This document shows, piece after piece, positions 1 to 39,926 of a stretch of 39,926 nucleotides of DNA. The first letter of the stretch is position 1, and every line of letters starts with the position of its first letter. The DNA is taken from contig MFTH01000013.1 of assembly GCA_001786765.1 (NCBI GenBank), positions 85,974 to 125,899 of the forward strand. The letters run 5' to 3'. Under the pieces are notes generated by a model. The model did not search any database and was not told where the DNA came from. It was given only the letters and a program-made list of their open reading frames with translations. This DNA is from Candidatus Nomurabacteria bacterium RIFCSPHIGHO2_01_FULL_37_25 (lineage in GTDB: Bacteria; Patescibacteriota; Minisyncoccia; Phycocordibacterales; UBA9973). The position numbers were made by a program, and so were the translations under genes.

Positions 1-289
1 TGATTTTATTTTCGCGTCTTTTCCAGATATACAGTTTATCTTGTATGAAATAAGTGAATCCTGCCTCAATCATATTGAGAAAAGGTTTGTTATTTGGTCG
101 ATAGCGGGCAAGGGCTACCGCGAGCGCCGCCACAGCTAAAATAGGTATAGCGCCTAAATACCATCCCAGTAGCTTGTAAAGCACAAAACATAAACCGCCT
201 CCGCCCGCCAAATACACAAATTCTTTGAAGGTGAATGGGCCAAAGATTTTGTCTTCTATGTCTAAAAATTGTGGTACTTTGAATTGCAT
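1..289 (-). CDS. PrgI-family membrane protein (VirB3-like), truncated by window edge
   Basis: Manual translation from ATG at 289: MQFKVPQFLDIEDKIFGPFTFKEFVYLAGGGGLCFVLYKLLGWYLGAIPILAVAALAVALARYRPNNKPF... The VPQ-x-I/L-x-x-E-x-K-I-x-GP-x-T motif followed by two TM helices is typical of PrgI. Not in the supplied ORF track. Confidence 0.85.
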   Translation of the reverse strand, partial: MQFKVPQFLDIEDKIFGPFTFKEFVYLAGGGGLCFVLYKLLGWYLGAIPILAVAALAVALARYRPNNKPFLNMIEAGFTYFIQDKLYIWKRRENKI

Positions 290-410
290 CCCGTTAGAGA
301 TAGGAAATCTTTAGATTTCCGTTGAATTAATTATTTTTAATATTTTTTTTAAACCCATCATAATATTTTTTACTTTATTTATTATTTTTTAATATTGATC
401 TCTAACGGGA
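289..410. mobile_element. MITE-like element, copy 1 (122 bp)
   Basis: Perfect 13-bp terminal inverted repeat TCCCGTTAGAGAT/ATCTCTAACGGGA, flanked by TGCA (285-288, 411-414). Homologous to 35600-35675. Confidence 0.8.
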
Positions 411-419
411 TGCATAATT

Positions 420-1097
420 TTATTCCGGAATCTCTCTATAAGGGTCAACTTTATTCTTTTGGACTGTTTCATTTTGCGCTGAAGGTTGGATGTTCGGCAA
501 GGAGTATTCGGTTTTTATTATCGGAATCTGGACAGGGCTAGATAATTTTTGTGACAATATCATGGGCAGGTTAGGAATTGGCAATGTTTCTTTATTTTCT
601 CCGCCTGCTCCCTGCCAGCTCTCTTTAGAGGGCAGGCTGGCCTGCCCTCCGGGAGGGCTGGTATGGATAATTTTTATACCAGCGGAATTTAATATTTTAG
701 TATCGTTTGTATCTTTTGCTTTACTTGCCTCATTACTCATCTCATTTTTTTGGAATAATTTTTTTCTTTCAGTATTTTTTATAAATTCCTCCCGTATTTT
801 TTTAAAAACCAAATCGTTCATTTCATTCATTAATTCATTTACAGCTGCAGGTGATATTCCCATTCTTTTTTCTAATTCTTTTGGATAATCCTCTGGACTG
901 ACAAGTCCACAAAGCACTAATTCTGTCTCAAGCTCCAGGTCGCCTAATTGCTCAAAATTGTATCCATGCTTGTCTCTCATTCCTAAAATAGCCACTCTCC
1001 AATCAATAGCATTTATAGCGTTGAGAGTTTCTACTGGAAGTTCCCTTTTTGCTGTTTCTATTTTTATTTTTAGTAAATCTACTGTATCGTTATTCAT
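420..1097 (-). CDS. Hypothetical protein (helical domain plus low-complexity tail ending DPYREIPE)
   Basis: ORF 420..1247; start moved to MNNDTVDLL (1097) to avoid overlap with 1129..1551. N-terminal domain is paralogous to 1129..1551. Confidence 0.75.
   Translation of the reverse strand: MNNDTVDLLKIKIETAKRELPVETLNAINAIDWRVAILGMRDKHGYNFEQLGDLELETELVLCGLVSPEDYPKELEKRMGISPAAVNELMNEMNDLVFKKIREEFIKNTERKKLFQKNEMSNEASKAKDTNDTKILNSAGIKIIHTSPPGGQASLPSKESWQGAGGENKETLPIPNLPMILSQKLSSPVQIPIIKTEYSLPNIQPSAQNETVQKNKVDPYREIPE
599..666. repeat. GC-rich palindromic in-frame insertion (family D)
   Basis: Perfect 10-bp inverted repeat GAGGGCAGGC-TG-GCCTGCCCTC (628-649). Shares CCGYCTGCTCCCT...AGAGGGC with 25147-25180. 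Encodes HTSPPGGQASLPSKESWQGAGG. Confidence 0.6.
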
Positions 1098-1128
1098 ATT
1101 TTTTTTTCTTATATTTCTAATTTGTCTT

Positions 1129-1551
1129 TTATGATTTATTCCTTTCTTCCATAAAAACCGAATAATCCCCGCCAGAAAGAATGAAATTAAGGTTTTGTTC
1201 TGCGTTCGGATTTCTGTTGGGCATATTTTTCTTGATATTTTCTTCAAAAGTGTTATTTATTGGTGTAAATATTTTTTGAAATATTTCTTCAGATATTTTT
1301 TTTGCTTCGTCCTTACTTGTTCCTACTTCGTCCTCAATATTGCCGGCGTACGCATCTTCATCAACCAGACCGAGCAAGAAAGAAGCCGTTTCTAATTGAA
1401 GAGTTTCTATTTCATTTTCATTAAGTAAATATTTTCTACCTATTTCTTCAGACATTTTCTCCCAATAAAAAGAATTTATCGCATCCCGCATTTCTTTTGG
1501 TAGACTCAACATTTCTTCTCCTATTAAATTTTTTGATTTTTCAGTTATCAT
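1129..1551 (-). CDS. Hypothetical protein, tandem paralog of 420..1097
   Basis: LPKEMRDAINSFYW...LQLETASFLLGLV aligns by eye with LPVETLNAINAIDW...LELETELVLCGLV. Confidence 0.75.
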   Translation of the reverse strand: MITEKSKNLIGEEMLSLPKEMRDAINSFYWEKMSEEIGRKYLLNENEIETLQLETASFLLGLVDEDAYAGNIEDEVGTSKDEAKKISEEIFQKIFTPINNTFEENIKKNMPNRNPNAEQNLNFILSGGDYSVFMEERNKS

Positions 1552-1556
1552 AAGTT

Positions 1557-3845
1557 TTATTTTTTATCTTCTATTTTTGATTCCATTATTATTGCATGCG
1601 CAGCTTCTCTACTAGCGTTACTGCCTAAATCAAAACCATTCGTAATACCTAAAGTGCCCCACTTTGTAAGATTTTTTGACCAACGATTTATTTTATTTGT
1701 TCTATAAGCAAAAGCAACTCTTCGCCTTCTATTTTCGGTTTCTATGTCATGTTTTCTATCTCTAATTTCAATATCTTCCATATAGTCTATAGTTCTAGCA
1801 TGTTTTACTCCAGCTGAGTCAGTATAAGTTCCAACATTTACGCTTGCGTAATCTTTTTGATTAGTTGTTGTTGTTGCTCCAGTATTTATATCTATATCTC
1901 CGGCGTAATTTGCTCCAGTTTTTAGCGCTTTCTTTCTGTTCTTGTAGTTGTTTAAGTCGCGTCCAGCCTTTTCTGCTTGAGGAGAGTTTCCACCAAATTG
2001 TGCGTTCGCATCAGAAAGTGCTTGCCTTCTTACGGTGATTAATTTATCAAGATCTGACAACTCTTTAGAGTTTGCGTTTAACAATCCCTGTAAGTCTGCT
2101 TCTGTCTTATTTAATTTTTGTTTCAATCCCTCATCCGCTCGAACCCCAAGTTCGTCTGCTCTTTTCTTTTCTTTTTCTACCTTTTCTTTATTTTTTTGTT
2201 CAATACTACGAATTGGTCCTCCCATAGACATACCAGTTTTGGACGCAAAAGTTTTTCCAAGACCTGTTGCTCTAATATCAAAGCTACTCTGTTGGGTAGC
2301 CTTGCCAACACTTGTTAATCCACTAGCTAATTTATTAACCCCCAGTCTATTCCCCCACTTGCCCATTTTACTCCCAACCCAATTTGTTCCTGTCGCCGCT
2401 TTATTAGCAACAAACCCTCCAGCTCCACCAATAGCTCCTCGAGCAAGCAACGCCGTTCCACCCGTCGCCACGCCCAAGGCAACTCCCCCAGCTATCTTTG
2501 CGCCTGCTAACAGCACTTCCCCAAACTGCCCCCCTCCTTTCTTGGCGAACTGAGTTGCTTTAAGAAGCATAGACATGACTATTATCGCTGGTATTAAGAT
2601 GCCCAAGATAGCTCCTAATATTGTTGTTGTTGCCCCTCTAGAAAATATTGGTTTTACTCCCCCTCCATGTTCATATATGTGCGGTAACAACATAAATATG
2701 AGGTATATAAAGAACATAAAGATTGGCGCCATAAATGCTGTTGAAATCAAACGTTTAAACCAAGCATCCCAGCCTAGATATTCAATACTTGCAAACTTTG
2801 GCACAGTCCACGACATAAAAGCAAAAGGAGAGAATATGATCAATACCCAAAGTTCAAGTAATCTTCCTATAAACATTAGCCCAGAGACAAAAAAGGCGTA
2901 CGCGGCAAAAAGCATAATACCTCCAGCAAACAACATTATTCCAAGCGTTAAGGAAAAAGAGAGATTATTTTCTTCTGTAACTTTACCATCAACTATGTTT
3001 GTTTTTAGTAGTTTTATATTTTTGTCTGTTATTAATCGAGTGGCGTCAAAAGTTTTCCACATTGCGCCGGATATGTCTTTTCCCCCATTGAGCGCAGCGT
3101 CTGTCGGTACAGCTATTCCATCTGTGCTTGTTACCTCAACATCTACTCTATTATAAAAAATTAAAGCTAGAATATTTGAAGAATCAATAACTACTTTCGT
3201 GAAAAACATAGAGAAGTTTATAAGCAAAGCTATAATTATCACTTTAGCTATCATTTGTTTAACTTCATGTCCCCCTAGACCCAAAATGGTTCGAATAGCT
3301 ATATAAAGTAAGATAAGTATAAAGAAAATATTTGAAAGGTCTCTAATGACCGCCCAGGCCGCAGGGATGAAACCCGAATCACTTGTCACGGTGCTTTTTA
3401 TTCCAAGATCAATCATAACATCAAAAAACTGCGCTGATAACCACAGAAACAAGGAAGGAATTTGAAAAAAAAAGTTGTAAGAAATCTTTAATAAACATCC
3501 GTTAAACCAAGTAGGAGGCCAGTAGTCGCAATCAAGGTTATTAATTTGCCTTTCAAAGGGAGTACTACCTGCAGGTGTTGCCGCCGCCGCTGCTTCTTGA
3601 GCAGCTTTATCTCTCTCCGCTTCTGGGAGTGTTTCAAACCATCGCCCTCCTCCATTTGTGCAAGTACTGTTCTTAACTTCAGCAGCTATCTCTATTTTTT
3701 TTCCTCTTATAAAATTATAACTAGAAGTCACACAAAATCCTTTTAAGTCTTCTTGCGCATTCACCTGCGCCAGCGGACTAAAAAGTCCGACTAGGATGAT
3801 GAACATCAGGCAGTACGGGATTATTTTTTTGATTTGCTTGCTCAT
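1557..3845 (-). CDS. Polytopic membrane protein, VirB6/TrbL-like T4SS component
   Basis: Signal peptide; WAVIRDLSNIFFILILLYIAIRTILG; about 8 TM helices; GRLLELWVLIIFSPFAF; Gly/Ala-rich segment then coiled coil. Lies upstream of prgI. Confidence 0.65.
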   Translation of the reverse strand: MSKQIKKIIPYCLMFIILVGLFSPLAQVNAQEDLKGFCVTSSYNFIRGKKIEIAAEVKNSTCTNGGGRWFETLPEAERDKAAQEAAAAATPAGSTPFERQINNLDCDYWPPTWFNGCLLKISYNFFFQIPSLFLWLSAQFFDVMIDLGIKSTVTSDSGFIPAAWAVIRDLSNIFFILILLYIAIRTILGLGGHEVKQMIAKVIIIALLINFSMFFTKVVIDSSNILALIFYNRVDVEVTSTDGIAVPTDAALNGGKDISGAMWKTFDATRLITDKNIKLLKTNIVDGKVTEENNLSFSLTLGIMLFAGGIMLFAAYAFFVSGLMFIGRLLELWVLIIFSPFAFMSWTVPKFASIEYLGWDAWFKRLISTAFMAPIFMFFIYLIFMLLPHIYEHGGGVKPIFSRGATTTILGAILGILIPAIIVMSMLLKATQFAKKGGGQFGEVLLAGAKIAGGVALGVATGGTALLARGAIGGAGGFVANKAATGTNWVGSKMGKWGNRLGVNKLASGLTSVGKATQQSSFDIRATGLGKTFASKTGMSMGGPIRSIEQKNKEKVEKEKKRADELGVRADEGLKQKLNKTEADLQGLLNANSKELSDLDKLITVRRQALSDANAQFGGNSPQAEKAGRDLNNYKNRKKALKTGANYAGDIDINTGATTTTNQKDYASVNVGTYTDSAGVKHARTIDYMEDIEIRDRKHDIETENRRRRVAFAYRTNKINRWSKNLTKWGTLGITNGFDLGSNASREAAHAIIMESKIEDKK

Positions 3846-3901
3846 TCTTAATTTATTTTACCTTTTCTACCCAACAACGAATTCATTTACTGCCAAACTT
3901 T

Positions 3902-6106
3902 CTAGTCTCTAACTATAATATTGATAGTAACAGTTGCAGAGGGCGTAGCCGAATCGTTTATTTCAACCCAAGTATTACGATTTTCATTTGCGGCAGTGAT
4001 GGTAAAAGTATTACCGGTAAGCTTTGATGATTTTAGTTTATGAAAGTCACCTGCCCTAAGTCCTAGCGTATAAGGTTCCGTGCCGCCTGATATGGTCACG
4101 CTCGCCGTCTGGTTTTCATGAATAGAAATATAGCTTGACGGACTAACTACCAAGGTCGTCGGCGCGTCAGTTACTGTAATTGTGGCGCTTGCTTGTTTTT
4201 CTGGTGTGGATGAATCTTTGATAATCACTCCCATTTGTTCATTACTTGTGACTCCAGTAATTATTAATTGTGATGAATCAGTTTCAGAAATTTTTACAGT
4301 TGCTCCCACGCCTGATACATTTTCTATAGAATAAGGTCTTGTTCCGCCGTCTATGATTACAGTTTTCTCTTCTCCGACAGCGACGGAAATATCTTGTTGG
4401 ATATTTAATTCTTCTTGGCTTGTTATTCTAATATCAACTCTTTTTTCTTCACCTAGAGAATCTTTTATTATGACAAAAGTTTCACCTTCATTAACACCGC
4501 TTATTACTAAAGAATTAGAAGCAAAGGTTGCTATCGCGATGTTTTGATTAGGATATGCGCTTATGTTATAAGGTCCCGTTCCCCCATCTATTCTTGCGCT
4601 GAAGATATTACTGACGCTGGTTGATATACAAGCATTATCGACATCAATCGTTGATGTACAGTTTGTTGGGATTATTGCCAGCGCTCCGATAGCATTTACT
4701 TCAATTCTAATTGAAGCTGTGATTTCTGAATCAGAGGAATCTTCGATTGTGACTTCGGTGGTGCCTGGAGCGACGCCTGTAACTGAAAGTTTTGTTCCAG
4801 AGGCGCCAGAAGAATCAATTTTAGCGGTTGCTATTCCCGAGTCTGGCGCAGTTTTTATATTATAATCTCCAGAGCCACCAGATATAGGCGCGCTAGTTGT
4901 TTGCCCGACTCTTATAGAAACATTTGTTGGGATGTTTAAGGTTGCCGGCGCGTCGCTGGGGTAGTCGTCTAGTGTTACTGGGTCGCCTAGAGGGTCGTCA
5001 TAGCTCCAATTGTCGCTTCCTCTACCGCCTTCACCACCTCCACTGAATGCATCTGAAAGTGAATTCAAGCCTACTTCTAAGAACTTACCTAATAGCGCGT
5101 CAAAAATAGCCGCCAAGCTGTTGCCTATAGCGCCGTCAAGCGCAGTTTGCAGAAAAGGAGTTTCTAACGCGCTGAATACTTGGTTTGCCGCCACAGATCC
5201 GGGGGTGGTGTTTACTAAACGCGGACAATAATTTTCCTTTTCCCATTCTTCGGCTGCTTTATTATATCTATTCATGAAATCATCGTTAGATTCGCCTGGG
5301 TCCATGGTTGGTCCTTTGAATTTTGGTCTTACAAATTCGTTTATGCCATTGTTATATTTTGGATTGTCCGGACATGTTTGTGGCGACAAAAAGCCCATTC
5401 CTTGCTGTAATGCGTCGCGCACTTTCTCCGCCGGCGCTTGGAATACCCCTTCTAGTCGGCTTGCCAGATTTTCTTGTACTATCATCTGGAATCCTAAATA
5501 ATTATTTTGCGGATATTGGGTATTTATCAAAAATCCATTCCATCCTCCGTAATTGAAATCGTTCCTGTATCTAACCAATAAATCAGGGTCATTTATGACT
5601 TTACTTAAAGTGTATTGGCTATTTTCATAAAGTTGGCTTTTATAACTGTCTATTACACCTAGCGCGGTTTCTCGGCCGAAAGGAAAGTGAAAAGTGTCAT
5701 AGCCTATCATATCCACTAAATTCCTAACTTCATTTTTTGCTATGTCTTTAAAGAAAGAGTCTGGGTTTTCTAGGAAAAGGGGCGCTCCGTGAAAACCAGA
5801 GTTTATCCAGTTTATTGTGGATTGAGTCATTTCCGCTAAAAGTCTTTTTGCTATCATTTTAAGAATTTGTTCAAGAACTGTTTGCGCCCAGTCTTTGAGA
5901 GTAGTAGCGGTATTTGTGAGTGTTGAAGCCAGGTTCAGTTTTTCAAGAGCTGCAGTTAAAGCAGTTTTGATTCTAACAACAATATCATCCACTAGTACCC
6001 CCTGCGCTTCCGCTTGTTTGGGTCTAGAAAGTAAAACATTCGGCAACAATATTGAGATTATCAATATAAAGGAGATAAGTTTTGTTGTTTTGTTTTCTTT
6101 ACTCAT
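3902..6106 (-). CDS. Secreted/surface protein with C-terminal Ig-like beta-sandwich repeats
   Basis: Signal peptide ending PKQAEA; helical N-terminal half; four ~85-aa repeats carrying ISGGSGDY, IDGGTGPY, IDGGTRPY and ISGGTEPY. Confidence 0.75.
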   Translation of the reverse strand: MSKENKTTKLISFILIISILLPNVLLSRPKQAEAQGVLVDDIVVRIKTALTAALEKLNLASTLTNTATTLKDWAQTVLEQILKMIAKRLLAEMTQSTINWINSGFHGAPLFLENPDSFFKDIAKNEVRNLVDMIGYDTFHFPFGRETALGVIDSYKSQLYENSQYTLSKVINDPDLLVRYRNDFNYGGWNGFLINTQYPQNNYLGFQMIVQENLASRLEGVFQAPAEKVRDALQQGMGFLSPQTCPDNPKYNNGINEFVRPKFKGPTMDPGESNDDFMNRYNKAAEEWEKENYCPRLVNTTPGSVAANQVFSALETPFLQTALDGAIGNSLAAIFDALLGKFLEVGLNSLSDAFSGGGEGGRGSDNWSYDDPLGDPVTLDDYPSDAPATLNIPTNVSIRVGQTTSAPISGGSGDYNIKTAPDSGIATAKIDSSGASGTKLSVTGVAPGTTEVTIEDSSDSEITASIRIEVNAIGALAIIPTNCTSTIDVDNACISTSVSNIFSARIDGGTGPYNISAYPNQNIAIATFASNSLVISGVNEGETFVIIKDSLGEEKRVDIRITSQEELNIQQDISVAVGEEKTVIIDGGTRPYSIENVSGVGATVKISETDSSQLIITGVTSNEQMGVIIKDSSTPEKQASATITVTDAPTTLVVSPSSYISIHENQTASVTISGGTEPYTLGLRAGDFHKLKSSKLTGNTFTITAANENRNTWVEINDSATPSATVTINIIVRD

Positions 6107-6156
6107 TTTTATTAGTTATTATACCTTTTTCTGCGTGGCAATAAAACCTTTTTCTG

Positions 6157-7095
6157 TTATTGGGATAATTTTTGACTAACTGCTGTGAATAAATTACCCA
6201 AAGATGACTCTAGTTGATTTACATTTTTTTGATAATTGCTTATTCCGCCTAATGTCATTATAGGATCGCTATCATATAATCTGATATCGCTTAGATTTTC
6301 TATTATTCTTTCGTGTGAATTTATTACCTTTAAGTGTAAATCTGAAATAGATTGTGGCACTCTTGTTTTTATCAATTCTTCCATTACTTTATTCATGTTT
6401 TTAATGATAGGATCAAGTTTTGCTAAAACGCTGGCATCAACATTGTCTTCATCAACGATAAATTCTTGAAGCACATCAAGCACAGTATAATTTATTCCTG
6501 AATTTTTTGTATAAATACTATTCAAAGCATCGTTATAATTTTTAAAAGCCTGAACAGTATCGTTGTTTACCACTTTTACATCAAAAATTGAAAATACTTT
6601 TCTAGGTGGAGAATTTTGCACTTTCTCTGCCAAGGAGCTGGTTAATTTTTCTATTGAGGCTTCGTTCACAGCTCCATTTTGGCTAGCTGACACGATAGTC
6701 GCAAAAAGTTCTCTGGAGAATCTTTCAGTCGCTGTCAGGTTTTCCGTGTCTGAATTTATTTTTTCTATTGTTCCTGCCAGGTCTGCTTTTGTATCTTTTA
6801 ATTTTTCTATCGCCACACTGTCCGGTGTTCCGGGTGTGGTTTCTTTTTTCGTTGGGTCAAGCCCAAACAAACCTTCTTGCCAATCCGGCACTTTGTCGCC
6901 ATCAGCATCTTTAGTTACTAAATCTTCCAGAGTCAAATCGCCATAAATCAATCCACTTTCTTTATTATTTTTTTGATATGTTTCGGTATTTTCAAATGTC
7001 GGCATTATTTTTAGGAAAAAAAGCGCAGTAAGAAAAAGTACCGCCAGAACGATCCAAAGTGTCTTTTTATGTTTTAACCAAATATTCTTAATTAT
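6157..7095 (-). CDS. Membrane-anchored protein with Asp-rich thrombospondin-type-3-like Ca-binding motif
   Basis: DADGDKVPDWQEGLFGLDP motif. The frame stays open 30 codons upstream of ATG 7005, encoding a TM helix (TLWIVLAVLFLTALFFL) and starting at ATA 7095. Start position uncertain. Confidence 0.7.
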   Translation of the reverse strand: MIKNIWLKHKKTLWIVLAVLFLTALFFLKIMPTFENTETYQKNNKESGLIYGDLTLEDLVTKDADGDKVPDWQEGLFGLDPTKKETTPGTPDSVAIEKLKDTKADLAGTIEKINSDTENLTATERFSRELFATIVSASQNGAVNEASIEKLTSSLAEKVQNSPPRKVFSIFDVKVVNNDTVQAFKNYNDALNSIYTKNSGINYTVLDVLQEFIVDEDNVDASVLAKLDPIIKNMNKVMEELIKTRVPQSISDLHLKVINSHERIIENLSDIRLYDSDPIMTLGGISNYQKNVNQLESSLGNLFTAVSQKLSQ

Positions 7096-7130
7096 GGTTT
7101 AATTATATCATTAATAATATGTCAAACGCT

Positions 7131-7191
7131 AGGTCGTTCAGACTCCCTCGGGGCTGAGGACTCGGGACGAACGCCTGAGGTCTTCAGACTC
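7131..7191. other. GC-rich structured intergenic element between divergent genes
   Basis: Possible pairings GGTC..AGAC/GTCT..GACT, TCCCTCG/TGAGGA and CTCGGG/CCTGAG inside AT-rich DNA. Confidence 0.4.
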
Positions 7192-7238
7192 GATGAGTTT
7201 TTGTGTTGATATTTTTATGAGTTTTGTGATTTTCTATA

Positions 7239-7247
7239 TGTTATAAT
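7239..7247 (+). promoter_or_regulatory. Extended -10 promoter (TGtTATAAT), leaderless
   Basis: TATAAT at 7242-7247, 6 nt before ATG 7254. Confidence 0.65.
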
Positions 7248-7253
7248 CTAGCA

Positions 7254-8531
7254 ATGAAACGACTTTACCCACTTTTTCTTGTTGTATTTTTATTTTCTTT
7301 CAAGACTGTTTTTGCAGTTTCTGTAAATATTTCCGATTGCGCTATTACTTCTACATTAAGATTGGGTTCTAGAGGTTCTGAAGTTATGTGTCTACAAGAC
7401 AAGCTAAAGCTTTCTTCTGTGGATGGTATATTTGGTCCACTGACCAAAATAGCAGTTAAAGCTTTTCAATCAAGTAAAGGACTAGTAGTTGATGGAATAG
7501 TTGGACCTCTCTCTAGCAAGGCGCTTGGTGTTGCTGTGAAAAACAGCGTAAATTATCCAGTAGGTTGCACTTCTACTACAGGGTACAGTCCGACAACTGG
7601 CATAAAGTGTGACGGTAGTTCTAATCTAACAATTTCAAATCCTGGAACAAACAACTCTGATTCGTCTGCTAATAACGAAGTTAAGGTGATTATTCCCAAA
7701 GTTCAACCCCCGAAGGTTTTTAGCGTTTCTCCAGAAAAAGTGCGATCCGGAGATATTGTAAAAATTTACGGTGAGAATTTTTCACTTACTGGCAATACTG
7801 TCCGTCTTAGATATGGACATATCGAGGCTAGGTTTGAAAATTTATCTTCTAGTGATGGAAAAGTTATATCATTTGTGTTTCAACCGCCAGAAGTGAAAAC
7901 TATGAATAAAGAAGAATTGTTGGATTTGCCCTCCACGGCTTTGAATAAAATTTTGGATCCAATAAAAGCAGCTGGTGGTTCTATTGATGATATTTTGATT
8001 CCTTATAGAAATATGAAAAACGAAGATGACTTACGACAATTTTTAAATAATAATGGTCACAATTTTGATGAATTATACGGTAAGTTTTATGTGACAATTG
8101 AAAATGTGTACGGTCAGGGTTCTTCGGATAAGGCAATTTTGGCGGGGTTGCGAAAACTATCATTTGGTTCTAATTTAGTAATTTCAGAACAGAAAAATTT
8201 TTTGAAAAAGATTTTTTCTTTGCTTGAAGTTTTTGCGCCGAGAAAAGCTTATGCGCTGTTAGGGCAGGGAGGCGTGAATAGTGGCATTATTACGGAGTGT
8301 ACTTGTGGACCAGGATATATAACATTTATGACTGATAATCGTGGAGTAGGGACTAATTTTTATTGGTGGGCTCCTGGATATGTTCCCAGGACTGGAAATC
8401 CTGTGCTTCCTGGACCTAACCAACTCGGTTGGTTTATTCCAAATGTTGCCCAATGTTGGATGGAGGCTGGACCCATTTGTTTTCCCATCGTGGCCAATGT
8501 CGTTGGTATTCAATGGGGTCAATGGCCTTAG
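7254..8531 (+). CDS. Secreted peptidoglycan-binding protein with IPT/TIG-like and Cys-rich C-terminal domains
   Basis: Signal peptide; PG_binding_1 signature LRLGSRGSEVMCLQ...VDGIFGPLTKIAVKAFQ...VDGIVGP; PKVFSVSP...GDIVKIYGENF (IPT-like); CTC...C...C tail. Confidence 0.8.
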   Translation: MKRLYPLFLVVFLFSFKTVFAVSVNISDCAITSTLRLGSRGSEVMCLQDKLKLSSVDGIFGPLTKIAVKAFQSSKGLVVDGIVGPLSSKALGVAVKNSVNYPVGCTSTTGYSPTTGIKCDGSSNLTISNPGTNNSDSSANNEVKVIIPKVQPPKVFSVSPEKVRSGDIVKIYGENFSLTGNTVRLRYGHIEARFENLSSSDGKVISFVFQPPEVKTMNKEELLDLPSTALNKILDPIKAAGGSIDDILIPYRNMKNEDDLRQFLNNNGHNFDELYGKFYVTIENVYGQGSSDKAILAGLRKLSFGSNLVISEQKNFLKKIFSLLEVFAPRKAYALLGQGGVNSGIITECTCGPGYITFMTDNRGVGTNFYWWAPGYVPRTGNPVLPGPNQLGWFIPNVAQCWMEAGPICFPIVANVVGIQWGQWP

Positions 8532-8592
8532 TTTTAATAGTTGTTGAATTGAATTACTAGGTCTAAGCTGTGAGATTTTGTTTAATAATTTC

Positions 8593-9564
8593 TTACAGTT
8601 TAGTCAGCGTAATCCAGTCTACCAAAGTTAAATCTTCCGCCCTTTTATTCCCCAATTCTGTCAAATATGTCAAAGTGTCTCTTTGACATACGCTTTTTAG
8701 GTTACTGGAGAGTTTTTTTCTTTTATGCGCAAAGCCAGCTTTTACTATTTTCCAGAATTTTTCTTCAAAATCTTGACTGTTCCAAGTTTTATCTTGAACA
8801 GTCGTTTTGCCTCCCTCTCCTTTATAAGGAGAGGGCTGGGGTGAGGTAAATATTTTTCGTGAGATGTTTTTTATAGCGATTATTGCTGAATTTACTTTTG
8901 GCGCCGGAGAAAAATATCTTTTATCAACTTTGGCGATCATTTTTACTTCTCCATATGCTTTGACTGAAATAGATAAGATGCTTTCTTTCTTGCCCGCCGA
9001 AGCTTTAGCGGAGGAGGGGCTATTTCCCAATATTCTTTGAGCCACTTCGTGTTGAACCATCAATACCATGCTTTCGGGTTGATTTAATCCTCCCAAAAAT
9101 TTTTTCAAAATCGCGCCGGTGATGTTGTAAGGGATATTAGCGATAATTTTATAGGTACTAGGCTTCAGGCCGTAGGCATTAGTATTAAAATCTAAAATAT
9201 CTCCGCATACTAGTATGAGAGTATTTAATTTTATCTGTTCAGCAAATTTGTTCTGCAAAATTTCATAAAGTTCTTTATCTTTCTCTATCGCTAGAACCTT
9301 GCACCTAGTCCCTAACAACTTTTCTGTCAGCGCTCCTTTACCGGGACCTATTTCTAGTATTATATCGTTCTGTTTTATTTCTCCCGCTTCAACAATCTTG
9401 CGGAGCGCTGTTTCAGATTTTAAAAAATTCTGCCCCAAAATTTTTCTTGGCACGAACTTTTTCTGGGTACGGATTTTTTGAAGCTTAAAAAATCCTGAAA
9501 TTGGCTCGCCGTCGCTCGCCAAACCCCCTCCAAAAGTTGTGCCTGCGACAAATTTTCTTTTCAT
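8593..9564 (-). CDS. rsmA: 16S rRNA m6,6A1518/1519 dimethyltransferase, carrying several palindromic insertions
   Basis: LGQNFL, ILEIGPGKGALT, IANIPYNIT, MVQHEVAQR, FSPAPKVNSA and FAHKRKKL motifs. Confidence 0.95.
   Translation of the reverse strand: MKRKFVAGTTFGGGLASDGEPISGFFKLQKIRTQKKFVPRKILGQNFLKSETALRKIVEAGEIKQNDIILEIGPGKGALTEKLLGTRCKVLAIEKDKELYEILQNKFAEQIKLNTLILVCGDILDFNTNAYGLKPSTYKIIANIPYNITGAILKKFLGGLNQPESMVLMVQHEVAQRILGNSPSSAKASAGKKESILSISVKAYGEVKMIAKVDKRYFSPAPKVNSAIIAIKNISRKIFTSPQPSPYKGEGGKTTVQDKTWNSQDFEEKFWKIVKAGFAHKRKKLSSNLKSVCQRDTLTYLTELGNKRAEDLTLVDWITLTKL
8666..8690. repeat. Perfect hairpin in-frame in rsmA
   Basis: TATGTCAAAG-TGTCT-CTTTGACATA; encodes VCQRDTLTY. Confidence 0.55.
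8775..8803. repeat. Hairpin in-frame in rsmA
   Basis: GACTGTT-c-CAAG-TTTTAT-CTTG-AACAGTC; encodes TTVQDKTWNSQ. Confidence 0.55.
8811..8847. repeat. REP-like palindrome in-frame in rsmA (family C)
   Basis: CCCTCTCCTT-TAT-AAGGAGAGGG followed by CTGGGGTGAGGT; encodes TSPQPSPYKGEG. Confidence 0.7.
8989..9020 (-). repeat. Family B palindromic insertion in rsmA
   Basis: Minus strand CCCCTCCTCCGCTAAAGCTTCGGCGGGCAAG; encodes SPSSAKASAGK. Confidence 0.75.
9437..9556 (+). repeat. Family A three-way-junction element forming the rsmA N-terminus
   Basis: Core GGTACGGATTTTTTGAAGCTTAAAAAATCCTGAA is identical to 33369-33402; long outer stem; 120 bp, in frame. Confidence 0.85.
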
Positions 9565-11726
9565 ATATAAATCGTCTTTATTCTATCTTTTTCTCCTTCT
9601 TTTTCTAATAAATCTGCTGGAATGTCGCTGATAAACTCTGATGGAGCATTAATATTGCGAGCTCCAAAAATGGTGCGAAAATTCGCAAATGATAAAAACA
9701 ATTTTTCTTTAGCGCGGGTGATTGCCACATAAAAAAGCCTGCGTTCTTCTTCCTGCGCCTCGCCGTAGCCTTGCGCGGAGGTGGAGCTATCTTCATTATG
9801 ACGCTCATGCGGGAAAAGTCCGTCTTCTAGTCCTGTGATAAAAACATGTTTAAATTCAAGCCCTTTTGAAGCGTGCACAGTCATTAACTTGACCGCATTT
9901 ATTTTTTCTTTTTTATCTTCATTAATTATTAGTGAATCTTGGTCTGAAGCTAGTGAAGCGTCTTCCAGAAGTTTTTCTATTCCACGACCGTTTTCTAGGT
10001 TGTCATATTTAAGAGCCAATGTTGCCAACTCTTTTATGTTTTCCAGTCTTTCTTTGTCTTCTTCTGTGCCAGAGGAAAGTTCATTTTCAATGCCGGACTT
10101 TTTTACCACAAATTTGATTACTTCAGATGTTTTTACTTGCTCTATTTTTTCTTTTATCTCTTCCAGTATTTTGTAAAAATTATCAATTTTAATTTTCATT
10201 TTTATGGGCAGGTTTTCGATATCATTGGCCCAGCCTTCGCCGAGGCTTCGGCGGGGCGAAGCAAAAATTTTGATTAAAGTAACTTTGCCTATGCCTCGCG
10301 CGGGGAAATTTATTATTCTTTTTATGTCTCCTAGACTATTTCTGTTTAAGGCTGCGCGCAAATATGCTAAAGTGTCTTTTATTTCTTTTCTTTCAAAAAA
10401 TTTAATTCCCAAAACTTGATACGGAATATTGTATCGTAGCATCGCTTCTTCTAAGGCTCTGGATTGGAAGTTTGCTCGATACAGAATGGCAATTTCGGAG
10501 AGAATGTTCTTTTTTTCATAAACGGAGCTGTCAGCAGGATCATCTTTTGTGGGGTCGCTGTCTCCGCGTGCTCGCGGAGCGCTGCCTCTCGGCTCGTCAG
10601 CCTGCGAGACACCCCAAAAAGATGATCCTGCTTCAGCTATTTCTAAAATCTTTGTGGCCACGAAGTCGGCTTCGTCATTTTCATCTAGCGCTTCATACAG
10701 TCCTATCTTTTCTCCCAGATCATTTTTTGTAAATAAATTCTTGTCCGGTCTGTATTTATTTTTTTTAATTACCACATTCGCCGCCTCCAAGATGTTTTGT
10801 GTTGAGCGATAATTCTCTTCTAGTAGAATTATTTTTGCATTCGGATAATCCTTCTCGAAATTTAAAATATTTTTCAAATTCGCTCCCCGCCACGAATATA
10901 TATTTTGATCTACATCACCAACTACACAAATATTTTTATTATTTTCTGCCAGCATTTTGGCCATCAAATACTGTACTTCGTTGGTGTCTTGATATTCATC
11001 TATGTGGACATATTTCCATTTTTCTTGATAAATTTTTCTAATTTGTTCATTTTCCTTCAACAATTTTGCCGCTTTTAAAAGCAAGTCGTCGAAATCCAAC
11101 GAATTTTCTTTTATTTTCTTTTTTTCATATAAATTCCAAACTTGCGCCACGATTCTCCCGAAAGAATTCGCGCTATTTATTTCTTCATAATCCGCCAAAT
11201 GCGTGAATTTTCCCTTCTCCCGCGAGATGACATTTTTTATTTTCTTCGGGTCATATTGCTTCGGGTCAATAGCAAGCTCTTTTTCCGCTTCTTTTATCAA
11301 ACTCGTGGCGTCATTCTCGTCTAGAATAGTGAAATATTTTGTCAGCCCTAAAATCCGCGCATTTTCTTTTATTATGTAAACTCCGAGAGAATGAAAAGTA
11401 GAAATAAAAGGTTCGCGATATTGCGTTCTGTCACCACGAAAATTTTCTACTGAAAATTTTCTCTGTCCGTCGTCGCCACTCCTCCCAAGGGTTCCATAAC
11501 GCAATATCGCTTTCTCTATCCGTTCGCGCATTTCTTTGGCGGCTTTATTGGTAAATGTTACAGCCAAAATATGCTCTGGCGACACGCCATTTTTTATCAG
11601 ATTTACTATTTTATGCGTTATAGTTTTAGTTTTCCCCGCTCCCGCGCCAGCTATAATAAGCAGTGGACCATCTATATGTTCCGCCGCTTCTCTTTGTTTT
11701 TTATTCAAGCCTGCCAGATGTTGCAC
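9561..11726 (-). CDS. pcrA: ATP-dependent DNA helicase PcrA/UvrD with four palindromic insertions
   Basis: AGAGAGKT, TFTNKAA, IDEYQDTN, VGDVDQNIYSWRGA, LEENYRST, TVHASKGLEF and EERRLFYVAITRA motifs. Confidence 0.95.
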   Translation of the reverse strand: MQHLAGLNKKQREAAEHIDGPLLIIAGAGAGKTKTITHKIVNLIKNGVSPEHILAVTFTNKAAKEMRERIEKAILRYGTLGRSGDDGQRKFSVENFRGDRTQYREPFISTFHSLGVYIIKENARILGLTKYFTILDENDATSLIKEAEKELAIDPKQYDPKKIKNVISREKGKFTHLADYEEINSANSFGRIVAQVWNLYEKKKIKENSLDFDDLLLKAAKLLKENEQIRKIYQEKWKYVHIDEYQDTNEVQYLMAKMLAENNKNICVVGDVDQNIYSWRGANLKNILNFEKDYPNAKIILLEENYRSTQNILEAANVVIKKNKYRPDKNLFTKNDLGEKIGLYEALDENDEADFVATKILEIAEAGSSFWGVSQADEPRGSAPRARGDSDPTKDDPADSSVYEKKNILSEIAILYRANFQSRALEEAMLRYNIPYQVLGIKFFERKEIKDTLAYLRAALNRNSLGDIKRIINFPARGIGKVTLIKIFASPRRSLGEGWANDIENLPIKMKIKIDNFYKILEEIKEKIEQVKTSEVIKFVVKKSGIENELSSGTEEDKERLENIKELATLALKYDNLENGRGIEKLLEDASLASDQDSLIINEDKKEKINAVKLMTVHASKGLEFKHVFITGLEDGLFPHERHNEDSSTSAQGYGEAQEEERRLFYVAITRAKEKLFLSFANFRTIFGARNINAPSEFISDIPADLLEKEGEKDRIKTIYI
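9753..9788 (-). repeat. Family B insertion in pcrA
   Basis: Minus strand CTCCACCTCCGCGCAAGGCTACGGCGAGGCGCAG; encodes SSTSAQGYGEAQ. Confidence 0.7.
10227..10262 (+). repeat. Family B insertion in pcrA, opposite orientation
   Basis: GGCCCAGCCTTCGCCGAGGCTTCGGCGGGGCGAAGC; encodes ASPRRSLGEGWA. Confidence 0.75.
10526..10638 (+). repeat. Family A element in-frame in pcrA
   Basis: 16-bp perfect stem AGCAGGATCATCTTTT/AAAAGATGATCCTGCT; inner hairpins CTCCGCG-TGCT-CGCGGAG and TCTC-GGCT-CGTC-AGCC-TGCGAGAC. Confidence 0.8.
11415..11510 (+). repeat. Family A-like stem element in-frame in pcrA (96 bp, 32 codons)
   Basis: Perfect 13-bp inverted repeat GCGATATTGCGTT/AACGCAATATCGC; inner hairpin GAAAATTTTC-TACT-GAAAATTTTC. 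Confidence 0.75.
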
Positions 11727-11732
11727 TTATCA

Positions 11733-11741
11733 AATATAACA
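11733..11741 (-). promoter_or_regulatory. Extended -10 (TGtTATATT) for leaderless pcrA
   Basis: 6 nt upstream of GTG 11726. Confidence 0.5.
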
Positions 11742-11761
11742 CAAGTATCCAAATATGATTA

Positions 11762-12058
11762 CTATTTAGTTAAACTAGATCTTAAATCTTCAATTTTTAT
11801 CTTTTCCGCAAGAATTTTTTTAGCTTTATCTATTTGGCTTATAGCATCCAAGCCTTGCTTTTGTATTTCCGCTATATCTTTTACACCTTTTGTTTCGTCC
11901 ATCAACGCTTCTTCAAAAAACGCAAAAGTTAATTTGTCTTGCATTTCTTTTGGGAATTTTTGCAAATTATTAATTAAAAAAATTCGAGCGCCTTCCTCGT
12001 CATTTTTTTCTACAAAAGTTAGAAATTCATTGTATAATTCTGAAAATGTATTGTTCAT
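11762..12058 (-). CDS. Hypothetical helical protein
   Basis: 98-aa ORF in a co-oriented run; no motif recognised. Confidence 0.7.
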   Translation of the reverse strand: MNNTFSELYNEFLTFVEKNDEEGARIFLINNLQKFPKEMQDKLTFAFFEEALMDETKGVKDIAEIQKQGLDAISQIDKAKKILAEKIKIEDLRSSLTK

Positions 12059-12073
12059 AATTGATTATTTTTA

Positions 12074-13135
12074 TTAGCTTAATGTATTTCTCTTGTCATT
12101 AATGTTTCCTTCAAGCCATGCCGCAAAAATGCTAGCCCAAAATCCTTTGTTTTTCTTATTTTTTTCTTCATATTTTGTCTTTTGTTCAGCAATAAACATA
12201 TCTTTAACAATATCTTGTTCAAGCGTATTTTTCCCCGCATAGTCAGAGCTTGTTTTATATCTTTCCCAGTCTTCATTGAATTCCTTTTCGTCTAAAGTAG
12301 TTTCCTTTTTTGCATCAAGGAATCCAGTCTTTTTTTCTGTTGCCACCGGCGCGCTTTCTGATAGTAATTCTTTAGACAGAGCATCTCTCATATCATCATT
12401 ACCGCTAACACTAGCAAATAGAATAGAACCAATATCGCTCTTATATTTATCTAATTCGGCATAAGAATCTTCAAGTGAACGGGCGGCAGTATTCAAATTA
12501 TTTAAAAGATCTTTATTAAGCCTATTCCACCAAAGCCCCCCATACTTTTTTGCTAGTTGCTTTATCGCTTCCTTCTTTTCAATAGGATCTTTTATTGCCA
12601 GAGTGTCTAAATATTCCTGCGAAGTAATACCATTATCATTCAATAATTTGTCAACTTTATCACTCGTTTCTTTGTCTTTTCCATTCTTAAAACTATCATG
12701 TATATCTATTGGCTTGGCAATTGCATCAAAGCTATCTTCATCATTAAAGCATATTTCTTTCAGCTGGTTGCGTATTACTTTTAAGGCTTTTTTAGGAGTA
12801 AGACTATCAAGTATTTTTGCAAAATCGGGATGCTTGCGCGCAATTTCAATTATGTTTTCTTCGGTCAGTAAATTTTCAATCCTTTCCGATTGAGCGATTT
12901 TTTTTGAAAATTCTACCCTGTATTCGCTAAGAAGTTCAAGATCATCTTTTTCAAGTTTTCCTTCCCTGATTCTTTGCCCCAGATCTTGTTGCCCATCTTT
13001 TTCAAGCAGTTTACCAAAAAGGTCAGACTTGTTTTTATCTTGCAATATTTCCGCTACAGTATGACCTACTGGAGGTGGCGTAGTATGTACTTTATTATCT
13101 TCTTTACTTTTTCTAAAATCGTCCATTATTCCCAT
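12074..13135 (-). CDS. Hypothetical charged helical protein
   Basis: 353-aa D/E/K-rich ORF with an amphipathic C-terminus (KGFWASIFAAWL). Confidence 0.75.
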   Translation of the reverse strand: MGIMDDFRKSKEDNKVHTTPPPVGHTVAEILQDKNKSDLFGKLLEKDGQQDLGQRIREGKLEKDDLELLSEYRVEFSKKIAQSERIENLLTEENIIEIARKHPDFAKILDSLTPKKALKVIRNQLKEICFNDEDSFDAIAKPIDIHDSFKNGKDKETSDKVDKLLNDNGITSQEYLDTLAIKDPIEKKEAIKQLAKKYGGLWWNRLNKDLLNNLNTAARSLEDSYAELDKYKSDIGSILFASVSGNDDMRDALSKELLSESAPVATEKKTGFLDAKKETTLDEKEFNEDWERYKTSSDYAGKNTLEQDIVKDMFIAEQKTKYEEKNKKNKGFWASIFAAWLEGNINDKRNTLS

Positions 13136-13299
13136 ATATTTATCATAAAACTTTTAATCTTAATAAGCTATTTGTAACTAAAGGCTCTCAATATTATATA
13201 AATTAATATTTTTTCTGTCAATTTTCCGTTATATTACTTGATAATTTTCAAATTATATTATACTATTTTTATCTTTTCCTCAAGAATTTTTCTAGAATT

Positions 13300-13626
13300 T
13301 TATTTAATCTGTTCGAGAACAGACAATGATTCATTTCTGAAATTTTCTGATTCTTCTCCAATAATATTCAAAAATCCAGGAACTTTTTCAAAGAAAAAAT
13401 CAAGAACCACATCTGGCATAGCGTTACTTTCTATTAATTTTTCATACTCTTCTAGGTCATTTTTTTCTAAAAGGGGCAGAACCCTGGTCAATACTGATTG
13501 GAAAATTATTTTTCCAATTCGAGATATCATTTCTTCTTGTTTATCCTCAGGTAATTTGTTGATTCCAAACAAAGTTATAATATTTTTACGAACTTCTTCT
13601 TGCGCTACTAGTGTATTTGTATTCAT
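13300..13626 (-). CDS. Small conserved CPR-type protein (DUF5663-like)
   Basis: NIITLFGINKLPEDKQEEMISRIGKIIFQSVLTRVLPLL pattern; family assignment from memory only. Confidence 0.6.
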   Translation of the reverse strand: MNTNTLVAQEEVRKNIITLFGINKLPEDKQEEMISRIGKIIFQSVLTRVLPLLEKNDLEEYEKLIESNAMPDVVLDFFFEKVPGFLNIIGEESENFRNESLSVLEQIK

Positions 13627-13656
13627 ATTTTTAATTTCATTATTAATAATTTTATA

Positions 13657-16600
13657 TTAGACTTTTATAATATAGTTTTTTACTTCATCTAATTTTCCCA
13701 TTTCAGCCGCTTTTTGCAAGGCTCGAGCAATGTAGTGTTCTGTATTTTCTTTTTTCCAGAAAAAGCTATCAGTTGGTCTAAGACCGGTGTATTCTTGAAG
13801 TTTGTGAATGTATACAAGAAAATGATTTTCCGGATCTTCTTGTTTTAGTAAATTTCCAACATTAGAATATCTTATTTTTTGCCATTCATTTATTTTCTCA
13901 CCAGAGAAAATTCCTTTCAGAATTTCTTGATGAGTTTGATAAACCCCTATTAACCCTTCCCCGCTTAAATGAAAAGGATTTCCAATAATAAATTCAGGAT
14001 GTTCCTCTAATAAACGACTTTGTTCCATAGAAATATCTGAAAAAAGTTGGCCCCGATTTATACTGAATCCAAATGTATTATCATTTTGCCCAGCGTTTCT
14101 TTGTATACCAATTCTTCCTATTTCCTCAGGTATTTCAGCATACTTTTTTAGTGTATTAGCTCTTGCTGTCTCTATGGGAGAATTATTTTTATGTTCAGGA
14201 TTAACTTTTTCAATATTATCTGAATCAAACATTGCCCCAGTGTATTTTTCTACATCTTGTCCAATTTTTGCATCATGAAAAATTATTTTCCCAGTTGTTT
14301 CATCGTACTTTAGACTTGATCCTTTCATAATGTATGCGCTTTCTGCAGTGTTGTTGGGGTCATAGAAACCTAAGTCTATCGCTTGTCTAGTAGCGTTCGT
14401 GTCTTTCAAAAATTCTTGGATATTTTTTGGTAAAACTGTAATATCTGGATATTTAGCTCTAAGATCTGCCTTGAAATCAATCAACCCTTGTATACCACCC
14501 TTTCCTTTGTCAAAAACATAACTTCCTTCTGGTGTTGTTTCTTGTGTTTCAATAGTAGATGTGTTAAAAGACGCTGGGATAACAGTTGGTGTTGTATGGT
14601 CAGAAGAAGCCCCTGGCTCATGTGTTTTTGATGGTGTAGTTGTGGGTGTTTTTGATCCTGATTCAATACCTAAAGCTTGAGCTGCATTTTTCGGTAAAGT
14701 TTCGCTTCTTTCAAATCCTCCATTTGCATTATATATATTATATGTTCCATCAGGAAATATTTTATACTTAGCTCCTCCCGATCTTTCTGCGTATATTATT
14801 TTTTTTCCATTTTCATAAGTTTCCCGTAATTTTGTTATATTTGGATCTACTTTTTTCAGTTGTGTAAGTTTTTCATCGAGAGTCTTTGTTGGGTTTTTAG
14901 CTTCAGCTGTTTCTGTCGTTTTGTCTTCAGACTCTATTTTTTCTTCTGCAGGTTTTTGACCACTAGGAGTATCTATTTCAGGTTTTGGTGGAGTTTCTGG
15001 TTCTAATTTAATACCCAAAACACTTTTCATATTATCTGCTATAGTTCCTTTGTCATAAAGTATTTTCTGGTTATTATAAGACTCATATTTTCCATCAGGA
15101 AATATTTTATGCGTATATCCATTATCAGATTTTAAAATAAAGGTTTTTTCTCCTCTTCCATTGACTCCCCCCTGTAACTCTTTTATAAATGGAAATATTT
15201 TTTTCACCTCTGTAAGTGTTTCTAGTTCTTCAGGAGACATGCTTGTTTCAGTTGAAACCGGTGGTTGTTCTGTTCTTTCTTGCTCTTGTATTGGCTGGGG
15301 TGGTTGTAAAGCTTTTTCCATTTTTGGTGGAAGGGAATCTCCTTTAGTAAATAATTTTCCATCTATATCATAAAGTTCATAAGAATTTTTATCAGGAAAT
15401 ATTTTATATATGTATTCGCTTTTTGGGTTTTTTGCAAAAAATACTTCCTCCCCGTTCTCTTCAATTTTCTGTACTTCTGTTATAAATGGATCGAATGGTT
15501 TCAATTTTGTAAGTACTTCATTTTCTTCGGGAGACATATCTCCAGTAAATACAGACTGGTCTAATGCATTAGTTTTTGTTGGCGATTCAACATTTGGTAG
15601 TTGAGTTCCTTGCCGTAATCTATTAAAGGGTGAGTTCTCAAATGCTTGATGATTTGCGTTTATTGCAGTCATTGTGCCGAGACCAACTCCAATCGTTAAA
15701 GCTCCACCAAGAATATTTTTTGCCCATTGGTATCTTTTTAATTTTTTTCCTATATCATTGTTATATGTGTTTTCATATGTATTCAAAATATCAGCTAAGT
15801 TAGTTTCATTAAAAGCATCTGAGCTGATTAAAGGACTCATTTCGTGTTTATTAGATATTTTTTCTTTTAAATCTTTTATTTTTTTATCGATAAAATAATT
15901 TAATGCTCTTCTTCCAGCAAACCCCCCAGCTGCAACACCAGCCACTATACACCCACCAAATAAAAAGGAAATACTAGTTCCTCCAAGCATTGCAAGATTT
16001 TGAATAGTGAAAATCTTATTTTTTTTGTTTTCATCCCCCTTCTTTTTAAATGACTTTAGGTGTTCTATGAGTTCCGAACCTGTTTTTGAAGTTAGTGCCA
16101 TATTCAACCCTACAGCAGCGCTCACTCGAGCACCCAATCTAGCTGAAACCATAAGCGCTGATGATGAACCAATGCCGAGAAGCGCCGCAGAAGCTAATGT
16201 TGCTCCCCCAATCAAGGCAGTACTAGAAAAAACCTTGAACGCTTTTCCTTTTTTAGTTTTTTCTAAATTAGCCCACCATTTATTGGTTTTAGCGAGAGGT
16301 CTTTCTAGAAGACCAGTTTTAGCGATAGCTTCAGCATCAAAATCTTCTTTTGCTTTTAAGAATAGTTCTCGCGCTAATTCTTCTTTTTTTTCTGTGGAAA
16401 GACCAGGTTGTTTATTTAATTCTTCTTTGATCCTTTGCGCTATAGCTACTGTGTCCATCTTTGATACTGGTTTTATAACAGGATCTGTTTCATCAATTTC
16501 TGACTTACTCTTTTTTGTTCTAGCTTTTTCAAGAGAAGCTTTTAATTTTTCAATGTCTTCTGCTCTTTTACGTCTCTTTTCTTTTAATTCCTCAAGAGCT

Positions 16601-16710
16601 TTTTCTTCTGGATCTGTTTCATCAATTTCTGGCGCACCTTCTTTTTCTGCTCTTTTTAATGCTTCTTTTTCTCTTTCTGCTTTTTTTAATGCGTCGTATG
16701 TTTTTGACAT
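13657..16710 (-). CDS. Large membrane-anchored repeat protein
   Basis: MSKTYDALKKAE start, coiled coil, Gly/Ala-rich TM segments, three ~60-aa repeats (YKIFPD/HKIFPDG/YKIFPDG) separated by Pro/Thr/Glu linkers. Confidence 0.8.
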   Translation of the reverse strand: MSKTYDALKKAEREKEALKRAEKEGAPEIDETDPEEKALEELKEKRRKRAEDIEKLKASLEKARTKKSKSEIDETDPVIKPVSKMDTVAIAQRIKEELNKQPGLSTEKKEELARELFLKAKEDFDAEAIAKTGLLERPLAKTNKWWANLEKTKKGKAFKVFSSTALIGGATLASAALLGIGSSSALMVSARLGARVSAAVGLNMALTSKTGSELIEHLKSFKKKGDENKKNKIFTIQNLAMLGGTSISFLFGGCIVAGVAAGGFAGRRALNYFIDKKIKDLKEKISNKHEMSPLISSDAFNETNLADILNTYENTYNNDIGKKLKRYQWAKNILGGALTIGVGLGTMTAINANHQAFENSPFNRLRQGTQLPNVESPTKTNALDQSVFTGDMSPEENEVLTKLKPFDPFITEVQKIEENGEEVFFAKNPKSEYIYKIFPDKNSYELYDIDGKLFTKGDSLPPKMEKALQPPQPIQEQERTEQPPVSTETSMSPEELETLTEVKKIFPFIKELQGGVNGRGEKTFILKSDNGYTHKIFPDGKYESYNNQKILYDKGTIADNMKSVLGIKLEPETPPKPEIDTPSGQKPAEEKIESEDKTTETAEAKNPTKTLDEKLTQLKKVDPNITKLRETYENGKKIIYAERSGGAKYKIFPDGTYNIYNANGGFERSETLPKNAAQALGIESGSKTPTTTPSKTHEPGASSDHTTPTVIPASFNTSTIETQETTPEGSYVFDKGKGGIQGLIDFKADLRAKYPDITVLPKNIQEFLKDTNATRQAIDLGFYDPNNTAESAYIMKGSSLKYDETTGKIIFHDAKIGQDVEKYTGAMFDSDNIEKVNPEHKNNSPIETARANTLKKYAEIPEEIGRIGIQRNAGQNDNTFGFSINRGQLFSDISMEQSRLLEEHPEFIIGNPFHLSGEGLIGVYQTHQEILKGIFSGEKINEWQKIRYSNVGNLLKQEDPENHFLVYIHKLQEYTGLRPTDSFFWKKENTEHYIARALQKAAEMGKLDEVKNYIIKV

Positions 16711-16720
16711 ATATGCTTAA

Positions 16721-16834
16721 TTATTTTTTCAATGCCTTTTGCATTAGAGCCAACTCAGGATTAGTCCTCGCAATAAGTTCTTTGTTGTCTCTGTCACTTT
16801 CGTCTAGTTTTTCAAGGGCTTCTTTAATTTTCAT
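16721..16834 (-). CDS. 37-aa ORF, possibly a frameshifted tail of 16860..17366
   Basis: MKIKEALEKLDESDRDNKELIARTNPELALMQKALKK. Resembles the IEEANKDNKEALA module of neighbouring genes and is separated from the upstream ORF by A-runs. Confidence 0.4.
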   Translation of the reverse strand: MKIKEALEKLDESDRDNKELIARTNPELALMQKALKK

Positions 16835-16859
16835 CTTTTTTCTTTTTTAATAATTTCTT

Positions 16860-17366
16860 TTAACGTTTTCTTAGTTTTTCCACATTTTTTTTAATTTGCA
16901 TCTTTTTTTTAAGAGCTTCTTTTAACCTTTCCTCTAAAATCTTATCTTTCTCATCCTCTGCGATTTCTTTTCTAAGCCTTCTTTCTATTTCAGCAATCCC
17001 ACCTACTTTTTCTGGGTCTGCTTCTTCATCAGCCATTTTCCAACCCTCATCTTCTTCCATTTCTTCTAAAAATATATTTCTTTTTTCTTTTAAAGATTTT
17101 ACAGGTGTAGCCGTTTCTTCTTCTGGCGCTTCTGCCGCTGCCGTTTTTACAGGTGCAGGTGCAGATGTAAGTGCGAATGTTGCTTCAGGTTCAGTTGATA
17201 CTTTTCCTTCAGCTTCTGCTAAAGCCACCAGTGCACGCCGTAAATCTTCTCTAGTTTTATTGTCGCTTTCTTCTATCTCTGCGTCTCTTTTTCCAATATC
17301 TCTGAGAGTTTTTTCAATTTCCTGTTCTCTTTCTACTCTTTTTAATGCCTCATAAGTTTTTGACAT
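16860..17366 (-). CDS. Hypothetical charged protein, possibly truncated
   Basis: Starts MSKTYEALKRVE like 13657..16710 and ends in poly-A-rich sequence. Confidence 0.65.
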   Translation of the reverse strand: MSKTYEALKRVEREQEIEKTLRDIGKRDAEIEESDNKTREDLRRALVALAEAEGKVSTEPEATFALTSAPAPVKTAAAEAPEEETATPVKSLKEKRNIFLEEMEEDEGWKMADEEADPEKVGGIAEIERRLRKEIAEDEKDKILEERLKEALKKKMQIKKNVEKLRKR

Positions 17367-17399
17367 ACATTTATATTATATAATAATTTAAACTTTATG

Positions 17400-20273
17400 T
17401 TATTTTTCTAATCCTGCTAAGAGTCTATCATATCTGGCGTTGATTGCCTTTATTTCATCGATTGTTGTTTCGAGTCTTTTCAAGTAAGAATCTTCTCCTG
17501 ATAATAGTTCTTTGGAATAGTTTAATTTTTCTGTGTAATATTCCAATGGTGAAGTCCTTATGGCTTCCAAATCTTCATCAATTTTCTGTTCTTTCCAGAG
17601 TGGGAGTGGTCCTGATCTAAGCGTCTCTGTTTTATCTTTTATATCTAACACAATCATCTCGATACTATTTATTCGTTCTTTCCTTTTTCTTTCTAAAAAT
17701 CCTCTTTTCTCCCCCACTGTCTTAAGAGATTCCATTTCTCTTATTTCCATTTCAAAATCAAATTGATCGAGCTGTTGTGTTTGATATTCTTCTGCTTTTT
17801 TATAGAGTAAATCATTTCCTGTTTCAAAATCAAGGTCATCTGCTTCCAAACTACCGTCTGGGCGATAAAGTTCAAATTTTGATTTTGGATTTCCAAGTTC
17901 TATTACACCCATTGCATCTCTTGGGGTTTCTTTTATATTTTTGAGTCTCAAATAAAATCCGTTTGAAGAAAAATTAGTGGCATTATTTGTGTAGTCTTCT
18001 ATATACTTATACAAATTCCAAAATTTCAAATCTTTACCATCCTGTGGCATCGCATTATTAATACTTTTGAGTGTTTCTAAATTAAGTTTTTCTTTGTTCG
18101 TATCAAATAAAATTTCAAAATTTATCGGGTGTAATTTACCTATTAAGTAATATGTGAAAGGATTTTCTTTCCTGTGTTCCAATATAGCTATTTGCTCTTT
18201 CAAATTCTTACGCTTGAACGGTCTAATTTTAGAAGTTTTTTCTAGTTCTGATCTGAGTAAAGCTAATCTGGATTCAAGCTCGTCTAAATCAGGAATTGGT
18301 CTTATTGGATTTTGATTTTCTGATGGTGTTGCTATTTCTGGAGGTTTTTTTCCCTTAAGTTCTGCCAACTCTCTAAGCAAAGCTTCTCTTTTGACTCTAT
18401 TTTCTTCTCTTTCAACCCTATTTCTTTCAAGTTTTATCTGCGCAGTTGCTATCGTTTCGTTTAGTTTTGCTATTGCAACAGCTTTTGCGTCTGCTTCTGT
18501 CTTTATCGGCTCTGAAACGGCTGGTTCAGCCGTTTCTTCAGCTGCTGCCAAAGTCGCCAATGCTTCTGCATTACTTCTTTTCGCTTCTGCTATAATCCTT
18601 CTAAGTTGTTCTGCTCTTATTTCGTCGTCTGTTTTCTGACTTTCAAATAAAGCTAGTTGTTTCTTTTGATATTCTTCTGCTCTCTGTCTCATTAATCTTT
18701 GCCCCTCTTCATAACTTAGCGAATCTTCCCCAGTAAAATATTCCCAATTTGGATTCACCAATTTATATTTTGCTCTTGGGCTACTTGTAAATATTCCTTT
18801 TTTGCCATCTTCTCCCTTACCTCGTACTTCCTCCACATTTTGCAATTGTAAAGTAAATCCGTTAGATGATAGTTCTACCGTATTACTTTTCCCTGGTAAA
18901 ATAAGTTTAGAAGTAAAAAATTTTACTTCTCGACCAGATTCTCCACAAGTTCTATTAATATCCTCGAGCGTAGCTTCTGCTTTTCCTTTTGAGAATAAAC
19001 ACCAAAAGGCTGCATCACTCATATTTTCTATTACAAAATATTTAAAAGGATTTTGTACTTTATCTTTCTCCAAAGCTTCCTTTGATGCCTGTTCGGGTGT
19101 GGCAGAAGCTGTGATTGACGCTTCTCCTGAATCTATTTTAGCTCGAGCAATCCTCCTTTCAATCTCTGCTAACTCTTGTGTAGCATCAGCTATAATTCCT
19201 TCATTTTTTACTATTGTCTCTCCAAGCGTTGCTTTTGCGTCTGCTTCTGCGTTCGGTCCTGGAGCAACTTCTGCCATTGATGTTTTAGATTCAGGTTCAG
19301 TTGTTTCTTCTTCTAATGGTTGTCTTTCATCTCCTTCTTTGATTAGTAGTTGTACCACATTCCCTGCAGTCTCTTGAGATTTTTTGATACGCTCTCGTTC
19401 TTTTAGGATTGTGAGAGCCTCTCTTGAATTTTTTATAAACTCGTTTATTCGTTCAGTTTGTGTGGAATTTGGGTCTACTTCATATCTAGTTTTTTCTATA
19501 TATATAATTTTTTTCTCTAAATATTCAATACCTGTAGGCAACATAGAATTTTTGAGATATTCATCAACCGACTCCCCAGTTTTTTTTAGAAACTCATCTT
19601 CCATTTTTTCTAGTTCACTTATTGGTATTGTTTCTCTCCTTATTATTGGTACTTCTTCTCTTGGTACCATTAGAACCTCCGGCTTTGCTTCTATCGGTAC
19701 TTCTTTCCTTGGTACTGATTTTACTGTTTCTATAAATGTTGATTTCACCTCTAGTCTTGTTGGCCCTCTTCCTAATCGTACTTCTTCCTCTACTGGTATT
19801 TGTGCCGGAATATCCTTTGATTCTACTTTTTCTAGCTCTGGGGGAAGATCCAAAGTCTCCATAGCTTCTTTTTTTAAAGTTCCTTTACCAAGTCGTTTTC
19901 CAGCTTCATCATAAAACTCATATCTTCCATTAGAAGATAGCCTATAATAATTTTTAGCTTTAGTTGTTGCAACAATTATTCTTTCTCCATTTTCACCAAT
20001 CTCTTCTTTTAGTTCGGTTATATTTCTATCTATTTTTTGAAACCTTTCAAGCCTTTCTTGTTCTGCTTGCGCTTTTATTAACCTTGCCTGCCTTTCTTTC
20101 ATTTTTTCTAATATACTTTTTTGTTTTGGTTGCGGAGCGTCTACAGACGGAACTGTTTTTTCAGCTTCTGCCAAAGCCGCCAGAGCTTCTTTGTTGTCTT
20201 TGTTCGCTTCTTCTATAACAGCTCTAAGTTTCTCTGCTCTTATTTCATCCGCTGTTTTTGATTTTTGTTCCAT
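17400..20273 (-). CDS. Large mosaic coiled-coil protein with a duplicated ~150-aa domain
   Basis: Two copies of NPFxY...SSNGF.L.L.N...AEEYQ..QL..F; two copies of EIRAE(K/Q)LR; one copy of the repeat found in 13657..16710. Confidence 0.8.
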   Translation of the reverse strand: MEQKSKTADEIRAEKLRAVIEEANKDNKEALAALAEAEKTVPSVDAPQPKQKSILEKMKERQARLIKAQAEQERLERFQKIDRNITELKEEIGENGERIIVATTKAKNYYRLSSNGRYEFYDEAGKRLGKGTLKKEAMETLDLPPELEKVESKDIPAQIPVEEEVRLGRGPTRLEVKSTFIETVKSVPRKEVPIEAKPEVLMVPREEVPIIRRETIPISELEKMEDEFLKKTGESVDEYLKNSMLPTGIEYLEKKIIYIEKTRYEVDPNSTQTERINEFIKNSREALTILKERERIKKSQETAGNVVQLLIKEGDERQPLEEETTEPESKTSMAEVAPGPNAEADAKATLGETIVKNEGIIADATQELAEIERRIARAKIDSGEASITASATPEQASKEALEKDKVQNPFKYFVIENMSDAAFWCLFSKGKAEATLEDINRTCGESGREVKFFTSKLILPGKSNTVELSSNGFTLQLQNVEEVRGKGEDGKKGIFTSSPRAKYKLVNPNWEYFTGEDSLSYEEGQRLMRQRAEEYQKKQLALFESQKTDDEIRAEQLRRIIAEAKRSNAEALATLAAAEETAEPAVSEPIKTEADAKAVAIAKLNETIATAQIKLERNRVEREENRVKREALLRELAELKGKKPPEIATPSENQNPIRPIPDLDELESRLALLRSELEKTSKIRPFKRKNLKEQIAILEHRKENPFTYYLIGKLHPINFEILFDTNKEKLNLETLKSINNAMPQDGKDLKFWNLYKYIEDYTNNATNFSSNGFYLRLKNIKETPRDAMGVIELGNPKSKFELYRPDGSLEADDLDFETGNDLLYKKAEEYQTQQLDQFDFEMEIREMESLKTVGEKRGFLERKRKERINSIEMIVLDIKDKTETLRSGPLPLWKEQKIDEDLEAIRTSPLEYYTEKLNYSKELLSGEDSYLKRLETTIDEIKAINARYDRLLAGLEK

Positions 20274-20378
20274 AAAATAAAATTTATAAATTAATTTTTA
20301 CCTTTATATTATTTATTGAATGTAGTTCTTGCTAGTAGCATATCATATCTGGTATTAATTGCATTTATTTATTGCTCT

Positions 20379-22052
20379 TTATTTTGTGGGTTCTTTATGG
20401 GAAGCTGGGATTGACGCTTTCCCTAAATCTGTTCTAGTCTGAGCAATCCTCTTTTCAATCTCTTGTAATTCTTTTACAGCATCAGCTATAATTTTTTCAT
20501 TTTTTGCTATCCTTTCCCGAAGTTTTGCTATCTTTTCAGTTCGCTCTTCTGTTCCAGAATCAGCTCTCTCGTCTTTCTCGCCACCCTCCCCTTTCGTATC
20601 TCCTACGAGCTCTTTGGGTCTCTTGACAGATTCCAGTGATGCTTCTTGGGCAGCTTCTCTTTGAGCATACGTGCTATGTGTCGCTGTCAGGTCCTGTGAT
20701 ACTTCGGTCTCCGATCTCCTCGCCTTGAGAACTATTTTTGTGTATCTAGGACCTGGGGTACAACTTACCTCTTCAATAGTAATGGGTTCGCCGTCGACAG
20801 CCTGGGGGATGAGATCAATGCTGAATTCTACCAGATAACTTGCACCATCTTTAATTTCTACTGCTGGCCATAATGACTCGTCTTCTCCGAAGCCCCGTTC
20901 CACTTGCAGATAGAAAAAATTTGCATCGGTCTGCGAAGATTGGAGCACACTTTCAAGCTGAGCTGACAAGCCGAGCTTTCCAGCAATTTTTAGCACATCG
21001 TCTTTAGAGATGTTAATACGATCAAGATCGACACTCCGTACCAGTAATTTTCCTGATTCGTGCACTCCATTTAGGTGTCCATATGTTTCGTACCCTCGGG
21101 CGCTCTTTTTTTGGTTAGGGAACAATTCTACTAACGAATATTCATGTTGTTTCCGTGGCATCTCGCCAAATTCTAGTGGTTTTCTTTGCTCCGGTGGTTT
21201 TGCTATTTCTCTCACAAGGGCTATCGCCTCTTCTCCACTCATATTATAAAAACGGGGTTTTCTAGAATGATTTAGTAATTGTATAAGCTCCTTATATCTA
21301 GCCGTCTCTTCTTCCGGGAGACATCCCTTGCTAAACTTATTAAGTATCATTTGGAGACCATGAAGCACATTTGTCTTTTTTACTTTTTCGCTCACATGCC
21401 TTTCTTCGACAACCCCATCCACATCACGAAATCCGGTTGAATTCCAATCAAGCACCACCAAACGACCATTCTCCGGTATATAATAGAAATCATCAAGTTT
21501 TCTGTCGGTCGTTTGAAGATTCAAGGCAAAAACCACCTCAAGAATTTCCATGTACTGCCGCAGCACGTCCTTGGCTCTTTCTTGGTGACTCTGGAAAACT
21601 TTCTCCATCTCGCTACCCGACATGTGAGAGGATTCTTCCATAAACTCAAGCACGAGGGCGGGCTTTTCGTTTATTTCAATCAATCTGGCGGCAGGAAAAT
21701 GAGATGGAGTCCCGGGGAACATCTCCTCTTGTTTCGCCTGCAAAAGATGAATTACTTTCTCTTCATCAATGATGTGTGGCTCCCAACTCTCTTTCAGAGG
21801 AATCTTTACAGCAACAGGGAGCCGCATGCCATCACTCATAGTCAGATCTGCCTGTAATACCCTGCTCGTTGCTCCGAATCCGAGCTCATTATCACGCTCG
21901 TACTTGGCCTTTCTTATTTCGAGCGAAAATTTTACCCCCGGTTCCGCCCAAGATTTAGGTTGATCGGTTGTTTTAATAATAGGTTCTTTAAGTATTTTAT
22001 CGCCAGAAGCAATTACTGACGACTGATCTATTTTTGTAGGCCGTGGTTCCAT
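20379..22052 (-). CDS. Atypical Hanks-type protein kinase-like protein
   Basis: LGFGATSRV (Gly loop), VAVK, alphaC Glu (DEEKV), LVLEFM hinge, TTDRKLDD (catalytic-loop variant), VLDWN (DFG variant). Confidence 0.7.
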   Translation of the reverse strand: MEPRPTKIDQSSVIASGDKILKEPIIKTTDQPKSWAEPGVKFSLEIRKAKYERDNELGFGATSRVLQADLTMSDGMRLPVAVKIPLKESWEPHIIDEEKVIHLLQAKQEEMFPGTPSHFPAARLIEINEKPALVLEFMEESSHMSGSEMEKVFQSHQERAKDVLRQYMEILEVVFALNLQTTDRKLDDFYYIPENGRLVVLDWNSTGFRDVDGVVEERHVSEKVKKTNVLHGLQMILNKFSKGCLPEEETARYKELIQLLNHSRKPRFYNMSGEEAIALVREIAKPPEQRKPLEFGEMPRKQHEYSLVELFPNQKKSARGYETYGHLNGVHESGKLLVRSVDLDRINISKDDVLKIAGKLGLSAQLESVLQSSQTDANFFYLQVERGFGEDESLWPAVEIKDGASYLVEFSIDLIPQAVDGEPITIEEVSCTPGPRYTKIVLKARRSETEVSQDLTATHSTYAQREAAQEASLESVKRPKELVGDTKGEGGEKDERADSGTEERTEKIAKLRERIAKNEKIIADAVKELQEIEKRIAQTRTDLGKASIPASHKEPTK

Positions 22053-22114
22053 TAATATATTTACATTATATATTCTTTACCCAAAATAGTTATCCCCACT
22101 TTGTTAGTTTTGGA

Positions 22115-22143
22115 TTGACTTTCGGCTTATTTTGGGCTAGCAT
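22115..22143 (+). promoter_or_regulatory. Sigma70-type promoter for the LysM/M23 gene
   Basis: TTGACT-N17-TAGCAT. Confidence 0.5.
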
Positions 22144-22207
22144 ATGGATGTACCTTTTAGGTAGTTATAGCGGAAAATGATTGAAATTCAGAGCCGATGG
22201 TACTATC

Positions 22208-23338
22208 ATGAGAACTTTATCTAAAATATTCAGGTCTATTCGGGCCTTTTCCTTATTGTTTGGGGCTTTTTTGTTGTTATTTGCCCCTTTACAAGCGCAA
22301 GCTGGGCTTCTTTCTTCGATTTTAGGCGATGAAGCCTATGCGGACACAGAAATCACCGAAGGAACTCAATCCAACTATAACTCACAGACTATGGGGCTTC
22401 TTCAAGCAAACGTTTCTTCTGCCTCAATTTTTGAAGATAAAAATGACAAAAAAGATAATATTATTGATGAAAATGCCAAAGTAAGCATTGTTTCTGACAA
22501 TGCCCTTATGCCCACAAGTAGTCCGATGGGTTTTTCCGATGGTAAAGGTGGCGCAGAATTTTCGCCGGAAGAGACAAGTGTGTATGTAGTAAGAAAAGGC
22601 GATTCTGTCTCTCAAATAGCTGAAATGTTTGGAGTTTCAGTCAATACTATATTGTCGGTTAATGATATGAAAAAAGGTGAAAAGCTTGCAGAAGGCGACG
22701 TTCTTTTTATATTGCCTATTTCTGGTATTGAACATACTGTGGCTAAAGGTCAAACTTTAGCCAGTATTGCAAAGCTTTATAAAGTGGATATAAACGACAT
22801 TGCTTTTTATAATGGTATTTCTGCGGACGCTAAGCTTTCTATAAACGATGAACTCATTATTCCTGGTGGCGATATGGTTCATGAAGGAGGCGATAAACCT
22901 GCTTCAAACCTAAGCTCTGCAATTTCTAGAGACCAAAACTATTATGCTACGCACCCAATCCAGAATCTTGTCGGATATTTTATAAATCCAGTGCCTATAG
23001 GACGCAAAACTCAAGGTCTTCATGGTCCGGGTAATCGAGGGATAGACATTGGCGCTCCAAAAGGTACGCCAATCTACGCTTCTGCTCCCGGAAAAGTACT
23101 TATAGCGAAGACAGGCTGGAGCGGAGGTTATGGAACTATGGTGATCATTGAACATCCTAATAACACAAAAACTCTTTATGCGCATATGACAAAGCTCGGC
23201 ACTCATTCTGGCGCGCAAGTATCTCGAGGAGAAGTTATTGGCTATGTCGGTTCAACAGGCCGTTCTACTGGTCCACATTTACATTTTGAAGTTTTCAACG
23301 CTAAAAATCCAGGCTCTGACTGGTCTTGGGCGAATTAA
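22208..23338 (+). CDS. LysM x2 + M23 peptidase (cell-wall endopeptidase)
   Basis: Signal peptide (AQA); YVVRKGDSVSQIA and HTVAKGQTLASIA LysM domains; GIDIGAPKGTPI, YAHM and STGPHLHFEV. Start taken as ATG 22208 (alternative 22181). Confidence 0.9.
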   Translation: MRTLSKIFRSIRAFSLLFGAFLLLFAPLQAQAGLLSSILGDEAYADTEITEGTQSNYNSQTMGLLQANVSSASIFEDKNDKKDNIIDENAKVSIVSDNALMPTSSPMGFSDGKGGAEFSPEETSVYVVRKGDSVSQIAEMFGVSVNTILSVNDMKKGEKLAEGDVLFILPISGIEHTVAKGQTLASIAKLYKVDINDIAFYNGISADAKLSINDELIIPGGDMVHEGGDKPASNLSSAISRDQNYYATHPIQNLVGYFINPVPIGRKTQGLHGPGNRGIDIGAPKGTPIYASAPGKVLIAKTGWSGGYGTMVIIEHPNNTKTLYAHMTKLGTHSGAQVSRGEVIGYVGSTGRSTGPHLHFEVFNAKNPGSDWSWAN

Positions 23339-23367
23339 AGTAAGTTCTAAAACTGCAAAGAATTATG

Positions 23368-23438
23368 TGCGGGGTGGGGTAATCGAAACCCCGACCGCGG
23401 TTTGGAAAACCGCCGTTTTACCACTAAACTAACCCCGC
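23368..23438 (-). tRNA. tRNA-Gly(TCC), CCA not encoded
   Basis: GCGGGGTTAGTTTAGTGGTAAAACGGCGGTT-TTCCAAACCGCGGTCGGGGTTTCGATTACCCCACCCCGCA folds as a cloverleaf. Confidence 0.92.
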
Positions 23439-23516
23439 GTATTTAAATTTATACTCCAAAAAATAGACAAAAACAAGACTTGTTTTATTTTTCATAACCA
23501 TCTTACTATTTTATTT

Positions 23517-24764
23517 TTATTTATTTCTTTGTTCCAATAATCTCTTTACTGTCTTCGGCCATTCAAATAATGTTTTATCAGTCAAAAGAGCAATTGCTTC
23601 CTGAGTTGAATATTTACCAACAGTTACTAATTTAACATAAGAATCAAACGCATCTTCAATAATTATTTCATATTCACTGACAAGCACCTTCTGTGCTGTT
23701 TTTTGATAAAGCGGATCATTTTCAAATTTTTTTAGTTTCCGTATGGGTCCAAGATAATCATATGGTCCTTTTTTACTAAAAAAAAGGTTCTCCAAATTAT
23801 TTTCATTAAAGATTGACAAGTCTCTAGTCTTTGTATAAGCAATGATTTCATCCCGCACTCTCTCTAAAGCAACTATTCTATTTTCAATAAAAAAATTCTC
23901 AAGAATTGTTGTTTTAATTTCTATGTCTTTTTCTGCTATGTAACCTTTAAGTTCTATCGGAGATTTTATATACCCAAAAACTTCCCCAAAGAGTCTATTT
24001 TTTTGGTGTTCGTGTTCGTGTTTTTTGGTTATTTCGCCAGTTGGGTCATCAGAGTTTTTTCTGAGCTTTTTATCTGTGTTTATTACTGTATAATAAATAT
24101 CATTTTTGATTACAGATTGTGAGGCAAACCCAGCGTATTTAAATATAACTGGTTTATCTGCTCTTTCATACAACCTTCCTGCATTAAATCCTTCAGTATA
24201 AATATCTATAGTCATTGGTCCAACTAAAATATCAATTTTTTCTTCTTCATCAATTTTTACTCCTGTTAATTCACTTATGAGTTCATAGTTATCCGGAAAT
24301 TGTTGTCTTATTTCTAGAACCTTTTGGTGATTTTCAAAATATTTGTTTATAAGTTTTTCTATGACCTGTTTTTGTTTAGAAGTAAAACCGTATTTAGCGC
24401 TAAATTTTTCAGTTAATGCAAGAAGTTTCTCTTTTGAAACATCGTGATTAAATTCTATATTTCGCTCAATAAAAACACGAAGAGTAGCTAATGCTTCGCG
24501 TTGTCTCGCTAAATTTTCTTTGAAAATTGCTAAAGCTTCCCTTTTCTGTTCCTTAGGCAGACTTTTTATTTTCTGTAACTCTTCTTCGGACGAAAATATT
24601 CCATTAATTGGTGTATTATTTTGTAATTTTTCCTCAAAATCAAAATCTAAAAGCTTCTCAAATTCTTCTTGTGTAAGTTGTCCAAGAAGTTCTTTTTCTT
24701 TTAATGTTTTATATTTATCAAAACTATTTTCCGGGTTAATTTCTAGTTTTTGAAAATTCTCCAT
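23517..24764 (-). CDS. Hypothetical protein with HExxH motif (possible zincin-like metallopeptidase)
   Basis: KKHEHEHQKN with downstream RDEIIAY; lies between two tRNA genes. Confidence 0.6.
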   Translation of the reverse strand: MENFQKLEINPENSFDKYKTLKEKELLGQLTQEEFEKLLDFDFEEKLQNNTPINGIFSSEEELQKIKSLPKEQKREALAIFKENLARQREALATLRVFIERNIEFNHDVSKEKLLALTEKFSAKYGFTSKQKQVIEKLINKYFENHQKVLEIRQQFPDNYELISELTGVKIDEEEKIDILVGPMTIDIYTEGFNAGRLYERADKPVIFKYAGFASQSVIKNDIYYTVINTDKKLRKNSDDPTGEITKKHEHEHQKNRLFGEVFGYIKSPIELKGYIAEKDIEIKTTILENFFIENRIVALERVRDEIIAYTKTRDLSIFNENNLENLFFSKKGPYDYLGPIRKLKKFENDPLYQKTAQKVLVSEYEIIIEDAFDSYVKLVTVGKYSTQEAIALLTDKTLFEWPKTVKRLLEQRNK

Positions 24765-24812
24765 AAAATTTATAACATCAGCTTAATATTTATTTTTTAA
24801 AAATATCTGAAT

Positions 24813-24886
24813 TGGTCGGGCCGCTGGGAATTGAACCCAGTCTAAATGCTCCCAAAGCACTTGTACTACCGGTATACTACGGCCCG
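24813..24886 (-). tRNA. tRNA-Pro(TGG), CCA encoded
   Basis: CGGGCCGTAGTATACCGGTAGTACAAGTGCTT-TGG-GAGCATTTAGACTGGGTTCAATTCCCAGCGGCCCGACCA. Confidence 0.92.
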
Positions 24887-24929
24887 TCTTCGCGAGGCCA
24901 AAGCCTCGCTATGACGAGGCGGAGGCCCG
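24881..24929 (+). repeat. Family B element at the tRNA-Pro 5' end, flanked by a GGCCCG direct repeat
   Basis: GGCCCG-TCTTC-GCGAGGC-CAAA-GCCTCGC-TATGACGAGGCGGA-GGCCCG. Confidence 0.65.
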
Positions 24930-24953
24930 ATCCCCTAAAGTTAAATAACTATA

Positions 24954-25394
24954 TCATAAAATAATATCACTTACCACTTTTACTCTAGCGTTTTTGTCCT
25001 TTAGATTTAAAAATACAACTAACAGATCTACTTGCCATTCCTTTTCATCAAGATTTTTTGACAAAAGATAAGTTTGAATTGTACGCGCCATTCTTTTAAG
25101 TTTCCACGGATGCATATTGTCTTCGGGTTTATATTCATCTAATGTTCCCGTCTGCTCCCTATTTGAGAGGGCGGGCAGGTCACGATTAACACTACTTAAT
25201 GTTTCACGCGCAACAGATTTTACTTCAATAAAGTATAGTTTATTAGATTTTTCAGCAATAATATCTATCTCTCCCCATTTTTTTGTGTAATTTCTATCTA
25301 ATATTAAAAAATTATGTTTCATGAGAAACTTTACAGCCACATTTTCCCCTATCTCTCCTATTTTTTGTGTTTCTGAAGTAAAGACTTTAGGCAT
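24954..25394 (-). CDS. yraN: YraN/UPF0102 family endonuclease-like protein
   Basis: GEIGENVAVKFL...ILDRNY..KWGEIDII...FIEVK. Start set at MPKVFT (25394); the upstream extension is a family A element. Confidence 0.88.
   Translation of the reverse strand: MPKVFTSETQKIGEIGENVAVKFLMKHNFLILDRNYTKKWGEIDIIAEKSNKLYFIEVKSVARETLSSVNRDLPALSNREQTGTLDEYKPEDNMHPWKLKRMARTIQTYLLSKNLDEKEWQVDLLVVFLNLKDKNARVKVVSDIIL
25147..25180. repeat. Family D insertion in-frame in yraN
   Basis: CCCGTCTGCTCCCT-ATTTGAG-AGGGCGGGCAGG; encodes LPALSNREQTG. Confidence 0.6.
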
Positions 25395-25424
25395 ATTTGT
25401 CTTGTCTAAGCTTTGGTAATCGTG

Positions 25425-25557
25425 AATTACGAAACTCGTCGAAGGCATGTCTTTTTTAGGGGGTTTCGAGGCTGTCGAGCCGAGAACTTCAGGATTTTTC
25501 AAGCTTCGAAAAATCCGTACCCTAGAAAAAGACATGCCTAGAAAGAGTTTCGGAATT
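25425..25557 (-). repeat. Family A element upstream of yraN
   Basis: Minus strand GGGTACGGATTTTTCGAAGCTTGAAAAATCCTGAAGTTCTCGGCTCGACAGCCTCGAAACCCC inside the stem AGGCATGTCTTTTT/AAAAAGACATGCCT. Confidence 0.85.
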
Positions 25558-25559
25558 TA

Positions 25560-25810
25560 AAGTTGGTAAAAGCTTGTTACTATCAAAGTTTCACGAGTAA
25601 CACAATAATATATGTTTCACGTGAAATCTATATATAAATTTAATGTCTTTTATTAAAATATCTTTATTTTACAATATATTCTTGACAAAATAATTCTTTA
25701 GGACAATCTTGTAATATGTCCTTTATAAACATTATTAACATAGTTATCCACAGATTTTCTATAAATTAGCTTTGTTTTACTTAATGATAAAAAATTCTTT
25801 AGGTCACTAA
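25560..25810. other. Candidate replication origin region
   Basis: Very AT-rich intergenic DNA; perfect DnaA box TTATCCACA at 25744-25752; adjacent parS sites; genes to the left are mostly on the minus strand. Confidence 0.45.
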
Positions 25811-25816
25811 ACTTTT

Positions 25817-25890
25817 TGGTGCGGCCAAGGGGAATCGAACCCCTATCTCAATCTTGGCAAGATCGTATTTTACCACTAAATTATGGCCGC
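25817..25890 (-). tRNA. tRNA-Gly(GCC), CCA encoded
   Basis: GCGGCCATAATTTAGTGGTAAAATACGATCTT-GCC-AAGATTGAGATAGGGGTTCGATTCCCCTTGGCCGCACCA; upstream TTGCAT-N17-TATAAT on the minus strand. Confidence 0.93.
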
Positions 25891-26022
25891 ATTTTTAAAA
25901 CACTGTTTTTATTATAATATTTTATTTTAAATAATGCAATTATAAAATTAGCTTGTAAAATAAGCATTATTTACTAATTTTATAAAAAATAGTATAATAC
26001 AGTGATATTATAAAATAATTTT

Positions 26023-26094
26023 GCACCCGTAGTGAAATGGATATCATATCCGCCTTCGAAGCGGTCGTTGGGGGTTCGAATCCCTCCGGGTGCA
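26023..26094 (+). tRNA. tRNA-Arg(TCG), CCA not encoded
   Basis: GCACCCGTAGTGAAATGGATATCATATCCGCCT-TCG-AAGCGGTCGTTGGGGGTTCGAATCCCTCCGGGTGCA. Confidence 0.9.
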
Positions 26095-26104
26095 CTAAGT
26101 AATA

Positions 26105-27661
26105 GTGGAACAAGATACTAAAAATTTAATATCAAAAATACCAAAAGAAGTTTCATATGTAACAGACACGCTTGAAAAGGCTGGTTTTGAAGCGTATTTA
26201 GTGGGTGGTTGTGTGCGAGATCTTTTGATGGAGATAGAACCTAAAGATTGGGACATTACAACAAATGCTAAACCCGAAGAGATTATGAGTCTTTTTGAGA
26301 AAACTATTTATGAAAATACTTTTGGAACTGTAGGGGTATGCCTGCCCGCCAAAGTAAAAGAGGGTGTTTTACGTGAAACAGTTAATATTAATGTTTCACA
26401 AGAAACATCTAAGAGTAATGTTACTCATGAAACAGCAGAATACATGATTATTGAGGTTACGCCTTATAGAATTGAAGCAAAATATAGTGATTTTAGACAT
26501 CCAGATAAGCTAAAATTTAGCAACAAGCTCTCTGATGACCTAAAAAGACGAGATTTTACAGTGAATGCTATAGTACTTAATTCTAAAGGACATATAACGG
26601 ACATGTTTGATGGTCTAAAGGACATAAAGGACAAAACTTTACGGACAGTAGGGGAGCCAGATCATAGATTTCAGGAAGATGCTTTGAGGATGCTGAGAGC
26701 TGTTCGTTTTTCTACGCAATTAAATTTCTCAATTTCTCATGAAACGATGGAAAGTATTATAAAAAATTCTGAACTAATAAAAAAAATTTCAGCAGAAAGA
26801 ATTCGTGATGAGTTTGTAAAAATACTTATGTCAGAAAACCCAACAAGCGGGGTCATAATGTTACAAAAATTTGGTTTGCTTAAAAATATTATTCCAGAGC
26901 TTGAAGAGGGGATAGGGTGTGAACAAGGCGGAGCCCATTTATACAATGTGTTTGAGCATTTATTGCTTGCTTTACAACACTCAGTTGAAAAAAAATGGTC
27001 TTTAATAATAAGACTTTCTGCGCTCTTTCATGATATTGGGAAACCGAGAACTAGACGTCCCGGAGAAAAAAAAGCATATACTTTTTATGGTCATGAAGTT
27101 GTCGGAGCGAGAATGGTAAAAAAAATAATGGAGAGATTAAAATTCCCAAGCAAAGAAATTGAGTTAGTGGAAAAACTTGTCGGTAATCATATGTTTTTTT
27201 CTGACACCAACCTCATCACGCTTTCAGCAGTACGCAGAATTATTGCTAAGATGGGCAAAGAGAATATTTGGACTCTGATGAATGTCCGAGAGTGCGACCG
27301 AGTGGGAATGAAAAAAAAAGAAGCGCCTTATCGATTAAGAAAATATTTTGCAATGATAGAAGAAGCCTTAAGAGATCCGATATCTGTCAGCCAGCTAAAA
27401 ATCAACGGGGAATTTATGATTAAAGAGCTCGGCATCAAACCAGGTCCTCGGATGGGGTGGATTCTTCATGCGCTTTTAGAAGAAGTTCTTGATGCGCCAG
27501 AGAAAAACACAGTTGAACACTTGAGTGAACTTGTTAAATCGTTAAACACGCTCAATGATAGTGAACTTAGGGTTTTAGGAGAAAGAGGAAAAGAAAAAAA
27601 AGAGGAATTAGAAGAAGGAGAAATAGAAAAACTTCACACTAAACACGGAGTTAGGAAGTAA
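26105..27661 (+). CDS. cca: CCA tRNA nucleotidyltransferase with HD domain
   Basis: YLVGGCVRD, KDWDITT, DLKRRDFTVNA, RFQEDALRMLRAVRF, ERIRDE and LFHDIGK motifs. Confidence 0.92.
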   Translation: MEQDTKNLISKIPKEVSYVTDTLEKAGFEAYLVGGCVRDLLMEIEPKDWDITTNAKPEEIMSLFEKTIYENTFGTVGVCLPAKVKEGVLRETVNINVSQETSKSNVTHETAEYMIIEVTPYRIEAKYSDFRHPDKLKFSNKLSDDLKRRDFTVNAIVLNSKGHITDMFDGLKDIKDKTLRTVGEPDHRFQEDALRMLRAVRFSTQLNFSISHETMESIIKNSELIKKISAERIRDEFVKILMSENPTSGVIMLQKFGLLKNIIPELEEGIGCEQGGAHLYNVFEHLLLALQHSVEKKWSLIIRLSALFHDIGKPRTRRPGEKKAYTFYGHEVVGARMVKKIMERLKFPSKEIELVEKLVGNHMFFSDTNLITLSAVRRIIAKMGKENIWTLMNVRECDRVGMKKKEAPYRLRKYFAMIEEALRDPISVSQLKINGEFMIKELGIKPGPRMGWILHALLEEVLDAPEKNTVEHLSELVKSLNTLNDSELRVLGERGKEKKEELEEGEIEKLHTKHGVRK

Positions 27662-27768
27662 CTGATTGGATATATTTTACTTTACTAAACTAAAGTAATT
27701 AATAAACTTCCTGCTGGTAGCAACTTTCATAGTAAACCACTTCTGGACTGTTTGGGGATTGTGAAATT

Positions 27769-28785
27769 CTACCATTTTGTTTTTCCAGTATTAATAATTA
27801 AAATTTTCTTGTCTTTGGAAATTTTGTCTTTTATTTGTAGAAGCAAACCTAGCCCAGCAATCCCAGATGGTTCGCAATTTATTTTCTGTTCGTTTGCGAT
27901 TTTAATTGCTTCATCTAAATACTTCTCTTCCAAATTATAAACTTGGCTCATTTCTCCAGTGAGACCAGTGAATCTATAAAACTTAATCCATTGTTTTGAA
28001 TAGTTAGCAAATGGTAAAAATGGCGCATATAATTTGTCCATTTTGCTTTTTGGATTTGTAGTCTTTGCTCCTAAAATAGATGTTTTTTTTAAAATTTTAA
28101 TACTTCCCTTAAATCTAGGGTCATTTATTTTATAATTCAGTTCTTTTTTAATTATATTCATTATATTTTCATAAAGTTGTCCTGTGCCAAAAGGTACGAA
28201 AATATAATCCGCATTGCTGTTTATGATTTCGTAACTTAACCAATCATAAAATCTAACCGTTGGGTCGTATGCTTCGTTTGAAGTAATATCAAAACCGTCT
28301 TCATTTTCAGTTAATCGTAAAATTTCCTTCCAATCAAATGTTTTTCTACTTAAATCTTCTAGGAAAATTCTACAACCTACTTTTTTAAGATTATCTGTAA
28401 TATTAGGATCAGTTTGAGAATCCACCAATACATGCAAATTCGGCAGCCCATATTTTTTAAGTTGTGTTTGTATTGCCAGGGCGGCAGAACCGGAACTTAA
28501 AATAGACAGGATGGGAAGTTTATCTATTTTGCCAATCTTTTTAGATTTGAGAAATTCTTTGTAGGTAACAATCATCTCCCAAGCCATTCTGTCTTTGTGT
28601 GTTCCGGTCTTGTTATGACTTTCGTCTTTCAGCCAAACATTAGAAAATCCAGGCACTTCAATTTTGTATGTTGGTGTAGCAGGGAATTTTGGGTCATCAG
28701 GAGGGAATTCAGGTTTGTCTGGATTATTTTCTGATGCCACTACGATAGAGTTTAAAATCGCCTCTTCTTTTTCAGTTAAAGCCAT
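27769..28785 (-). CDS. PLP-dependent fold-type II enzyme (threonine synthase/dehydratase-like)
   Basis: LKDESHNKTGTHKDR (PLP lysine), SSGSAALA, VPFGTG, CEPSGIAG and INTG. Confidence 0.8.
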   Translation of the reverse strand: MALTEKEEAILNSIVVASENNPDKPEFPPDDPKFPATPTYKIEVPGFSNVWLKDESHNKTGTHKDRMAWEMIVTYKEFLKSKKIGKIDKLPILSILSSGSAALAIQTQLKKYGLPNLHVLVDSQTDPNITDNLKKVGCRIFLEDLSRKTFDWKEILRLTENEDGFDITSNEAYDPTVRFYDWLSYEIINSNADYIFVPFGTGQLYENIMNIIKKELNYKINDPRFKGSIKILKKTSILGAKTTNPKSKMDKLYAPFLPFANYSKQWIKFYRFTGLTGEMSQVYNLEEKYLDEAIKIANEQKINCEPSGIAGLGLLLQIKDKISKDKKILIINTGKTKW

Positions 28786-28803
28786 ATTTTAATTTTAAAA
28801 AGT

Positions 28804-29436
28804 TTAGTTTTCAATTGGAGTAAATACTTTTAACATATTCTCAAAAAGTTGAGTGCTATACGATGAAAGATTAAAAATTACCGCCAAGGTAAGTAAAGTA
28901 AGTGAGGTGGGTATATTCCAAAAACAAATCGCTATGGCAATAATAGCAAAAACGACGGGTACTAATGTGCGGATGGTACTGCCACGGATTTCCTTTTTAC
29001 TGATTTCTGGATTTTTAATGTGTTCTGAATAAAGCACATATCTGCGCATCCAATATAAAGACAAACCAATTAGAATAATGTGTGTGGCAAATATTACGAT
29101 GGACAACTCATTTTTTGGAAAGTCGCCAAGAACTCTGGCGGAAAAAGGAATAAGAGATACTAACATGAAAAATAGCGCGTTTATATTAGTGAGCATACTG
29201 TCCACATTTTTTGCATAAACAGAAACGAAAAAGTGATGCGCTCTCCAATAAGTGAAAAGAAGAGAAAAAGACAATAAATAACTTAAGAATAATGGAAGTA
29301 AGTTCTCGACTTCAAGCCAGAGGTCGTGATTGTTCACGGGTTCAAAAATAATTGGTACTTTTATTTCAAAAACCAAAATTGTCATTACAATAGCAAAAAT
29401 CCCGTCTGATAACTGGTCTAATCTTGTGTGGCTCAT
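28804..29436 (-). CDS. TMEM175-family K+ channel
   Basis: RLDQLSDGIFAIVMTIL signature, YW..HH and 6 TM helices. Start set at MSHTRL (29436); the GTG extension lies in a family A element. Confidence 0.88.
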   Translation of the reverse strand: MSHTRLDQLSDGIFAIVMTILVFEIKVPIIFEPVNNHDLWLEVENLLPLFLSYLLSFSLLFTYWRAHHFFVSVYAKNVDSMLTNINALFFMLVSLIPFSARVLGDFPKNELSIVIFATHIILIGLSLYWMRRYVLYSEHIKNPEISKKEIRGSTIRTLVPVVFAIIAIAICFWNIPTSLTLLTLAVIFNLSSYSTQLFENMLKVFTPIEN

Positions 29437-29451
29437 GCTAGAAATAATAGC

Positions 29452-29574
29452 ACAAAACTCTTTTTTGGTATAGTTTTTGCTAGACACACATAAAAATCTG
29501 CTGATTTTTTGCTATGCTCGGCCCGTCCGGCCTGCGCAATGTCTCTCAAAAACTACACCTGCGACGAGTTTTGT
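29452..29574 (+). repeat. Family A element overlapping the xth stop codon
   Basis: Stems ACAAAACTC/GAGTTTTGT, TAGTTTTTG/CAAAAACTA and AGACA/TGTCT; hairpins AAAAATC-TGCT-GATTTTT and GC-TC-GGCC-CGTCC-GGCC-TG-CGC. Confidence 0.75.
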
Positions 29575-30368
29575 AATTCCAGCCAAATCGGACAATGGTC
29601 CGAACCCATATAGTTTTGTATCGTGCCTGCGTTTTTTATTCTTAGGCCACCTTCGCCATGCTTCGGCGAGCCAAGCATTAATTTTTTGTCAGCAAAAAAA
29701 TAGTCTATACGCCAGCCTACATTCCTAGCTCTAGCTCCTGTTTTCATATCCCAATAAGTATAAATGTCTTTTTTATTCGGATTTAATTCGCGCCAAACAT
29801 CTAGAAAATTATTTTTTATAACTTTAGTAATCCAAGCGCGCTCTATTGGCAAGAAACCGGTGTTTTCTTCATTTGCTTTTGGACGAGCTAGGTCTATAGC
29901 TGTATGGGCAGTATTTATGTCACCACAGAAAATCACATTTTCACCATTTTTCCTTAATTTTAAAATAAATTTTAAAAACGCTTCATAAAATTCTAATTTG
30001 TATTTTAATCTATGCGGACCTTGACCGCCATTTGGATAATAACCATTTATTAATGTGAAGTTTTTGAATTTTGCGCCGACTAATCTGCCTTCATCGTCAA
30101 ATTTTTTTATACCCATACCATAAAAAACTTCCCTCGGTTTTTCTTTGGAATAAATTGCCACTCCACTATAACCCTTTTTTTCTTTTGGATGTGAAAAAAA
30201 GGAATAATAATTTTTCACATTGCGCGCTTCCTCCGGCAATTGTTCTGGCGTGGCTTTTGTTTCCTGCAAGCAAACAATATCCGGCTTGTATTTTTCAAAA
30301 AGCGGACTGAAAAATCCTTGTTTTGCCGTCGCCCGCAGACCGTTTGTGTTCCAAGAAATTATTTTCAC
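29553..30368 (-). CDS. xth: Exodeoxyribonuclease III (AP endonuclease)
   Basis: ISWNTNGLRA, CLQETK, GYSGVA, CGDINTAH, GWRIDY and GSDHCP motifs. Confidence 0.95.
   Translation of the reverse strand: MKIISWNTNGLRATAKQGFFSPLFEKYKPDIVCLQETKATPEQLPEEARNVKNYYSFFSHPKEKKGYSGVAIYSKEKPREVFYGMGIKKFDDEGRLVGAKFKNFTLINGYYPNGGQGPHRLKYKLEFYEAFLKFILKLRKNGENVIFCGDINTAHTAIDLARPKANEENTGFLPIERAWITKVIKNNFLDVWRELNPNKKDIYTYWDMKTGARARNVGWRIDYFFADKKLMLGSPKHGEGGLRIKNAGTIQNYMGSDHCPIWLELQNSSQV
29645..29676 (+). repeat. Family B insertion in-frame in xth
   Basis: GGCCACCTTCGCCATGCTTCGGCGAGCCAAGC; encodes LGSPKHGEGG. Confidence 0.75.
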
Positions 30369-30396
30369 GATAAATAATCATAGCATATAAAACTCT

Positions 30397-31332
30397 TCAA
30401 CGAGTTTTATTTTTGCCATGATATTTCTTGTGCACATCTCTAAGGTGTTTATCGGTCACATGAGTATAAATCTGGGTAGTGCCGATATTGGCATGACCGA
30501 GCATGGCTTGGACAGAGCGTATATCTGCGCCGTTTGAAAGGAGGTCAGTGGCGAACATATGACGGATGACGTGTGGAGTCACCTTTTTTGATATACCAGC
30601 TTTTATGGCGTGTTCTTTTACGATACGCTCCACTGATCTTTTATTGAGATGAGTCAAGTCTTCAACTTTTTTATTCCTATCTTTTTGATTAGGTATGGCG
30701 ACGAAAAGCGCTTCACTCATGTCTTTGCGTGTAGCTAAATATTTTTTTACCGCTGTTTTCGCTTCTTCAGAAATAAAAACTACGCGTATTTTGCCACCTT
30801 TGCCACGGATGGAAAGTTCATCTGAATTTAAATCAATATCTCGAGGGAGAGAACATAATTCTGAAACGCGTAAGCCAGTGGAAAATAAAAGCTCAAGAAT
30901 GGCTTTATCCCTTAAGTCTTTGATGTCGGAGTTCTTAGGTGAGGATAAGAGACGACTTAATTCTTCGCCAGTGATGAGGTCAAGGGGGCGTTCGCTTACT
31001 TTTGCCAATTCTATTCTTTCAGCCGGCATAGATTTTACATCTTGTCGCGCCAGATATTTCAAAAATGCTCGAATAGAAATCAGATAATAATTTTGGGTTT
31101 TTCTGGTTAGAGTTTCTCTGCTTGTGGCTCTATGCACACCCGGTTGTCTGTTGAGCCAAAGGCGAAATTCACGAATATTTGCATCATTTATATTTTCTGG
31201 ATTGTCGGTCTTTATAAAATTTAAAAAACGATTAAGATAGTGATCATAATTTTCCACTGTTTTCTGCGACCTGCCTTTCTCTATTTCTATATATTCCAAA
31301 AATTGAGTTTTGAGTTGTTTCAGAGATGCCAT
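30397..31332 (-). CDS. XerC/XerD-type tyrosine recombinase
   Basis: SAM-like N-terminal domain; TGLRVSEL, GKGGK.R, HVIRH, LGH and TQIYTH motifs; TGtTAGAAT 6 nt before ATG. Confidence 0.9.
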   Translation of the reverse strand: MASLKQLKTQFLEYIEIEKGRSQKTVENYDHYLNRFLNFIKTDNPENINDANIREFRLWLNRQPGVHRATSRETLTRKTQNYYLISIRAFLKYLARQDVKSMPAERIELAKVSERPLDLITGEELSRLLSSPKNSDIKDLRDKAILELLFSTGLRVSELCSLPRDIDLNSDELSIRGKGGKIRVVFISEEAKTAVKKYLATRKDMSEALFVAIPNQKDRNKKVEDLTHLNKRSVERIVKEHAIKAGISKKVTPHVIRHMFATDLLSNGADIRSVQAMLGHANIGTTQIYTHVTDKHLRDVHKKYHGKNKTR

Positions 31333-31421
31333 GTGTGTATTCTAACATGTCGCACAGCCTTTTATTTATTATGTAGAAATTGTAACTAAAAGGTCGAATA
31401 CAGGAACGGGGTCTAGACAGA

Positions 31422-31450
31422 TTGCATTTTTTGTTACTTTATGCTAGTAT
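31422..31450 (+). promoter_or_regulatory. Promoter for leaderless rpsO
   Basis: TTGCAT-N17-TAGTAT with TG extension, 6 nt before ATG 31457. Confidence 0.65.
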
Positions 31451-31456
31451 ATAGGT

Positions 31457-31717
31457 ATGTTAGCGACTAAGAAAAAGCAAACAATTATAAAAAAGAGCCA
31501 AATTCACGACAAGGATACAGGTTCCCCTGAGGTGCAAGTAGCTGTTATTTCCGCTTCCATTGATGAATTGGCGAAGCATTTAAAGAAACACAAAAAAGAC
31601 AATCATTCTAGAAGGGGATTAATCAAGATGGTGGCTGACAGACGCACTCATCTAAAATATCTAGAGCGAACAAACAAGACTCGCTACAACGCGCTCATAA
31701 AGAAAATTGATTTGTAA
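31457..31717 (+). CDS. rpsO: 30S ribosomal protein S15
   Basis: DTGSPEVQVA...HLKKHKKDNHSRRGLIKMV...LKYL. Confidence 0.97.
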   Translation: MLATKKKQTIIKKSQIHDKDTGSPEVQVAVISASIDELAKHLKKHKKDNHSRRGLIKMVADRRTHLKYLERTNKTRYNALIKKIDL

Positions 31718-31760
31718 AACTACATCTGCAACACTTTTCAAAAAGTGCTATACTAAATAA

Positions 31761-32270
31761 ATGACAGTTATAAAACACAAAGAACAGAGGGTTGGGGTTT
31801 TTATTGATACTCAAAATCTATACCATAGCGCTCGCAATTTATATAAAATGCGGGTGAATTTCGGCGCAGTTTTGAAAGACGCTGTTTTTGGCAGGAAGCT
31901 TGTGCGAGCTGTAGCCTATGTCATTACCACTGAAGCGCATGATGAAAAGAATTTCTTTGAAGCTCTCACTAAACTTGGAATAGAAACCAAAACAAAAGAC
32001 CTGCAAATCTTTGCAGGTGGAGCAAAAAAAGCTGATTGGGATGTGGGGCTCGCAGTTGATGTTATTAAAATGGCGCCTCGACTTGATTCAGCGGTTATCA
32101 TATCTGGTGATGGCGACTTTATTCCGTTAGTGGAATATTTACAAAGTATTGGTGTGCAAGTGGAAGTAGTTTCATTTGGTAAATCAACTTCTGGAAAACT
32201 TCGCGAAGTGGTGGATGATTTTTTGGATCTTTCCGAGAATCCTAGAAAATATTTGATCGGAGCGAGATAG
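31761..32270 (+). CDS. NYN domain (LabA/DUF88) PIN-like nuclease
   Basis: VFIDTQNL, KKADWDVGLAVD and ISGDGDFIPL motifs; TGcTATACT 6 nt before ATG. Confidence 0.9.
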   Translation: MTVIKHKEQRVGVFIDTQNLYHSARNLYKMRVNFGAVLKDAVFGRKLVRAVAYVITTEAHDEKNFFEALTKLGIETKTKDLQIFAGGAKKADWDVGLAVDVIKMAPRLDSAVIISGDGDFIPLVEYLQSIGVQVEVVSFGKSTSGKLREVVDDFLDLSENPRKYLIGAR

Positions 32271-32276
32271 CTATCT

Positions 32277-33131
32277 ATGGAACCCTATTCTGATGAATAT
32301 AGCGAAGTACTCGATATTAAAAAAGTATTTTTTCAAATTCTCAAGAAAAAAATTAAAAACATTATTCTTGGAACTTTTCTATTATTAATTTGGAGTGTTC
32401 TTTGTATTATATTTTTAGTACCAAAAATTACTTCATCGGATTTTGGTTTTTTCCTCATTCTTTTTCCTTGGCTTCTTTTTTTAGGATGGCTTAGCATACT
32501 TTATTCAAAAGTTCGTGAAGCTTTTTGGAAACAGCTTGCTTTAAAATATGGTTGGGAATACACATCTACTAAAAATATATCTCAAGAAAAAGCCCTCTTA
32601 TTTAATATAGGTCATTCTAAATTCGCACCATATGGAATCATAGGTAGCTATAACAATCATCCTTTTCATATCTTTGAATATGAATATACTATCGGAAGTG
32701 GTAAACACAAAACAACGTATTCCTTTACAGTTTTTGAAGTAAAATTTACGGGGACATTTCCACATCTTTATTTAAATTATAAAAGTGATGGATATTCGAA
32801 TATGCCTTCGGTTTTTTCTTCTCTTGCAAAAATTTCTGTTCCATACGAATTTGAAGATAAATTCAAATTATATGCACCGAAAGAATATGAGACAGAAACA
32901 CTTGAAATTTTTACTCCTGACATTTTTGCACTCCTTATTGATTCAAAATGGAATCATGATATGGAATTTGTGGATGGCGAACTCATTATTTATAGAAATG
33001 AAAAGTTTAACAATTTTACAGACCTCGATGGAGAGTTTAATAAGATTAAAAAATTCATTAGTATTCTCTCTCCACGACTAAACAGACTCAAGCTTACTCA
33101 GATTGGAGATATAGCACCTCTGTTGCGTTAG
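32277..33131 (+). CDS. Hypothetical membrane protein (2 TM plus soluble domain)
   Basis: Two N-terminal hydrophobic helices; YEYTIGSGKH and FEDKFKLY...EIFTPD. Confidence 0.75.
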   Translation: MEPYSDEYSEVLDIKKVFFQILKKKIKNIILGTFLLLIWSVLCIIFLVPKITSSDFGFFLILFPWLLFLGWLSILYSKVREAFWKQLALKYGWEYTSTKNISQEKALLFNIGHSKFAPYGIIGSYNNHPFHIFEYEYTIGSGKHKTTYSFTVFEVKFTGTFPHLYLNYKSDGYSNMPSVFSSLAKISVPYEFEDKFKLYAPKEYETETLEIFTPDIFALLIDSKWNHDMEFVDGELIIYRNEKFNNFTDLDGEFNKIKKFISILSPRLNRLKLTQIGDIAPLLR

Positions 33132-33166
33132 AAACACCTAACATTTTTTTGAATAACATAAATTAC

Positions 33167-33194
33167 TTGCTTTTCAGCTCAAAAATGCTACTAT
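33167..33194 (+). promoter_or_regulatory. Putative pnp promoter
   Basis: TTGCTT-N16-TACTAT with TG extension. Confidence 0.5.
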
Positions 33195-33210
33195 AAAAAT
33201 TAGTTTATTA

Positions 33211-33336
33211 GTCCCGACGTAAAGTTGGGACCCTGATTTATAAAGCGTCGGGGTTAATCCGTTCGCGTCTAGACATAAAGTAGTGTTTCCCAGAAAAAAA
33301 TATTTGGTGAAACAACACTGTAGTCTGGATACGAAC
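33211..33336 (+). promoter_or_regulatory. Structured pnp leader (twin hairpins plus long irregular stem)
   Basis: GTCCCGAC-GTAAA-GTTGGGAC; CCCTGAT/GTCGGGG; GTTCG-CG-TCTAGAC...GTCTGGA-TA-CGAAC. Confidence 0.5.
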
Positions 33337-33344
33337 TTAGACAC

Positions 33345-33454
33345 ATTCATAAAATATAATTTTCTTTCGGTACGGATTTTTTGAAGCTTAAAAAATCCTG
33401 AAGTTCTCGGCTCGCCAGCCTCGAAACCCCTTCAGAAAATTATATTTTATGAAT
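33345..33454 (+). repeat. Family A element immediately upstream of pnp
   Basis: Perfect 21-bp inverted repeat ATTCATAAAATATAATTTTCT/AGAAAATTATATTTTATGAAT around the conserved core. Confidence 0.85.
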
Positions 33455-33469
33455 CTATAAAAAAAATTC

Positions 33470-35608
33470 ATGCAAAAAAAAGAATATAGTGTGGAGATAG
33501 GCGGAAAAAATTTGACTGCTATTTTTACAGATTTAGCAGAGCAAGCTCATGGGTCAGTGATGTTAAAATATGGCGAGACTATAGTGCTCGCAACGGTTTG
33601 TATGTCAAAAGACAAACAAAATGGTCTAGGCTTTTTTAATTTAACAGTAGATTATGTAGAGAAATTTTATGCAACTGGAAAAATTCTAGGCTCTCGTTTT
33701 ATGAGAAGAGAAGGCAAGCCGTCAGAAGACGCGATACTCGCAAGTCGGGTGATTGACAGGACTCTTCGTCCGCTTTTTGACCAATCAATTCGTCATGCCG
33801 TGCAAGTTATCGTGACGGTTATTTCGGTTGACGATAATGACCCTGTTATTTTAGCAGTTAATGCTGCTTCGCTAGCTCTCGCAGTTTCAAATATTCCTTG
33901 GAACGGACCTATCGGTTGTGTGCGTATTGGTAAATATAATGATGAAAATTTAAAAATAAACCTTGCAAAACTACGTGACGAAGACTCTCTAAATGGGAAC
34001 CTTACAGGTGAAATGCAATATAAATTTGACCTGACCGTTTGTGGGAAAAATGGAAATATAAATATGATTGAAGCCTCTGCGCGCGAAGTTTCAGAAAAAG
34101 AACTGGAAAAAGCCTTAGAAGAGGCAAGTAAAGAAATAACCAAATTAGAAAATTTTCAAAAAAATATCGTAAAAGAAATCGGCAAAGAAAAAAGAGTTAT
34201 AGAAAAAGAAGAAATAGATTCTCAATCTGTAAAATTGTTTAATGAAAATATTTTGCCAAAGATGCCTCCTGCTATTTTTTCTGGAGCAGGGAAAGAAAAA
34301 ATAGATGAATTACACAATGTTTGGAATAAAATGGTTGCTGATAATTTTCCAGACAGGGAAGATTTTGCGCTAGAAGATAATTTATTTGATGACACAGAAA
34401 ACGATATCTTGCACCAAAAAGCGATTCAAGAAAATAAAAGAGCTGACGGCAGAGGGATGGATGAACTTCGTGATATTTATGCGCAAGCAGGAGGCGTCTC
34501 GGCAGTTTTACATGGTTCAGGAATTTTTTATCGTGGAGGAACACACGTCCTTTCAGTTCTTACACTGGGTGGTCCAGAAGATAGACATTCTATTGACGGC
34601 ATGCAGACAAAACTTGAAAAAAGATTTATGCATCATTACAATTTTCCACCTTATTCATCTGGAGAAACAGGACGAGCGGGATTTACAAATCGTCGAGAAG
34701 TTGGGCATGGCGCGTTAGCTGAAAAAGCGTTGGCTATGGTTTTACCACCTCTTTCCGAATTTCCATATACTATTCGTGTAGTTTCTGAATCAATGGCTTC
34801 AAATGGTTCTACTTCTCAAGCATCAATCTGCGCTTCCACTCTCGCGCTCATGGATGGTGGCGTGCCGATTTTAGCGCCTGTCGCAGGTATAGCTATGGGG
34901 CTTATGCATGAGACTGATGAAAAATATAAGATTTTAACTGACATTCAAGGACCAGAGGACCATCATGGAGATATGGATTTTAAGGTTGCTGGGACAAGGA
35001 AAGGTGTTACCGCTATACAATTAGACGTAAAAGTAGAAGGGGTGCCAATAAAAATATTAGGTGAAGCGATGGAGCAGGCAAAAAATGCCAGGATAATTAT
35101 TTTAGATAAAATTCAAAAAGAAATTAAGGCTCCACGCAAAGAGATATCTCCGAACGCTCCAAAGATACTTATTATTAAAATTAATACAGATATGATTGGC
35201 ATGGTTATAGGCGGTGGAGGCAAGACCATCAAGGAAATAAAAGAAAAAACTGGAGCGGAAATAACCATTGAGGATGATGGAACAGTTTATTTTACTGGCA
35301 AAGGCGATGGAGCAGAAAAAGCCAAGTCTATAGTTTTGGAAATGACGCATGAATATACAGTAGGAGAGGTCTTAAAAGGTGAGGTTGTAAAAATCGCTGA
35401 TTTTGGAGCTTTTGTCAAGTTGAATTCTTTTACCGATGGAATGGTGCATATCTCAGAGCTTGCGCCATTTCGCGTAGAGAGAGTTAGCGATATAATAAAG
35501 GAAGGTATGATTGTGCCAGTGAAAGTCATATCTATAGATAGAGAAAAAAGCAGGATTGGTCTGTCTATTCGTGAAGCTGATAAATATTTCTTCAATGGAT
35601 CCCGTTAG
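33470..35608 (+). CDS. pnp: Polyribonucleotide nucleotidyltransferase
   Basis: Two RNase PH domains (RREVGHGALAEKAL, SNGSTS, EDHHGDMDFKVAGT), a KH domain (IGGGGKTIK) and an S1 domain. Confidence 0.97.
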   Translation: MQKKEYSVEIGGKNLTAIFTDLAEQAHGSVMLKYGETIVLATVCMSKDKQNGLGFFNLTVDYVEKFYATGKILGSRFMRREGKPSEDAILASRVIDRTLRPLFDQSIRHAVQVIVTVISVDDNDPVILAVNAASLALAVSNIPWNGPIGCVRIGKYNDENLKINLAKLRDEDSLNGNLTGEMQYKFDLTVCGKNGNINMIEASAREVSEKELEKALEEASKEITKLENFQKNIVKEIGKEKRVIEKEEIDSQSVKLFNENILPKMPPAIFSGAGKEKIDELHNVWNKMVADNFPDREDFALEDNLFDDTENDILHQKAIQENKRADGRGMDELRDIYAQAGGVSAVLHGSGIFYRGGTHVLSVLTLGGPEDRHSIDGMQTKLEKRFMHHYNFPPYSSGETGRAGFTNRREVGHGALAEKALAMVLPPLSEFPYTIRVVSESMASNGSTSQASICASTLALMDGGVPILAPVAGIAMGLMHETDEKYKILTDIQGPEDHHGDMDFKVAGTRKGVTAIQLDVKVEGVPIKILGEAMEQAKNARIIILDKIQKEIKAPRKEISPNAPKILIIKINTDMIGMVIGGGGKTIKEIKEKTGAEITIEDDGTVYFTGKGDGAEKAKSIVLEMTHEYTVGEVLKGEVVKIADFGAFVKLNSFTDGMVHISELAPFRVERVSDIIKEGMIVPVKVISIDREKSRIGLSIREADKYFFNGSR

Positions 35609-35675
35609 AAATAGGAAGCTGGAGATTTCCGTCAAACTAACAGGGTTCTTGTATTAGTATTAATTTCTAACGGGA
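35600..35675. mobile_element. MITE-like element, copy 2 (76 bp)
   Basis: Perfect 13-bp terminal inverted repeat TCCCGTTAGAAAT/ATTTCTAACGGGA, flanked by TGGA (35596-35599, 35676-35679). Confidence 0.8.
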
Positions 35676-36598
35676 TGGAAAAAAATAGTGAAAAAATATT
35701 TGTTCGTAATGTTTCTCCAGTAGCCCGCAATAGATATGGTATTTCTGGCGAGCAAAGTGAAACAGACGGGAAAAATAAAATTATTGAAACTTATGCCGAA
35801 GATATGGCGAAGGTGCTTGAAGATGACAAAAGCGGGTTAATAAAAAAAATAATTCATGAAGAAGAAGAACACGAAATAGAGAAAAAGAATTTATCTCCCG
35901 AGTCAACAAAAAATAAACTTTTTATGCTGATAGGCGCATTATTTATTATATTTAGTTTTTCTACTTTGTTTTATCTTATATTTATGAGAGATGTCGCCAC
36001 TGTTTCTGTAGAAAAACAATTTAGGCCTCTGATTTTTCATGACACAAGTATTTTTATTGAAGTAAAAGATTTTAAAAAAGAAGAAATAGCTCAAGCCGTT
36101 TCAAATAAAGTAAATACAACGAAAGTTAAAAATAAAGGAGTAGAGGGGATTTATCTTACTTCTGATAAAAAAGTTATAGGCTTCACGAAGTTTATAGAAC
36201 TTATTAAAGGTAATTTTATTTTAAATGATATTGATCTCGTGGATGATAATTTTTTACTTGGTGTTGTAAATGGCGCAACGAAGGACTTTTTTATATTACT
36301 CAAGGCGCGCTCTATGGCTGATATTTTTGGCCCTTTGCGCGCTTGGGAAAACAAAATGTTTTTTGATTTCTATGGATTTTTTGGAAAAGAGATTTCCCCT
36401 GAAACAAAAGATCTCTTGACTGCAAATTTTGAAGACGGTGTTGTGGAAAATAAAAATGCGCGCATTCTTTACGATGAAGACAGAAAAATAGTAATGATGT
36501 ATATTTTTGCGAACGATACTTCGGTTATTATCACTAATACTGAAAATGCCGCGCAAGAGATAATGCTTCGTCTGGCTTCTAGCGGAGTAAAAAAATAA
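35675..36598 (+). CDS. Hypothetical single-TM protein
   Basis: 307-aa ORF with one hydrophobic helix (LFMLIGALFIIFSFSTLFYLIF). Confidence 0.75.
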   Translation: MEKNSEKIFVRNVSPVARNRYGISGEQSETDGKNKIIETYAEDMAKVLEDDKSGLIKKIIHEEEEHEIEKKNLSPESTKNKLFMLIGALFIIFSFSTLFYLIFMRDVATVSVEKQFRPLIFHDTSIFIEVKDFKKEEIAQAVSNKVNTTKVKNKGVEGIYLTSDKKVIGFTKFIELIKGNFILNDIDLVDDNFLLGVVNGATKDFFILLKARSMADIFGPLRAWENKMFFDFYGFFGKEISPETKDLLTANFEDGVVENKNARILYDEDRKIVMMYIFANDTSVIITNTENAAQEIMLRLASSGVKK

Positions 36599-36601
36599 AT
36601 A

Positions 36602-37666
36602 TTATTTTGTTTTCTTGATTTTTTCCCAAGGCAGATTTTCTTTGCCAAAATGACCATAAATGGCAGTTTGACTAAATATTGGATTGCGAAGTCCCAAGGT
36701 TTTAATAATTGCAAGGGGTTTAAAATCAAAATTCTTTCGAACAATTTTTGCCAAATCTTCGCCTTTTTCATTGATTGCTTCTATCATAAGCGGTTCTGCC
36801 ATGCCGATAGCGTAAGCGACAGATACAAGAACTTCTTTGCCATATCCGGAAGCCACCAAATTTTTAGCCACATATCGCGCCATATAAGCTCCAGAACGGT
36901 CCACTTTTGTCGCGTCTTTGCCAGAAAAACATCCTCCGCCGTGCGGAATTATTCCGCCATAAGTGTCTACCATTATTTTTCGTCCAGTCAGTCCAGTGTC
37001 AGCTTTGAAACCACCAGATACAAAATAGCCTGTCGGATTTATTAATATTTTTACTGACGCTCTTTCTTCTTTGGTAAGAAAAGGGAAGATAATTTTTTCT
37101 GTAATTTCTTTTTTTATTTCTTCTAATTTAACATCAGACGCATGTTGTGTGCTTATCAACACGGTCTCTAATTTTCCGTTAGTATAAGTGACTTGCGTTT
37201 TACCATCGGGACGAAGCCACTTAATTTCTTTATTTTTTCTTGCTTCTTCTAAACGTTTTGCTAATTTATGCGCCAGCACTACCCCTTTCGGCAAGAACTC
37301 TGGCGTCTCATCTGTGGCAAATCCGTACATTATTCCTTGATCGCCGGCTCCGCCAGTGTCTACTCCCATAGCTATATCCGGTGATTGAGTGACAATATGA
37401 GCGGATATATCTAGTTCGTCATCGTAGCCAATTTTTTTATAAACTTCGCGCGCAATTTTAATATAATCAATTTCTGCTTTTGAGGTTACTTCGCCGCCAA
37501 TGACAAGCTTGCCATGTCCGCCAAAAATTTCCACCGCTACCCGGCTTTCTGGGTCCTGTGTTAAGTATGCGTCTAAAATAGCGTCTGAAATTTGGTCACA
37601 AATTTTGTCCGGATGCCCGGAAGTCACGCTTTCAACTGTGTAATTGTTATTGTGTTTGTAGAACAT
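36602..37666 (-). CDS. metK: S-adenosylmethionine synthetase
   Basis: ESVTSGHPDKICDQISDA, GAGDQG, RPDGKTQV and GGGCFSGKDATKVDRSGAY motifs. Confidence 0.96.
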   Translation of the reverse strand: MFYKHNNNYTVESVTSGHPDKICDQISDAILDAYLTQDPESRVAVEIFGGHGKLVIGGEVTSKAEIDYIKIAREVYKKIGYDDELDISAHIVTQSPDIAMGVDTGGAGDQGIMYGFATDETPEFLPKGVVLAHKLAKRLEEARKNKEIKWLRPDGKTQVTYTNGKLETVLISTQHASDVKLEEIKKEITEKIIFPFLTKEERASVKILINPTGYFVSGGFKADTGLTGRKIMVDTYGGIIPHGGGCFSGKDATKVDRSGAYMARYVAKNLVASGYGKEVLVSVAYAIGMAEPLMIEAINEKGEDLAKIVRKNFDFKPLAIIKTLGLRNPIFSQTAIYGHFGKENLPWEKIKKTK

Positions 37667-37696
37667 AAATATACGAGCCTATTATACTATAAAGAT

Positions 37697-38218
37697 TTAA
37701 TATTTTTTAAATAAATTTTTAACTTTTGCTAATCGTTCTTTTGGCGAACCGACTATCTTAATAAATGGAATCTTGTGTTTTTCTAAAACATTTCTAATTC
37801 GCGTATCTACAGCTCGCTGGAATTTTATATCAGTTGTTCGCGCGCCATCATCTTCAATAGCAAATTGTCCACTGGGTAAATATAACACTAAATCATAATT
37901 ATAAAATCTTGGCACCAATGTTTTGGTGGCAAATTCAATCAGGGTTGATTCTTTGGAAAACAAATGGTGTATATAAGCGAGCAAATCTATACAGGATCGG
38001 TCAGCCACCCATTTTTCATTTCCATCTTCTAACTCAATTTGTTTCGCTATTAGCCAAAGCTCTGTTTCTGTTGTGGCCGTTTGGTCAATATTGTATCTCA
38101 CTTCTTTTGCTAGTCGCGCCGCTTCAGGTAAAATTTTGAAATCAGGATATTCTTTACTAATTTGATTGGCTAGAGTAGTTTTACCTACTCCTTGAGCCCC
38201 AATAATTGCAATTTTCAT
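37697..38218 (-). CDS. P-loop NTPase / nucleotide kinase-like (AAA_28, NadR-type)
   Basis: IAIIGAQGVGKTT, PEAAR, VADRS..D and YDLVLYL...IEDDG.R. Start set at MKIAII. Confidence 0.8.
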   Translation of the reverse strand: MKIAIIGAQGVGKTTLANQISKEYPDFKILPEAARLAKEVRYNIDQTATTETELWLIAKQIELEDGNEKWVADRSCIDLLAYIHHLFSKESTLIEFATKTLVPRFYNYDLVLYLPSGQFAIEDDGARTTDIKFQRAVDTRIRNVLEKHKIPFIKIVGSPKERLAKVKNLFKKY

Positions 38219-38229
38219 ATGTATATTTA

Positions 38230-39498
38230 TCAACGAGTTCCATCTCTCCATTCAGACATATATTTTTTTTGTCTTTTAGACAGGATATCAATCTTTGCGC
38301 CTAAACTTTTAAGTTTTAAAGTAGCGATTTTTCGGTCTAAAATTTCCGGTAAAATATGGACTGAGTTAGAGAGTTTATTTCTATTTTTAAGAATGAATTC
38401 CACAGCCAGAATTTGATTGGCAAAACTCATATCCATAACAGATGCAGGATGCCCTTCGGCGCTACTAAGGTTCACTAACCGTCCACCAGAGAGCACAAAT
38501 ACGGTTTTTTCATTTTTTCCATATTTTATTTTGTAACTTTCTACAAAATCACGCAGGACTTTTTTCGTTTTTGTAATTTTTTTAAGCGCGACTAGGTCAA
38601 TCTCAACATCAAAATGTCCGGAGTTTGAAATTATACATCCATTTTTAATGGTTTTGAATGTTTCCAGTCCAACAACATTTATATTGCCAGTAACTGTGCA
38701 AATAAAATCAGCAATTTGCCCAGCTTGCGCCATCGGCATAACACGAAATCCATCCATCAATGCTTCCAGCGCTTTTATTGAATCAATTTCTGTGACAATA
38801 ACATTTGCTCCCATTCCCCGCGCTCGCATTGCGAGTCCTTTTCCACACCATCCGTAACCAGCAACCACAAAAACAGAACCGGCTATTAATTTGTTAGTGG
38901 CGCGAATTATACCGTCTATCGTTGACTGTCCCGTGCCGTAGCGATTATCAAAAAAATGTTTAGTCATAGAATCATTCACCGCGATAATGGGAAAAAGCAA
39001 CACGCTTTCTTTCTCCATTGATTTTAAGCGAGAAACGCCAGTGGTAGTCTCTTCTGTACCGCCAATTATTTTTTTTGCCTGAACTTTTCGTGAAGAATGT
39101 AATTCTCCCACTAGATCCGCCCCGTCGTCCATCGTGATGGAGGGCTTCATATCAAGCACATTGCGCAAATGCGTAAAATATTCTTTTTTATTTTCACCCT
39201 TTTTAGCGAAAACGGGAATATTAAAATTTTTTACTAATGCCGCCGCGACATCATCTTGGGTGGAAAGCGGATTTGAAGCGCATAACGCGACATTCGCTCC
39301 GCCACCCTTGAGCGCAATTAGTAAGTTTGCCGTTTCGGCGGTGACATGAAGACAAGCTCCGATAGTGATATTTTTGAACGGCTTAGATTTTTTAAAATTA
39401 GAAGCTATACCAGCAAGTACGGGCATGTCCCTCTTAGCCCACTCTATTCTAGCCATTCCGGCTTTCGCCAGATTGATATCTTTAATAGCGTATTTCAT
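38230..39498 (-). CDS. ahcY: Adenosylhomocysteinase
   Basis: SNPLSTQD, DDGAD, TEETTTG, KHFFDNRYGTGQS, GYGWCGKG and GHPASVMDMSF motifs. Start set at MKYAIKD, 7 nt after TGcTATAAT. Confidence 0.96.
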   Translation of the reverse strand: MKYAIKDINLAKAGMARIEWAKRDMPVLAGIASNFKKSKPFKNITIGACLHVTAETANLLIALKGGGANVALCASNPLSTQDDVAAALVKNFNIPVFAKKGENKKEYFTHLRNVLDMKPSITMDDGADLVGELHSSRKVQAKKIIGGTEETTTGVSRLKSMEKESVLLFPIIAVNDSMTKHFFDNRYGTGQSTIDGIIRATNKLIAGSVFVVAGYGWCGKGLAMRARGMGANVIVTEIDSIKALEALMDGFRVMPMAQAGQIADFICTVTGNINVVGLETFKTIKNGCIISNSGHFDVEIDLVALKKITKTKKVLRDFVESYKIKYGKNEKTVFVLSGGRLVNLSSAEGHPASVMDMSFANQILAVEFILKNRNKLSNSVHILPEILDRKIATLKLKSLGAKIDILSKRQKKYMSEWRDGTR

Positions 39499-39623
39499 GG
39501 TGTTCATTATAGCATTTAATAAATTTCTTAAATCGGCATGGACAAGACTCAAGGTTGCCTTTATTTTTTTCTAGTATATACTTTCGTTGACTATCATTAT
39601 TACTTAATCAACTGACTAAACAT

Positions 39624-39926
39624 ATGCGGACATCTATTTTTAGTACGTTTTTTAAAGATATTCTAGCTTCTTCTCTAATTCTAGCTTTTTTCATAGTGCC
39701 ATTGACACCGGTCTTTGCGCAAGAGACAACAGCAGATCCTATTGTCTCCTTGTCTGAAACAACTTCTCCAGATACTGTTACCACACCAACTCCAAATATT
39801 CCAGACACATCAAGTGATTCTACTTTAGATGTAGATAACTTAAATACAAATGAGAATACAGTCTTACCAGAAGAAATATCACCAACAGCACCTAAAGAAG
39901 AACAGATGATGGAAATGTCGTCTTTT
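39624..39926 (+). CDS. N-terminus of a secreted protein, runs off the window
   Basis: Manual translation MRTSIFSTFFKDILASSLILAFFIVPLTPVFA|QETTADPIVSLSETTSPDTVTTPTP... stays open to the window end; signal peptide plus Thr/Pro/Ser-rich linker. Confidence 0.75.
   Translation, partial: MRTSIFSTFFKDILASSLILAFFIVPLTPVFAQETTADPIVSLSETTSPDTVTTPTPNIPDTSSDSTLDVDNLNTNENTVLPEEISPTAPKEEQMMEMSSF

What the first reader, a model, noticed from the sequence alone, without database searches (positions are those of the whole stretch)
9437..33454. Dispersed ~110-135 bp three-way-junction element (family A) with covarying structure, inside and next to housekeeping genes
Seen: five copies at 9437-9556(+), 10526-10638(+), 25425-25557(-), 29452-29574(+) and 33345-33454(+). 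Each has a long outer stem, hairpin 1 with an NGCT loop, and hairpin 2 with a TC/TC(G) internal loop and a CGNC loop. Stem sequences differ while pairing is kept: GGATTTTTT/AAAAAATCC vs GGATTTTTC/GAAAAATCC vs CTCCGCG/CGCGGAG vs AAAAATC/GATTTTT, and GGCT/AGCC vs GGCC/GGCC. Three copies also share an outer internal loop (AAAYTY-TTYYTW-GG ... CC-TKCGAC-RARTTT). Copies lie both sense (yraN, pnp) and antisense (rsmA, pcrA, xth) to genes. They are translated in frame in RsmA and PcrA and supply the xth stop codon. No transposase is in the window. Inference: a non-autonomous mobile element recognised by shape as ssDNA or RNA, comparable to Rickettsia palindromic elements or REP/REPIN elements moved by HUH transposases. 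I cannot match it to a named family.
Basis: partly seen in the sequence, partly recalled or inferred. Interest (0 to 1): 0.88.

Follow-up and report, generated by a model that had tools for sequence, protein, structure and literature searches.

The report
Mobile three-way-junction palindromic repeat family
A small T-shaped hairpin of selfish DNA has spread to about fifty places in this tiny CPR bacterial genome and through its relatives, even sitting in frame inside essential genes, and the way its arms are copied from neighbouring host DNA is unusual.

Summary
All five copies fold as three-way junctions, and the family has at least 52 cores in this 726-kb genome. It occurs in 43 of 60 other genomes searched in the genus, 7 of 40 other families of the order, and 1 of 150 in a phylum sample. 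No Rfam family matches. Covariation is strong (94.9% of cells paired against 75.5% shuffled).

It is mobile DNA, not a REPIN. One subfamily (20 copies, including window copy 3) has shared terminal inverted repeats and 7-bp target-site duplications. Y1/RAYT genes do not co-occur with the element (rho -0.05). No DDE transposase was found.

Most copies elsewhere have the same core with copy-specific, self-complementary arms and no direct repeats. In the clean cases (purQ, murE) one arm is native host sequence and the other is its inverted copy. Empty orthologous sites exist for PcrA, pnp, mraZ-rsmH, purQ-purF and xth-TMEM175. The core occurs in both orientations at the same site.

The best reading is an RPE-like selfish palindrome whose arms are built, homogenised and flipped by replication template switching. 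That also explains the covariation without selection on an RNA.

The PcrA in-frame insert is confirmed, RsmA is ambiguous, and the xth tail and stop are confirmed.

The parts
9437..9556 (+). Copy 1: core with a degenerate c3-like shell. It lies between the pcrA stop and the conserved LGQNFL motif of rsmA, antisense to rsmA, and forms codons 3-42 of the rsmA ORF if the ATG at 9564 is used.
   Evidence: Fold z -3.8; model R1 92.4 bits at 9454-9539; translation and Pfam start at residue 40. G032 and G002 also carry a copy in the pcrA-rsmA spacer.
10526..10638 (+). Copy 2: GC-rich (0.60) variant inserted in frame in pcrA, antisense to the gene. It encodes about 38 extra residues (…SSFWGVSQADEPRGSAPRARGDSDPTKDDPADSS…).
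   Evidence: Fold z -6.7; R1 27.5 bits; gap against PDB 1pjr at query residues 369-410; 7 of 41 orthologues are empty, 10 have the core antisense, 9 sense; 4 of 6 frames are open.
25413..25419 (.). Left target-site duplication (TTGGTAA) of copy 3.
   Evidence: Read directly; TSD analysis.
25420..25562 (-). Copy 3: full-length c3-type element. It comprises a 5-nt end, the terminal inverted repeat AATTACGAAACTC, the shell, the core, and the mirror half. It is one of 20 near-identical copies (95-99% identity). It lies in the 5' leader or start of the yraN (UPF0102) ORF.
   Evidence: blastn 95-99% identity to 19 other loci; fold z -8.8; R1 101.6 bits; ends and TSD; Pfam domain starts at residue 63 of the ORF.
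25563..25569 (.). Right target-site duplication (TTGGTAA) of copy 3.
   Evidence: Read directly.
29452..29580 (+). Copy 4: c4-type variant with a different hairpin-1 sequence and a c3-like shell, in the xth-TMEM175 spacer. It supplies the last 7 codons (LQNSSQV) and the TAG stop (29553-29555) of xth. The conserved TMEM175 ATG is at 29436, outside the element.
   Evidence: Fold z -6.4; R1 17.1 bits, E 0.0047; sequence. Per, xth of G056 and G052 ends …IWLEI*, G052 has no core in this spacer, and G056 has a different copy there.
33345..33454 (+). Copy 5: standard core with copy-specific AT-rich arms, 16 nt upstream of the pnp start and sense to pnp.
   Evidence: Fold z -6.8; R1 107.7 bits. The orthologous sites are empty in G013, G059 and G052 and filled in G056 and G051, with arms that differ by paired complementary changes.

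Best explanation
Family A is a lineage-restricted family of selfish, non-coding palindromic DNA elements, functionally like Rickettsia palindromic elements. It is built around a conserved core of about 86 nt that folds, on either strand, into a T-shaped three-way junction.

It spreads in two ways.
1. A subfamily carries a defined outer shell with terminal inverted repeats (…TG-AATTACGAAACTC…). It transposes like a classical MITE, making 7-bp target-site duplications. This implies a DDE-type transposase supplied in trans, which was not found in this assembly.
2. Most copies, especially in related genomes, consist of the same core flanked by arms unique to each copy, with no direct repeats. In these, one arm is pre-existing host sequence and the other is its inverted copy.

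I infer that arms are created, extended, kept complementary and occasionally flipped together with the core by replication template switching (fold-back copying) at the hairpin. This process, not selection on an RNA shape, would produce the 'covarying' stems.

Insertions survive only where they are tolerated: tiny intergenic spacers, gene termini and surface loops of proteins. So the same permissive sites are hit or retained repeatedly, and GC-richer stop-free variants persist in frame in PcrA and three other long ORFs.

Shown: mobility, TIR/TSD, empty sites, host-derived arms in a few clean cases, both core orientations at one site, lack of Y1 association.
Inferred: the transposase type, template switching as the mechanism, and absence of a host function.
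For: Copy number and spread:
- 52 loci and 50 full-length model hits in the own genome.
- 43 of 60 genus genomes, 7 of 40 other families of the order, 1 of 150 in a phylum sample.
- The exact 37-nt core occurs in at least 115 stretches of public MAGs.

Classical transposition of the c3 subfamily:
- 20 full-length copies at 95-99% identity.
- 16 of 20 have a 6-9-bp direct repeat at the expected place, against 5 of 380 mismatched flank pairs.

Empty orthologous sites:
- PcrA: 7 of 41.
- pnp upstream: G013, G059, G052.
- mraZ-rsmH: 6 genomes.
- purQ-purF: 17 of 20.
- xth-TMEM175: G052.

The shell is separable from the core:
- The terminal repeat is present 8+8 times in G051 but at control level in G056, G032, G047 and G042, which hold 17-28 cores each.
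- Of 78 copies with the identical 37-mer, only 4 share an outer 18-mer with another copy and only 5 have the terminal repeat.
- 0 of 40 non-c3 copies have a direct repeat of 5 nt or more at the palindrome boundary.

Host-derived arms:
- The left arm of the purQ copy is the native, conserved purQ 3' end (…NAIEYFTR*, against …NA(I/V)(N/K)YF(K/R)K* in 20 genomes). The right arm is its 16-nt inverted copy, which is absent from the 17 empty sites.
- murE of G000 and of G046 each have their own last codons and stop mirrored in the far arm.
- In the xth-TMEM175 spacer, G052 holds one arm only and G056 holds that arm + core + its inverted copy.

Flips:
- The PcrA core is antisense in 10 and sense in 9 orthologues at the same site. 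Supported sister pairs differ: G013/G018 at 98% and G052/G056 at 99%.
- At mraZ-rsmH, G030 and G056 have similar arms but opposite core orientation.
- c3 copies are 10 AB, 8 BA and 2 AA relative to their asymmetric ends.

Literature (passages read): template switching between inverted-repeat arms gives arm homogenisation and spacer inversion (PMC8604942). It also creates perfect stems, multi-base compensatory changes, loop inversions and stem extension (PMC8794818).

No strand bias: among intergenic copies between co-directional genes, 13 are sense and 8 antisense (my tally).
Against: - No transposase with matching ends was found. rve and DDE_Tnp_1 are absent from G000; Transposase_mut, DDE_3, ISL3 and IS1595 are absent from G000 and G051. 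No long element bounded by the terminal repeat exists in G000 or five high-copy genomes. Only six Pfam families were tried, and multi-copy IS elements are often left out of MAG assemblies.
- Template switching is inferred from patterns; no event was caught between near-identical strains.
- Nativeness of an arm could be judged in only about four cases. For xth-TMEM175 the 'one-arm' state of G052 could equally be a deletion remnant, because that 24-mer resembles the family's inner arm.
- c3 copies keep intact direct repeats and show no outward palindrome growth. So arm building is not a fast general after-effect of any hairpin; it seems tied to the second mode of insertion, whose enzyme or trigger is unknown.
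- The identical 37-nt core in very many species could also mean purifying selection on the core, that is, a host or element function, which I cannot exclude.
- All c3 flips involve the whole palindrome, never only the core. Random switch points would not obviously predict this.
- The alignment used for covariation was fitted to the model.
Confidence: 0.6

Rival explanations
1. REPIN-like element moved by a RAYT/IS200-type HUH (Y1) transposase that recognises the folded single strand.
For: The genome has three intact RAYT-like Y1 ORFs of 208, 221 and 243 aa. NCBIfam REP_Tyr_transpos matches them at E 7e-19 to 2.5e-9, all below the family cut-off. 47 of 60 genus genomes have Y1 matches. The T-shaped hairpin with two orientations resembles substrates of HUH nickases (recalled analogy: parvovirus terminal repeats). 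In the about four cases that could be judged, the native arm lies 5' of the core on one particular strand, which hints at a strand-specific intermediate.
Against: The c3 subfamily has terminal inverted repeats and 7-bp direct duplications. The Y1 genes sit in tight gene contexts without flanking copies. Spearman between Y1 and element counts is -0.05 (p 0.68). 10 of 43 element-bearing genomes have no Y1 match, including G056 (28 copies), G032 (20) and G047 (19). 14 of 17 element-free genomes have Y1, with G003 at 11 and G014 at 10. Related genomes are not independent, and the assemblies are incomplete.
Confidence: 0.1
2. A functional structured RNA or DNA motif (ribozyme, small RNA, terminator/stabiliser or protein-binding cruciform), kept by selection on the core, with the outer stem free to vary as long as it pairs.
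For: Strong pairing conservation and many double changes in all four helices. An identical 37-nt core occurs across many species. A decayed copy in G025 still keeps all three helices with different sequence. Copies lie close to gene ends.
Against: No Rfam family matches, including the three-way-junction ribozymes, even at E <= 10 on a 221-nt search. There is no orientation bias relative to transcription (13 sense, 8 antisense). The element sits in frame in either orientation inside PcrA. Presence or absence and orientation differ between sister species. Many orthologous sites are empty. 20 near-identical copies with target duplications indicate transposition. No RNA run held the stretch, so expression is untested.
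Confidence: 0.15
3. An ordinary IS-derived MITE family only. Every copy was inserted with its own arms by a transposase, and the copy-specific arms reflect old age plus compensatory evolution or intra-element conversion.
For: c3 and c5a copies have shared terminal repeats. Three orthologous pnp-upstream copies differ by paired complementary changes in c5a-like arms. At the pnp site the empty G052 has neither arm. Many 'unique' arms still share an inner AAATATCAAC-like stretch.
Against: Copies whose cores are identical to the consensus over 37 nt or more have unrelated outer arms (74 of 78), so arms and core would have to evolve at wildly different rates. The far arm of the purQ copy is an inverted copy of conserved coding sequence, and likewise at murE. 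No direct repeats flank these copies (0 of 40; 6 of 78 against control 2 of 78).
Confidence: 0.15

Closest known systems
Rickettsia palindromic elements (RPEs)
   Same: Palindromic repeats of about 100-150 bp in a reduced genome, with no transposase of their own. They are found in intergenic DNA and repeatedly in frame inside unrelated housekeeping genes, apparently compatible with protein function (RPE facts from passages of the MITE review PMC10969869; here).
   Different: A different phylum (MAG titles: Nomurabacteria/Paceibacterota). The core is a three-way junction with copy-specific arms. There is evidence that arms are copied from host flanks and that the core flips at a site. One subfamily has clear 7-bp duplications. 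Sequence relatedness to RPEs was not tested.
IS-derived prokaryotic MITEs (for example QMITE2 of Coxiella, with 7-9-bp direct repeats and 23-29-bp terminal repeats)
   Same: For the c3 subfamily: small, non-coding, AT-rich, multi-copy, with terminal inverted repeats, 7-bp direct repeats and a stable fold (MITE features from PMC10969869 passages and a figure legend).
   Different: No cognate IS was found. Most family members lack shared ends and direct repeats. The conserved part is the centre, not the termini.
REP/REPIN elements with RAYT transposases
   Same: Dispersed, hairpin-forming extragenic repeats, and RAYT-like genes are present in the genome.
   Different: No co-occurrence or adjacency. 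The element is larger and branched, and one subfamily has target duplications. The REPIN definition is recalled, not taken from a call.
Template-switch (quasi-palindrome) mutation products
   Same: Arm homogenisation, one-step creation or extension of perfect stems, and spacer or loop inversion are the reported signatures (PMC8604942 and PMC8794818, passages). The same three signatures are seen here.
   Different: The reported cases are mostly short (arms around 10-16 bp, spacers of a few bp) and not tied to a dispersed mobile core. Here a core of about 60-86 nt appears to seed 15-30-nt arms at dozens of loci.
T-shaped terminal repeats of parvoviruses/AAV (flip/flop), and mitochondrial double-hairpin elements
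   Same: Analogy only. Both have an outer stem plus two small hairpins, and two inverted configurations of the palindrome relative to fixed flanks (c3: 10 AB against 8 BA). They are small double-hairpin repeats that also invade genes.
   Different: The AAV facts are recalled. For double-hairpin elements I saw only a search listing. No Rep-like nickase link and no homology were tested.

Membership tests
MITE (c3-type subfamily, 20 copies including window copy 3) | Terminal inverted repeats shared by the copies | tested here: met
   YYNTG-AATTACGAAACTC … GAGTTTCGTAATT-CANRR in all 20.
MITE (c3-type subfamily, 20 copies including window copy 3) | Direct target-site duplication of fixed length | tested here: met
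   16 of 20 have a 6-9-bp (mostly 7-bp) repeat within 2 nt of the expected place; control 5 of 380. Window copy: TTGGTAA on both sides.
MITE (c3-type subfamily, 20 copies including window copy 3) | A cognate autonomous IS with the same ends | tested here: not met
   No pair of terminal repeats more than 160 nt apart in G000 or in five high-copy genomes. Six DDE Pfam families absent. The assemblies are MAGs, so absence is not proven.
MITE (family A as a whole) | Shared terminal inverted repeats and direct repeats | tested here: not met
   5 of 78 copies have the terminal repeat and 4 of 78 share an outer 18-mer. 0 of 40 have direct repeats; 6 of 78 against control 2 of 78.
REP/REPIN-RAYT system | Association with a RAYT (Y1 HUH) gene: flanking copies or co-occurrence | tested here: not met
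   The three Y1 ORFs are not flanked by copies. Spearman -0.05; contingency 33/10/14/3.
REP/REPIN-RAYT system | Short GC-rich REP hairpins, singly or as inverted pairs, without target duplication (definition recalled) | tested here: not met
   The element is an 86-133-nt branched structure. The c3 subfamily has 7-bp duplications.
Rickettsia palindromic elements | Palindromic repeats of about 100-150 bp, repeatedly inserted in frame in protein genes | tested here: met
   PcrA. 4 of 52 cores lie deep inside long open ORFs. The feature is taken from PMC10969869 passages.
Rickettsia palindromic elements | Sequence homology to an RPE family | not tested
   No RPE sequences were at hand, so the behaviour is alike but membership is not claimed.
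Any Rfam family (including three-way-junction self-cleaving ribozymes) | Covariance-model match | tested here: not met
   Gathering mode on the window finds only 4 tRNAs. E-value mode on copy 3 finds only chance miRNA-hairpin matches, the best at E 0.021 and 22 bits against a gathering score of 100.
Template-switch products at inverted repeats | Arm homogenisation, stem extension by copying the opposite flank, spacer inversion | tested here: met
   Paired changes in orthologous arms. Host-sequence copies in the far arm. Opposite core orientation at one site. These are patterns only; the process itself is not observable with these tools.

The most novel reading that the evidence does not exclude
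The core is a new kind of mobile hairpin that needs no terminal repeats. It enters a site as one defined strand and, at insertion, primes fold-back synthesis that copies 8-30 nt of the adjoining host DNA in inverted orientation. This is an 'inverted target-site duplication', so each copy builds its own arms. When such a core lands beside a transposon end, the same copying would create a terminal-repeat pair in one step, giving birth to a conventional MITE such as the c3 and c5a shells with 7-bp duplications. The mover could be replication copy-choice alone or an unrecognised enzyme that reads the T-shaped junction.
Probability: 0.3. Interest if true: 0.85.

Novelty: new variant of a known kind. 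Interest (0 to 1): 0.72.

Why it matters
- CPR/Patescibacteria genomes are usually described as streamlined and poor in mobile DNA. Here a single repeat family makes up roughly 1% of a 726-kb genome (my estimate: about 52 copies of 86-133 nt). It is active across a genus and repeatedly remodels essential proteins (PcrA, MurE, xth and mraZ termini) and tiny intergenic spacers.
- My literature searches found no description of MITE- or RPE-like elements in this group (the 2024 MITE review does not mention it).
- The family is a natural test bed for two general questions. First, how perfect long stems and 'compensatory' changes arise without selection on RNA (template switching). Second, how MITEs are born.
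- It is a warning for covariation-based RNA discovery: very strong covariation statistics can come from palindromic DNA dynamics.
- In practice these repeats break assemblies and inflate ORFs at gene starts, so they matter for annotating CPR genomes.

Tried and rejected
Hammerhead or other known ribozyme: I suspected one from the three-way junction and junction motifs. I rejected it because no Rfam model matches, even at E <= 10.

DDE_Tnp_1 'hit' in G000: it lies out of frame with five stops inside a pilM-like gene and has no terminal repeat nearby, so it is spurious.

Sequencing runs: 20 runs were listed, and only DNA metagenomes hold half or more of the sampled words. The two RNA-labelled runs hold 0.05. 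Laying contigs of four DNA runs on 9601-29600 gave contigs that stop at the repeats and summed depths that cannot be interpreted. So there is no evidence on expression, splicing or strain-level presence or absence.

Viral contigs (exact 37-mer) and the phage collection (blastn): no match.

First G056/G052 comparison: the G052 contig ends before the region, so it was uninformative. The second stretch worked.

RNAalifold on the MAFFT alignment recovered only 12 pairs because of one-column slips, so I used a model-based alignment instead.

My greedy arm-extension script stops at bulges and under-measures arms, for example at the purQ copy. The ungapped version gave a median of only 6 pairs. Arm lengths quoted in this report are read by eye.

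The careful PcrA tree did not finish. The quick tree has weak support (3 of 38 inner branches starred), and my regex mislabelled G047 as 'sense' when it is 'other'. Only the three starred sister pairs are used.

The idea that the core targets pre-existing palindromes: not supported at purQ-purF, mraZ-rsmH or pnp, where the empty sites have no such palindrome.

Polarity (native arm 5' of the core on the GGTAC strand): n is about 4 and one case is ambiguous, so it is reported as a hint only.

Supplementary files were not needed.

Claims that touch the unpublished genome G060: its rows in the genus tallies, one 'sense' PcrA insert (L058), one empty purQ site (L138) and the G060/G039 sister pair. 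No conclusion depends on them.

Full report
1. The observation

Each folds alone into an outer stem with two hairpins, with z-scores of -3.8 to -8.8, and none of 200 shuffles folded as well. Copies 1, 3 and 4 share the outer internal loop.

The window is contig C13:85974-125899 of a 726-kb, 17-contig, 98%-complete genome. blastn with the five copies finds 52 loci, and 47 of these give a two-branch multiloop in the MFE fold (two are misfolds). A covariance model from 13 copies finds 50 full-length hits at E <= 0.006. Copy 4 and C16:23693 fall just outside that list.

No Rfam family matches. Gathering mode finds four tRNAs only. Permissive mode on copy 3 finds only chance miRNA hairpins.

2. Anatomy and subfamilies

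- The c3 type has 20 copies of 133-153 nt at 95-99% identity and includes window copy 3. Its layout is a 5-nt end, the terminal repeat AATTACGAAACTC, a shell with an asymmetric internal loop, the core, and the mirror half.
- The c5a type shares the terminal repeat but has a different AT-rich shell.
- The c4/c2 types have a quite different hairpin-1 sequence that still pairs, and they are richer in GC.
- Four copies carry a nested 20-nt GC palindrome in the hairpin-1 loop.

3. Mobility

16 of 20 c3 copies are flanked by a 6-9-bp, mostly 7-bp, direct repeat exactly outside the 5-nt ends, against 5 of 380 for mismatched flank pairs. For window copy 3 the repeat is TTGGTAA, at 25413-25419 and 25563-25569.

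Empty orthologous sites exist for every site I examined:
- PcrA: 7 of 41.
- pnp upstream: G013, G059 and G052.
- mraZ-rsmH: six genomes.
- purQ-purF: 17 of 20.
- xth-TMEM175: G052.

4. Distribution

- Genus: 43 of 60 other genomes, with 1-31 copies under strict filters.
- Other families of the order: 7 of 40.
- Phylum sample: 1 of 150, with two weak copies.
- It is absent from viral contigs and phage records.

5. Who moves it

- The genome has three intact RAYT-like Y1 ORFs, but they sit in tight gene contexts without copies beside them.
- Over 60 genus genomes, Y1 and element counts are uncorrelated: rho -0.05; contingency 33/10/14/3.
- G056 (28 copies), G032 (20) and G047 (19) have no Y1 match. 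G003 (11 Y1), G014 (10) and G008 (8) have no element.

Terminal repeats plus fixed-length direct repeats point to a DDE-type enzyme (established knowledge of transposition; the comparison with particular IS families is recalled). None of six Pfam DDE families is present (the one weak hit is spurious). No long element with these ends exists in G000 or five high-copy genomes.

6. The core is separable from its arms

The G000 terminal repeat is common in G051 (8+8) but at control level in G056, G032, G047 and G042, which have 17-28 cores.

In 20 copies fetched from G056 and G032, almost every copy has its own 15-30-nt near-perfect palindromic arms. Conservation fades about 22-24 nt outside the junction.

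Among 78 copies from many MAGs that share the identical 37-mer, 4 share an outer 18-mer with any other copy and 5 have the terminal repeat. Direct repeats are not enriched: 0 of 40, and 6 of 78 against control 2 of 78.

7. Where the arms come from

- purQ: PurQ ends …IFKNA(I/V)(N/K)YF(K/R)K* in 20 genus genomes, and purF starts within about 0-17 nt in 17 of them. In G000 the native end (…NAIEYFTR*, GAATACTTTACAAGATAG) is the left arm. The right arm is an inverted copy of about 16 of those nucleotides, after which the native spacer and purF resume.
- murE: G000 (…KRALA*) and G046 (…GALAKT*) each have their own last codons and stop mirrored in the far arm. G055, G056, G018 and G020 carry other variants there, and most genomes are empty.
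- mraZ-rsmH: the filled genomes have the mraZ stop inside the left arm.
- xth-TMEM175: this is the spacer that holds window copy 4. G052 has no core but has a 24-nt sequence directly after the xth stop. G056 has that sequence, the core, and an inverted copy of the sequence on the other side. Because that 24-mer resembles the family's inner arm, G052 could instead be a deletion remnant.
- pnp: the empty G052 site has neither arm, so whole elements with arms also insert.
- Polarity: in the four cases where the native arm can be judged, it lies 5' of the core on the strand that reads GGTAC. With n = 4 this is a hint only.

8. Concerted arms and flips

- Three orthologous pnp-upstream copies (G000, G056, G051) differ in their arms by paired complementary changes.
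- The G030 and G056 mraZ-rsmH copies have about 75%-similar arms. Each is perfectly self-complementary, and the cores are in opposite orientations.
- In PcrA the same core is antisense in 10 and sense in 9 orthologues at one position, and both reading directions are open.
- PcrA insert states are scattered on the tree: 25 changes against a shuffled mean of 25.0.
- Supported sister pairs differ. G013 is antisense and G018 sense (98%). G052 is antisense and G056 has another insert (99%).
- In c3 copies the whole palindrome lies in either orientation relative to the asymmetric 5-nt ends (10, 8 and 2). Each hairpin-1 variant occurs in both classes.

9. Covariation

On 48 copies, 94.9% of cells pair against 75.5% in shuffles and 42-66% in slid controls. 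22 of 25 pairs have double changes, 212 cells against 48.5 in shuffles.

Its meaning is open. Template switching between inverted-repeat arms is reported to homogenise arms, invert spacers, create perfect stems in one event and extend stems (PMC8604942 and PMC8794818, passages read). Those are exactly the patterns in sections 7 and 8.

10. Gene context in this genome

Of 52 cores:
- 4 lie deep in long open ORFs, all GC-richer variants: PcrA and ORFs of 384, 859 and 422 aa.
- About 6 lie at ORF starts.
- 3 lie at ORF ends.
- About 37 are intergenic: 21 between co-directional genes (13 sense, 8 antisense), 11 between convergent genes and 5 between divergent genes (my tally).

The PcrA copy has 4 of 6 frames open, the c3 type 2 of 6 and the c5a type 0 of 6.

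11. Verdict

- It is best filed as an RPE-like or MITE-like selfish palindrome, a new variant of a known kind.
- The REPIN/HUH mechanism is not supported.
- The unusual part is a conserved branched core with arms copied from host flanks, and flips at a site. That part is supported by a handful of clean cases and by large-sample patterns.
- How this second mode of insertion starts is unknown.
- Literature searches found no prior description in this bacterial group.

Noticed in passing
window 11414-11507 (pcrA residues about 74-104): PcrA has a second extra segment of about 25 residues relative to PDB 1pjr (chain 80-85), outside family A. It may be another in-frame insert.
   Followed up: no
window 10228-10255 and 8993-9020: GC-rich palindromes inside pcrA and rsmA coding sequence, mutually complementary (inverted pair I25, 79%). 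They look like a second family of small GC hairpins in an AT-rich genome. Similar GC hairpins sit at empty sites in G013, G059 and G052 and beside some copies.
   Followed up: partly
window 33253-33340: A block of about 88 nt just upstream of copy 5 and pnp is conserved at roughly 80-90% in G013, G059, G056 and G051, with a variable centre, like a structured leader. No Rfam family matches it. The only match lies further upstream: a weak sub-threshold JA02 match at 33138-33232, E 0.011.
   Followed up: partly
G000 C10:70247-70399, C10:109533-109643, C8:637-759, C15:36495-36646: Four copies of different subfamilies carry the same nested 20-nt GC palindrome (CCTGCCTGCCGGCAGGCAGG or a close variant) at the same point of the hairpin-1 loop. 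Either a mini-palindrome targets the loop or a variant has been spread by recombination.
   Followed up: no
G000 C10:97347-97973 (+), C12 (L003:1267-1932, -), C7 (L004:1264-1995, -): Three intact RAYT-like Y1 (HUH) ORFs of 208-243 aa in a 726-kb genome, below the NCBIfam REP_Tyr_transpos cut-off. Such genes number 0-11 per genome in the genus and are unrelated to family A counts.
   Followed up: partly
G000 C10:109652-110530 (murE, L306:253-1131, -): MurE carries a low-complexity in-frame extra segment (…ARNAFSTPASNASRNDAGWADAGGKNNSSNSSGREPD…). This suggests yet another inserted element in an essential gene.
   Followed up: no
PcrA insert site in L052, L056, L061, L079, L080; also L046, L055, L057, L062, L064, L068-L071, L081: The same PcrA loop holds other inserts in other species: a c4-like variant (…ERTLGRSDGDGQRKFSAENFRGES…) in 5, and unrelated or double inserts in 10. 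ORF lengths range from 644 to 773 aa.
   Followed up: partly
window 17400-20273 and 20379-22052: Two neighbouring long ORFs share repeated segments of about 80% identity (19105-19233 with 20401-20529; 18532-18635 with 20155-20258), so they look like paralogous genes in tandem.
   Followed up: no
window 23368-23438, 24816-24886, 25820-25890 (all -), 26023-26094 (+): Four tRNA genes surround copy 3. Summed contig depth in metagenome runs also spikes at the tRNA and repeat bins.
   Followed up: no
G000 C10:590-760: A c5a copy is followed by a duplicated piece of flank plus terminal repeat (…TTATTACTCTGAATTACGA… twice). This suggests a tandem or nested insertion near a contig end.
   Followed up: no
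G056 site 3 (L295 about 15746-15782) against G052:C1:62980-63125: Where G052 has a c4/C14-like element, G056 has 22 nt containing a small near-palindrome (AGAAAACTATTTTCT). This may be a footprint left by loss of an element.
   Followed up: no

What the first reader, a model, noticed from the sequence alone, without database searches (positions are those of the whole stretch)
9561..11726. PcrA/UvrD helicase carrying four independent in-frame palindromic insertions
Seen: inserts at 9753-9788 and 10227-10262 (family B, opposite orientations), 10526-10638 (family A) and 11415-11510 (96 bp, 13-bp perfect inverted repeat). All fall between intact helicase motifs and none breaks the frame; they add roughly 90 aa. 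Inference: selection tolerates only frame-preserving hits in surface loops, so selfish palindromes are generating new protein sequence in a streamlined-genome lineage.
Basis: partly seen in the sequence, partly recalled or inferred. Interest (0 to 1): 0.8.

Follow-up and report, generated by a model that had tools for sequence, protein, structure and literature searches.

The report
Hairpin repeats translated inside PcrA helicase
The DNA-repair helicase gene of this ultra-small groundwater bacterium is about 70 amino acids longer than in its relatives because small hairpin-forming repeat elements sit in frame in four of its loops, as known from Rickettsia.

Summary
ORF 9561-11726 (-) is an intact 721-aa PcrA/UvrD helicase. 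All four GC-rich segments are extra relative to orthologues and all are in frame.

- **Inserts A (10534-10631) and D (11415-11510):** these are strongly folding copies of dispersed repeat families (z -9.0 and -6.4).
  - The 60-nt A core occurs in at least 119 stretches of Patescibacteria assemblies. Of 82 copies examined, 64 lie inside ORFs of at least 150 aa. Of 60 classified, 57 use two reading frames.
  - These are the two frames that an in-place inversion interconverts.
- **The two "family B" segments:** both are real insertions (B2 is a clean 33-nt one), but neither folds significantly, and they resemble each other only loosely.
- **Size of the gain:** about 70 aa, not 90.

Across 19 orthologues the same loops hold at least five different cores. 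They also show a whole-element inversion between sister species, an internally deleted remnant, and empty sites. Independent metagenome contigs reproduce the inserts, so they are not assembly artefacts.

This is a Rickettsia-palindromic-element-like system in candidate phyla radiation (CPR) bacteria. Translation is inferred, not shown, and no mobilising enzyme was identified. This scan has reported the same element family before, on other DNA of this genome and in other genomes, pcrA included. Five literature searches found no published description.

The parts
9561..11726 (-). pcrA/uvrD-type SF1 helicase ORF, 721 aa, GTG start, intact
11415..11510 (-). Insert D (site 1, residues 73-104). Outer arms are 11415-11427 and 11498-11510 (13-bp perfect inverted repeat). 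The core of about 66 nt is 11430-11495. It is translated as a hydrophilic peptide (GTLGRSGDDGQRKF...).
   Evidence: Fold -24.8 kcal/mol, z -6.4. There are three further copies in G000, all inside long ORFs in the same frame. The core was found in 23 of 41 genus genomes. At this site in pcrA it is present only in L001 and L014, with an internally deleted remnant in L015.
10534..10631 (-). Insert A (site 2, within residues 363-401). Outer arms are 10534-10548 and 10617-10631, and pairing extends to about 10527-10638. The conserved 60-nt three-way-junction core is 10554-10613.
   Evidence: Fold -43.1 kcal/mol, z -9.0. The core pattern occurs in at least 119 stretches of Patescibacteria assemblies and in 24 of 41 genus genomes.
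10227..10259 (-). Insert B2 (site 3): a clean 33-nt (11-codon) GC-rich insertion with a 6-bp hairpin.
   Evidence: Absent from the 18 other orthologues aligned, although L003 and L008 carry a different 21-nt insertion at this site. The fold is not significant. Contigs in runs X2 and X5 replace 10218-10260 with 10 letters, a net loss of 33 nt.
9753..9788 (-). Insert B1 (site 4): a GC-rich segment with a net gain of about 5-6 codons, shared with L014 and L015. It looks old and degenerate.
   Evidence: there is an 8-residue gap against Geobacillus PcrA
9434..9555 (-). A copy of the abundant K hairpin family, directly after the pcrA stop and read through by the first ~39 codons of the ksgA ORF. 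It has the same outer-stem-plus-two-hairpins layout as insert A.
   Evidence: (z -3.5)
8993..9020 (-). A B-like GC-rich segment inside the neighbouring ksgA gene (9 extra residues).
   Evidence: (I25)

Best explanation
The pcrA gene has been colonised at least three separate times by small, GC-rich, hairpin-forming repeat elements. The surviving copies sit in frame in loops between the helicase motifs and are read through as extra, probably disordered, peptide.

**What A and D are.** They are members of families that each consist of a conserved core of 60-66 nt flanked by paired arms. For A the core is a three-way junction with one covarying hairpin. The arms differ from copy to copy.

**How they behave.** The whole hairpin is the unit that is copied, and it can invert in place. 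It decays by internal deletion and is replaced by new insertions. As a result the same permissive loops are filled differently in related species.

**What selection does.** It removes copies that break the frame or give an unsuitable peptide, which leaves two reading frames. The core sequence is kept at the nucleic-acid level, presumably because an unidentified enzyme or process recognises it.

**B2 and B1.** B2 is a young 33-nt insertion and B1 an old, eroded one. Both belong to a looser group of short GC-rich hairpin-like segments.

**Shown:** insertion status, repeat membership of A and D, frame bias, inversion, deletion remnant.
**Inferred:** translation, mobility mechanism, age order.
For: **Insertions.**
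- Alignment of 19 orthologues:
  - Site 1: 14 orthologues carry no element there.
  - Site 2: empty in 4.
  - Site 3: the 33-nt insert is in G000 only.
  - Site 4: shared by 3.
- Solved PcrA aligns in three stretches that skip residues 74-104 and 369-410.

**Repeat families.**
- D has 4 copies in G000 at E 4.4e-10 or better. All are in long ORFs in one frame, each with its own perfect arms.
- The D core was found in 23 of 41 genus genomes.
- The A core was found in 24 of 41 genus genomes and in at least 119 stretches labelled Nomurabacteria, Kaiserbacteria, Paceibacterota and others.

**Selection on frame.**
- 64 of 82 A cores are inside ORFs of at least 150 aa.
- Frame classes are +2: 31, -0: 26, three others 1 each, none: 14.

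**Conservation is nucleic, not peptide.**
- The entropy profile and pairwise identity (0.876-0.896) are the same for sense-read, antisense-read and non-coding copies.
- The A core in orthologous pcrA genes matches at 52-59 of 60 positions, while third codon positions of the gene are 41-54% identical.

**Structure.**
- The five variable pairs of hairpin 1 are paired in 71-73 of 73 copies, with 3-6 pair types each.
- Arms are unrelated between copies (mean identity 0.375; 11 of 2628 pairs at 0.8 or more).

**Turnover.**
- Sister species L003 and L005 carry the same 116-nt element inverted: 95 of 116 identical to the reverse complement, against 43 of 116 in the same sense.
- Sisters L002 and L004 have opposite cores with different arms, and L004 keeps a 12-nt tail of the other orientation.
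- L015 keeps the D arms with the core deleted.
- L051 and L090, from one assembly, hold an identical element including arms at two loci.

**Loops.** pLDDT is below 50 at 79-103, 367-406, 478-501 and 639-661.

**Not an artefact.** Contigs from four studies match without differences across B1, B2, the right edge of A and the left edge of D.
Against: - **Expression:** there is no RNA or protein evidence. No listed run is RNA, so translation rests on frame statistics alone.
- **No mobilising gene was tied to A, D or B.**
  - The three Y1-transposase-like genes are bracketed by other hairpins.
  - Intergenic A copies sit between ordinary-looking ORFs that were not searched against families.
- **No target-site duplication:** 2 of 73 for 3 nt against 1.1 expected.
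- **The B segments are weak:** B1 and B2 do not fold significantly, do not cluster with other islands, and the B2 pattern was not found in Patescibacteria records.
- **The structure model is weak:** mean pLDDT 66.9. It also has low-confidence stretches in conserved parts (272-284, 303-338), so low pLDDT at the inserts is soft evidence.
- **Sampling caveats:** 26 of the 60 core positions were fixed by the search pattern, and many of the 82 copies are orthologous sites rather than independent events.
Confidence: 0.8

Rival explanations
1. The elements are host-useful nucleic-acid structures rather than selfish DNA. Examples would be recognition sites for a structure-specific nuclease or recombinase, or mRNA or replication signals. 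In this reading they are kept by selection on the cell, and the encoded peptides are only tolerated by-products.
For: - The core is conserved at nucleotide level independently of reading frame.
- Hairpin and arm pairing is kept through compensated changes.
- Copy number per genome is low, at 1-6.
- The genome holds four small GIY-YIG genes. That superfamily includes the Ssn nucleases, which bind dispersed repeats (PMC11893778, abstract and outline read).
Against: - Presence at a given site is patchy among close relatives, and different cores substitute for one another in the same loop.
- Remnants and empty sites are tolerated.
- No association of A, D or B with any gene was tested or seen.
Confidence: 0.15
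2. The short B1 and B2 segments, and possibly the copy-specific arms of A and D, are not mobile DNA. They would instead be local products of replication template switching or slippage in loops of variable length.
For: - B1 and B2 have no significant fold and no clear relatives.
- The arms are copy-specific and stay complementary through many paired changes between sister species.
- Template switching is reported to create perfect hairpins in one step (PMC10710096, search listing only).
- The third site lies in a loop where Geobacillus PcrA has residues of its own.
Against: - B2 is a clean 33-nt block of 78% GC in a 38% GC gene.
- B1, B2 and the ksgA segment resemble each other at about the 99th percentile of GC islands.
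- A and D cores are clearly dispersed repeats.
Confidence: 0.2
3. The inserts are not part of the protein. They would be assembly artefacts, or intervening sequences removed from the RNA or the protein (intron- or intein-like).
For: A and D form very stable hairpins that could in principle be processed. Public contigs break inside the A and D cores.
Against: - Contigs from four independent studies reproduce the junctions and both B inserts exactly.
- Inserts are present in the independently assembled genomes of relatives.
- Every insert keeps the frame, and two frames dominate, which would not matter if the segments were removed.
- Rfam gave only tRNAs at gathering score. In the region it gave one sub-threshold match to a family that lies inside a helicase gene.
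- Pfam shows only helicase and AAA-type families, with no intein domain.
Confidence: 0.03

Closest known systems
Rickettsia palindromic elements (RPEs), as summarised in the MITE review PMC10969869 (passages read; original papers not read)
   Same: - Both are dispersed palindromic repeats of roughly 100-150 bp, found in a small-genome lineage.
- Many copies are integrated in frame into unrelated housekeeping ORFs and encode a conserved peptide.
- Both are thought to be compatible with the fold of the host protein.
   Different: - **Relatedness:** the host phylum is different, and homology to RPE families was not tested (no library here).
- **Architecture:** here a fixed 60-nt core with one covarying hairpin is flanked by arms that differ in every copy.
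- **Orientation:** copies are read in both orientations, in the two frames linked by in-place inversion.
- **Load on one gene:** several unrelated core families compete for the same loops, and one gene carries four inserts.
MITEs / REP-REPIN elements with RAYT (Y1) transposases
   Same: Both are short, non-coding, hairpin-forming repeats with paired ends. The genome does encode three Y1-transposase-like genes bracketed by hairpins.
   Different: - No target-site duplication was detected.
- No parent insertion sequence was found.
- The hairpins bracketing the Y1 genes are not the A, B or D sequences.
- REPs are by name extragenic, whereas 64 of 82 A cores are intragenic.
Intragenic enterobacterial repeat units (ERIC/RU) carrying open reading frames (PMC2759123, search listing only)
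   Same: Small mobile intergenic repeats that are occasionally found inside genes, where they add peptide.
   Different: Intragenic copies are the exception there and the rule here. No copy-specific arms or in-place inversion appear in what I saw of that paper.

Membership tests
UvrD/PcrA (SF1A) helicase | UvrD-helicase N-terminal and UvrD_C domains above Pfam cut-offs | tested here: met
   293.1 bits (cut-off 23) and 208.4 bits (cut-off 25.6)
UvrD/PcrA (SF1A) helicase | Conserved helicase motifs present and uninterrupted (motif names recalled, strings from the sequence) | tested here: met
   Motif strings were located outside all four inserts and are invariant in the 19-sequence alignment.
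UvrD/PcrA (SF1A) helicase | Full-length similarity to solved PcrA/UvrD | tested here: met
   1pjr E 1.5e-148, with three stretches covering 2-73, 105-368 and 411-711
Rickettsia palindromic elements (as a kind) | Dispersed palindromic repeat of about 100-150 bp | tested here: met
   Met for A and D. Not met for B1 and B2.
Rickettsia palindromic elements (as a kind) | In-frame integration in unrelated ORFs with a conserved encoded peptide | tested here: met
   A: 64 of 82 copies in ORFs of at least 150 aa, with two recurrent peptides. D: 4 of 4 G000 copies in one frame.
Rickettsia palindromic elements (by descent) | Sequence homology to RPE-1 to RPE-10 | not testable with these tools
   No RPE library is on hand. 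Rfam gave no repeat-family match.
MITE | Target-site duplication | tested here: not met
   3-nt direct repeats abut 2 of 73 palindromes against 1.1 expected. Boundaries from folding are fuzzy, so the test is weak.
MITE | Related autonomous element or transposase | tested here: inconclusive
   None was seen next to 10 intergenic A copies, judged by ORF beginnings only with no family search.
REP/REPIN with RAYT | The repeat matches the hairpins that bracket a Y1 transposase gene | tested here: not met
   Three Y1_Tnp matches were found (52.4, 31.8 and 20.4 bits). Each is bracketed by its own hairpin, unlike A, B or D (by eye).
Ssn (GIY-YIG) nuclease with its dispersed hairpin repeats | The repeat is associated with, and cut by, a small GIY-YIG nuclease | not tested
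   Four small GIY-YIG ORFs (87-105 aa) exist in G000. Their link to A, D or B was not examined.
Intron / intein | Known self-splicing RNA or Hint/intein domain | tested here: not met
   Rfam; Pfam

The most novel reading that the evidence does not exclude
The A, D and K elements may be a distinct class of prokaryotic repeat. In this reading, a short structured core (a three-way junction) is recognised by an as yet unknown enzyme. Its flanking arms are made or kept complementary locally, by arm-to-arm conversion or template switching. The whole hairpin toggles orientation in place.

The element would then behave as a reversible, frame-neutral cassette. Essential proteins of ultra-small bacteria would tolerate it in only one codon phase. 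It would be a steady source of new, switchable loop sequence in otherwise streamlined genomes.
Probability: 0.3. Interest if true: 0.8.

Novelty: new variant of a known kind. Interest (0 to 1): 0.62.

Why it matters
Candidate phyla radiation (CPR) bacteria are known for minimal genomes, yet their essential genes carry a turnover of selfish hairpin DNA that is read into protein.

- **A comparative series in one gene.** This gene shows empty, filled, inverted, replaced and eroded states of the same loops across one genus. That makes the life cycle of such elements, and their contribution to new protein sequence, directly testable.
- **Practical consequences.** The elements inflate and vary 'conserved' marker proteins. 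They break metagenome assemblies at their cores. They can also mislead alignments and annotation of CPR genomes.

Tried and rejected
- **Known RNA families.** The window at gathering score gave 4 tRNAs only. The region at E up to 1 gave one sub-threshold match (RF03531, 36.6 bits against a 65.2 gathering score, 9681-9778). That family lies inside a helicase gene, so I take the match to be coding-sequence similarity.
- **Expression.** No RNA holder was listed among 13 runs.
- **Read cover.** The listed pieces do not bridge the left edge of A (about 10398-10587). Only part of the pieces were shown, and contigs break in repeats.
- **Mobilising enzyme.** The Y1 transposase genes have other hairpins. 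GIY-YIG genes were located but not followed up. Neighbours of intergenic A copies were looked at by ORF beginnings only.
- **Target-site duplication.** Not enriched.
- **Which arm is native?** I compared filled and empty sites in the UvrC-like gene. The empty alleles are too diverged (about 55-64% aa identity) to tell.
- **Family B search.** Neither the genome cluster analysis nor the exact-pattern scan produced relatives.
- **A failed script step.** Two regular expressions meant to split arms from core matched nothing. The comparison was redone by coordinates.
- **Literature on such elements in CPR/Patescibacteria.** Searches found nothing relevant; one search found only the Rickettsia literature. 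Supplements are closed and were not seen.
Full report
**1. The gene.**
- ORF 9561-11726 on the minus strand encodes 721 aa from a GTG start.
- It matches Pfam UvrD-helicase (E 3.2e-87) and UvrD_C (E 2.7e-61).
- It matches solved Geobacillus PcrA 1pjr at E 1.5e-148.
- The window lies in a 726,250-base assembly of 17 contigs at about 36% GC.
- DNA patterns from it recur in assemblies labelled Nomurabacteria, Kaiserbacteria, Paceibacterota and Patescibacteria. The host is therefore an ultra-small candidate phyla radiation (CPR) bacterium.
- The characteristic helicase motif strings are all present and lie outside the four segments (motif names are recalled).

**2. Are the four segments insertions?** I took pcrA from 18 relatives (16 of the genus and 2 of other families of the order) and aligned them with the window's protein.

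- **Site 1 (residues 73-104).**
  - Only G000 and L014 carry the D segment, and L015 has a shortened form.
  - L007 carries an A-type segment there and L003 another type.
  - The other 14 have a short linker.
- **Site 2 (within 363-410).**
  - Four orthologues are empty (L016, L017, L019, L020).
  - Nine carry the A core: five in one orientation and four in the other.
  - L014 and L015 carry D, and L014 has a second element in tandem.
  - L007 and L013 share another type. L011 and L012 each have one of their own.
- **Site 3.** G000 alone has a clean 33-nt block (10227-10259). L003 and L008 have a different 21-nt block.
- **Site 4.** G000, L014 and L015 share a GC-rich gain of 5-6 codons.
- **Against solved PcrA.**
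  - The alignment skips residues 74-104 and 369-410, and has an 8-residue gap at site 4.
  - At site 3 it aligns the insert to residues of the Geobacillus protein. That loop varies in length more widely.
- **Net gain.** G000 is 721 aa against 650 aa for the insert-free genus members, so the gain is about 70 aa rather than 90.

**3. Are they palindromic repeats?**
- **Folding.**
  - A folds at -43.1 kcal/mol (z -9.0) and D at -24.8 kcal/mol (z -6.4).
  - None of 200 shuffles does as well as either.
  - B1 and B2 do not stand out (z -0.19 and -0.81).
  - The 13-bp perfect inverted repeat at the ends of D is confirmed.
- **D copies in G000.**
  - D has three more copies.
  - Each lies inside a long ORF (463, 315 and 785 aa). 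Each is read in the same frame as in pcrA and has its own perfect arms.
- **Spread in the genus.** The D core is in 23 of 41 genus genomes and the A core in 24 of 41, at 1-6 matches per genome.
- **Spread beyond the genus.** A 26-letter A-core pattern hit at least 119 stretches, where the scan stopped at its limit.
- **Family B.**
  - The B segments resemble each other and a third segment in ksgA (8993-9020) at about the 99th percentile of the 335 GC-rich islands of the genome.
  - They cluster with nothing at E 1e-4.
  - A B2 pattern found 19 stretches, none labelled Patescibacteria.
  - 'Family B' is therefore a loose grouping.

**4. Anatomy of the A family.** I examined 82 pattern matches in 80 fetched loci.
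- **Core length.** The core is 60 nt in 73 of the 74 copies with enough flank.
- **Where variation sits.**
  - Variation is confined to one internal hairpin.
  - Its five variable pairs stay paired in 71-73 of 73 copies, with three to six pair types each.
  - There are 38 distinct hairpin sequences.
- **Arms.**
  - The arms outside the core are complementary within a copy, by a gapless measure: median 12 nt against 7 in mismatched controls, and up to 30.
  - They are unrelated between copies: mean identity 0.375, with 11 of 2628 pairs at 0.8 or more.
- **Insert A in G000** has this layout.
- **The K copy just downstream of pcrA** (9434-9555) has the same layout: an outer stem enclosing two hairpins.

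**5. Evidence that the copies are translated and selected.**
- 64 of 82 A cores lie inside ORFs of at least 150 aa, with at least 30 aa on each side. Ten do not, and eight are too near a locus edge to judge.
- Frame classes among the 74 copies are +2: 31, -0: 26, three other frames one each, and none: 14.
- By my own hand reading of the core, five of its six frames are open. Stop avoidance alone therefore does not explain the bias.
  - The two favoured frames give Gly/Ser/Pro/Asp/Arg-rich peptides.
- These two frames are the pair that an in-place inversion of the whole hairpin interconverts. This is inference from the arm offsets and from L003/L005, which sit at one position with equal length and show the two peptides.
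- **Caveats.** Many of the 64 are orthologous sites, and 26 of the 60 core positions were fixed by the pattern.

**6. Conservation is at the DNA or RNA level.**
- The entropy profile along the core is the same in sense-read, antisense-read and non-coding copies. Pairwise identity is the same too, at 0.876-0.896 within and between classes.
- Between G000 and its genus relatives, pcrA is 66-76% identical in DNA and 41-54% at third codon positions. The A core inside those same genes matches at 52-59 of 60 positions.
- Either the copies are young, drawn from a conserved pool, or the core is constrained as nucleic acid.

**7. Turnover.** A tree was built on the 632 columns filled in at least 18 of the 19 sequences.
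- **(L003, L005), support 97/98.**
  - These sisters carry the A core in opposite orientation.
  - The whole 116-nt element, arms included, is inverted in place: 95 of 116 identities to the reverse complement against 43 of 116 in the same sense.
  - Differences in one arm are matched in the other.
- **(L002, L004), support 100/100.**
  - These sisters also carry opposite cores, but with different arms.
  - L004 also keeps a 12-nt tail like the end of the other orientation. That looks like replacement rather than inversion.
- **(G000, L014, L015), support 95/92.**
  - The clade shares the site-1 D element and the site-4 segment but differs at site 2 (A in G000, D in the other two).
  - At site 1, L015 keeps the arms and the first bases of the D core with the rest deleted in frame.
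- **The four G000 inserts** therefore arose at no fewer than three different times.
- **One assembly (L051, L090)** holds the same A element, arms included, at two loci. The whole hairpin can therefore be copied.
- **The UvrC-like gene of G000** has a D element at a loop that is filled differently in at least eight relatives.
- **ksgA next door** shows the same pattern.

**8. Position in the protein.**
- The model has mean pLDDT 66.9, built from a 19-sequence alignment.
- It has coil with pLDDT below 50 at 79-103, 367-406, 478-501 and 639-661, which are the four inserts.
- It also has weak stretches in conserved parts (272-284, 303-338, 592-608, 712-721). This supports 'floppy loops' but does not prove it.

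**9. Not an assembly artefact.** Logan contigs of four runs from four studies match without differences across 9507-10313 (X2) and 9709-10398 (X9). Both spans cover B1 and B2.
- They also match across the right edge of A (for example 10587-11045) and the left edge of D (11019-11464); the right edge of D is covered only in X2 (11454-11553).
- Depth rises by one to two orders of magnitude over the A, D and K cores, as expected for repeats shared by many genomes in the sample.
- Contigs in X2 and X5 replace 10218-10260 with 10 letters, a net loss of 33 nt. That is what an empty site 3 would look like.

**10. What moves them?** This is unknown.
- G000 has three Y1-transposase-like genes, each bracketed by its own hairpin. 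Those hairpins are not A, B or D.
- It has four small GIY-YIG ORFs. That superfamily includes nucleases tied to dispersed hairpin repeats (PMC11893778, abstract and outline). I did not test a link.
- No target-site duplication was detected.
- The way arms stay complementary through many changes between sister species suggests arm-to-arm conversion or template switching. This is inference. Template switching creating hairpins is reported in PMC10710096, which I saw only in a search listing.

**11. Comparison with what is known.**
- The closest known phenomenon is the Rickettsia palindromic elements. They are about 150 bp, and about half of 44 copies in R. conorii are fused in frame to ORFs with a conserved peptide (PMC10969869, passages read).
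- The present elements work the same way but differ in three respects:
  - a fixed core with copy-specific arms;
  - use of both orientations linked by inversion;
  - several families competing for the same loops.
- They fail the tests I could make for MITE (no duplication, no parent element) and for REP/RAYT (a different hairpin).
- Five searches found no description of such elements in CPR/Patescibacteria.
- Earlier notes of this scan report the same family in other genes of this genome and in pcrA of other genomes. My results agree with them and add the four-in-one-gene comparative series.

**12. Verdict.**
- The finding is a new variant of a known kind. It is interesting for protein evolution in minimal genomes.
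- Translation and the mobility mechanism are still to be shown.

Noticed in passing
window 9434-9555 (also 25432-25553 and 33358-33441): Copies of an abundant hairpin family of about 120-150 nt, with some 45 nhmmer hits in the 726-kb genome. About 20 share identical long terminal arms. Relative to the asymmetric ends, the core points either way in roughly equal numbers. The copy at 9434-9555 starts 6 nt after the pcrA stop.
   Followed up: partly
window 8593-9564 (ksgA/rsmA ORF): The ORF starts at an ATG overlapping the pcrA stop and reads through the hairpin element for about 39 codons. Orthologues begin a few residues before the conserved LGQNFL motif, and that start is missing here. The gene also has a 9-residue B-like segment and a segment of about 20 residues shared with L002. 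Relatives carry A-type (L002) and K/D-like (L005) elements in ksgA.
   Followed up: partly
G000:C13:42180-43568 (outside the window): A UvrC-like gene carries a D element, and probably a second insert near residues 143-167. The loop between two conserved blocks is filled differently in at least eight relatives and short in others.
   Followed up: partly
G000:C10:109503-109673, C8:611-782, C10:70239-70410: A 20-nt perfect GC palindrome is nested exactly at the centre of one hairpin of three K copies. A near-identical 20-nt palindrome lies beside a small GIY-YIG ORF at C3:8892-9110.
   Followed up: no
L021, L022, L023 (G000:C10:97533, C12:16100, C7:13421): Three Y1-transposase-like genes, each bracketed on both sides by its own short hairpin in a REPtron-like arrangement. 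One hairpin also occurs inside its gene.
   Followed up: partly
L051:6724-6750 and L090:338-364: Two loci of one assembly hold the same A element including outer arms, abutted by CTA..CTA and TAG..TAG. This could be a 3-nt duplication, but it is not general.
   Followed up: partly
window 10218-10260: Low-depth contigs in two public runs carry 10 other letters in place of these 43. This looks like a close relative or strain with an empty site 3 (table 5c).
   Followed up: no
L014 (G009) pcrA, alignment region of residues 585-615: One relative has a further in-frame insert in another loop of pcrA. It comes from a double-hairpin family that has 8 clustered copies in G000.
   Followed up: no
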